This document shows positions 1-44,079 of a stretch of DNA of 44,079 nt, piece after piece. Position numbers and translations under genes: made by a program. The stretch is from a virus (taxonomy: Duplodnaviria; Caudoviricetes). Each line of letters opens with the position of its first letter. Within the stretch, counting starts at the first letter, position 1. The stretch lies in IMG/VR virus record IMGVR_UViG_3300030376_006920, positions 1 through 44,079 of that record; one strand, 5' to 3'. The notes beneath the pieces are model-generated. The model was not told the origin of the DNA. It was given only the letters and a program-made list of their open reading frames with translations, and ran no database searches.

Positions 1-562
1 TAGCTGTAGTTTTGATATAGCCATCATTACCAACCATTTGCGTTAAGGATCCACCTTCGGCTTTTTCAGCACTACGAGTGAAAATAGAAACAGTACCTCC
101 TACTGATGGTACTGCTAATGAAGTGGCACCTAGACCACGTTGGATTTGGATATTAGATGTGACATCTGTTAATCCTTGCCAATTCGACCAATACACCCAA
201 CCATTTTCCATATCATTAACGGGTTGACCATTAATTAGGAATGATGTATTACGTTGATCAAAACCACGTAAAGAAATACGACTATCACCATATCCCCCTC
301 CTTGTTTTGTAGCATAAACACCAGGTGTTTTGTTCATAATTTCAGGAAATTCTTGGTTTCCTACTTTTAACAACACTTCTTGTGCTGAAATTGTACTTAC
401 GGCAATTGGTGTCTCTCTTTCTTTAGCGACATCAATAACACGTGAAGTAACTACTACTTCTTCCAAATTTACATCTAAGATGGTTTTGGAATCGGTACCT
501 GTTTCTTGCCCAAAAGCAAGCCCTATTGTTAAAAACAATAGCAATGTAACGAGTTTTTTCAT
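1..562 (-). CDS. TonB-dependent outer-membrane receptor (N-terminal part; runs off the window edge)
   Basis: Not in the ORF track; translated by hand from ATG 562: MKKLVTLLLFLTIGLAFG|QETG... (signal peptide with Gln after the cleavage site), TonB-box-like LEEVVVT, plug motifs TPIAVSTI, TPGVY, ISLRGF, INGQPVND, IQIQRG, GGTVSIFT. Open to position 2. Confidence 0.9.
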   Translation of the reverse strand, partial: MKKLVTLLLFLTIGLAFGQETGTDSKTILDVNLEEVVVTSRVIDVAKERETPIAVSTISAQEVLLKVGNQEFPEIMNKTPGVYATKQGGGYGDSRISLRGFDQRNTSFLINGQPVNDMENGWVYWSNWQGLTDVTSNIQIQRGLGATSLAVPSVGGTVSIFTRSAEKAEGGSLTQMVGNDGYIKTTA

Positions 563-619
563 TTTCGTTTTTTTAAAATTAAAATTAAACATTAATTATT
601 ACTAACCAACTCTAAATAT

Positions 620-2332
620 TTAGCCATCACAACTAATACAGTCTGCTTGTCTAGATCCTAAATCACCTTTGATGACGGAATCCGTACGCAAGTAATATAG
701 TGTTTTTACTCCCAATTTCCAAGCCTCTATATGAACCTGGTTTATCCATTTAGGAGAATCACTAGGGTCAAAAGATAAATTTAAAGACTGAGTTTGATCT
801 AGATATCGTTGACGAATTGCCGCTTGGCGAACTAATTCGAGTTGATTAATTTCAGGAAAAGTTAAAAATAACTCTTTTTCCTCAGGAGATAATACAGTAT
901 CAGGTAAGTTTTGTGCTGAACCTCCATCGGCTAGCATTTGATCCCAATATTTTTCTTTATTCTCTCCTTTTTCTTCAAGTATTGTTTCTAATACTTTGTT
1001 TTTACGGATAAACGTTCCTTTAGCACCATTAAATGTATAGATATTAGCGGGTAACGGCTCAATACCAGCGGAAATACCACCAGTAATAACGCTGTTCGAT
1101 ACGGTAGGAGCTACAGCAAGTAAATGCGTATTTCTCATACCAGTACCTCTACACCATATAGGTTCTCCATATTCTTGAGCTAAATCTCTTGATGCTTTTT
1201 CAGCATCGTTTTTGAGTTTGGAGAAAATATTATGTGTATAAGCTGTTGATGCAATAGAATTAAAAGGCATTCCTTTTTGTTGTAAATAAGTGTGCCAACC
1301 CATTACTCCTAATCCTAATGCTCTACCTTTTTTAGCATGAGCATGAGTTCTTTTTAATGAATCTTTACCTTGAGATTTATCTATAAATTCTTGCATTACA
1401 CCATCTAAGAACCAAGTAGCTAATTCAACAGTATCTGTATCTTTCCATTCATCATATTTAGCTAAATTTAAAGAAGATAAACAACAAATAAATGAATGGT
1501 CTTCATCTGTAAATAATGTAATTTCAGTACAAATGTTTGTCATACTTACATCTAAATTGTTCATCATGTAAGCAATAGGGTTGTTTTTATTTACATTATC
1601 TTTGTACATAATGTAAGGTTCGCCCGTTTCCATTCTTGATTTTAATACCTCAGCCCATAACGCCATAGAATCTTGATCTCTTGATTCTAGTTTACGCATA
1701 AAACTATCTCCTACTACTACACATTGGTGTAGGTTTAAACATTGTCTATTTGGATCACCTTTTGGTCTACGAATTTGTAAAAATTCTTCAATATCGGGGT
1801 GTTCAATATCTAAGTTAACTGAAGCAGCACCACGTCTTACTGAACCTTGGTTAGTAGCGATAATTGCTGAATCATAAATTTTGCACCATGGTACTACACC
1901 TTCTGATTTACCATTACCTGTAATTTCTGTTCCACGAGGGCGGATTCTAGATACTGAGATTCCAACTCCACCACCTTGTGAAGTTAGTTTCATTAATTCA
2001 GCATTAGTTAAACCAATTCCTCTAATAGAATCAGGTGTATCAACTCCAAAACATGATATAGGTAAACCTCTATCGGTTCCCATATTAGATAAAACGGGGG
2101 AGGCTAAACCTAACCACCCATTCCATATAATCTTAAAGAATTTATTTTCTAATTCGGGTTTTTTAAGTCTCATAGCAGCAGCAGATGCTACTCTTCTATA
2201 AGCTTTTTTTGGTGTTTCACCTGGTAGTAGATAACCTTTAGATATTGTAGCTAAAGATATTTCATCCATCCAAGCAGGGTAATCTTTCCCAGCTTCCCAG
2301 TTTTCAGTGTTTGCTATTAAATTTCCGTCCAT
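620..2332 (-). CDS. nrdA: Class I ribonucleotide reductase large subunit (no ATP cone)
   Basis: PISCF, TNICTEI (N-x-C-x-E), CCLSSLNL, APTVSNS, KTLYY and C-terminal CISCDG; 570 aa. Confidence 0.96.
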   Translation of the reverse strand: MDGNLIANTENWEAGKDYPAWMDEISLATISKGYLLPGETPKKAYRRVASAAAMRLKKPELENKFFKIIWNGWLGLASPVLSNMGTDRGLPISCFGVDTPDSIRGIGLTNAELMKLTSQGGGVGISVSRIRPRGTEITGNGKSEGVVPWCKIYDSAIIATNQGSVRRGAASVNLDIEHPDIEEFLQIRRPKGDPNRQCLNLHQCVVVGDSFMRKLESRDQDSMALWAEVLKSRMETGEPYIMYKDNVNKNNPIAYMMNNLDVSMTNICTEITLFTDEDHSFICCLSSLNLAKYDEWKDTDTVELATWFLDGVMQEFIDKSQGKDSLKRTHAHAKKGRALGLGVMGWHTYLQQKGMPFNSIASTAYTHNIFSKLKNDAEKASRDLAQEYGEPIWCRGTGMRNTHLLAVAPTVSNSVITGGISAGIEPLPANIYTFNGAKGTFIRKNKVLETILEEKGENKEKYWDQMLADGGSAQNLPDTVLSPEEKELFLTFPEINQLELVRQAAIRQRYLDQTQSLNLSFDPSDSPKWINQVHIEAWKLGVKTLYYLRTDSVIKGDLGSRQADCISCDG

Positions 2333-3312
2333 TAAAATAAATCATTTGCGTCCCAATTTTGGGCACCTTTACTATAGTTTGTTACACGATTTGCAAAGAA
2401 ATCTGTGTGTTGTTTTCCAGCTGAAAGCGAATCGAACCATTTCATTCTTTGAATCGCATCAGGGTCAATATCATTTACTATAGCGCCATAACCTAAATCA
2501 CTCATTTTGGTATTAACTCTATGTTTAATAAACGATACTAAATCATATTTTGGGCAACCATCTAAATCTCCCATTTCATAAACTTTATCAATAAAATCTA
2601 ATTCTAATTTTAAAGATAATTTTGCTGCTTCTTCAATTGAAGCTCTTAATTCAGGTGTATTTAATTCTGGTTTTTCTTCTAACAATTGTCTGAATAACCA
2701 GCAACCTGCATTTGAATGCAATGATTCATCTCTGATACTCCACTCTACTATTTGGCCTACTCCTTTAAGTAAATTTCTTAATTTAAAAGATAATAAAATA
2801 GCAAATGAAGAGAATAAATTTACACCTTCTGTAAATGCTGAAAATATAGCTAATGATTTAGCTCTTTCATTCCAATCAGGTGTTCCATCATGAGAATCTC
2901 TAACATTCATTAAATTTTCAATTTTAGCCATTGTAGATTCATCTTCTAAAAATTCACTAAAATTATCTAATCCTAATTCTTCATTTAATAATGAATAAGC
3001 TTCAGCATGAATTGTCTCAAAAGCACCAAATGTAACTCCCATTTTAATAATTTCGGGTTTTCTAAACCAAGAAGTTACTAAATTAGTCCAGTAATCATTT
3101 ACTACAGTTTCTGTTTGAGCAAAACCTTTTAGAATTGAACCAATTATATTTTTTTCAGTCTCTGATAAATTTTGTTTCCAATCATTAACATCTGACATCA
3201 TAGGCACTTCAGTATGTAACCAGTGTGCTTGTTGTTGTTTTAACCAGTAGTCATGTGCTTCTGGGTATTCAAAGGGTTTGTAAACTATTCTTTCTTGGGT
3301 TATATCTCTCAT
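2332..3312 (-). CDS. nrdB: Class I ribonucleotide reductase small subunit
   Basis: AHW, FAQTE, ETIHAEAY, TEGVNLFSSF, RDESLH, DFFANRVTNY; stop overlaps the nrdA start (TAATG). Confidence 0.96.
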   Translation of the reverse strand: MRDITQERIVYKPFEYPEAHDYWLKQQQAHWLHTEVPMMSDVNDWKQNLSETEKNIIGSILKGFAQTETVVNDYWTNLVTSWFRKPEIIKMGVTFGAFETIHAEAYSLLNEELGLDNFSEFLEDESTMAKIENLMNVRDSHDGTPDWNERAKSLAIFSAFTEGVNLFSSFAILLSFKLRNLLKGVGQIVEWSIRDESLHSNAGCWLFRQLLEEKPELNTPELRASIEEAAKLSLKLELDFIDKVYEMGDLDGCPKYDLVSFIKHRVNTKMSDLGYGAIVNDIDPDAIQRMKWFDSLSAGKQHTDFFANRVTNYSKGAQNWDANDLF

Positions 3313-3352
3313 AAATTATTTTTTAAAAACGGGGTGATAACTATAGTATATA

Positions 3353-4732
3353 TCATGAAGGGTTAGATGAATTTTGAAAGAAATTGTTAGCAAGGGGAGC
3401 TAATTGTTTTCTATCTTGTTCAGTCTTTTCATTTGCAAATGCCGGTTGGGGATTAGTTGAAGGATCAGGTAGTTCTCTTGGATTTTCATCCATCTCTATA
3501 TGACCTGTTGAAACATCTACATCTGCATGATATGTCATTCCATCCATTCCATATCTATTTTTCATTAAGAAAAATCTTCCTGTACCATTAACTTTATCTT
3601 GGGGTAATCTTGATAAAGACATACAGAAATCTGTAATCATTATTTTATTATACGAACCAGCTGCTTTATCTCCTTCAATTACATCATCTTTTGCACCTGC
3701 TCTATTAACCTGAGATACAGACCATACAGGAACATTTAAGGTGCGGGCTAAAGCTTTAGTAGATACATAAGTATTATCTAAACGTTCTTTTTCGTCTTTA
3801 GAATTACTACTACTTTTTAATAAATCAACATAATCAATCAAAATCATATCAGGTGGATAACCTAAATCTGTCATTTTTTGAACATGACCTTCAATTGTAG
3901 TAATTGATGCCTGCCCTGGGGCATATTCTTTAATGGTTAAACTACCCTTTAGGTTTTCTAGATAAGATTTAACTTTATCTTGATGAACATGGACAGTATT
4001 TACAGGTTGATTTACAAAATGCGCATCATATCGTTTACCAACATACCCTTCAGATAATTCTAATGTATAATGAGCAACATTTAATCCTAATTTTACAGCA
4101 TGAGCACCTAAAGCTACCATAGTCCATGATTTACCTCCACCAGGTGAACCAAATATTAAACCAAAGTCACCTCCACCTAAACCACCCATTAATCTTTCAT
4201 TAATAATTGGCCAAGGAGTAGGTATTACTTGACGGTCCTCTTCTTTATAACGGGACGCTACATCTTTTAAATATTCGTGTCCTATATTCTTGTCTTGTCC
4301 TGCTTTTAAAGCATTATCAATTGTAAATCTAATATCATCAAACATTCCATCTTGAAGTAAATCAACAGATTTTAATAATGCTGATTTTAATGATTGGTTT
4401 TTACAGAAATTTTGAAATTCTTGTTCAACATATTCTTGATCATCGTTTACCATTTTGTAAACTTCTTTTAATTGATCAACAATTGCTGTTTTTAAAACAT
4501 CATTATCTAATTTTTTAACCTCAATTTTAAGAAAATCAAGTGTTGGTGTAGTGTGAAATTCATCAAAATATTGTAATGCTTCCTTTACAAGCCATTGGTG
4601 TGCTTGATTTTCAAAATAAGAAGGTATAATTACATCCCTAATATTAAGTAAGAATTTTTTATTCTTTAATATAGAATGTATAACCTTTACTTGGAAATGA
4701 GGACCGTATTGAGATAATGTTTTTAACGTCAT
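3353..4732 (-). CDS. Replicative DNA helicase (DnaB/T4 gp41-like)
   Basis: Walker A GSPGGGKS, YTLELSE, Walker B IDYVDLL, SQVNR, KNRYG. Confidence 0.93.
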   Translation of the reverse strand: MTLKTLSQYGPHFQVKVIHSILKNKKFLLNIRDVIIPSYFENQAHQWLVKEALQYFDEFHTTPTLDFLKIEVKKLDNDVLKTAIVDQLKEVYKMVNDDQEYVEQEFQNFCKNQSLKSALLKSVDLLQDGMFDDIRFTIDNALKAGQDKNIGHEYLKDVASRYKEEDRQVIPTPWPIINERLMGGLGGGDFGLIFGSPGGGKSWTMVALGAHAVKLGLNVAHYTLELSEGYVGKRYDAHFVNQPVNTVHVHQDKVKSYLENLKGSLTIKEYAPGQASITTIEGHVQKMTDLGYPPDMILIDYVDLLKSSSNSKDEKERLDNTYVSTKALARTLNVPVWSVSQVNRAGAKDDVIEGDKAAGSYNKIMITDFCMSLSRLPQDKVNGTGRFFLMKNRYGMDGMTYHADVDVSTGHIEMDENPRELPDPSTNPQPAFANEKTEQDRKQLAPLANNFFQNSSNPS

Positions 4733-4735
4733 AAC

Positions 4736-5767
4736 TTATTTAACCTTGTAATTCTGAAGATACGTAAATACTTCAGATAACCAAAATTCTGTATTAGGTA
4801 TTCCACGACCTAATAAATCTTTTTCATACATCCCTAAAAATTTAGACTTATTAAAATTATAAGGTTTTGTCTCTATAAGCTCGTCTAATTCTTTTTGATC
4901 TGCTTCAACTAATTCAATTTCTTCTAAACACATCAACTCGTAATTTATCTCAAGTTGACTTTTAAATAAATGAACGTTACCATAAATTCCATGTTCATCT
5001 ACTTTATCTGTAGCTTTCTGATATGCTTCTTGTAATGTAAATTTTTCTTTACCTGCTATTTCAGGGAAATATTTCATCAATTTTTTAGGACCTAAACCTT
5101 TAACACCTGGGAGATTATCTGATTTATCACCCATTAGACATTTCATTGTAATAAAATTATGAGGTGGTAAACCATATTGCTCATAAACATCATTTGGTCT
5201 ATAGAATTTCTTTTTAATTGGTGAATAAACTGTAATTCGTTCATTTACTAACTGTAAGAAATCCTGGTCAGCAGAGTATATAATAACATCATCTTTTAAT
5301 TTTTGAGACAAATATGCTATAGTATCATCTGCTTCAATTTTATCAATAATTGAAATATTAACAGGTAACGTTTTTAGATAATCTAATAAACGCATCATTT
5401 GAGTAGCAACCGAATCAGATTCTTCTTCTAATGTAGAAAATACATTAAAATTAGTAATTCGCTTTATTTGTCGATTTGCTTTATACTCAGAGTATGTATT
5501 TCTCCTATTTGTAATATTTCCTTGACCATCAAATACTAAAACTACTCTAGTAGGTTTAATTAATTTGATAGCATAACCTAATGATTTCATAAAACCAACT
5601 AAACCTCCAACGTGATTACCTTGTGGATTAATAGCAGGTATCATTGCAAATGAACGCAAAAATGTGTTCATTGAATCTATTAGGAGCACCCTGCTGTTTA
5701 AATGCAGGGGCTCCAGATTAGACTCCTCATGCAAGTTATTGAGAATATCTTGATAAGTTTTATTCAT
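4736..5767 (-). CDS. 5'-3' exonuclease / flap endonuclease (T4 RNase H-like)
   Basis: LIDSMN, VFDG, YKANR, EADD, SADQDFLQL, GDKSDNLPGVKGLGPK. Confidence 0.93.
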   Translation of the reverse strand: MNKTYQDILNNLHEESNLEPLHLNSRVLLIDSMNTFLRSFAMIPAINPQGNHVGGLVGFMKSLGYAIKLIKPTRVVLVFDGQGNITNRRNTYSEYKANRQIKRITNFNVFSTLEEESDSVATQMMRLLDYLKTLPVNISIIDKIEADDTIAYLSQKLKDDVIIYSADQDFLQLVNERITVYSPIKKKFYRPNDVYEQYGLPPHNFITMKCLMGDKSDNLPGVKGLGPKKLMKYFPEIAGKEKFTLQEAYQKATDKVDEHGIYGNVHLFKSQLEINYELMCLEEIELVEADQKELDELIETKPYNFNKSKFLGMYEKDLLGRGIPNTEFWLSEVFTYLQNYKVK

Positions 5768-6839
5768 TTGATGGAGAAGCTATACCTTTAAAATCTTCTG
5801 CATCTGAACCTTCTAATACTACTTCAAACGGACCATCACCTAGGATTTTACCCCATTCATTTTGATGTGCTTTTTTGTAATTATCTATATCCTTTTTAGT
5901 ATCAGATATAAACCCGTGTGGGGTTACTACAATTTTACCTGTAGTTGTAACACCTGAAATGTGGTTCTTTTCAACTGCTACTTTTACTTTCTTAGCCCAT
6001 TCTACCTTTTTACCATCTTTTACAGCATTAACTTTTAACGTTCCAGCATTTGAGATGTTACCAAAGGTTACAATTAAAGTTGAATCAAAAAACATTGTAT
6101 TTCCACCTTTATTTTTCATAATAGGAGGTGACATTGGTCCAATTGGTTTTTCAACCCAAATCTTATTAATTGCTACTAATGAGTTAGTATAAGGATAAGA
6201 TTCTTTACGTGATAATAGAATTTCCTGGTTGATAAAGTTACCAAATTGAGTAGACATTGCACCAGCATTCCATTCGTTGTTGTTTTTAGCTTTTTCAACA
6301 GACATTTGACACGGCACAGATCCAATTGAATCCCATAGAAATACCATATCCATCGGTAAATTACCTTTTCGCTGTTCATCCATTAGATCTGCCATGAATC
6401 CTGCAACAGCTTCAACAGTACCTAATTGACCTCTGTCAGCATAAATAAAATTACCATCTACACTTGTAACTTGACCATTTTCGTCTTTAGTTAACTCAAC
6501 TTCTAGACCCATCATCATTGCATGTTCCCAAGACCATTTCATCTCGGTAATAATGAATACAGGTAAAATTCCCATTTTCTGAGCATTAACAGCTACTTCT
6601 AATAGTGCTGTTGTTTTACCTGAATCTGAATGTCCACGTAATAGAGTAATGTGACCATGAGGAATACCAGGTAACGATACCATTTCTTGCCAAGCAGGAG
6701 ATAATGGTATCCATTCCTGTTCCTTAAAGGTATTATTTGCAGTTCCTAAGCCTTTAGCAGCTTTAAACTTATCAAGGGAGAACGTTCCCTTAACAGACTT
6801 GGAGATATCGCCTCCAAGGCTAGCTTTCTTTTTAGCCAT
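5760..6839 (-). CDS. RecA/UvsX-like recombinase
   Basis: Walker A GHSDSGKTT, Walker B FLWDSIGS, KGG motif, KNH; lies between SSB and exonuclease. Confidence 0.88.
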   Translation of the reverse strand: MAKKKASLGGDISKSVKGTFSLDKFKAAKGLGTANNTFKEQEWIPLSPAWQEMVSLPGIPHGHITLLRGHSDSGKTTALLEVAVNAQKMGILPVFIITEMKWSWEHAMMMGLEVELTKDENGQVTSVDGNFIYADRGQLGTVEAVAGFMADLMDEQRKGNLPMDMVFLWDSIGSVPCQMSVEKAKNNNEWNAGAMSTQFGNFINQEILLSRKESYPYTNSLVAINKIWVEKPIGPMSPPIMKNKGGNTMFFDSTLIVTFGNISNAGTLKVNAVKDGKKVEWAKKVKVAVEKNHISGVTTTGKIVVTPHGFISDTKKDIDNYKKAHQNEWGKILGDGPFEVVLEGSDAEDFKGIASPSNE

Positions 6840-6844
6840 AAAAA

Positions 6845-7651
6845 TTAATCTTTAAATAAGTCGTCGAAATCGCTATCGCTTACTGTCTCTTTTGTTTTGA
6901 CATTAAGTGTATAACCTGTATCCTTTGCTTCTTTTTCAAGAGGGGAAGGATCATTAAATAGAGCTTCTGTAGCTGTTTGTTCTGAAGATTCTTCAGGATT
7001 TAACCATTCTTGAAGTGCTGTTTTCATTTCATCATAAGAATACTTCTTATAGTATTTTAGCAATTCTGGTTGTTCAGCTAACCATTTTTCAACCTGATTA
7101 TTATCATCTGATAGTGGAGATTGTTTTGGTTTAACTCTAAGTGAAGTTTGTGGATAAGGATTACCTTGAACTACTTCTACTGTCATATCTAAACCAGATA
7201 CAACGTCTGTAAAATCACCGTAATCTTCATCTGCAGCATAGCTAAGTAATTCTTGATATACTTGCTTTCCAAATTCCCAAAAACGTACACCTTTGTTTTC
7301 TTCACCTCTAACTACAACAGGAGCAAATACTCTCATTTTAGGCTCTAACTTTTTAGCTAAACGCCAGTTTTCAGGTTCAGATGTTTTACGTAATTCTTTT
7401 GAGAACTCTACGATAGGATCTTTTTCACCATAATTAATAGGTGAGATCATCGTTCTATTTCCAATCCCATAGTGAAAAAATACTTCACTAAATGGATTTT
7501 CTTTGTTTTCCTTAAAGGGCACAAAACGGATTTGTGATTTGCCCATAGGAGCTTTCCAAAAATACTGACTTCTGTCAAATTTTTGATCTGATTTTTGTCC
7601 CTGTGGGGACTGTAGTTTTTCTAACTTGCTTGAAATTAAATCTAAATTCAT
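6845..7651 (-). CDS. Single-stranded DNA-binding protein (T4 gp32-like)
   Basis: FWK..G..IRFVP, HYGIG, DPI, VRFWEFGKQVY, DFTD, acidic C-terminus DFDDLFKD. Confidence 0.88.
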   Translation of the reverse strand: MNLDLISSKLEKLQSPQGQKSDQKFDRSQYFWKAPMGKSQIRFVPFKENKENPFSEVFFHYGIGNRTMISPINYGEKDPIVEFSKELRKTSEPENWRLAKKLEPKMRVFAPVVVRGEENKGVRFWEFGKQVYQELLSYAADEDYGDFTDVVSGLDMTVEVVQGNPYPQTSLRVKPKQSPLSDDNNQVEKWLAEQPELLKYYKKYSYDEMKTALQEWLNPEESSEQTATEALFNDPSPLEKEAKDTGYTLNVKTKETVSDSDFDDLFKD

Positions 7652-7678
7652 GTTTATAACTTTTTTTTTGTAACTTAA

Positions 7679-7710
7679 TTAATATAATAACCTTCTTTTA
7701 AATAACCAAA
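7679..7710 (-). promoter_or_regulatory. Bacteroidota-type housekeeping-sigma promoter (early/middle) for the replication genes
   Basis: Minus strand TTTG-N20-TATATTAA, similar to the Bacteroidota -33 TTTG / -7 TAnnTTTG consensus; near-identical copy at 32202-32233. Confidence 0.65.
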
Positions 7711-8127
7711 CTAGAAATTAATTATTTCGTGAACTTTGGTATCTAATTTTTTTAACTCGCCACTGGTTGTAAGAAGAATACAGTTGCGGTAATCTTGCCA
7801 ATTTACTCTATATGATTTATCTAAATTACCTTCATTCAAAGAACGAATTAAATCATTAAGTGCATTTATTGTATATAATGTATTAGATTCTTTTTTTCTA
7901 TGTAAAAGGATAGTATTCTCTAATATCTTATCAGACATATTGAAAGAATCTACATTGTAGGTACACACATATTCCTTAGTTGATTCTACATATAAAACAA
8001 ATATCTTATTAAATAATATTTGATATTGTTCTTTTATAGTATCTAGGGTGGAATCTAGCTGTTCTTCAGCGGTAAAGGTGCAAAATAATTTGTTTGCCAA
8101 ATCGTCAAAATTTATATCGTAATCCAT
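7711..8127 (-). CDS. Hypothetical protein next to the PolA-like gene
   Basis: 138-aa ORF, co-oriented and tightly packed; ATATTTAT motif 1 nt before the ATG. Confidence 0.8.
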   Translation of the reverse strand: MDYDINFDDLANKLFCTFTAEEQLDSTLDTIKEQYQILFNKIFVLYVESTKEYVCTYNVDSFNMSDKILENTILLHRKKESNTLYTINALNDLIRSLNEGNLDKSYRVNWQDYRNCILLTTSGELKKLDTKVHEIINF

Positions 8128-8128
8128 A

Positions 8129-8136
8129 ATAAATAT
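8129..8136 (-). promoter_or_regulatory. Putative late promoter ATATTTAT
   Basis: One of 17 intergenic copies. Confidence 0.55.
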
Positions 8137-9434
8137 TAAATTTCTTTTAAGGAATTGTAGTTAGGGCCATACGCAACCTTAATAACATAACCGTTAATTT
8201 CTAATAACTTTTTAATTTCTTTTAGTACTTCCTTTCCATCATCAACTGCATAATCGATCAAGAATGAATCATATGTGTACAATATAACCTTACTTTGTTT
8301 ATTCTCCAAATATTCTATGACTTGTTTTACAGAAATTACATTATTATGTGTTTCTGCAGACTGAATAACATAGTTTAGTATTTTATTTGGTGTAGGATTG
8401 TTAATTTCACTTTTATCTAATATTTTACCTCCTACTAATTCTAATTTTCCTGTAGCATTAAATAAAGTCCATAGTTTATCTATATATTCATTCATTGCTT
8501 TAAAAAATGGTATTTCTTTATATTCTTTAAATACACCTCCATATAACTGTTTAAATGTTAGTTCTTTAGAGCGGGCATATTCTTCAGGAGTTAGCTCATC
8601 TTTATCGAAATACATACGTCCCAATTGAGTATGTACAGAGCCCCTGTCTAATGGAAAATCAATTAGTTTAGCCATGATTCTCACATGATAAGCATCGTAA
8701 TCGAATTCAAAGAACATATCATTTTTCGGTATAAATGCAGTTCTTGAACCATCATTTTTATTTAAAGCAGCAAAGTTAACGCCGTTATATGAGTTTGTGG
8801 GGCGAGTGGTGAGGTTATATAGATTATATTTAGAATACACTGTATCTGCGTGATAAAACCATTCTTTTTCATGGTATTTAAAATGTTTATCAAAGTAATC
8901 AGGGTGTACTTTTAACCCTTGTTCTTCAATTGATTTAAATACTCTTGGAAAAGTATCATTATAAAATTCATTTATTTGTTCTGGGATTGTTTCTCTAATC
9001 TCTTCAAATATTTTTTCTTCCGCTTCATAAATTTTCGAGATCGGTACCAAGGAATTACAGAATGGTAAATGTCCATACCTATCATAAGTACGGGACCGAA
9101 TAAGAGAATGATCCATGTTGTTATTATCATAATCTATATCTATTAATTTTAGTGAATCGAAGTGATATAAACACTCCTTTTTATTTATAGTGTATATTTT
9201 TTCATATTTAGATTCTATCCATTCTATAACCTTATCTAAAGGTAATTTAAATGCCTCTGAATGGTTAATAGGAAAAATATATCCTTTGCTTTCAAATGTT
9301 TTAAAGTATAAAAGGCAAGGTGAAGTCAAAGCAGAATGATATTCATCATTCATTGGAATGATTCGAATATAACAGTCTGTTCCTTTGCAATACAGCCGTT
9401 TTAGCTGCTCTTCTGTTTCAACAATATAATACAT
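8136..9434 (-). CDS. Divergent family A polymerase (PolA-like) with degenerate 3'-5' exonuclease domain
   Basis: TTRP..N.AAL, R.AFIP, motif A FDYDAYHVR, motif B SKELTFKQLYG, NYVIQSAE, motif C YTYDSFL; only 432 aa. Confidence 0.85.
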   Translation of the reverse strand: MYYIVETEEQLKRLYCKGTDCYIRIIPMNDEYHSALTSPCLLYFKTFESKGYIFPINHSEAFKLPLDKVIEWIESKYEKIYTINKKECLYHFDSLKLIDIDYDNNNMDHSLIRSRTYDRYGHLPFCNSLVPISKIYEAEEKIFEEIRETIPEQINEFYNDTFPRVFKSIEEQGLKVHPDYFDKHFKYHEKEWFYHADTVYSKYNLYNLTTRPTNSYNGVNFAALNKNDGSRTAFIPKNDMFFEFDYDAYHVRIMAKLIDFPLDRGSVHTQLGRMYFDKDELTPEEYARSKELTFKQLYGGVFKEYKEIPFFKAMNEYIDKLWTLFNATGKLELVGGKILDKSEINNPTPNKILNYVIQSAETHNNVISVKQVIEYLENKQSKVILYTYDSFLIDYAVDDGKEVLKEIKKLLEINGYVIKVAYGPNYNSLKEI

Positions 9435-9452
9435 AACCTTTTATTCATAACT

Positions 9453-10307
9453 TTACGTTGCACCAAGATTTCCTAATGCTGTGTTTATCAATGTACTAAT
9501 TTGATTTTGAATTAACACGTCTCCTGCCAAAAGTATTTGACCTGTTGATTGTTCATGTGTTGAGCCATCCATTATAGTACCATCTGCCATTAAGTGATAA
9601 TAACCTTGATATTCACTATTATCTAATTTTACTGTTAATTGTCCAGTATCAGCATATAAATTAGAGACTAATTCAAGATCCGCTTTGGGTGCGAATTGAA
9701 TTAAATCAGATAAATAACCTTTTATACCTCTAAAAGTAACATTTGTTTTATCAATAATTCTTTTATTTGTATTAGAAATACCGGCTTTTTGAACCCCAAA
9801 TTTATCTTTTGAATCTTTAATTGGACCAGTAATCTTCCAATATAATGAAGTTACAGACCATAATGCATAATTGTATTTACCTCTTTGTGATCTTAAATCA
9901 TCATGGGTTGTTTTATCAATCTCTAAAATAACTGGGGGTGATTGATTACGGGATTTAGCAAAATATCTTATAAATGCTCCTTTTTGATAATCGTTTTGAG
10001 TAGGTTGAGGATAATAAGATTCAGGAGTTAAACCAAATTTATATATTTCTTGATCAGAAGGTTTTACTTTTTGATAAGCTAAATTTTGTCTAGTAGGGGC
10101 TACCTTGTTTTGTGATGATAAAGTTACAGGAGGAGCACTACTTAAACTTTTACGATTAGCATCAGTAGGACCTTTACCACTATATATTTCACCTGAGTAA
10201 TATTGGTGATAATAACCTTGATAGTATTCACCAGTAGAAGAGTCTATAAATTCCCCACCATTAGTGTATAAATTTTGGTTAACCATATTTTTAGGTACGT
10301 ATGCCAT
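9453..10307 (-). CDS. Hypothetical protein, probably baseplate-associated
   Basis: 284 aa; translationally coupled to the hub gene; duplicated NLY...YQGYYH motif. Confidence 0.75.
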   Translation of the reverse strand: MAYVPKNMVNQNLYTNGGEFIDSSTGEYYQGYYHQYYSGEIYSGKGPTDANRKSLSSAPPVTLSSQNKVAPTRQNLAYQKVKPSDQEIYKFGLTPESYYPQPTQNDYQKGAFIRYFAKSRNQSPPVILEIDKTTHDDLRSQRGKYNYALWSVTSLYWKITGPIKDSKDKFGVQKAGISNTNKRIIDKTNVTFRGIKGYLSDLIQFAPKADLELVSNLYADTGQLTVKLDNSEYQGYYHLMADGTIMDGSTHEQSTGQILLAGDVLIQNQISTLINTALGNLGAT

Positions 10308-13300
10308 TATCCTCCTAAATATCTAATTTCAGCGTTTCTACGAGAAGGGACTTGAGTTCCTCCTATATTAGCTCTTCTTTGTAATTCATTTATTACTCCT
10401 TGTACTCCATCTGATTTGTATCCTTCTATAAAATCAAAGAATAAAGTACCGTAATTGTATGCTAAATCTACGAATACTACTTTTAATTTCAAAGGTAAAC
10501 TATCATAAGATACACCTCTACTATTTAATCTATTTACAACTCTAGGTTTAAATTCATCTGTTACTCTACGAATTAAATCTAATTCTGCAGTTGGTTTATC
10601 TACTCTACTTTTTCTAGTAATTTTATAAAAACTACCATCGGGGTTGGTAATTGTATCACTACCATATCCAATACGAATACGTTCCCAATCAGGATCTGGG
10701 TAGGGTGTTTCTCTAAATCCTTCTAGTGGTTTAATAAAGTTTACAATTGCAGTAATATCTTGATCTGGTATGGGTTGTGTTTGTGGTTGTAAAGTTACAG
10801 GTTGACCTGTTGGTGCATCTGGTAGTTCATTTGGAGTAAATGAATTATCAGGAATATCTGTATTACCTATACTTACAGTAGGTGGAGTTCTTTCTACTTC
10901 TGGGAAGTCTACATCAATAGAAGTCCCAGTAGGAGGAGAAACAGGTTCTCCTGTAGATGGAATTGTAGGTCTTTCGTTTTTATATAAGGGTTTATCTAAT
11001 AATATGGTTTGACCACGTAAAGTAGTAGTCCATTTATTATCATCTAAATTATGGTTAATAGAGAATACACAAAATGCTACTCTATTTCTATATTTTTTAG
11101 GTAATCTATTATTTGGAACTAAAAATGCGTTATAAGGTAAAACACCCGCTATCCCATCCATGGTTAAATTAAATTCTAAAGGAATTAAAGAAGTACCAGA
11201 TGTTTTTGGGAGTGTTTTTTTATTAATGCCTTGCAATGAAGAAAAAGTATTAATAAGAGATGATATACTGCCAAGTTTTAATCCTATATCTGTTTTATCG
11301 TCTGAGGAGTAGCAGTAATAAATGTGATCATATAATTTTTGATATGTTTTTAGGGTTTTACCTGTTTCATCATCATTACTACTTTGTTTTGCTATTATTG
11401 CTGGTATTTTTGCTGTTGAGAATCTGTCTACAATACCAACATTCATACTTTGATATGATAAAACATCTTCTGAAAATGTTTTTGCACCCCCTGAATCTCT
11501 TGCTTGTGCAGCTATTACAATTTGTGAAGCTAGTTTAGGAGTAATTTTAGAACTAAAACTATAATCATAAACTGTTGATTTTAACCCAAAATTAGGTATA
11601 ACTAATAATTTTTCAGGTGTAATTTCTTCAACTACATTTTCATCTATAATTCTTAATACCTTTCCATCATCTCCTACAAATGCTCTTAAGTTATTAACTT
11701 GGCCTAAACTTTGATTTATACCATCCAATATAGCATTTACATATTCTATTAAACTAACACTTTTATCTTCTTTATTTGATAAACTTTCTAGAGTAGTGTA
11801 AGCAAATTTAAGATTAACTAAAATATTAAACACATTACCCATAAAACTTTCACCTAATATAGGATTAACTTTATTTCTTTGAGGGTTTTCTACAAAATTT
11901 TTATACTTGTTTCCGTATTTATCAATTCCACCCCACCATGAAGGTTGATTATCTGTAGTAACATCTAAAGGTGCAAAAAATGCACTAGGTCTTACTGTAG
12001 GTGACCAAGGTATTAAACATTTAGTTGGATCTACACTACATTCCAAGGGGCCTGTAAGTATTTCTGTGTTATCTGGGTGGTAATCTAAATATGCTACAGG
12101 TTTGCAAGTTGATGTATCAGGAGAAGCTACAGATAATTTAATTTGTTCTTTTGTTTCAGTAAATACTCCTATATGTTGGATTAAGGCGAATAAATGACCT
12201 AACGTAATATAAGAACTAATTTGATCATCACCACTATCTGTTTTTAATTTACTAGCATATCCACTGTAAAAATCAGTAGGTATAGGATTTAAATCATCAT
12301 TATTAGGAGCATCTAATCCTAATACTAATTGATAAGCATTACCATAAGCAGAAAGGTTTTTAAGGGGATCTGTAGAATCTTGATTTATATATTGAACATT
12401 AGCTCCAAAATCATCTCCTTCATCAAAATAAATTTTATTATATGTAGCTGAAGAGTAAATGTTGTTAAGTACATTTCCCCAACTCTCTTTTATAGTTTCT
12501 TCTCCAGTTAAACTTCCTAAAAAACCTGCTTCTTTAATAATACCTTCTTTAAAGAAATTTTCAGGGCCTATTTTACCAAATTTTCCTGTAATTGTAGGAC
12601 GAGTACCTAAATCAGCTCCTGTATTGGAAGTTACTTCTCCTTGTTTAATAGTTTTAAACAAATCTTCTCTTGAAGAAAGGTAATTATGAAGTGAAAATAA
12701 AGCGTTTCCTAATGTAGAAGAATATTTTTCTGCTTCAATATTTTTACCAGCATCAAAATCAATATTAATAGAACTATTAATTTTTAATGATTCTAACATT
12801 CCACCTGGTCCCATAAGTTTAATACTGCAACTATAAGAACCGTCATTATTAGCTTTCCAATCAAAGTTATAAACAGTACCTACCATACCATCATAGTTAC
12901 CAAAAGTATCTTGACGTTTTTTAGTTATTGCTTGTAATAATTCATCTTTATCATCAAAGCTAAAGAAATTAATAGGACGAATATTATTTTGTAAAGCACC
13001 ACTATTATCAACATAGGGAGTATGTCCCCATTCTAGAAATAAACTTGTACCTAAACTCATATAAAGTTTAGTCATTATATCTAGTTGATCTAGATCATAG
13101 CAAATAAAATTAATATCGGCTTGCATTAAGGTTTGCCACCTACCACCAGTACCTACTTTAATATCTGTAATTCCGGGCATAGGTTTATAACCTAATTGAT
13201 CGGTAGCTCCTTGGGTATAAGTTTGGTCAAAGCCTTGTTTTTGAGTAACGTTAGGATTATTTGAGGTAACAGTACCTCCCTGTAAAACAAATTGTTTAGC

Positions 13301-13594
13301 TAAATCTGAAGAATACCCATCAAGATTGCGGAATTCATCTGTAGCTGTTATATCATTTATTAAACCTCCACCTCCAACAACATCAAATATAGTTGTAGTT
13401 TCTTTAATATTAGGTTGAGGGTTGGCATTAAAATCAACACCTGAACTAAGACGAAACCATCCTGTTCTATTGCTTAACCATTGTAAATCTGAGGGTGTGC
13501 GGGTTTGTTTATTAACTATATTTTCACGTTCAGTAATTTGTTTTTGAACGTAATCTAGTAATCCAGTACCAACAATATTTTTAAACTTTGCCAT
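10307..13594 (-). CDS. Baseplate hub protein with C-terminal phage lysozyme (GH24-like) domain
   Basis: PMPGIT, LEWG, YDGMVG motifs in hub position after the LysM/wedge gene; Pro-rich linker; LEGFRETPYPD...IGYG, LAYNYG, RRNAE. Confidence 0.78.
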   Translation of the reverse strand: MAKFKNIVGTGLLDYVQKQITERENIVNKQTRTPSDLQWLSNRTGWFRLSSGVDFNANPQPNIKETTTIFDVVGGGGLINDITATDEFRNLDGYSSDLAKQFVLQGGTVTSNNPNVTQKQGFDQTYTQGATDQLGYKPMPGITDIKVGTGGRWQTLMQADINFICYDLDQLDIMTKLYMSLGTSLFLEWGHTPYVDNSGALQNNIRPINFFSFDDKDELLQAITKKRQDTFGNYDGMVGTVYNFDWKANNDGSYSCSIKLMGPGGMLESLKINSSINIDFDAGKNIEAEKYSSTLGNALFSLHNYLSSREDLFKTIKQGEVTSNTGADLGTRPTITGKFGKIGPENFFKEGIIKEAGFLGSLTGEETIKESWGNVLNNIYSSATYNKIYFDEGDDFGANVQYINQDSTDPLKNLSAYGNAYQLVLGLDAPNNDDLNPIPTDFYSGYASKLKTDSGDDQISSYITLGHLFALIQHIGVFTETKEQIKLSVASPDTSTCKPVAYLDYHPDNTEILTGPLECSVDPTKCLIPWSPTVRPSAFFAPLDVTTDNQPSWWGGIDKYGNKYKNFVENPQRNKVNPILGESFMGNVFNILVNLKFAYTTLESLSNKEDKSVSLIEYVNAILDGINQSLGQVNNLRAFVGDDGKVLRIIDENVVEEITPEKLLVIPNFGLKSTVYDYSFSSKITPKLASQIVIAAQARDSGGAKTFSEDVLSYQSMNVGIVDRFSTAKIPAIIAKQSSNDDETGKTLKTYQKLYDHIYYCYSSDDKTDIGLKLGSISSLINTFSSLQGINKKTLPKTSGTSLIPLEFNLTMDGIAGVLPYNAFLVPNNRLPKKYRNRVAFCVFSINHNLDDNKWTTTLRGQTILLDKPLYKNERPTIPSTGEPVSPPTGTSIDVDFPEVERTPPTVSIGNTDIPDNSFTPNELPDAPTGQPVTLQPQTQPIPDQDITAIVNFIKPLEGFRETPYPDPDWERIRIGYGSDTITNPDGSFYKITRKSRVDKPTAELDLIRRVTDEFKPRVVNRLNSRGVSYDSLPLKLKVVFVDLAYNYGTLFFDFIEGYKSDGVQGVINELQRRANIGGTQVPSRRNAEIRYLGG

Positions 13595-13602
13595 AACATT
13601 TT

Positions 13603-13902
13603 TTAACTATTAACATTATCGAAAGCATTCAATGCAGCATCTACATCAGCAGGTATTCTTAATTGGAATCCCATTGGTGGAAACATTGAATCACCAGGCA
13701 AATCATTAGCCATAGCTACTACCCACCATAACGTTGAATCACCATAGAAATCGTATGCTAATAGATCTAATCTATCTTGATCTCTAGTGATAATATAATA
13801 ATCTTCATTTGTAGGGACAAGTGATGGGTATTTTGTTGGTAAATAAATTACTTTACCACCATTACCTTTATATGTTCCTATATTTTCGTATCTTCTTGCC
13901 AT
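13603..13902 (-). CDS. Baseplate wedge LysM-like protein (T4 gp53 / P2 gpX-like)
   Basis: DRLDLLAYDFYGDSTLWWVVAMAN...G.QLRIP. Confidence 0.85.
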   Translation of the reverse strand: MARRYENIGTYKGNGGKVIYLPTKYPSLVPTNEDYYIITRDQDRLDLLAYDFYGDSTLWWVVAMANDLPGDSMFPPMGFQLRIPADVDAALNAFDNVNS

Positions 13903-15704
13903 TATGATGCTGGTAAGTATCTATTTCTTGGATCTGCTGTTAATAATATTCTTGATGCTCTACCAGTTTTAGGTAAAGTATTAAGTATTGGTTTAAAGTT
14001 TACAGCAACATCTATAATTTGAGGTGTTTCTAACATATCAGAATCGTTACCACCTTCAGGCTCATTCATTGCTATTTCCCAAGCGTATTCATCTGCAACT
14101 GTTAAGTTTAAACTAGTTAAAATACCAGGTGTTCTAACAAATAAATCTCCTATAGTTAATTTAGTAAAGTTACCTTTCATAAACCCAGTACCTACTCCAT
14201 AATCAGGATATAAGGTAGAAATAAGATAATTTAATTTTCTATAAAGTGGTCTCATTTCTTGTTTTGTTTGAGCAGCTACTTTAAAATTAAAACTAACTGA
14301 TCTATCAAATCCTTGATATGTGTAAAAATTTTCACCTCTACCAGCATATCGTTTTGAATCCCATTGTGCTTCATGTGAATCATTATATCCAGTTAAGAAT
14401 GCTCTAAAGAACATTGCTGAGGCATTAGCAGGGTTATTATTAGATACTGTTTCGAATGCAAACTTAATTAAATCTCTATTAGTACCTGAATCATATACAC
14501 CAATAGGTGACATGTTAATTTTATCTTGACCAGCTACAAATGGAGTACTTGTATTTGTTCTATCTCTTCTAGCTCCAGGATCTCCTATTCCAACTCTAGT
14601 TGTTTTATTAATACTAGGAGAACTATAATCTCTTTTATTTACAGAAGATGGATCTAATACATCTTTTCTAAAATCTCTAACAACTAAATCTCCGGGTTTT
14701 GCTCCAGTACGACTTTTAATCGCATCATAACCCATTGTATATTTTAGTTGGTCATATTGTGTTGAAGTATCAACTAAAGGTACTTGATTTGCCCTAATAA
14801 AATCAGAACTTTCTTGAGGATATACATTTTGTATAGTATTATCTTCAGCTACACCAATTACTTCGGTACTTAAACCAAAAAATCTACTTAACCCTAAAGT
14901 ATCATAGTATTTGTATTCTACTACTGGTCTACCTTGTACTAGTTCTTCATTTATACTAGTTTTAAAGTAAGGACCTGTTGCTTTAGGAGCATTTTTAGTA
15001 AGTATAGGTGCATTTTTAGCATCTGTAGCTACTCTAATAGTAGTACTACCTAAACCGTATAGTGAACCAGGACCATTTTGATAAAAGAATAGTTCTGAAT
15101 CTATTGTATCGTTAATTCCTAATTTTTGGGCAATTGTTCCTCCTGTAAATTCATCTACAGGATCAGGATTTACTTTAAAATTATATAAAGCAACTAATCT
15201 ATTTTCTTGAGTTGGTTTATGTGATACAACATATTGATAAGTATTTTCAACATAACCAAGTTCATTTTCATTTAGCCCGGCTTGTGGATATCTAAATCCA
15301 GTACCACCTTCAGCTATTTGTTTCATTAAGTTGACACCATTACTATATTCCATAGTATTTGGTCGTCCACCTTGCATTCTAGATTCCATTAATGGGTTAG
15401 ATGCGTTTAACCCAGCTTGTTTATCTAAAAATGCTTTACCATAAGGGTAAGATAATAAGAATCGATCTATACGAGCAAAGTCAGTTCTAGCAGCTAATTC
15501 CTCATAGGAACCACCACGTATAGGATAATCTAGACTTAATGCTTCAGTAGTTGAACTATTCAACTCATCAATTGTATCAGGTACAGGTGCCTTCATCCAG
15601 GGTTGTCCTGATGAACCACCACCTCTAATATCTCCTGTATATTTTAGACCTTTTGAGTTGTATTTGAAGCTATCTGGATCGTTATATAGATCTTTTATAG
15701 CCAT
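13902..15704 (-). CDS. Baseplate tail-tube initiator-like protein (gp48/gp54-type C-terminal domain)
   Basis: C-terminal FRAFL...W....YAGR.E.FYTYQGF.RSVSFNF tube-like fold; lies between tape measure and LysM wedge genes. Confidence 0.65.
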   Translation of the reverse strand: MAIKDLYNDPDSFKYNSKGLKYTGDIRGGGSSGQPWMKAPVPDTIDELNSSTTEALSLDYPIRGGSYEELAARTDFARIDRFLLSYPYGKAFLDKQAGLNASNPLMESRMQGGRPNTMEYSNGVNLMKQIAEGGTGFRYPQAGLNENELGYVENTYQYVVSHKPTQENRLVALYNFKVNPDPVDEFTGGTIAQKLGINDTIDSELFFYQNGPGSLYGLGSTTIRVATDAKNAPILTKNAPKATGPYFKTSINEELVQGRPVVEYKYYDTLGLSRFFGLSTEVIGVAEDNTIQNVYPQESSDFIRANQVPLVDTSTQYDQLKYTMGYDAIKSRTGAKPGDLVVRDFRKDVLDPSSVNKRDYSSPSINKTTRVGIGDPGARRDRTNTSTPFVAGQDKINMSPIGVYDSGTNRDLIKFAFETVSNNNPANASAMFFRAFLTGYNDSHEAQWDSKRYAGRGENFYTYQGFDRSVSFNFKVAAQTKQEMRPLYRKLNYLISTLYPDYGVGTGFMKGNFTKLTIGDLFVRTPGILTSLNLTVADEYAWEIAMNEPEGGNDSDMLETPQIIDVAVNFKPILNTLPKTGRASRILLTADPRNRYLPAS

Positions 15705-15892
15705 TACTTAGGTAAATTGTCTACGTATTTTTCTGGAGTTGTACCGTCTAAATCTAATTGTGAAGGTACTTTATCAGCTGATAAACCTTTACCTGTTAAA
15801 GAAGCGATATTGTGTATAGATTCTTTAGGGAATTGTTTTGGGGTACCTTCATTACCTAGTAAAGAAGTAAGTTCTGTTCCTAAAATTGCCAT
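15704..15892 (-). CDS. Small hypothetical protein in the baseplate module
   Basis: 62 aa; preceded by ATATTTAT; TAATG-coupled to the next gene. Confidence 0.7.
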   Translation of the reverse strand: MAILGTELTSLLGNEGTPKQFPKESIHNIASLTGKGLSADKVPSQLDLDGTTPEKYVDNLPK

Positions 15893-15912
15893 ATTAATTA
15901 ATTTTATTTATT

Positions 15913-15920
15913 ATAAATAT
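15913..15920 (-). promoter_or_regulatory. Putative late promoter ATATTTAT
   Basis: Intergenic, upstream of the baseplate genes. Confidence 0.6.
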
Positions 15921-15921
15921 T

Positions 15922-18033
15922 TTAAACTGAATATCTTCTGGTATTAACTGCTAATGATGGTTGTAAACGAGTTGATACTCTATCACCATCTAAATTTGTA
16001 ACAACAGTAGCACGTGAAGTACCTTTTTCGGCACCTTTAGCAATTGCTTCTGCTAATTTATCATAGTCAAGCATTGTACCACTATTTCTACCCTCTCTAG
16101 TAACATTAGGTGACACAGCTAATGAATCACCTCTAGCTGTGATAGCAGTTGCTCCGTAACTATCTCTAATAGTAAAGGGGCCTTTAGATGATGGGGCTAT
16201 ACCATCATTAACTTTCATTCCCCAATTTTGCTCCATTGATCTAGCTTGTTTTGATAAAGCAGATTCAAAAGAAGCACCTCCATCAAATATATTAAAGGCA
16301 CTAACTATTACACCTACAGTTTTTAATACTGGGTCTAGTAATTTTACAATACTGTTAACAACACTGAATACTGATGAGAATACTTCTAATACAGGAAGTA
16401 AAGGATCAACTAAGGATACAAAAATTTCTTGAAGTTTAGAAATTGATTGAGCAAATTTTTCTTGGGTAGAAACTGAAGCTAATTGGTTTGCTAACGTTTC
16501 GTCTCCAATTCGTTTTTTAGCCTCTTCTAAACCAACTTCTTTAACTAGATTATTAAATCTATCTTGAGCAGTTGCACCTTCTATTCCTGATAGTTTGGTT
16601 AATGCTTCTTGTTCTAACAACATTTCACCCATTTCATCTCTACTCATTCCAAGAGAAGCGGCAATAGCGTCTTGTTCTATTCTATTAGCTTTCGCAAAAT
16701 TTGCTTGGGTAATACCTTGAGCAGATAATTCCTTTGAAACACCTGCTAAATCATTAGTTAAAGCAAAAAATCTTGCTCTTTCTAAATTAAGTTGTCTACC
16801 AGTTATAACTTCAGCTTCAAATTCAGCTGTAAGTGAACTTTCTATATCTAATAAACCATCAGCAATTTTTTCTACTTGAGATAATTCAAGTCCTAATTTT
16901 TTAGCTTCAAATACAGCTTTTGCTAATTCTTTAGGTTGTGATGCGAATGTAACTAAAGTACCTTTAGATGTTTTAGAAATACTTTCTAAAAGGGTTTTTT
17001 CGTTTAATGCTAATTTATTTTGTGCATTAAGTAAAGTAACCTGACCTAGAAACTCAGTAGTAATATCTTTAGATGACTGACCTGTAGCTAATGAAAGTGT
17101 AGTTAATTGGGTTGCTGCTTCTACACTGTAACCTGCTTGTTTTACTAATTCGGTTTGAGTTACTAATAAATCTTGATTAATGGACGAATTAGTACCTAAG
17201 GTTTCATTAATAGCTAAAAAAGATTCACTTAAATTTTGTGTAGTAATAAATAAATTATCACTATTAGTAGCAATACTATTAAATTCACTATTTAATCCAA
17301 TAGCTTGGTTATAAGAAATACCTAAATTTTTAGCTATTTCACCTGAAGACTTATCCATTTTAAGGAAAGCCTCTGCTACTTCTTTTAAAATTAACAGTGG
17401 AAGTGCTGCTGCTGCAGATTTAGCTAGTGATTTAGCTCCAGCAGCAAAGGCTCTAGAAGCGGATTTTCCTGCTACAGCTTGCTCTCTAGCTGCTGAGGCT
17501 GCCTTAGAAAAAGGTTCTGAAAATCGTCTAAGACCAGGGATTGATTTAGCAATATCCTCAACAGCACTAAAAGTTTTTACACCAAAATTATCAGCAACTT
17601 TAGCTGAGGATTTTTTAGTTTCTTCTAATTCAGCATTAATTTTAGAAATACTATCAATTTGATCTTTTAAATTTAAACCTAAGGCTTCTAATTCTTTTCT
17701 TTGATCAACACTTAATCCATTAGATATATCTTGTAAAGCGATTTTTCTTTTCCGAAGAGTTTCTTGTGCTTTTTGTATTTCAGCAATATTCTTTTGCGTA
17801 CCTAATTCATCTTTTAAAATGGTTCTCGATTCAGCTGCTAATTTATTTACCTCTTTAGTAATAGAGCGAATCGCAGACCTTTCAGATTTTTCAAACTGTA
17901 AAGACCCTAAAGAATCTTGTAGGGCATTAGAAATACTTCTTTGATTTTCTAATGTTTCTTGAGTAATCCCCTTAAGTTCTTTGACTAGTTCATTTATATC
18001 TTCTCGTAGTCTTTTTTCTTCAGGTGTAGCCAT
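15922..18033 (-). CDS. Tape measure protein
   Basis: 703 aa, helical, Ala/Leu/Ser-rich; follows tube and chaperone genes. Confidence 0.8.
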   Translation of the reverse strand: MATPEEKRLREDINELVKELKGITQETLENQRSISNALQDSLGSLQFEKSERSAIRSITKEVNKLAAESRTILKDELGTQKNIAEIQKAQETLRKRKIALQDISNGLSVDQRKELEALGLNLKDQIDSISKINAELEETKKSSAKVADNFGVKTFSAVEDIAKSIPGLRRFSEPFSKAASAAREQAVAGKSASRAFAAGAKSLAKSAAAALPLLILKEVAEAFLKMDKSSGEIAKNLGISYNQAIGLNSEFNSIATNSDNLFITTQNLSESFLAINETLGTNSSINQDLLVTQTELVKQAGYSVEAATQLTTLSLATGQSSKDITTEFLGQVTLLNAQNKLALNEKTLLESISKTSKGTLVTFASQPKELAKAVFEAKKLGLELSQVEKIADGLLDIESSLTAEFEAEVITGRQLNLERARFFALTNDLAGVSKELSAQGITQANFAKANRIEQDAIAASLGMSRDEMGEMLLEQEALTKLSGIEGATAQDRFNNLVKEVGLEEAKKRIGDETLANQLASVSTQEKFAQSISKLQEIFVSLVDPLLPVLEVFSSVFSVVNSIVKLLDPVLKTVGVIVSAFNIFDGGASFESALSKQARSMEQNWGMKVNDGIAPSSKGPFTIRDSYGATAITARGDSLAVSPNVTREGRNSGTMLDYDKLAEAIAKGAEKGTSRATVVTNLDGDRVSTRLQPSLAVNTRRYSV

Positions 18034-18051
18034 GTACAGAATTTAACGCAT

Positions 18052-18059
18052 ATAAATAT
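18052..18059 (-). promoter_or_regulatory. Putative late promoter ATATTTAT
   Basis: Intergenic, upstream of the tape measure gene. Confidence 0.6.
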
Positions 18060-18068
18060 GAAAAGTGC

Positions 18069-18386
18069 CTACTTTTTGGTAGGCACTGATGCATTATATA
18101 CGTTAGCAGGATTAATGTTAGGTCTTGCTACTTGTTTAGGGTCATTTTTAAGCATATTTTGTTGCTTATTTTGAGCCTCTTCTTGTTTTTTATACCATTC
18201 TTCAATTTTCTTGAAGGTAAAATTTCTTAACCATATTGGCATATTATATAAGGTATGCCAGTCGTATCCCCCATTACCATGAAATACAATTTCATGTATT
18301 TGAGAGAATATACTTTGCCTATACTCAGGCGTCAGGCCAAAAAAACGATAGATTGATGGGGATATTGATGCCCTCCTCTGCACCAT
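18069..18386 (-). CDS. gp51-like tail/baseplate assembly chaperone (possibly a frameshift extension of the upstream gene)
   Basis: HEIVFHGNGGYDWHTLYNMPIWLR motif; overlaps the upstream ORF across a T7 run. Confidence 0.65.
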   Translation of the reverse strand: MVQRRASISPSIYRFFGLTPEYRQSIFSQIHEIVFHGNGGYDWHTLYNMPIWLRNFTFKKIEEWYKKQEEAQNKQQNMLKNDPKQVARPNINPANVYNASVPTKK

Positions 18387-19092
18387 CCCCTACATATTTT
18401 AGGTTAACATCTGGTGATACACGTGATATTTCTGTTCTTAATGCTCTAGAATCTCTAGCTAACATATATTTGTCTACAAATTCACGTATTGTTTTCTTTT
18501 CAGTATCACCATCTACGGATGTTATTGTATATTTTAAACGAGTAGATATTTCAGGTATACTTTCTTTATTAATTTTTTGTAAACCTTGAATTTCTCTATC
18601 AATTTTTTTCTCGTCTCCGTGTGTTAATATTTTATAAGTGATTGTTGTTTTTGAATGTGGTAATTCAAAACTAAACCCATTAACACCTTCTTCAAGTAAA
18701 TTGTTAGGGTCTAAAATCTTATCATCTAATGTTGTTAAATCAACAGTAAAATCTTCAATTTGTTTTGTATCTGAGTTATAAGCTCTAAAGGTATAATCTT
18801 TACCATAACCCAATACACGAGATGCAATTAATAATGCATTTTTATCTCCAATTACTATATCGTTAATGTTAATTTTAGATACAATTAACGATTCAATAAG
18901 TTTATCCAACACAATACCTTTTGAAATGTAGTTTTGGTTGGTTAGAATATCTTCCTCCTTAGCAGTCATATATTTCATTTCTACTTTACCTGAAGACAAT
19001 GGATTATCCTTAGGATATATTAATCCTTTAGATGGTAATTCAACGACTTCAGTGGGGAATTTAAATTTATTTTCTGTAACTTGTTCTTCCAT
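18325..19092 (-). CDS. gp26-like baseplate hub / tail assembly chaperone
   Basis: VELPSKG..Y, MTAKEEDIL, GD..ALLIASR..GYG, second ELP repeat, C-terminal FFWP. Confidence 0.8.
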   Translation of the reverse strand: MEEQVTENKFKFPTEVVELPSKGLIYPKDNPLSSGKVEMKYMTAKEEDILTNQNYISKGIVLDKLIESLIVSKININDIVIGDKNALLIASRVLGYGKDYTFRAYNSDTKQIEDFTVDLTTLDDKILDPNNLLEEGVNGFSFELPHSKTTITYKILTHGDEKKIDREIQGLQKINKESIPEISTRLKYTITSVDGDTEKKTIREFVDKYMLARDSRALRTEISRVSPDVNLKYVGDGAEEGINIPINLSFFWPDA

Positions 19093-19116
19093 ACTATAAA
19101 TAACTTATTTGTGGAT

Positions 19117-19124
19117 ATAAATAT
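19117..19124 (-). promoter_or_regulatory. Putative late promoter ATATTTAT
   Basis: Just downstream of the tube-gene terminator; variant copy at 19096-19103. Confidence 0.6.
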
Positions 19125-19126
19125 AT

Positions 19127-19165
19127 AAAAAAGAAAAAGGTGTTCCAAAAGGAACACCATTTTTC
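19127..19165 (-). terminator. Rho-independent terminator after the tail tube gene
   Basis: Stem GGTGTTCC-N4-GGAACACC (19139-19158) followed by a U-tract on the minus strand. Confidence 0.85.
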
Positions 19166-19193
19166 AAAGGTATGGAGGGTTGGGGTATTGTTT

Positions 19194-19679
19194 TTAGAAG
19201 TTTAGTATGCAATAATCCATTGCAATGGTGATATCTAAATTGATTGCTGCATCAGCACTCCAATCATATTCACCGAAACTGGCAGTTTTAACGTATGCTC
19301 CTTTAATCACCCATTCTGATACGATATCTCCTACGGGACCTAATATATCTAATGTTAAGTCTTTCTTGTAGAAATCTGAATATCCATCACGACCTGTTAC
19401 ACTTTCGTGTGCTAGTCTTGCCCATTCCATTACGGCTTGAGCTCCAGATGGGGTTACAGGATCATATAAACCTAAAGTCATGTCATTCCAACGTACTTTA
19501 CCTTTTACTTTACGGTAAACATTGATATGATCTAAGGTGATTTCACCAGCATCGAATCCAGGTGCAGTAGCATTCTTAATTAAGTAAGCGGGAATACCGT
19601 CTACATATAGAATGAACCTGTTTTGCACTTTGGGTTCAAAGGCGGTGAACATTATTTCATTGGGATCTAATACTGCCAT
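19194..19679 (-). CDS. Tail tube protein (T4 gp19-like)
   Basis: FEPK..NRF, GKVRWNDMTL.LYD, EW.IKGA; directly after sheath. Confidence 0.9.
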   Translation of the reverse strand: MAVLDPNEIMFTAFEPKVQNRFILYVDGIPAYLIKNATAPGFDAGEITLDHINVYRKVKGKVRWNDMTLGLYDPVTPSGAQAVMEWARLAHESVTGRDGYSDFYKKDLTLDILGPVGDIVSEWVIKGAYVKTASFGEYDWSADAAINLDITIAMDYCILNF

Positions 19680-19696
19680 TTTATTATTTGTTTATT

Positions 19697-19704
19697 ATAA
19701 ATAT
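19697..19704 (-). promoter_or_regulatory. Putative late promoter ATATTTAT
   Basis: Intergenic, upstream of the tube gene. Confidence 0.6.
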
Positions 19705-19719
19705 TGCCTATTTAAGCTT

Positions 19720-21456
19720 TTAGAATTCAACTCCCGTAGGTGTTACGTTAAAGTCTAAGATTATATATTCAGCTGTTTTAGTTGGTTGTAGGAAAATTTG
19801 TCCTACCATTTGATTTCTATCAATTACATCAGCTGTATTATTAGTATCATCCATTACAACTCTGTAAGAATATAATCCTTGACGTTGTTGAATTGATTCC
19901 ATATAAGGATTTACAGCAGCTAAGAATCTATTACGTGTTGCAGCTGTATTTTGTTCAAATAACAATGTTTTACCAATGTTTCCAACTGTACGTTTTAGTT
20001 CAATTAATAGTCTACGAACATTTACTCTATCTAATGCTGTTGCTTTAGTTTGTAATGTTTTCTGACCAAATACTACTGTTCCGTTTCCTGGGAATGTTGC
20101 TAATGGATTTACTTTTCCTAGATATAGTGTATCGCGATCAGCTGGAGATAATTTTCTTTCAGCTTGGATTACACCTCCTACGCCACCTCTGTTAAATCCA
20201 GCAGGTGCGAACCATTCAGCTCCGATTCTATCATTTGTTGCATATACTCCTGGGATTGCAGTTGATGCTGGTGACCAAATTAGTTTACCAGTTTCAAGTG
20301 ATTGCATTTGAACCCAAGGCCAGTATGTTGCAGCATAACTAGAATCAAGTGTTTGTGCGGAAGTTACGGTTTGATTAAGTGTTGAACCGTAATCTCTTGT
20401 ATCTACGATAGCGATTGCATCTCCTCTTTCTGTTACAGTATCAATCGCTGTAGCTACTGCTACGGCTCCGTTTTGTACTGTTACACCAGGCATAGATAAG
20501 ATTTCATAATCGTATTCGTCTGTGTTTTGTAATAAAGCTAATGATGCTGTATAATAAGAAGCTTCTAGACCTTGGATTGAAGAAATATCAATTTCATCAT
20601 TCATTTTTAATCTAGTGTTTCCATTAGCACCATTACCATATACATCTCCAGTTGCATTTAAGAAGGCACCTTCGTTAGATCCACTTCCTATTTGAGGTAG
20701 AGATGATGTAAATTCTGATTTGAAGTTTCCTTCGTTGTCTAAGTAATTTAATGTAGGTAATCCAACTGAAGATACTCTTACGTAACGGCTGTTATTAACG
20801 TAAGATCCTGTTGTTTGTACGAATTGGTTACCATCACTGTCAGTATCAAAGTTTTTAACTTGATTACCAATTACAGATTCAATATAATTTTCTGAATTTG
20901 GATCTAATGATAGATCAGACCAAGATTCTAATATTGTTTTTGTTCGTGAGTTATCGTCACCTCTACGAATTAATAAGTTAAATGTACCACTTCCTGAATC
21001 AACGTTTGCGATTTCATATCTTACGTTATCAGATGATCCACTTACTAATGAACCACTTGTAGATACACTACCTGAGTTGTTCATAATTTTACCTTGAGAA
21101 ATAGTTTCTAAAGTAAATGAAGATGAATCAGCGTGCATAATTGATCTAACGTCTGATGTTGCAGAACCAAATGATCCTGATGCAATACGTGTTACTATTG
21201 CTGTTTCGCCACCTTGTTGGAAGTAATTATTGATTGCGATTGAAGTTAAGTACTCATAGCGAATACTAGCACTTTCGAATGCGCCACCAAATTTATTTTT
21301 ATAGTCACTATATGAAGTAACTACTGTTGGTATATTAACGGGACCTTTTACAGTTGGGCCTAATAGAGCCAAACCTGCAACAACGGGTCCTTGAGTAACT
21401 AGTGATTGGTCATTCTCACGCGTTAATACTCCTGGGGATAATAATGTTTCAGCCAT
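19720..21456 (-). CDS. Tail sheath protein (T4 gp18-like)
   Basis: SPGVLTREND, YAATYWPW, WFAPAG.NRG, VNP, FGQKTL, DRVNVRRLL, FEQN, PTKTAEYI. Confidence 0.95.
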   Translation of the reverse strand: MAETLLSPGVLTRENDQSLVTQGPVVAGLALLGPTVKGPVNIPTVVTSYSDYKNKFGGAFESASIRYEYLTSIAINNYFQQGGETAIVTRIASGSFGSATSDVRSIMHADSSSFTLETISQGKIMNNSGSVSTSGSLVSGSSDNVRYEIANVDSGSGTFNLLIRRGDDNSRTKTILESWSDLSLDPNSENYIESVIGNQVKNFDTDSDGNQFVQTTGSYVNNSRYVRVSSVGLPTLNYLDNEGNFKSEFTSSLPQIGSGSNEGAFLNATGDVYGNGANGNTRLKMNDEIDISSIQGLEASYYTASLALLQNTDEYDYEILSMPGVTVQNGAVAVATAIDTVTERGDAIAIVDTRDYGSTLNQTVTSAQTLDSSYAATYWPWVQMQSLETGKLIWSPASTAIPGVYATNDRIGAEWFAPAGFNRGGVGGVIQAERKLSPADRDTLYLGKVNPLATFPGNGTVVFGQKTLQTKATALDRVNVRRLLIELKRTVGNIGKTLLFEQNTAATRNRFLAAVNPYMESIQQRQGLYSYRVVMDDTNNTADVIDRNQMVGQIFLQPTKTAEYIILDFNVTPTGVEF

Positions 21457-21479
21457 TTTTATTAGTTATTTTATCAATG

Positions 21480-21487
21480 ATAAATAT
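21480..21487 (-). promoter_or_regulatory. Putative late promoter ATATTTAT
   Basis: Intergenic, upstream of the sheath gene. Confidence 0.6.
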
Positions 21488-21507
21488 GTAGGGATATTTT
21501 AAAAATG

Positions 21508-21765
21508 TTATTCACTTGGTGTAATCTCACCTGTTTTTAAATCAATTTGAGCGCTACCGTATTTTTCTTTTAAAGTATCACCTAATTCTTTTTCTTGTAG
21601 AAGAATTTGTTCATATTGTATTTCTAAATTTTCTTCTTCTTTTTCAAGATTTAACTTCCTTAACGCTAACTGCCCTAATTGGTATGTTATAACGTTAATA
21701 TTTTGTTGAAAGTCTTCTAATGCTTTCAATTCCTCCTCTGTTACCTTTGTTTGTTGTATTGCCAT
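21508..21765 (-). CDS. Small coiled-coil protein (possible fibre assembly chaperone)
   Basis: Start moved to ATG 21765 (MAIQQTKV), which lies downstream of the motif at 21783; heptad pattern, KYG..IDLKTGE end. Confidence 0.75.
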   Translation of the reverse strand: MAIQQTKVTEEELKALEDFQQNINVITYQLGQLALRKLNLEKEEENLEIQYEQILLQEKELGDTLKEKYGSAQIDLKTGEITPSE

Positions 21766-21782
21766 AACGAATTTATTTACAT

Positions 21783-21790
21783 ATAAATAT
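21783..21790 (-). promoter_or_regulatory. Putative late promoter ATATTTAT
   Basis: Lies between a terminator and ATG 21765. Confidence 0.6.
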
Positions 21791-21809
21791 TTGTAGTACA
21801 TATGAGAAC

Positions 21810-21838
21810 AAAAAAAGGGAACGCTTTTACGTTCCCTT
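21810..21838 (-). terminator. Rho-independent terminator ending the fibre cluster
   Basis: Stem AAGGGAACG-N6-CGTTCCCTT running into a U-tract on the minus strand. Confidence 0.85.
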
Positions 21839-21860
21839 CTTTACACATTCAGTATCCCTA

Positions 21861-22562
21861 TTATTTTCCTTCTAGAGCTTTTACTCTTTCGGATAATTCT
21901 TTTACTGCTTCAATTAGTACTGCTGTTAATTTATCATATTTTACAGCTTTGTATCCATTTTCACGATCTGATACTAATTCAGGTAATACTTTTTCTATTT
22001 CTTGTGCAATTACACCTACGTCTTTCATATCGCCATAAACGTGTACACCTTCCATAGGAATCCAGTTATATGTGTATCCACCAATTGCTTCTACTTTTTC
22101 AACTGCATTTTCAATTGATGCTACATTTTCTTTTAAGCGCTCATCTGAAGAAGCAAACGCTACAACGTCGTTAGTTGCTAAGATAGCACCTACAACCCCT
22201 GATGGTGCTGTTCCAACTCCAATTCCATTAGTAGTAATACTACCTGTTTGTAGAATTGAACCTGTAAAGATTTGGTTATCAGCTTCTGTATCACCAAATA
22301 TATTTGATCCAGAAGAAATAATTGTAGAAGAAGATTCAAAAATTTGGTGTACAAATGTACCTGTAGCTGCAGTTATAGTTCCAGTTAAGGTAACATCATC
22401 ATCTAGGTTAACTGTAGTTCCAACTACAGAGATATTTGTACCTCCAATAGGAGCTACATTTGTTAATTGTCCACCATCTCCTTCAAAAGATCCACTAAAG
22501 TGACCACTGGAGGTAGCTGGTAATGTAATATCACCTTGTATTGTTGGATTATCTATTCTCAT
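21861..22562 (-). CDS. Short fibre protein with C-terminal intramolecular chaperone (peptidase S74) domain
   Basis: SSDERLKEN, GYTYNW, GVIAQEIE..LPELV, V.YDKL.AVLIEAVKEL. Confidence 0.88.
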   Translation of the reverse strand: MRIDNPTIQGDITLPATSSGHFSGSFEGDGGQLTNVAPIGGTNISVVGTTVNLDDDVTLTGTITAATGTFVHQIFESSSTIISSGSNIFGDTEADNQIFTGSILQTGSITTNGIGVGTAPSGVVGAILATNDVVAFASSDERLKENVASIENAVEKVEAIGGYTYNWIPMEGVHVYGDMKDVGVIAQEIEKVLPELVSDRENGYKAVKYDKLTAVLIEAVKELSERVKALEGK

Positions 22563-22602
22563 GTTATAATTTTGTTATAGGGGTTGAATGTTTTGTTCTA
22601 TA

Positions 22603-22610
22603 ATAAATAT
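22603..22610 (-). promoter_or_regulatory. Putative late promoter ATATTTAT
   Basis: Intergenic copy. Confidence 0.6.
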
Positions 22611-22627
22611 TAATTTTTTATGAAAAA

Positions 22628-22930
22628 CTATACTTTAACTATGATATGTCCGTTAAAATTATCAGCAAAATTAACAGTTATTGTGTTAGTATTATTTGAT
22701 ATAATGCTTTCAGGAACTACTACTGCAGCTCCGTTACTACCTGTTTCCCATACCGTAACTACAGGATAAGTTTCATTTAAAGAATGGGATACAACGTATG
22801 AACCTGTACTATCTAATATATCTTGTCTATGTGAAAAAGATGCACTTAATAGAATTAAGTTATTATCCATTTCTTCAATAGTTAATTTTCTACCTAAGCC
22901 CGAGCGTAATGTTAATGTTCCTGTTGGCAT
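22628..22930 (-). CDS. Small virion/fibre-associated protein
   Basis: LTLRS.LGRKLTIEEMDNN N-terminus; HSLNETYPVVTVW module shared with the 984-aa fibre. Confidence 0.75.
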   Translation of the reverse strand: MPTGTLTLRSGLGRKLTIEEMDNNLILLSASFSHRQDILDSTGSYVVSHSLNETYPVVTVWETGSNGAAVVVPESIISNNTNTITVNFADNFNGHIIVKV

Positions 22931-22944
22931 TTCTTGTATATATT

Positions 22945-22952
22945 ATAAATAT
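22945..22952 (-). promoter_or_regulatory. Putative late promoter ATATTTAT
   Basis: Intergenic copy. Confidence 0.6.
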
Positions 22953-22954
22953 TA

Positions 22955-23738
22955 TTAACTTATTCTAATCTTAATATCACTTCCATTTCTATATAGTCCT
23001 CCTAATGGAACTCCCCCTGCTTGTGCTGCTGAATCATCTGCAAAATTTAAACTTTCCGAAACTTCAGTTAATACTATATATCCGGTATCATTTAAGAATG
23101 AACCAGTAAATGAATTAGAGTTTTGATATGGACCAAATATACTACCTGTTAATGCAATATCACCAGATGATGCAAGAGCAGTACCTGCAAAATATTGTTC
23201 AACATAATCATCTATATAATCGTTAAATGATTCTATAGTTAATTTACCTTGCATTTCACCTGAACCAGTAAATGGGAAAGGGTTTACTCCATCAAAAGAT
23301 CCACTGAATGAGCCACTAAATACCCCGTCACCAGTCGATGCATACGAGGATGTAGTTGCGCTATTTGCGAATGATGCAGTGCCTGCTGTGTGTGAGGCTG
23401 TTACTGCTGTCAATGCGTGAGAAGCCGTATCAGGTACGTTTAGAGCATGTGATGCTGTTATAGCAAAACTTGAAGTACCTGTTAATTGAGCTCCTTCAAC
23501 AATTGATATTCCTCCAGATATTAAAAGAGAACCTGTTCTTTCATGAGTATCATCTGAAGTATCACCAAATTTAGTTGAACCACTAGAGTAAATTACTGAA
23601 GCAGTTTCATATATTGTTTCTAAGTGACCAATTGAGGCAGATGTAAGATAGGCTGCGGATGCAGTTAGGTTGCCTTCTATAAGCAGACGATAGTGATGCG
23701 TCAGACCCGCTGACGATAATTTTTTTCCAGTTTGGCAT
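22955..23738 (-). pseudogene. Fibre-associated gene (~260 aa) interrupted by a +1/-2 frameshift near 23685 (recoding, mutation or assembly error)
   Basis: ATG 23738 gives MPNWKKIIVSGSDASLSS (paralogous to MAEWKKIVVSGSD of the 984-aa gene) and stops at 23607; the +1 frame continues LIEGNLTASAAYL...YETASVIYSSGSTKFGD into the 152-aa ORF. Confidence 0.8.
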
Positions 23739-23752
23739 ATATACTCTATTAC

Positions 23753-23794
23753 GGTTGGTTACTCAAAATGAGCCCACTTCCCTTTCGGGCCAAT
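23753..23794 (-). promoter_or_regulatory. Structured 5' leader (candidate cis-regulatory RNA)
   Basis: ATTGG CCC-GAAA-GGG AAGTGG GCTCA-TTT-TGAGT AA CCAA: GC-rich potential three-way junction in an AT-rich spacer. Confidence 0.55.
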
Positions 23795-23805
23795 AATACT
23801 CCAAT

Positions 23806-23813
23806 ATAAATAT
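23806..23813 (-). promoter_or_regulatory. Putative late promoter ATATTTAT
   Basis: Just upstream of the structured leader. Confidence 0.6.
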
Positions 23814-23820
23814 ATAATAT

Positions 23821-24069
23821 CTAACCTAGAATATTTAGAACTTTTTGCAGTTTTAAAGTAAGACCATAGACTAATTCTACACTATCTCCTTTAAAATTTG
23901 AATTTTTAATTAAATGTAGAAGTACTTTTGTTTCCTCTGCATTTAAAGATAAATCTTCGTTTGAAGTTTGTTTCACTTGTTTTTTTCTTTTAGAGGTAGA
24001 GGAAGCAGCCTTTTGGGCTGCTTCTTTATCTCTAAGTTTATCAATTAAACCCATAACTTTTTTAAACAT
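23821..24069 (-). CDS. Small hypothetical protein
   Basis: 82 aa, co-oriented and tightly packed; start may be ATG 24054. Confidence 0.7.
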   Translation of the reverse strand: MFKKVMGLIDKLRDKEAAQKAASSTSKRKKQVKQTSNEDLSLNAEETKVLLHLIKNSNFKGDSVELVYGLTLKLQKVLNILG

Positions 24070-24075
24070 TTTCTA

Positions 24076-27030
24076 TTATATGTAAATATAAGCTTCGTTA
24101 TTATTAGTATCTACGAAAATAGTACCATTACCATTTGTGCCACCATATATTGGATCAGCTCCTCCTACTGGAGTTGAAGTTCCTTCTTGGATAACACCCA
24201 TAAAGGCATCTGGTGTAATTACTGAAGCAGTATCGTTTAGGTTTGATTCAAGTGCCCATCTGTTTGCACTGGAATCGTAAGCAAATGCTTTACCTTTACC
24301 ATCTGGATCATCATCGATTTGATTAACAATAATACCACCATCAATCGCACCGTTTGAACCTGATGCTAATATAATAAATTGATCTTCAACTGCCAACGAA
24401 GAGGCACTAACTATTGATCCACCTACTGTTAAATTACCAGCAACTGTTGCATCATTAGTAACTACTATGTTATTTCCAATTGTTACATTATCTGGTAAAC
24501 TAATTGTTACTGTATCATCTGTTACAGTTGTTGTAATTTCTCCAGCTGTACCATTGAATGAAGCAGTTTCTGATAGTAGGTTAATTGTTGTAGCACCTGA
24601 ATCACCTTGGAAGTTGAAATTCGTTGCTAATCCAGTTAATCCTGAACCATCTCCAATAAACGATCCACTAAATGCACCTGCACCACTTAAGGCATGAGAA
24701 GCACTTGTAGCACTATCTGCTTGTGAAGCTGTAGTAGCACTATCAGCAAAACTTGCTGTTGCTAATGGACTTAATAAAGTAGCTCTTGCAGCAACTGAAG
24801 CACTATCAGCAGTTCTAGCATCTGAGGCTAAGTCTGCGAATGAAGCTGTTGCATCAGCACTTAATAAAGTGGCTCTTGCAGCAACTGAAGCACTGTCTGC
24901 TGTTCTAGCATCTGAGGCTAAATCAGCGAATGAAGCTGTTACTGTAGGTGCTAATCCATTTGCTCTTGTAGCAACTGATGCTGTATCAGCTTGTGTTGCT
25001 TGAGAAGCACTTATTCCCATTCCACCGACCATTGCAGCAGCAACTCCGGCAGTATTTTCAGCAAAATATAATTTTACATTATTAGCATCAATACTTTCAA
25101 CTCTTTCTGGTAGTAATTGATCACCATCTGAATCGTAAGCTTGTACTATAGGATATACTTCATTTAAATTATGTTGGAATGACCATGTAGCAGCTGCTAC
25201 GGATTGATTTAACTTTTTAGTTGAACCTGATCCGAAGAAATCACCAAATATAAAGTCACCACTTGAATTTAATGCTAATCCTTGTCCTTCTAATCCCATT
25301 GATGTTGGGAAGGCAGCACCTGCTGTTATAGCTGAAGCAGTAACTGCATTTGTAGCATTAGAAGCTGAATCGGCTGTTCTAGCATCTGAGGCTAAATCAG
25401 CGAATGATGCAGTAGCATCAGCACTTAACGTTGTAGCACGAGCAGCTACTGATGCACTATCAGCAGTTCTAGCATCACTAGCTAAATCAGCAAAACTTGC
25501 TGTTGCTGTTGGTGCTAAAGCATTAGCTCTTGTAGCTACTGAAGCTGTTGCTTCAATTGAATTTGGTAAACTAACTGTTACTTTAACGTCATTACCTACT
25601 TTTGTTACTACAGTATCAATTTCACCGTCAGTACCTAAAATTTGTAAGTCATCTTGGATTAGATCAGCATCTGCTGTTCCAGTATCGCCGTCTACTGTTA
25701 ATGTAGTAGCTAATCCTGTTAATCCTGAACCATCACCTTGGAATGAACCACTAAATGATCCACTAATTTTATCTGAACTTATTACACCAGCAGTTACTGT
25801 TCCTGTAGTTGTAAAACTTCCAGTTTGTAGTATACTACCTGTAAATTGTTGTATGTCGTTTTGTGCATCACCGAATATATTCGATCCTGATGTAATAATT
25901 GTAGAAGAGGATTCGAATACTTGTAATACAAAGCTACCTGTTGTAGCGGAAATGCTTGTTAAACCAGTTAATGATGCAGCTGTAGTACCTAAATCAATTT
26001 CTGTGGTACCAATTGTTACACTATCATTCTGTAATTTAGCATTTGTTACGTTACCATCTGTAATTTTATCAGTAGTAACAGCATTTGTGCCTAATTTTGC
26101 TGTGGTAATATTACCATCGTGTACAGTACTTGCTAAGTCAGCAAATGATGCTGTTGCTAAATTACTTAATGTTGTAGCACGAGCGGCTACTGAAGCACTG
26201 TCTGCTGTTCTAGCGTCTGAGGCTAAGTCTGCGAATGATGCTGTAGCATCTGGGCTTAGTAAAGTAGCTCTTGCTGCAACAGATGCACTATCAGCTGTTC
26301 TAGCGTCACTTGCTAAATCAGCAAATGATGCTGTTGCGTCAGCACTTAATGTTGTAGCTCTATCAGCAACTGAAGCGGTTGAAGCATGAGCAGCTTCTGA
26401 TGCGCTTTCAGCGTTTGTTGCTAAAGAAGCTGTTACTGTAATACTATTAGGTAATCCTAATGTTACTCTAACATCGTTACCTACTTTTGTTACAGCAGTT
26501 TCAATTTCTTCTGAAGTACCTAAGATTTGGAGATCATCAGCAAGAAGATCTACGTCTTGTGTACCTGAATCACCATCTACGGTTAAATTTGTTGCTAAGC
26601 CAGTTAAACCTGATCCGTCACCTTGGAATGAACCACTGAAGGATCCACTAAAGAGACCATCACCACTTTCTGCAAATGAAGCTGTTGTAGCATCATCAGC
26701 TTGTGAAGCAGTTGCTTGTGGGCTTAAAGTTGTTGCACGAGCTGCTACAGAGGCAGAATCGGCTGTTCTAGCATCTGAAGCTAAATCAGCGAAACTTGCT
26801 GTTGCATCAGGGCTTAATAATGTTGCGCGTGCTGCTACTGAGGCACTATCAGCTGTTCTAGCGTCTGAAGCTAGATCAGCAAAAGACGCGGTTGCGTCTG
26901 CAGATAAGGTTGTGGCTCTTGCTGCAACGGATGCGGAGGCGATCGTTTGTGATCCTGATAAATATCCACTATCATTAACTAGTTGGGATATATCAGAGCC
27001 TGATACGACTATCTTTTTCCATTCTGCCAT
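24076..27030 (-). CDS. Long repeat-rich tail fibre protein
   Basis: 984 aa, Ala/Ser/Thr-rich; 30-aa repeats; SGSF.GDGSGLTG modules; VEDQFIILASGS...DGGIIV fibre motif. Confidence 0.85.
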   Translation of the reverse strand: MAEWKKIVVSGSDISQLVNDSGYLSGSQTIASASVAARATTLSADATASFADLASDARTADSASVAARATLLSPDATASFADLASDARTADSASVAARATTLSPQATASQADDATTASFAESGDGLFSGSFSGSFQGDGSGLTGLATNLTVDGDSGTQDVDLLADDLQILGTSEEIETAVTKVGNDVRVTLGLPNSITVTASLATNAESASEAAHASTASVADRATTLSADATASFADLASDARTADSASVAARATLLSPDATASFADLASDARTADSASVAARATTLSNLATASFADLASTVHDGNITTAKLGTNAVTTDKITDGNVTNAKLQNDSVTIGTTEIDLGTTAASLTGLTSISATTGSFVLQVFESSSTIITSGSNIFGDAQNDIQQFTGSILQTGSFTTTGTVTAGVISSDKISGSFSGSFQGDGSGLTGLATTLTVDGDTGTADADLIQDDLQILGTDGEIDTVVTKVGNDVKVTVSLPNSIEATASVATRANALAPTATASFADLASDARTADSASVAARATTLSADATASFADLASDARTADSASNATNAVTASAITAGAAFPTSMGLEGQGLALNSSGDFIFGDFFGSGSTKKLNQSVAAATWSFQHNLNEVYPIVQAYDSDGDQLLPERVESIDANNVKLYFAENTAGVAAAMVGGMGISASQATQADTASVATRANGLAPTVTASFADLASDARTADSASVAARATLLSADATASFADLASDARTADSASVAARATLLSPLATASFADSATTASQADSATSASHALSGAGAFSGSFIGDGSGLTGLATNFNFQGDSGATTINLLSETASFNGTAGEITTTVTDDTVTISLPDNVTIGNNIVVTNDATVAGNLTVGGSIVSASSLAVEDQFIILASGSNGAIDGGIIVNQIDDDPDGKGKAFAYDSSANRWALESNLNDTASVITPDAFMGVIQEGTSTPVGGADPIYGGTNGNGTIFVDTNNNEAYIYI
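24730..26945 (-). repeat. 90-bp coding repeats (ASVAARATTLSADATASFADLASDARTADS) in four blocks
   Basis: SFADLASDARTADS occurs 8 times in the translation, with 3 further partial units; boundaries approximate. Confidence 0.9.
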
Positions 27031-27075
27031 TTTGTATGTTTTTTAAATTAAGGGTTATTTGATATTAATTCTACT

Positions 27076-27083
27076 ATAAATAT
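27076..27083 (-). promoter_or_regulatory. Putative late promoter ATATTTAT
   Basis: Upstream of the 984-aa fibre gene. Confidence 0.6.
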
Positions 27084-27458
27084 TTAACTACCTACAAAAA
27101 GAGAAGAAGCACTATAAATAAGTGCACCACTTATTGCAGTTACATCTCCTTGATAGGGTGATAATACAAGTACACCTTCTTGGTTTACTTTAATACTACC
27201 ACTTGCATTTTTTACTAATAAAAGATCTTCATCTAATGACGAAGAAACTTCTAATTTTGCTGATGCAGATACTGTTCCAACACCTACTCTACCTGAATCT
27301 TTAGATATAAGTAAAACAGATTGATTTCCACCATTGGAGAACTCCAAATCTTCTGTATCTCCTAATGTTCTTAATACTACTGATCCTGTTATGTCATATC
27401 CATCAGCTGTAAAGTAAATAGAACCGGAGGCGGGAACTATTCTTACATTCTTAGCCAT
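27084..27458 (-). CDS. Small fibre-associated beta-rich protein
   Basis: GRVGVGT....AKLEV motif typical of phage fibre repeats. Confidence 0.75.
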   Translation of the reverse strand: MAKNVRIVPASGSIYFTADGYDITGSVVLRTLGDTEDLEFSNGGNQSVLLISKDSGRVGVGTVSASAKLEVSSSLDEDLLLVKNASGSIKVNQEGVLVLSPYQGDVTAISGALIYSASSLFVGS

Positions 27459-29850
27459 TTACTTTCGCCTTAAGTGTTTCCACTTCCTGTTTTAATTCTT
27501 TTATTCCTTCTATTAGAACCGATACTAGTTTTTCGTATTTTACAGCTTTATATCCATTTTCTCTATCAGCAACAACTTCAGGAAATACTTTTTCTACTTC
27601 TTGAGCTATTACTCCAATATCATGTCCTGAATGAACGTGAATACCTTCCATAGGAATCCAATCAAATTCATATCCTGATAATTGATCAATTTTTTCTAAT
27701 GGATTAGCTATTATAGTTTTATTTTCTTTTAATCTTTCATCTGAAGAAGCAAATGCTACAACATCGTTTGTTGCTAATATTGCTCCTACTACACCAGAGG
27801 GTTCTGTACCTACACCTAAACTAGAGGATATAGATAAACTACCTGTAATTTTAGTTGATAATCCTATATCTACAATATCACTCTTAATAAACATTGCAGA
27901 ACCAGTAACGTGATGACCACCTTGCCCTACAAGTACAGATTCACTTACAGGATATCCTACTGAGGATCCTGTTAAATCAGACATTTCAGGACCAAATAAG
28001 GCTATTGCTGCTTCATGTTGAGCATCATGTTCATATTCATATTTCCAATCATGTGAATCTCCATCCCATAAGAAAGAAGCTGTATCATCTGTAGAACCAC
28101 TATCTTGTACTTTTATACCCGCAAATCTTTGAGCAGGAGTATTATTATTTAATATAATAAAAGCATCTCCAATTATTTTAGCTGAACCTGATACAGATTC
28201 TAGATAAGCAAAAGATGCTGTACCTGCTACTGCTATATCACCTGTTACATCAATTGAAGAGGCTGATAGGATTAATCCAGTTTTTAAATCATCTGCTATA
28301 GAAGCACTAGTTGCGTAACTAGCAGACATAACATTTAAGGAACCAGTTGAAATAGCAGTTGCTACTCCATCTCCATTTCCAACCCAAGCGTATCCTGATT
28401 GAATATTTGGTACATCGTTAGATCTACCGGCCCCCATTACTATTATTTCACCATCAGAAGCATCTACTTTACCTACAACCCCAATATTTTGGATTAATGA
28501 TGTACCTATTGGTTTAGTTTGGGTATAACCACCATTAGTATTTACATAAATGTTGTCACCTGCTGTGAACCCATTAGTATCAACACCTATTATTCTACCT
28601 GAAATAATTGCTTGTCCAGCAGCATTTGCATTAATATCTTCATTTGCAATACCAATTGCAGGCATGCTAGCTGCTAAATCAGCAGAGGCTGTTACAACAT
28701 CAAGGTTTTCACCTGTTACACCAATTGAGTGTAATGTTTGGCCTTTTAATATTGTTGTTGCTTGATTATTTTTAACAGTAATAATTAAATCTTCGGCATT
28801 AGTAGCTGTACCTAATAATGAACCTGTAATTGAACCAGATACATCTAATGATCCTGTTATATTAACCGAACTTGAAAATGATGAATTAGATGCTGTGACT
28901 TGTAAAGTGTTATTAGCATAGTTTAAATTTACACTAGCACTTAATGTATCAGTACCACCCGTGTATAATAAGATTGAACCTGTGTCACCTCCTACTACTG
29001 AAAGTGGACCTGAAGTACCAGAAGTACCTGAGGTACCTGATGTACCTATATCTCCTGTTCTAGAAAAAGATATTACTAATTTATCTCCATTTGAAGGAAG
29101 GGTACCTGTAATATAATCTACGGGAATTGTATAATATCCTGATTGTGCAGATACAGTACCTATAATTTCAAATACATTTACAATATTACCTGTATCTCTA
29201 CTAGATATAATTAAATGTCCATAAGGAGTAGTGTTTGTAGAACCATCCCATGTATTATACCAAGCTGTTTGACTATTTCCTTTTTGATCTAAATTATCAA
29301 TTATAAGAGCAGATACAGATCCTATAGTAACATTATTATACCTAATAACTCCATTTCCAGGATCACTTATACCTGTAGATGTATCAAAATTATATTCAAC
29401 TCCTCCTTTTTCTCCACTAGTACCTGATGTACCTGATGTACCTGAACTTCCTGAAGTACCGTTTGTACCATTTGTTCCTGAAGTACCTGAACTTCCTGAT
29501 GAACCTGATGATCCATCTGAACCAGATGTACCTGAAGTACCAGAAGAACCAGATGTTCCAGACGTACCACTAGTACCTGATGTACCAGATGTACCTGATG
29601 TTGATTGTCTGTTAGTGAATGTTAAATCTCCACTGGCTGTGTTATAAGCGACTAATTGAGGAGCATCTCCTGCTCCAGTTTCTGTCATGCTTCCACTTTT
29701 GATAGATAAACTACCAGTGATTCCTACAGAACCTGTTACGTATATGTCGTTATTTGCTGTTCCAGAAAGAGCATCTATAATTCGAGTTACATTCTCGGCG
29801 CGAATCACGCTACCACTCTGAATGCCCGATGTGCTTATTGTATTAGCCAT
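27451..29850 (-). CDS. Tail fibre protein with Gly-Thr/Ser-Ser collagen-like repeats and C-terminal S74 chaperone
   Basis: (GTS/GSS)n tracts; SSDERLKEN, GVIAQEVE, YEKLVSVLIEGIKEL. Confidence 0.88.
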   Translation of the reverse strand: MANTISTSGIQSGSVIRAENVTRIIDALSGTANNDIYVTGSVGITGSLSIKSGSMTETGAGDAPQLVAYNTASGDLTFTNRQSTSGTSGTSGTSGTSGTSGSSGTSGTSGSDGSSGSSGSSGTSGTNGTNGTSGSSGTSGTSGTSGEKGGVEYNFDTSTGISDPGNGVIRYNNVTIGSVSALIIDNLDQKGNSQTAWYNTWDGSTNTTPYGHLIISSRDTGNIVNVFEIIGTVSAQSGYYTIPVDYITGTLPSNGDKLVISFSRTGDIGTSGTSGTSGTSGPLSVVGGDTGSILLYTGGTDTLSASVNLNYANNTLQVTASNSSFSSSVNITGSLDVSGSITGSLLGTATNAEDLIITVKNNQATTILKGQTLHSIGVTGENLDVVTASADLAASMPAIGIANEDINANAAGQAIISGRIIGVDTNGFTAGDNIYVNTNGGYTQTKPIGTSLIQNIGVVGKVDASDGEIIVMGAGRSNDVPNIQSGYAWVGNGDGVATAISTGSLNVMSASYATSASIADDLKTGLILSASSIDVTGDIAVAGTASFAYLESVSGSAKIIGDAFIILNNNTPAQRFAGIKVQDSGSTDDTASFLWDGDSHDWKYEYEHDAQHEAAIALFGPEMSDLTGSSVGYPVSESVLVGQGGHHVTGSAMFIKSDIVDIGLSTKITGSLSISSSLGVGTEPSGVVGAILATNDVVAFASSDERLKENKTIIANPLEKIDQLSGYEFDWIPMEGIHVHSGHDIGVIAQEVEKVFPEVVADRENGYKAVKYEKLVSVLIEGIKELKQEVETLKAKVNG
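29413..29603 (-). repeat. 9-bp periodic Gly-X-Y (GTS/GSS/GTN) coding repeat
   Basis: gtacctgat/gtaccagaa-type units on the + strand; boundaries approximate. Confidence 0.9.
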
Positions 29851-29882
29851 TAATTAATGAATTTACCTAGGATTATTCCTTA

Positions 29883-29890
29883 ATAAATAT
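29883..29890 (-). promoter_or_regulatory. Putative late promoter ATATTTAT
   Basis: Upstream of the 799-aa fibre gene. Confidence 0.6.
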
Positions 29891-32196
29891 TAACTAAGAC
29901 CACGAGTAATGCCCTCTATCACACTTTCGGGTAATATTTTTTTAGTACATTCAAATTGTCTTGGAGTATTTTTGTGTATAGGACACCAATCCCAATCTCC
30001 TGCATCTAATTTAAAATTATTGAAACAAGAATTACAAACATCTTTATTAATAATGCGCTGAATTTTTGTACTAAATTCAGTCCATTCTGAACTAAATCCA
30101 GATATCATTACTACTGGTTTATGTATAGCCCAAGATAACCAAGCTAAACCACTTGATACACCAATATATAATTCTGAATGGTGAAGTATATTAATTATAT
30201 CTTCTATAGGATGGTTTCCTGTTGCATCAATAATACCTTCAAATTTTTTCTTTAGTGGTAATTTATCTGTCTCCCAAGCATCATTATATTTTTCTTTAGA
30301 TATCATTACTACTTTATATCCTAAAACATTATTAATGTAATTTATAACGGTTTGCCATCCAGTTGGGTGTTGCCAATATTTTGTACCTGCTGAAGCATGA
30401 GGTGAAATACAAATATATTTTTCTTTCCAAGGTCTATCTTTAATTTGATAGTCCATTTTTGGTATTATTTCTTGATATTCTAACCCTAATATATTAGTTG
30501 CAGTTTGTTGTAAAGTAAATTGTTTAGGATCATATGGTTGTTTAAATCCATTTAGTTTATCATCATCATAATACCATCCTAACTCATACATGGCGTATAT
30601 GTTTGGTACAGTTTCACCTGGTTCTACAAATGTTAATTCAGGGTATTTATTTTTGAAAAATTTATTCCAAAATGTAGATACTATAACGTGACATTTATGT
30701 TTCTTTTGGAACTCTAATGCATAAGGAAACCATGCTAATGTATCACCTAATGATTTTGAACCACAAGCAATGTAAACACGTTTACCAGCTGCATTGTATT
30801 TATGGGATGTAACTACTTCTCCAAAATTATCTTTAATTTGAATATCCCAATTTATAAAAAATTTATGAAATGATTTGCCCCAATGGTTGTTTTGTAAATT
30901 AACAGAATATTCACTTTTACCTGTATCTTGATTTATAAAATCAATTAAATATTCTTGTTCTGCATCTCGTAAACAAGCATATGGACCATCTGCAAAATTT
31001 ACTTCTAATCTAGGTAATTTTTTCTTTGGTTTAATATCTATTTGTTGTAAACGTTTATATGCTTTTTTAGCTTGATTTTTCCAAGAAAATTCTTGTCGTA
31101 TTTCTTTAGAACGTTTTAAATGCCAGTCTTTCCAATAAGCATAGTTTTCATATGAATTTTTAATTTGATCTACTAAATGATCTAAATCAGGTTTATAAAA
31201 ATTACCTGGTATATTATGTTCATATGTTAAATCTTTACCATTTGTAGCAGGTTCTTCACCTAATATATCTACTCCTAGTCCTTCACTTTTAGTAAATTCG
31301 AGTTGTCCTGAACATTTGGTGTAAATTGAGGGGGTACCACAAGCTAGTGATTCAATTAATGGTAAGTTCCATCCTTCAGCACGGGCACATGATATTATCA
31401 CATTAGCATTTTGTAATAATGAAATATATTGTTTTCTATCTAAAAACTTTAATATTTTTATTCTATCGTCTTCTAATCCGTAATGTTTTAAACGTTCTTC
31501 TGTAGTTTTCATACCATCTACAGGGTATGGGTTTTCAACGTTTAATAATAATTCAACATTTTGGTTATCTGGGAATGCTTTAAGGAAACCTTCTATGCTT
31601 TCTTTTATACCTTTTCTATAGTCCCATCTACCTACTATAACAAATTGGAATTTACCCTGCTTTTTAGGTCTTGATGCAGGTTTAAATGTATTTCCGTCTA
31701 CTCCTTCAGGTATAACAAATATTTTATCTTCTGGATATCCTTGTTTAATGGATATTTCTTTTTGCCATTCAGTTGGTACCCAAAGTTCATTTAATGTAAG
31801 TAATTGTTGGAAAAATTGTGAAGAGTATTCAGTTGATTCCCAAACATTGTATCCTATTTTATAACCATCATATGCATCGTAGAAGTAATGGTGGTCGTGT
31901 TCTTCAAGTATAATATCAATGTCAGCACGATAGCCATCTTTATGAGAGTATATTGGTAAATCGCTTCTAGAACCGTCATTGTTAAATAATGTTTGCAAAT
32001 GGAGCATTTTCTTCATTTGCGGAGTAATATATGGTTCTTTATCGTGAGGGGTATGGTTAGGTCCTTGCCAAGATTTACCTACTGTAAAATTTCGTACTTT
32101 AGTTGGGGTTAGTTTATCAAGTTCAGTAAAAAATGATTGCGCATGATTTGCGTATCCAGTAGTACCAATAAAACTCGTGTGAGCTTGAACCTTCAT
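29890..32196 (-). CDS. Bifunctional glycosyltransferase: GT4-like domain fused to an autotransporter O-heptosyltransferase (Aah/TibC)-like domain
   Basis: N-half TGYANHA, WES, GRWDYRKG, EGWNLPLIESLACG; C-half SKSLGDTLAWFPY, IGVSSGLAWLSWA...PVVMISGFS, four-Cys CNSC...WCP...FECTK. Confidence 0.88.
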   Translation of the reverse strand: MKVQAHTSFIGTTGYANHAQSFFTELDKLTPTKVRNFTVGKSWQGPNHTPHDKEPYITPQMKKMLHLQTLFNNDGSRSDLPIYSHKDGYRADIDIILEEHDHHYFYDAYDGYKIGYNVWESTEYSSQFFQQLLTLNELWVPTEWQKEISIKQGYPEDKIFVIPEGVDGNTFKPASRPKKQGKFQFVIVGRWDYRKGIKESIEGFLKAFPDNQNVELLLNVENPYPVDGMKTTEERLKHYGLEDDRIKILKFLDRKQYISLLQNANVIISCARAEGWNLPLIESLACGTPSIYTKCSGQLEFTKSEGLGVDILGEEPATNGKDLTYEHNIPGNFYKPDLDHLVDQIKNSYENYAYWKDWHLKRSKEIRQEFSWKNQAKKAYKRLQQIDIKPKKKLPRLEVNFADGPYACLRDAEQEYLIDFINQDTGKSEYSVNLQNNHWGKSFHKFFINWDIQIKDNFGEVVTSHKYNAAGKRVYIACGSKSLGDTLAWFPYALEFQKKHKCHVIVSTFWNKFFKNKYPELTFVEPGETVPNIYAMYELGWYYDDDKLNGFKQPYDPKQFTLQQTATNILGLEYQEIIPKMDYQIKDRPWKEKYICISPHASAGTKYWQHPTGWQTVINYINNVLGYKVVMISKEKYNDAWETDKLPLKKKFEGIIDATGNHPIEDIINILHHSELYIGVSSGLAWLSWAIHKPVVMISGFSSEWTEFSTKIQRIINKDVCNSCFNNFKLDAGDWDWCPIHKNTPRQFECTKKILPESVIEGITRGLS

Positions 32197-32201
32197 AACA
32201 T

Positions 32202-32233
32202 TTAATATAATAACCTTTAGTACATTTTACAAA
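32202..32233 (-). promoter_or_regulatory. Bacteroidota-type housekeeping-sigma promoter for the glycosyltransferase
   Basis: TTTG-N20-TATATTAA; shares AAGGTTATTATATTAA with the SSB promoter at 7679-7710. Confidence 0.65.
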
Positions 32234-33717
32234 CTTTTTTCACGCTTTGGTTGTAATATTTCAAATTTACCTTCATTATAACGTTGAGCATGTACAATGT
32301 AAAAACAATGTGGTTTACCACATTCACATCCTACTTCAATTTCTTCTCTTGAAACAGATTTTACAAAGTGATGACAAGCATTACCAATTGGAGTAAGTTG
32401 TACTGTAATATCAGTATCATCTACAGGTAAATCTTTCCAATAATCTGGTAAGTGGATTACATCGCTAGTTTTTAATTTACCTCTATGATATATACCACGT
32501 TCAGGCCCTTCTAGGGATGAATGTAGTAGATAATACCCTTCCATTGTAGGGTGTTGTATTTTAAAGTTTTTAGTTGCAGCATCTAATGTTCCCTCTACAA
32601 ATACATTTCCTGATACAATTAAAGTATCACCATCAAATGTAAATTCAGTAGAATAGTTTGAACCCGAAAATACCCCACTAAAAGCTCCATCACCACTTTG
32701 TGCAAAAGAAGCTGTATCTGCTAAAGATGAACTAACTTCTTTAGTAATTTCTACAGAGGCAGAAAAAGCATATGAAGCTGTTTCGGCATATGAAGCACTT
32801 GTAGCTTGTAATGCAAGTGATGCTGTAATAGCTTCTAAAGCTAAAGAAGCAGTAGTGGCAGTATCAGCAAAACTAGCAGTTGATATGTAAGAAGCAGTTG
32901 TAGCAAAATCCGATATTGAAGCTGTACCTAATACATCTCCTAATAATGAACCTGTAAATGACCCAGTGAATGAGCCTGTTGCTGTAGTTCCTCCACCTCC
33001 TGAGCCTGATAGGTCAGATAAGTATTGATTAATTGCTATATTATAACCAGCGTATTCAGAACCTGCTTTTAAACTCTCCATTCCCGCAACTCCTAATGAG
33101 AATCCAGGAGCTATAGAGCCTGTATCTGTTAGGTCAATAATTGCAACTTCTCTTTCTGCAGTTTGTAAAGTATCACCTGAATCTGATTCTAAACCTTCTT
33201 CACCCCATTCAACAAAAAATGAAATTTCAGATGATCCTATATTTCTTTGAACTACTTCTGATACTTGATAGAGATGGAATCTGTTTTTTACTGTAGAGTT
33301 ATTTCTTTTTGCTACACCTACTATAGCAAAATTAGATCCTGAATCACTACCACTAATGCTGTTTACATTTAAATCATTATTTGGATCATTAAAACTAGCA
33401 GATTGAAATAAATAAGATCCTGAAGGGGTAGATAAACCAAATGTATCACTTGCAGCGTTTGATGTAGCCTGTTGAGTTAAAGTAATTTGTGTATAATCTT
33501 CATTAACAGACTGTACTGCTGTACCTGCTGGCACTGCACCAGCTACTGAAAATATAATTTGTCCGGGTCTAATTAAGGTTTCATCTCCTGATGATATATT
33601 AACATCAGCTATTAAATTAGAACCACTAGCAAGATTACCGGATCCAATAATAAAGTTAGTTGATAGAATACTACCGGCATCAACAACACCTATAAATCTT
33701 TGATCTCTATACGCCAT
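32227..33717 (-). CDS. Fibre/spike protein with a C-terminal K-F-x-I-x-HP...EGPE domain
   Basis: TGSFTGSF and TAS repeats; TKNFKIQHP, SLEGPE.G.YHRG, LPDYW, ITVQLTPIG. Confidence 0.8.
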   Translation of the reverse strand: MAYRDQRFIGVVDAGSILSTNFIIGSGNLASGSNLIADVNISSGDETLIRPGQIIFSVAGAVPAGTAVQSVNEDYTQITLTQQATSNAASDTFGLSTPSGSYLFQSASFNDPNNDLNVNSISGSDSGSNFAIVGVAKRNNSTVKNRFHLYQVSEVVQRNIGSSEISFFVEWGEEGLESDSGDTLQTAEREVAIIDLTDTGSIAPGFSLGVAGMESLKAGSEYAGYNIAINQYLSDLSGSGGGGTTATGSFTGSFTGSLLGDVLGTASISDFATTASYISTASFADTATTASLALEAITASLALQATSASYAETASYAFSASVEITKEVSSSLADTASFAQSGDGAFSGVFSGSNYSTEFTFDGDTLIVSGNVFVEGTLDAATKNFKIQHPTMEGYYLLHSSLEGPERGIYHRGKLKTSDVIHLPDYWKDLPVDDTDITVQLTPIGNACHHFVKSVSREEIEVGCECGKPHCFYIVHAQRYNEGKFEILQPKREKSL

Positions 33718-33726
33718 GGACGGTTA

Positions 33727-36198
33727 TTAGAATGTTACTTTAATTAGTGATTTTATTAAAGCACTTAATCCTCCTACTTGAAATACATTAAAGTTTGAAC
33801 TTGTATTAAGTGAAATTACAGCAGAGGTGTTTTGGTTACCATTATTTAAAGCCCAAGCTTGTATTATTGGTGGGTTTTGTGTATATAAAGTTCCATTTGC
33901 ACCAGCTCCATTAGTTCTAGAGGTAGGCATTGTAAAATCAAATGTTGTTGTTGTTTTAGTTGGTGTAGTTATCTTTGCTGAAATTAATTGGGCATCTCCT
34001 ACACTTGGTGAAGATATGGTTGCACCAGCTTGTGTAAATGATGTTACACTAAATGCAGGTACATAAGCTCCTTTTACTCCTGATGTACCACCTGAGTTTG
34101 CTACACCTGTAATATCAAATGTGTTTGTTGCAACATTTGAAACTGCAGCATATAAATAATCCTGGTTCATATTTTGAATAACTACATAATCTCCATTTGA
34201 TAATCCATGAGCTGTACTTGTAATTGATAATGTTGTACTACTTCTTGTCCAACTTAACCCACCATATAGAGTTGCTGAGGATAATAATTCAATACTTCCA
34301 TCTGCTCCACTATTTCCTAAATCATTAGCTATATATCTTACTTGATTATTATAAATTGTACTAATACCAGCATCTACTCCTGTTAAACTTGATCCATCAC
34401 CTTGGAATGATCCACTAAATGAACCACTAAATGTACCGTCTCCTGTTTCTGCAAAAGAAGCAGTTGTAGCATCATTAGCAATTGATGCAGTTCCTGCAGT
34501 GTGTGATGCTGTAGTAGCAGTATTTGCTATTGAAGCAGTACCGGATGTAAGTGAAGCTGTAGTTGCTAAATCAGCTATTGATGCTGTACCTAATACATCT
34601 CCTAAAATTGATCCTGTAAATGAACCTGTATAAGATCCTGTTGGTGAAGCTACACCTGTTAATAATGTTCCATCTCCTTGAAATGATCCACTAAACGATC
34701 CACTAAATGGACCACTAGCATTTTGTAATTCGTTCCAACCACCACCATGAGCAAAATACATTGCTCCATCTGTATGTGAATGTGCTATAGCACCATGATA
34801 TGTTCCAGCATTAGGGAATTGTCCTGTATTATCATAATAAAATGGTATTACACTAGCTGCTTGTGAAGCTGTAATAGCTCCAGCTACGGTTAAACCTGCT
34901 GTTTCTCCATTTATTTCTAAAGTTCCTGATATTTCAGCACTTCCTGTAAATGGAAATCCTTCTCCTGTACCTGATGTACCTGATGAACCATTTGTCCCAC
35001 TGGTACCATTTGTACCACTTGTACCTGAACTACCAGAGGAGCCACTTGAACCAGAACTACCATCTGTACCATTTGTACCACTGGTTCCTGAATTCCCACT
35101 AGTACCTGATGTACCAGATGTACCCGGAGCCGATTCTAAACTTACATTCCAGCTTGAATATGTACCACTTCCTCCTGTTGTAGTTACAGTTACAGACATT
35201 GCACCTGTACCTGAATTATAACCGGTGATTTTACCAATCATAAAGTCAGCAGTATTAGAAGCATAAATAATAGCTACTGATTGTCCTACTATATAAGATA
35301 AACCTGTAGAAACTGTTAATGATTTAGATCCAGTTCCAATTGCTAAAGCTGTTGAAGATGTAGTTGTAAATAAGTTACCATCTGCACCTGAAGTTCCTGA
35401 ACTACCAGAACTACCACTTGATCCTGAACTACCATCTGTACCATTTGTACCACTAGTTCCTGAACTACCAGAAGAACCATTTGAACCAGAAGTTCCCGAT
35501 GAACCACTACTACCTGAAGTTCCAGGAGTTGATTCTAAACTTACATTCCAGCTTGAATATGTTCCACTTCCTCCTATTAATGATACATTTACTGTTAAAG
35601 CTCCCGTATTAGTATTATAAGCAGTAATTTTACCATTCATAAAGTTAGAAGCTGTTGATGCATCAACTATTGATATAGATTGTCCTACTATATAAGATAA
35701 ACCTGTAGCTACTGATATTGTTTTAAGTCCAGTACTTATAGTAGCTGCAGTAGATGAAGTTGTTGTAAATAAATTACCATCTTGACCAGAAGTACCAGAT
35801 GTACCACTAGAACCACTTGAACCTGAAGATCCGTCTGTACCTGAAGTACCAGATGTACCAGAATTTCCTGAAGTACCATCTGTTCCTGATGTACCTGCAG
35901 TACCAGAAGTACCAGATGTACCACTTGTACCATCTCCACTTCCACCTCCACCACCTAAACTACCTGTACTAAAAAATATATCTCCTGAAGAAGTATTATA
36001 CATTAAAGCAGCAGGTGCATTATTATTTTCAATAAGACTACCTGAAGAAATTTTAGTGCTACCTGATACAGTTAAGGAACCTGAAAAAGCTATGTCATAA
36101 GGACCAGCATCACCATTTAAAGCGTCAATTGATCTTAAAACGTGTTCTGGGAAGATTATACTTCCACTATCAATTCCTTGGGTTGTAATTTTTGCCAT
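33727..36198 (-). CDS. Tail fibre protein with three Gly-Thr/Ser-Ser collagen-like tracts and a duplicated beta domain
   Basis: 823 aa; (GTS/GSS)n three times; two copies of GNLFTTTSST...YSSWNVSLES. Confidence 0.85.
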   Translation of the reverse strand: MAKITTQGIDSGSIIFPEHVLRSIDALNGDAGPYDIAFSGSLTVSGSTKISSGSLIENNNAPAALMYNTSSGDIFFSTGSLGGGGGSGDGTSGTSGTSGTAGTSGTDGTSGNSGTSGTSGTDGSSGSSGSSGTSGTSGQDGNLFTTTSSTAATISTGLKTISVATGLSYIVGQSISIVDASTASNFMNGKITAYNTNTGALTVNVSLIGGSGTYSSWNVSLESTPGTSGSSGSSGTSGSNGSSGSSGTSGTNGTDGSSGSSGSSGSSGTSGADGNLFTTTSSTALAIGTGSKSLTVSTGLSYIVGQSVAIIYASNTADFMIGKITGYNSGTGAMSVTVTTTGGSGTYSSWNVSLESAPGTSGTSGTSGNSGTSGTNGTDGSSGSSGSSGSSGTSGTNGTSGTNGSSGTSGTGEGFPFTGSAEISGTLEINGETAGLTVAGAITASQAASVIPFYYDNTGQFPNAGTYHGAIAHSHTDGAMYFAHGGGWNELQNASGPFSGSFSGSFQGDGTLLTGVASPTGSYTGSFTGSILGDVLGTASIADLATTASLTSGTASIANTATTASHTAGTASIANDATTASFAETGDGTFSGSFSGSFQGDGSSLTGVDAGISTIYNNQVRYIANDLGNSGADGSIELLSSATLYGGLSWTRSSTTLSITSTAHGLSNGDYVVIQNMNQDYLYAAVSNVATNTFDITGVANSGGTSGVKGAYVPAFSVTSFTQAGATISSPSVGDAQLISAKITTPTKTTTTFDFTMPTSRTNGAGANGTLYTQNPPIIQAWALNNGNQNTSAVISLNTSSNFNVFQVGGLSALIKSLIKVTF
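34963..35950 (-). repeat. Gly-X-Y tracts alternating with a duplicated ~250-bp domain
   Basis: gattctaaacttacattccagcttgaatatgt occurs near 35132 and 35531; boundaries approximate. Confidence 0.88.
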
Positions 36199-36218
36199 GA
36201 GACTAGACTATTTCTATA

Positions 36219-36226
36219 ATAAATAT
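36219..36226 (-). promoter_or_regulatory. Putative late promoter ATATTTAT
   Basis: Upstream of the fibre cluster. Confidence 0.6.
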
Positions 36227-36229
36227 ATA

Positions 36230-37105
36230 TTATACTACTGTTTCTTTAAATACGGTTTTAGTAACGTTATATGATTTTGGACTAGGTCCTGCCATCGCAG
36301 CATTTATACCTGATGGTATAATATATCCGTTAACTAAAACATTCATTGTTGTTCTATTTGCTCTATCACTTCCGTTTTCTAATAAAACAGGTGTGTTAAA
36401 AGTTTGTATATCTGCTCTAAACATAAAACGTTCAGGATCACCCCAATATGAGCGAGCTGCAAATTCTATTGCTTCTGTTATTTCATTTGCCTGATCTACA
36501 TAATCTGTAAAAATAGACATTGAATAAGTTACATCTATGTAATCAGGAATTATACCTAATACATATTCTTTTTGTGGTTTTTGACCTCTTAAAACATTAA
36601 AGTTATCATAAACATTACGTTTAGAATATCCTGTTTCAAAGTATTGTACATTTTGTACTCTATTACCATCTAATTTATTACCTAAAGTATTATTTTTAGT
36701 AAAACTATCTCTTTTAAACATTACAAGAGGTACCATTGTTTTACCATTTTTATCTCTGTAAAAACCATCCGCTTGCATTGATTTCCATCTTTCAGGAGAA
36801 CCATATATAATAGGTACAGCAATTTGTCTATTATTTTGGGTAACTGTTGGTTTAATAGCGTTTTCAAGGTAGTACATAATAGCACTATCTATATCTTTTA
36901 AACCAATAGACATAGTTTTATTTTGAGTATCGTCTTTCATCGATACTTCTTTTGCTCTGTTTTTTCTAGGGCGACCTGGTTTAGGTTTAGTAGGAATATT
37001 TTCAGTTAAAGGAGCAACAACCTCTTTAGTGTCAGGGTTGACATGAGGTTCTTGGAGTTTAGTCATAAACTCTCTTCTTGTATATGGTCTTGGTTTAAAA
37101 TCCAT
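36230..37105 (-). CDS. Tail completion / sheath stabiliser (T4 gp15-like)
   Basis: VPIIYGSPERW, P.YIDVTY...DQANEI.E; follows the neck genes. Confidence 0.7.
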   Translation of the reverse strand: MDFKPRPYTRREFMTKLQEPHVNPDTKEVVAPLTENIPTKPKPGRPRKNRAKEVSMKDDTQNKTMSIGLKDIDSAIMYYLENAIKPTVTQNNRQIAVPIIYGSPERWKSMQADGFYRDKNGKTMVPLVMFKRDSFTKNNTLGNKLDGNRVQNVQYFETGYSKRNVYDNFNVLRGQKPQKEYVLGIIPDYIDVTYSMSIFTDYVDQANEITEAIEFAARSYWGDPERFMFRADIQTFNTPVLLENGSDRANRTTMNVLVNGYIIPSGINAAMAGPSPKSYNVTKTVFKETVV

Positions 37106-37596
37106 TATAATCTTGCATCTTTAATTCCTAAACGTTCTGGTCTTGTATAGTGACAAGTTAAAATGATTGATAAACTTGAACCAAAATCATCTACTGTATC
37201 ACTATATGGATAAGACGGGTCTTTACCTACTACTAATTGATTTTCTACTAAATTATCAACTTCATAGTAATCTTCGTTCCATAATATTGCATCTCCTATT
37301 TCAGGAACTACATTTGCATCAACTAAATCTTTTCTAAAGAAACGAACTGATAATGGTCTATTTCTATCTACACCAAAGTCATCATTTGTTACTTCTTGTT
37401 CACCTCTATCGAGCAAACACTTAATTAAAACAGGGCCTATCCACGTTTTATTTTGCGCTTCACCATAAATGTTAGCAGGCGTCGAATCTAACTTTGGCTT
37501 GTAATATCCAACCTGTTGTTCGATGATTCTATGCAAAAGCTCTGTATTGAGCCCTTGAAATAATAATACATCTCTGTTTTTTCCGTATAATGCCAT
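37105..37596 (-). CDS. Head completion / neck protein (T4 gp14-like)
   Basis: NIYGEA..K, PEIGDAI.W...YYEV; gene order. Confidence 0.7.
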   Translation of the reverse strand: MALYGKNRDVLLFQGLNTELLHRIIEQQVGYYKPKLDSTPANIYGEAQNKTWIGPVLIKCLLDRGEQEVTNDDFGVDRNRPLSVRFFRKDLVDANVVPEIGDAILWNEDYYEVDNLVENQLVVGKDPSYPYSDTVDDFGSSLSIILTCHYTRPERLGIKDARL

Positions 37597-37597
37597 A

Positions 37598-38749
37598 TTA
37601 TGCTATAAAGATAGGTAAAGGTACTTGATCTAATGTAGTTTTCATTGCATCTGCCTCTTCTGCTTTACGTTGAAGTTGCATTTTTCTTGAATTTTCATCT
37701 AAATCAATTCTTAATTTTTCAATTAATGCTGATTTTTCTGCGTTTGCTGCTGCAATTAAATCTGCTTGATTTAAAGTTACTTCAGCTCCAGGAACGGGTA
37801 CCTGTGAATATTTACCTCTTACATATCCTAATAATTCTTTAGCTAGTGCTAAAGTGTATTCAAATATCCAATATCTACCAGGTGCATTAACATAAGCATA
37901 AGTTGGGTTTTCATATGGAACATTTGAAATATCTGTTACCATATTGCTTCCTGAGAATGCAGGAGAAGTAGGGGCATTTCTTTCATCTACTTTTATATAT
38001 TGAATAAACAATTGCCCAGTAGTATTTGGTATAGGAAATATTTTTAATTGATTATTTACAAGTTCAAATGTAAATGCCGATTTTCTAATCTGATCATTCA
38101 TTTCAATTGCTTGAATTACAGATACATCATAATAAATTGGCATTAATAAGAAGTTAATAGCAGGAGAATAGTTTCCAAACCCAAAAACATCCATTAATTG
38201 TTGTGATCCGTATCCTGTACCAGCATATGGATCAAAATATCTTACAATTGCAGGAGTATTTTGATAAAATACTTGTTTTACCTCAATTGAACCTGTAATA
38301 CCTTGTGTATCTTTCCAAGCATTTAAATCATATTCCTGTTGTGAAGCTGTAAGCGGAATTGAACCTGAATACCAAGTTACTGTACCTCCTGATCCTGCTT
38401 CAGATCCATAATTTTCAGCTAACCTAATTACATTTCCTAAATTAGGATTAATTACTTTATTATTTAAGTCAGAACCTGTAGTAGCAGCTTCTAAGTTTAT
38501 AAAGTTATTTCGTATTTGATATAGGTAAAGTTCATTACCATATGTAGTTACTGCTTCTTCAAAACAAGCATAAAATGAACCACTGCCCATTTCAACATCA
38601 ACTGTAGGATATCCTAAACGAGATGCACAAAATTGTGCTACTTTATCGGCATCTGCCGCAAAGTCAGCATCCGTATCATAAAATCCAAAAGGAGTTGAGC
38701 CAGTTTCAAAAGTTGAATTACCAGTCCATATTATAGGTACTTGAGACAT
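37598..38749 (-). CDS. Neck / head-tail adaptor protein (T4 gp13-like)
   Basis: RLGYPTVDVE, WIFEYTLALAKELLGYVRGKY..VP.PG..VTLN. Confidence 0.8.
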   Translation of the reverse strand: MSQVPIIWTGNSTFETGSTPFGFYDTDADFAADADKVAQFCASRLGYPTVDVEMGSGSFYACFEEAVTTYGNELYLYQIRNNFINLEAATTGSDLNNKVINPNLGNVIRLAENYGSEAGSGGTVTWYSGSIPLTASQQEYDLNAWKDTQGITGSIEVKQVFYQNTPAIVRYFDPYAGTGYGSQQLMDVFGFGNYSPAINFLLMPIYYDVSVIQAIEMNDQIRKSAFTFELVNNQLKIFPIPNTTGQLFIQYIKVDERNAPTSPAFSGSNMVTDISNVPYENPTYAYVNAPGRYWIFEYTLALAKELLGYVRGKYSQVPVPGAEVTLNQADLIAAANAEKSALIEKLRIDLDENSRKMQLQRKAEEADAMKTTLDQVPLPIFIA

Positions 38750-38763
38750 AATTAGGTTTTGTT

Positions 38764-38771
38764 ATAAATAT
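38764..38771 (-). promoter_or_regulatory. Putative late promoter ATATTTAT
   Basis: Upstream of the neck genes. Confidence 0.6.
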
Positions 38772-39506
38772 TTATTTTCTTGCGGTTCCACTACTACCTG
38801 CAGTACCTACTATTCGTTTATTATCATAAGCATCGTTATAATAGTCAATTAAATCTTGAACTATTTCATCTCTATTATTTGTTAATAGAGTAATTGATTC
38901 CATATTTTTAACTTTTTTAGCAGCGCTATATAAAAATTTAAAACCAGAATCTTCTTTTTTCTTTAAATCTACCTGATGTGTATCACCACATACAATCATT
39001 TTTGATCGTTTTCCAATACGAGTTGCGATCATTTCCATTTGATCATGTGTAACATTTTGTGCTTCATCTACTATAATAATAGAATCTAAGAATGTTCTAC
39101 CTCGCATAAATGATACAGGTACAATTTCTATTTTACCATCTTCAATAAATTTTTCTATTTTTACTTTATCATATAATAGAAACATATTTTGATAAATAGG
39201 TTGAACCCAAGGGTCCATTTTTTCTCTTAAATCTCCAGGTAAAAATCCAATTTCTTCTTTGGATACAGTTGGTCTAGTAATTATGACTTTATCATATTGT
39301 CGTCTGAATAGACCATCTAATGCAATATTACATGCTAGTAACGTTTTTCCAGAACCTGCTTGTCCCGCTAGTAGCGTGACTGTATTATCTAATATTTTTG
39401 CTTTAGCTTCTTTTTGCTCTTCGTTTAATTGTAATTTAAATTTAATTGGGTTTTTTGGTATCCTCTTTGGACGATATACATCATCCGTATGGGGTTTACT
39501 CGCCAT
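38772..39506 (-). CDS. phoH: PhoH-family ATPase
   Basis: GQAGSGKT, TRP, GFLPG, FMRGRTF, DEAQN, TRIG, GD..QVDL; start at 39506 or 39512. Confidence 0.95.
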   Translation of the reverse strand: MASKPHTDDVYRPKRIPKNPIKFKLQLNEEQKEAKAKILDNTVTLLAGQAGSGKTLLACNIALDGLFRRQYDKVIITRPTVSKEEIGFLPGDLREKMDPWVQPIYQNMFLLYDKVKIEKFIEDGKIEIVPVSFMRGRTFLDSIIIVDEAQNVTHDQMEMIATRIGKRSKMIVCGDTHQVDLKKKEDSGFKFLYSAAKKVKNMESITLLTNNRDEIVQDLIDYYNDAYDNKRIVGTAGSSGTARK

Positions 39507-39551
39507 AAACATTTTGTTAAAGGGTTAAACATATGGAAAAAAGCGTCACAT

Positions 39552-39559
39552 ATAAATAT
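39552..39559 (-). promoter_or_regulatory. Putative late promoter ATATTTAT
   Basis: Abuts the capsid terminator, upstream of phoH. Confidence 0.6.
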
Positions 39560-39589
39560 AAAAAAAATCCCGCCTTACGGGGCGGGATT
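39560..39589 (-). terminator. Rho-independent terminator after the major capsid gene
   Basis: AATCCCGCC-N6-GGCGGGATT followed by a U-tract on the minus strand. Confidence 0.9.
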
Positions 39590-39616
39590 CTTTAAATAAG
39601 TAAAAGTTACTTAATC

Positions 39617-41269
39617 TTAGATTACATCTAGATCTGCAACAAGTACTTTACCATAAAATTCAGGTCTTACCATTTTCTTAGCGTAACGTGTCATGATACC
39701 TTTTCTTGGAGTGAAGGTATTAGGATCGTACACTAGAGGTGTCATGATTAATGGAATATATGGAGCATATACAGCACCACTTTCTAGGAATTGATTTCCT
39801 CTAAAGCCCATCAAGATTGTGTTTTCAGTCATGTATGGGTTTTTGTACACTTTGTAACGGCTGTTTAAAGCACCGATTTTCTGTACACCAAATGCATAGT
39901 TAGCTTTAGATACATCTCCGTCGCTATCAGCAGCAAATCCTGGGATTGATTCTAGTACAGTTGCTACAGTTGGAGATACTACCATAAAGTTAGCACCACC
40001 ACGTAGAGTTTTCTGGTGAATCAAGTTAGAAATTTTCTGTAGTTTAATTCCAAGTGTTTGGAACCAGCTCATTTGTGTATAATATACACCGTTAGTGTTA
40101 GAATCGAATGCAGTTTTAGCTGAATTAATTTCATTACCTACTCTTGCAGACCACTCAGCAACTTGGCTAGTTGGTACGTTTTCGATTAACATATCAAGAA
40201 TTTCAAGATCGATTTCCAATGAGATGTATTCTGAAAGGATGTTAGTCAATTCAGCTTCAGCATCTAGTGAATGGAAAGCGTTTAAATCTTGAGAAAATTC
40301 TGGTGTCCATTGTGCTTTTAACTTTCTTGTTTTAGCAGCAATAGTTTCACTTCTTAGTTGAACATCGATTTCTGGGATGTTAATTGCTCTACCAGTACCA
40401 GACTGAGAAGAGTAATCAGCTCCATCTTCGAAGTCACCTCTTGCGTTATCAGCAGTTTTCTTGTTATAGAAAACAGTAATATCTTCATCACTTTCAATAC
40501 CAGATGAAGTTACAAAGAAGTCAATACTATCTCCATTTAACTTAGTTAAAGATGGAAGGTTTTCAGCAGCTGTAATTGCAGCTAATGCTCCGTTATCACC
40601 AGTTAAATAGAATCCTCTAATTCCGTCTATATCAGCATTAGCTAAAGATCCTGTTTTAACAGTAATTTTAGTAATTTGCCCTGGAGCAGCTGCTATAGAA
40701 GCTGAGAAATCAGAGTTAAAGTTTACATCAGCATAAGAAGCTGAAGCAACAGTATGGTTAGCATCAGCAACAGAAGCTGAGAATTGGTTGATTGAATATC
40801 CAAATCTTCCAGCTCCGTAAAGTCCACCTGTGTTTGTGTTACCAAAGTGGCCATCTGTATAGCTATCACCATACATTGAATCACCATCAGTAACTGGAGT
40901 TTTAGTTGATCCATATTGGAAATCTAGATAAAATACTAGTCCAGCAGGAAGGCTCATTGGTTGAACAGAAACAAATTCTTTAGCAGCGATTTGTCCGAAT
41001 ACTTTACGTACTAGGGGTAGTGCTACTGCAGCGTACTGCTCACCAGTTCCTGGAGTAAAGCTTGCGCCAGTTCCAGTTGTATTAGCTTCAACAACAAGTT
41101 GTTTAGCTTGGTTTTCTAACATGATTGCCATGTTAGATTTATCAGTGTCACTAGAAATTCCTTCTAGTAGTCCTGACTTGTCCCACTTTCCAGCAAGTCT
41201 AGCAGCATCTTTTTGTACTGACTTGTATGGGTTAGCGGTCTCTAATAGTTGATTTACTACGTTTGACAT
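39617..41269 (-). CDS. Major capsid protein (T4 gp23-like)
   Basis: VSVQPM..PAGLVF, AKTRKLKAQWTPEFSQDL, DAEAEL, EIDLEI, YAPYIPL, PRKGIMTRYA. Confidence 0.97.
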   Translation of the reverse strand: MSNVVNQLLETANPYKSVQKDAARLAGKWDKSGLLEGISSDTDKSNMAIMLENQAKQLVVEANTTGTGASFTPGTGEQYAAVALPLVRKVFGQIAAKEFVSVQPMSLPAGLVFYLDFQYGSTKTPVTDGDSMYGDSYTDGHFGNTNTGGLYGAGRFGYSINQFSASVADANHTVASASYADVNFNSDFSASIAAAPGQITKITVKTGSLANADIDGIRGFYLTGDNGALAAITAAENLPSLTKLNGDSIDFFVTSSGIESDEDITVFYNKKTADNARGDFEDGADYSSQSGTGRAINIPEIDVQLRSETIAAKTRKLKAQWTPEFSQDLNAFHSLDAEAELTNILSEYISLEIDLEILDMLIENVPTSQVAEWSARVGNEINSAKTAFDSNTNGVYYTQMSWFQTLGIKLQKISNLIHQKTLRGGANFMVVSPTVATVLESIPGFAADSDGDVSKANYAFGVQKIGALNSRYKVYKNPYMTENTILMGFRGNQFLESGAVYAPYIPLIMTPLVYDPNTFTPRKGIMTRYAKKMVRPEFYGKVLVADLDVI

Positions 41270-41288
41270 TTTAAATGTTTTTTAAAAA

Positions 41289-42539
41289 TTAAATAATACC
41301 GGCTAGCTTTTGCATTCTAGCTACGAAATCATTACTCTCAACAATTGGTTGTTTAGTTTCAGCAACACCAGCAGCTTTAGAAGCAAATGAACGAGATTCG
41401 TTTACTGTCGTTTTAGCTTTAGTTGTTGTGTCTTTAATTGTTTCGAATATATTTTTAACTTCTTTCACAGATTCAGCACGATCAAATGCATTGATCACTT
41501 TTACTTTCTGTGCTTCAGTTAATGTTTTGCTACGGAACAATTTGTTCACGTATAAAAGCTTAGCGTTTAGAAGATTAACTTCGTTAAGTTCTGATTTAAG
41601 TGTGTTGATTACGTTAACAGCTTCGTTTAATTCGGCTTTAACTTCTTCAACTTCTTTTTTCTCATCCATGTCTTTCTTCTCTTCGTCGATTTCAATATCT
41701 CCGTCTTCGTCAGCGTCAATAGCAACATCCATGTCACCATCTCCATCTACGTCAACTTCCATATCTTCACCGCCTTCAGCGCCACCACCACCAAGTACGT
41801 CAGCCATGACGTCTTTGATAATGTCTTTAAGCTCGTCAACTGTGATTTCACCTACTTCATCGTCAGCTTCAGCTTCTACTACAGGAGCTTCTTCTTCGAT
41901 TTCTGTTTCAGCTACAGGAGCTTCTTCAGCAACAGGTGCTTCTTCTACAGTCTCATCTTTCATCTTGTCTTTACCATAGCCTTCTTCTGCGGCTTCTAGT
42001 TCAGCAAGTAATTCATCAAGGTCAATTTCTTCAATTGATCCTTCTTCGACAGCAGCTTCTTCAACAGCAGCTTCTTCAACTGCAGATTCCTCTACAGATG
42101 CTTCTTCTACTTTAGCTTCATCTACGTCTTTTTTCTCGTCAACTTTTGCTTCGTCTACGTCAGCTTTAGCTTCCTCCACCTCTTTGGCTTCGTCAACTTC
42201 TTTTGCTTCATCCATGTCCTTAGCTTCATCCATATCAGATTTTGCTTCGTCCATGTCTTCTTTTTTGCCTTCTTCTACTTCTTTAGCTTCATCCATGTCT
42301 TCTTTCTTGCCTTCTTCTACAGCAGCCTCATCTACGTTTGTAGTTTCTTCTACTTTAGTTTCGTCAAGATCTTTTTCTTCTGCTAGATCATCAGCTTCTT
42401 CAGCTAATTTTTTTTCTAACATAGATTGAATTTGTGGAGTAAAAGCCTCTTCAAGTGCAAGTTTAGCATTAGCAAGAGCAGTCTCACGGATTGCTTTAGC
42501 TTCAGCGATAGCATCGTTGAAAAACTTTGTGTTTGACAT
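41289..42539 (-). CDS. Prohead core / scaffolding protein
   Basis: Highly acidic with low-complexity repeats and a coiled-coil C-terminus ending RMQKLAGI; lies between protease and capsid; ATG 42539 preferred over TTG 42545. Confidence 0.85.
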   Translation of the reverse strand: MSNTKFFNDAIAEAKAIRETALANAKLALEEAFTPQIQSMLEKKLAEEADDLAEEKDLDETKVEETTNVDEAAVEEGKKEDMDEAKEVEEGKKEDMDEAKSDMDEAKDMDEAKEVDEAKEVEEAKADVDEAKVDEKKDVDEAKVEEASVEESAVEEAAVEEAAVEEGSIEEIDLDELLAELEAAEEGYGKDKMKDETVEEAPVAEEAPVAETEIEEEAPVVEAEADDEVGEITVDELKDIIKDVMADVLGGGGAEGGEDMEVDVDGDGDMDVAIDADEDGDIEIDEEKKDMDEKKEVEEVKAELNEAVNVINTLKSELNEVNLLNAKLLYVNKLFRSKTLTEAQKVKVINAFDRAESVKEVKNIFETIKDTTTKAKTTVNESRSFASKAAGVAETKQPIVESNDFVARMQKLAGII

Positions 42540-42560
42540 TTTCAATAAATTTTTGTCGGG

Positions 42561-42624
42561 ATTACTTATTAAGGGAAGTAATATAAGAGTTTATATCTTG
42601 AGTGAGATATTATTAGGAATATCT
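42561..42624 (-). promoter_or_regulatory. Multi-hairpin 5' leader of the scaffold-capsid transcript
   Basis: Perfect stems AGATATT-CCTAAT-AATATCT, ATATAA-ACTC-TTATAT and ATTACTT-CCCTTAAT-AAGTAAT. Confidence 0.55.
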
Positions 42625-42637
42625 ATCTTATCTGTAG

Positions 42638-42645
42638 ATAAATAT
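42638..42645 (-). promoter_or_regulatory. Putative late promoter ATATTTAT
   Basis: About 100 nt upstream of the scaffold start. Confidence 0.6.
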
Positions 42646-42672
42646 ATAGGGAGTATAAAAAAATAAGGAAAT

Positions 42673-43290
42673 TTAGCGTAGGCAACAAATACCTGACTGA
42701 GTACAGATAATATCTGAAACTATTTCGTTTAATTTTGAATATTTGTTAATGTTGTAGTTTCTACTTTCGTTTAACCCTGTAGGTTTCATAAAGGCTCCAT
42801 GTGTAGAAGGTGTAGAAACAAAATCCCAACATAATAGTTCAAAATCATCATCTACCTCTACTCTACCTTCACCTAACTGTTTAACAGAACCCATACCACG
42901 AGATGAGATACCAACAGTAATTTTATTATTGAATAATTCTTTTAATATATTACCTGATGGGGTAGGTAAAACTTCAATTTTACCCATTAAATCATTTCCA
43001 TCCCAATATAACTCTTTAATATTGTGAGAAGCATTTTTTAAGTTAATAACAGATGATTCTGGGTGATCTAATTCGCCTAATGCTCTATTTTCAGCAATAG
43101 GGCCACCTATATATTTGTCTACTTCTCTTTTTAGTATTTCAAATGGATAACGTCTTCCGTTATGGTTAAATTCTTCAGCACGCTGAACAACACCTTCAAC
43201 CATTAAGTTTTTACCACCAGCAATACCCTCTGTAATTTTGGATCTTTTAGGTGTAAATACGGAATATTCTATTAATAATTTTTGAGCCAT
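42673..43290 (-). CDS. Prohead protease (T4 gp21-like)
   Basis: NHNGRRY, ALGELDHP, ASH, GISSRGMGS, DFVSTPST.GA. Confidence 0.95.
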   Translation of the reverse strand: MAQKLLIEYSVFTPKRSKITEGIAGGKNLMVEGVVQRAEEFNHNGRRYPFEILKREVDKYIGGPIAENRALGELDHPESSVINLKNASHNIKELYWDGNDLMGKIEVLPTPSGNILKELFNNKITVGISSRGMGSVKQLGEGRVEVDDDFELLCWDFVSTPSTHGAFMKPTGLNESRNYNINKYSKLNEIVSDIICTQSGICCLR

Positions 43291-43291
43291 C

Positions 43292-44026
43292 TTACTTTTT
43301 TACTATACGAACATCAGAATCAGGAGATTTCTTTTGAACAGCAATAGCTGTATCTTCATCATCTACTTCAATTGCTTCTAATTTACGTGCTTCAGCTTTA
43401 TCTTTAAGTTCATCTACATCTACACCATATTTTTTAGCGTATTTTTCATAGATAGAATCACGTAGTCTGCCTAGTTCTTCAATATCGTCTGTTTCTAACA
43501 TAGTAGAACTTGCATTTACATCAGCTACTCTTTCGGCATCTTCTCCATGTTCACGGATAATTTTACCTTTTTGCTTTTCTAATGCAGCGATTGATTTAGC
43601 ATTTACTTCTACTTCGTATTCACTGTCGCCCATTGTAGCGAAGTTCTTTTTAGAATAGTAGTTAGCGTCTTTAGTAAGATTTTTAAGTACTTTTTTCTGT
43701 GCTTTTTTAACGTCGTCTTCTGTAATATCTACATTACCAACAGCTTCATTTTCAAGACCTAGTTCAACATCCATACCTCTGGCGTATTCGTATGGGTTAA
43801 CCATGTCAATGGTTTTAGCAATTATATCTACTTCTTGTTTTCCTGTAGATAATTTGGTTTGTTTTTCAGAAATCATACCCTTATTCTTTAAGATAGTTAT
43901 AGTATCTTTAAAGTTGTTACTTGGGGTAATAAACGGTAAGTTAGTATCACGACGCACTTCATACAAGAACTTTTGTTCTGTAATCTCGCCAGCTACTACT
44001 TTAGTATATAAGTCTTGTGTTGTCAT
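43292..44026 (-). CDS. Hypothetical protein, probably prohead/head-associated
   Basis: 244 aa, charged; late motif 4 nt before the ATG; directly upstream of the protease. Confidence 0.75.
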   Translation of the reverse strand: MTTQDLYTKVVAGEITEQKFLYEVRRDTNLPFITPSNNFKDTITILKNKGMISEKQTKLSTGKQEVDIIAKTIDMVNPYEYARGMDVELGLENEAVGNVDITEDDVKKAQKKVLKNLTKDANYYSKKNFATMGDSEYEVEVNAKSIAALEKQKGKIIREHGEDAERVADVNASSTMLETDDIEELGRLRDSIYEKYAKKYGVDVDELKDKAEARKLEAIEVDDEDTAIAVQKKSPDSDVRIVKK

Positions 44027-44030
44027 GTAT

Positions 44031-44038
44031 ATAAATAT
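44031..44038 (-). promoter_or_regulatory. Putative late promoter ATATTTAT
   Basis: Between the stop at 44039 and ATG 44026. Confidence 0.6.
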
Positions 44039-44079
44039 TTATTTACCTTGACCTCTGTAGGCCTTGACGTAATTTCTAC
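44039..44079 (-). CDS. 3' end of a small basic protein (...RNYVKAYRGQGK*)
   Basis: Hand translation; the YRGQG ending resembles small basic proteins of T4-like phages; truncated by the window. Confidence 0.55.
   Translation of the reverse strand, partial: RNYVKAYRGQGK

Follow-up and report, generated by a model that had tools for sequence, protein, structure and literature searches.

Structural genes and motif content of the window

The stretch of DNA analysed here (IMGVR_UViG_3300030376_006920; 44,079 nt; hereafter the window) is a fragment, about 27% complete, of a marine T4-like phage genome. It is kin to Flavobacterium phage immuto, a cultured member of the lineage, with which it shares 57% capsid identity and the same gene order. 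As judged by word matches, the stretch is partly present in 20 of 24 sequencing-run rows, with at least half of its words in 4, and the matching rows are mostly seawater or marine. Six RNA rows share 0.32-0.41 of its words, which we do not take as expression. About 10,000 stored IMG/VR stretches match the capsid patterns, according to one partial-scan estimate with patterns that are not family-specific. The capsid tree is a quick version with a weak backbone.

The tripeptide [ST][GA]S was counted in every ORF against 5000 whole-protein shuffles, plus 30-residue local shuffles. Eleven particle proteins, all encoded on the minus strand, hold 167 motifs against 37 expected, an approximately fourfold excess, while the other 25 ORFs hold 2 against 9.6 and are thus under-represented. 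In whole-protein shuffles, the excess was evident for the tail sheath (19720..21456; 9 motifs vs 1.8 expected, p 2e-4), the neck or head-tail adaptor (phrog_211; 37598..38749; 7 vs 0.54, p 2e-4), a 124-aa protein of no known family (27084..27458; 5 vs 0.74, p 4e-4) and a 100-aa protein with weak head-decoration PHROG matches (22628..22930; 3 vs 0.25, p 8e-4). From its position and motif content, the 124-aa protein is probably a particle protein. The largest counts come from the fibres, namely the 984-aa fibre with internal repeats (24076..27030; 46 vs 8.7), the 823-aa fibre (33727..36198; 34 vs 13.4), the 799-aa fibre with an S74 chaperone (27451..29850; 28 vs 5.8), the 496-aa fibre-like protein (32227..33717; 20 vs 2.8), the 152-aa fibre-like protein (22955..23413; 7 vs 1.3) and the 233-aa fibre tip, also with an S74 chaperone (21861..22562; 4 vs 0.64). 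Internal repeats partly inflate the fibre counts; with the Gly-X-Y tracts masked, 23/3.5 and 22/6.8 remain.

All of these excesses remain significant in the local shuffles. Hence, composition and local low complexity are ruled out by the two kinds of shuffle together. The major capsid protein (T4 gp23 type; 39617..41269) is borderline when taken alone, with 4 motifs against 1.36 expected (p 0.048 global, 0.059 local); all four fall within residues 164-208 of the insertion domain (aa 160-270, nt 40460-40792), a region that expects 0.57. NrdA, helicase and RecA contain no motif, the tape measure contains one, and the tail tube contains one as well (p 0.09, not clearly enriched). These values reproduce every hand count of the original prediction (capsid 4, sheath 9, neck 7, 124-aa protein 5, 100-aa protein 3) and agree with its statement that the three enzymes lack the motif and the tape measure has about one. 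The claim that sheath motifs keep to the N-terminal half needs a small correction: all nine lie in aa 62-305 and the conserved core (aa 311-578) is motif-free, but site 303 is slightly beyond the midpoint.

In the sheath, neck, capsid and two small proteins combined, the three highest-ranking tripeptides are SGS, TGS and SAS. As the motif serines use both serine codon families (TCN and AGY), the signal lies at the protein level, and a DNA-level motif is ruled out.

Direction, placement and avoidance of the motif among relatives

Eight genomes or large contigs of the lineage were read whole. Almost every significantly enriched ORF encodes a fibre, baseplate, neck, sheath or capsid protein or belongs to one of those blocks, the small exceptions being few and found in immuto and G007; the remaining ORFs are at expectation. 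The excess in immuto is 182 against 89.

The grammar was derived from 176 dereplicated capsid, neck and sheath proteins; because these sequences are related, the counts pooled from them lack independence. Observed against expected, SGS occurs 305/58 times, TGS 213/49, SAS 170/62 and TAS 81/53, whereas the control words SGT (53/49) and AGS (63/59) stay near expectation. The motif is therefore directional. Proline right after it is depleted to 0.13-fold, and its flanks are hydrophobic and beta-like. The sites turn over, occupying 63, 45 and 67 distinct alignment columns in capsid, neck and sheath respectively, and some are kept in most homologues. Counted as distinct columns, TGS exceeds SGT clearly in neck (25 vs 6) and sheath (30 vs 12), while in the capsid the bias is weak (29 vs 21).

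Placement was assessed with domains assigned by homology to T4 gp23 and gp18; the predicted capsid structure (pLDDT 49) was too poor for measuring exposure. Among relatives, the capsid insertion domain holds 586 motifs against 158 expected and the remaining capsid 21 against 81.5; the outer sheath holds 237 against 58.5 and its core 2 against 16.8. Meanwhile, non-surface orthologues in eight motif-positive genomes hold 22 against 49.2, every genome being below expectation, with control triplets near expectation. The same orthologues in three motif-poor genomes show no avoidance (25 vs 18.2).

These data bear on a purely structural origin, in which small polar residues at exposed beta-strand ends or turns, amplified in fibre repeats and with a few conserved inherited sites, would stay unmodified. 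The hydrophobic, beta-like flanks, the dominance of repetitive fibres and the conservation of some sites agree with it. It leaves unexplained, however, why the reversed order is not enriched, why unrelated folds share the motif and why capsid, neck, sheath and baseplate orthologues of a sister clade and of LR756508 mostly lack it. Nor does structure alone explain an avoidance in enzymes that is limited to motif-positive genomes. We therefore regard this origin as rather improbable. A sequon read by an enzyme fits better because of the direction, the turnover, the outer placement and the under-representation in buried regions and enzymes. The sequon reading of the original prediction is strengthened by these four properties, while its link to a glycosyltransferase of the same region gains no support as the cause, as described below.

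The GT4-TibC fusion and its candidate fibre substrate

The original prediction was right that a protein O-glycosyltransferase homologue is encoded in this region. The gene (29890..32196, minus strand) fuses an accessory GT4 (aa 1-390) to a TibC/Aah-type domain (aa 396-768) that scores 311 bits against TIGR04414, above the curated cut-off of 200. D485 and K606 align to TibC D110 and K230, the latter being a residue that we take to have a catalytic-site role. C721, C724, C738 and C750 align to the iron-finger cysteines C339, C342, C358 and C370, and the Arg286 column, counted along the alignment, is Ile.

According to PMC4358343, a serine of TibA is modified by TibC, the D110A mutant is inactive, and Arg286 contacts the adenine and selects an adenine nucleotide. 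The fusion thus resembles the dodecameric TibC/Aah heptosyltransferases of bacterial autotransporters (TIGR04414; PDB 4RAP, 4RB4) in its catalytic Asp and in all four cysteines of the iron finger. It differs from them in its joined GT4, in Arg286 replaced by Ile, and in its partner: no autotransporter family was found among the 35 ORFs scanned of this genome fragment, and the likely acceptor would be a phage fibre tract.

The fusion sits amid motif-rich fibre genes with its catalytic residues intact, and TibC acts on serine (PMC4358343), all of which might make it the writer of [ST][GA]S. The co-occurrence check spoke against this. Of 13 complete relatives with the motif excess, 9 lack the TibC domain, which rules it out as a lineage-wide writer; the fusion has no tblastn match in immuto, which also lacks Gly-Ser/Thr-Ser tracts; and LR756501 carries TibC, yet the 50 kb of it that were read hold no general excess of the motif. 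What TibC follows instead is the (Gly-Ser/Thr-Ser)n tracts: in 19 of 19 complete genomes the two go together, 5 having TibC as well as tracts and 14 lacking the one and the other. At the scale of loci the agreement is looser, since tracts occur in 15 of 36 TibC loci within the fetched flank and many are short, and two fragments with sub-cut-off TibC matches (G016, G024) contain none. The neighbouring fusion is hence probably not the motif writer, and we give the opposite assignment very little credence. In the window, the 823-aa fibre has proline-free Gly-Thr/Ser-Ser tracts at aa 90-137, 226-270 and 359-409, which are the likely TibC substrate, and the 799-aa fibre has Gly-Thr-Ser tracts at aa 86-145 and 269-280.

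The GT4a-GT4b-GT2 operon

While the window holds one glycosyltransferase fusion, its relatives share a core of four glycosyltransferase families. The glycosyltransferases of this core are among 37 families common to four complete genomes and lie beside sugar-synthesis genes. A GT4a-GT4b-GT2 operon, which immuto also carries, heads a variable nucleotide-sugar synthesis cluster and is core to the lineage. When complete motif-positive genomes were picked by capsid or NrdA, regardless of the operon, 8 of 8 carried GT4b; it adjoins GT4a in 54 of 62 loci with room and has GT2 alongside in 48 of 48. The operon was not found in the window, so its presence is inferred from relatives, among them a contig that carries GT4b and whose NrdA is 90% identical to that of the window. 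Five close fragments contained no GT4b and are uninformative.

The predicted fold of GT4b is GT-B, with chlorovirus NY-2A B736L (3OY2) as the top PDB match at 13% identity. Its structural neighbours are generic GT4 enzymes rather than known protein glycosyltransferases. B736L itself is not known to act on a particular acceptor, so the match to it says little about function. GtfA and GtfB of the streptococcal serine-rich repeat proteins are likewise encoded by adjacent GT4-fold genes; the two proteins form a cytoplasmic complex that acts on Ser-Ala-Ser-like repeats, the second subunit being catalytically inactive. By contrast, both phage GT4s keep E-x7-E in their alignments, and the phage sites are scattered in folded proteins. 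As neither phage enzyme resembles the inactive partner, a GtfB-like model is unsupported.

The LR756511 outgroup clade has neither motif excess (21/65.5 in 78 capsid proteins) nor the GT4a/GT4b pair, and LR756508 has only GT4a, its capsid, neck and sheath being motif-free. RM378 has the glycosyltransferase trio and a moderate excess, but one motif each in capsid and sheath. In the marine sister clade G065-G069, diverged GT4a and GT4b are kept with their catalytic motifs, and G065 and G068 have GT2 as well. Yet this clade has largely lost the motif and lacks an excess across the virion: two genomes count 82/63 and 72/59, the necks 8/18.7, the capsids 36/28.8 and the sheaths only 94/54.7. The pair is therefore not sufficient. 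The sister-clade GT4a lacks an insert of about 28 residues, which as an explanation is a post hoc rescue. A scan for a motif that might have taken its place, which in immuto ranked SGS first and TGS in the top six, found none in either the sister clade or LR756508; it returned just a Pro-Thr repeat, in 2-4 G068 proteins, and Cys patterns in LR756508.

Direction, turnover and avoidance demonstrate recognition, not chemistry. The motif could accordingly be a tag for phosphate, phosphocholine, an acyl group, a host enzyme or the docking of a decoration protein or chaperone, with the operon acting on, for example, the host surface. The sister clade with operon and no motif suits this idea, as does the presence of several unannotated families among the 37. 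Against it stand the four glycosyltransferases among those families beside their sugar-synthesis genes and the spread of the motif over recorded hosts (Flavobacterium, Microcystis and, weakly, Rhodothermus). A phage enzyme suits better than a host enzyme because the motif spans such differing hosts. We judge this tag idea unlikely overall, though the least unlikely of the rivals.

Proposed model and comparison with known systems

We therefore favour, with some reservation, [ST][GA]S as the acceptor sequon for a phage-encoded cytoplasmic O-glycosylation that would coat the virion, its probable writer being the GT4a-GT4b-GT2 operon outside the fragment. From gene content, the operon rather than the TibC fusion probably writes the motif. 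In the infected cytoplasm, one of the two GT4s would use a nucleotide-sugar to place the first sugar on the serine at the third position of (S/T)-(G/A)-S where the context is beta-strand-like; its extension into a strain-specific glycan would fall to the second GT4 together with the GT2s and the variable cluster. Sites would be gained where sugar helps, on the capsid insertion domain, outer sheath, neck, baseplate and fibres, and would be lost by selection wherever a sugar stood in the way of folding or assembly. The coat may serve shielding, solubility or adhesion. In this phage, two fibres may receive a further layer from the accessory fusion, on their proline-free Gly-Ser/Thr-Ser tracts, and the sugar donor of the fusion may not be ADP-heptose. 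Two layered virion O-glycosylation systems are our best reading of these sequences.

Phage glycosyltransferases that modify DNA would leave a sugar-bearing base in virion DNA. For immuto, passages of 10.1101/2023.04.13.536721 list dA, dC, dT and fdPreQ1, none of which bears a sugar, and "glycosyl" is absent from the main text. Immuto resembles the window in capsid, gene order and motif excess, without the TibC fusion and tracts.

Phage virion glycosylation rests on few mycobacteriophages in the literature searched, which lay largely outside subscription journals and in which we found no phage sequon described. In the Che8-type mycobacteriophages, phage-encoded glycosyltransferases and a capsid and tail glycan coat are proposed as here, and PMC12619734 and PMC11256854, citing Freeman et al. 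2023, place the glycans on capsid and tail tube subunits, at their C-termini. The capsid motifs of the window are instead internal (164-208) and its tube is not clearly enriched; in this T4-like myovirus, many internal, predicted three-residue sites are spread over some ten outer proteins that are unrelated to one another. Chlorovirus capsid glycosylation (PMC9614988) similarly combines virus-encoded glycan machinery with atypical capsid sequons, although those glycans are N-linked and the virus is eukaryotic.

More tentatively, and at somewhat less than even confidence, the model may extend to a large aquatic T4-like family with a general, sequon-guided O-glycosylation pathway for its own proteins, in which a core GT4 pair would read (S/T)-(G/A)-S on all outer proteins, a swappable cassette would set the glycan 'serotype', the remaining proteome would be purged and some members would add a TibC coat on collagen-like fibres. 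If this holds, the particles of a widespread aquatic phage family would be covered by dense and variable sugars set by a readable three-residue rule. The consequences would reach virion proteomics, host recognition and the stability of the particle, and glycoengineering would gain an O-glycosyltransferase that is soluble, cytoplasmic and directed by a minimal tag.

Excess of the [ST][GA]S motif in particle proteins

The window, a linear virus record of 44 kb, is an estimated 27% complete; its main genes, all on the minus strand, encode replication, tail, fibre, neck and capsid proteins of a T4-like myovirus. By capsid identity, the closest named phages are Flavobacterium phage immuto (57%), Microcystis phage Mel-JY01 (50%), LR756508 (49%) and Rhodothermus phage RM378 (37%). 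Sequencing runs containing most of a 6-kb window stretch were mainly marine metagenomes. We infer a Bacteroidota host. The family A DNA polymerase match (8136-9434, minus strand) is a 432-aa piece only, and a second, larger polymerase gene is annotated elsewhere in immuto.

The original prediction had proposed the tripeptide [ST][GA]S as an O-glycan sequon, and all of its hand counts were reproduced. Compared with shuffled controls, the motif was enriched at p ≤0.004 in 10 of the 11 particle proteins and at 0.048 in the capsid. The pooled 167 motifs versus 37.2 expected are descriptive, as these 11 proteins were chosen by that prediction or by count; the per-protein shuffles are the test. The remaining 25 window ORFs held 2 motifs versus 9.6 expected (P 0.004). 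When tripeptides of five non-fibre proteins were ranked without a supplied pattern, SGS, TGS and SAS came out on top. A DNA-level motif was ruled out because the codons varied.

The 984-aa fibre (24076-27030, minus strand) carries many repeats of a ~29-residue unit. This unit includes Asp-Ser-Ala, a type of word that signals periplasmic O-glycosylation in Bacteroidota; the protein being cytoplasmic, the match is probably due to chance. Two other fibres (21861-22562 and 27451-29850, both minus strand) share a closely similar S74 chaperone domain at their ends, and in both the same short segment lies just ahead of it, which points to a tip that was recently duplicated or swapped.

Motif grammar and turnover

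Once the motif-poor loci L220, L228, L297 and L298-L377 had been dropped and the sequences dereplicated at 80%, the grammar set comprised 78 capsid, 73 neck and 25 sheath proteins. SGS (305 observed/58 expected), TGS (213/49), SAS (170/62) and TAS (81/53) were enriched in this set, while SGT (53/49), AGS (63/59) and NGS (38/41) were not. Hydrophobic residues were favoured on either flank of the motif, with Pro, Arg, Lys and Glu under-represented after it. In recurrent alignment columns, themselves selected by the motif, Ser (431) and Thr (170) interchange at position 1, and position 3 holds 601 Ser versus 40 Thr. Because of this swapping at position 1 and the rarity of Thr at position 3, the third-position Ser would be the likelier acceptor. 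Motifs occupied 63, 45 and 67 distinct columns in capsid, neck and sheath, respectively; sites are therefore gained and lost. Counted by distinct columns, neck and sheath showed a clear direction bias and capsid a weak one. In RM378 (L210-L212), the Thr-x-Ser words TLS, TFS, TVS and TIS were enriched besides SGS and TGS, so this thermophilic relative may use a looser form of the motif.

Placement and avoidance

Homology matches the T4 gp23 insertion to capsid residues ~140-295 and puts sheath residues ~93-305 beyond the conserved core; we take both to face outward, as in the T4 structure. Across 140 capsid and 33 sheath sequences (not dereplicated), the capsid insertion held 586 motifs versus 158 expected and the outer sheath 237 versus 58.5. 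In the same non-dereplicated sequences, the rest of the capsid held 21 versus 81.5 and the sheath core 2 versus 16.8. Although of poor overall quality, the capsid structure prediction gave beta-strands at residues 163-268.

Orthologues of replication enzymes, terminase, portal, tube, hub and glycosyltransferases from eight motif-positive genomes contained 22 motifs versus 49.2 expected, every genome falling below expectation; these counts are pooled over orthologues and thus non-independent. The corresponding orthologues of three motif-poor genomes gave 25 versus 18.2, and six control triplets lay near expectation in non-surface orthologues. Such avoidance would be expected from a cytoplasmic modifying enzyme, not from a structural preference.

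Most capsid and neck proteins from 80 capsid loci, immuto and Mel-JY01 showed the excess. In seven relatives, scanned whole or as large contigs together with the window, significantly enriched ORFs were sheath, capsid, neck, baseplate or fibre genes or lay within those blocks, a few small ORFs excepted. The non-enriched remainder stayed at expectation (e.g. 65 versus 61 in relative G007, 59 versus 62 in G010, 61 versus 62 in immuto). The motif excess is lineage-wide and particle-specific.

A core glycosyltransferase operon

Four of the 37 protein families common to four complete genomes are glycosyltransferases. The gene row reads GT4a, GT4b, a small Cys-containing protein and GT2, followed by a genome-variable cluster of epimerases, dehydratases, aminotransferases and further transferases. 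Of 62 loci with room, 54 have GT4b immediately after GT4a; GT2 is within reach in 48/48. All eight complete motif-positive genomes found through capsid or NrdA encode GT4b; five further circular genomes, retrieved via GT4a, were kept apart from this count. GT4b was not found in the window, a ~27% complete fragment; a contig whose NrdA is 90% identical to that of the window carries it. Both GT4a and GT4b retain E-x7-E. The predicted GT4b fold is a confident GT-B (pLDDT 88), matching best a chlorovirus enzyme whose acceptor is unknown and then generic GT4s. Immuto DNA is reported to contain dA, dC, dT and fdPreQ1 (10.1101/2023.04.13.536721), a composition that would argue against DNA as the acceptor. 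Mel-JY01 (PP395634.1; L002, L127-L129), recorded as a Microcystis phage, has gene order, motif and operon in common with immuto; its GT4a is split into two ORFs, and its TibC fusion bears an FkbM methyltransferase.

The outgroup LR756511 clade lacks the motif (21 versus 65.5 in 78 capsids), and no GT4a-GT4b pair was found in LR756511, one 98%-complete genome (one E 9e-4 fragment excepted) or eight fragments. LR756508 has GT4a without GT4b; its capsid, neck and sheaths lack the motif, with 224 versus 160 genome-wide. RM378 has all three genes, GT4b being distant, and a moderate excess (83 versus 37; neck 3 versus 0.3, capsid 1, sheath 1).

The marine sister clade (G065-G069) is the exception: it retains GT4a and GT4b, with GT2 in both genomes read whole, and its 80-84% complete genomes gave 82 versus 63 and 72 versus 59 motifs, one or two proteins being enriched and no alternative motif being found. 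The pair therefore looks necessary but not sufficient for the excess. A quick capsid tree, with a weak backbone, placed the sister clade and LR756508 among motif-positive lineages, suggesting that the motif may have been lost twice. Sister-clade GT4a (G068:104411-105673, G065:56456-57715) has a shorter C-terminus and lacks ~28 residues after the E-x7-E helix that are present in the motif-positive copies aligned. This insert is a candidate acceptor-recognition element, a lead and not an explanation of motif loss. Two to four structural-block proteins in G068:72793-83328 carry a Pro-Thr-rich repeat, a possible mucin-like acceptor for the retained transferases.

The neighbouring GT4-TibC fusion

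The window ORF at 29890-32196 (minus strand) fuses a GT4 domain to a TibC/Aah domain (TIGR04414, 311 bits; TibC, E 6e-53). Judged by the reference features in PMC4358343, the catalytic Asp and iron finger are retained and the adenine-contacting Arg286 is substituted. Only 4 of the 13 complete motif-positive genomes carry TibC (Mel-JY01, G029, G055, G096), the others being immuto, G007, G010, G026-G028, G031, G052 and G095; in 9/13 the excess was measured on a sheath or capsid locus only. G025 was excluded as it gave no sheath match; this contig is 95% complete and encodes both GT4a and GT4b. The fusion is accessory, and the original prediction, which implied this nearby enzyme as the motif writer, was probably wrong on that point. 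The core operon would be the likelier writer.

A separate co-occurrence links TibC to proline-free Gly-Ser/Thr-Ser tracts: both features are present in 5 of 19 complete genomes and both absent from the other 14 (Fisher p 9e-5, kinship uncorrected), with a looser link at locus scale (15/36). The window tracts lie in the 799-aa and 823-aa fibres, one on each side of the fusion, and TibC would act on such tracts. The L438-L450 subclade has a fusion 37-42% identical to the window TibC domain and no such tract within the flank fetched; its tracts may be located outside that flank, or its fusion may have another acceptor.

Interpretation

The sequence signal is real and strong, and very probably the motif is a tag read by some enzyme or protein. 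The sequon reading is probably right, and glycosylation by the core operon is the moderately favoured form of it. A phage enzyme would glycosylate the tag on one serine, and chain extension of the first sugar would follow. Virion glycans have been reported in mycobacteriophages (Freeman 2023, as cited in PMC12619734 and PMC11256854), and glycosylation sequons in chloroviruses (PMC9614988). The titles and abstract openings searched held no paper on the motif or on Immutovirus-like virion glycosylation. As a cultured relative exists, the reading of this motif is open to direct test.
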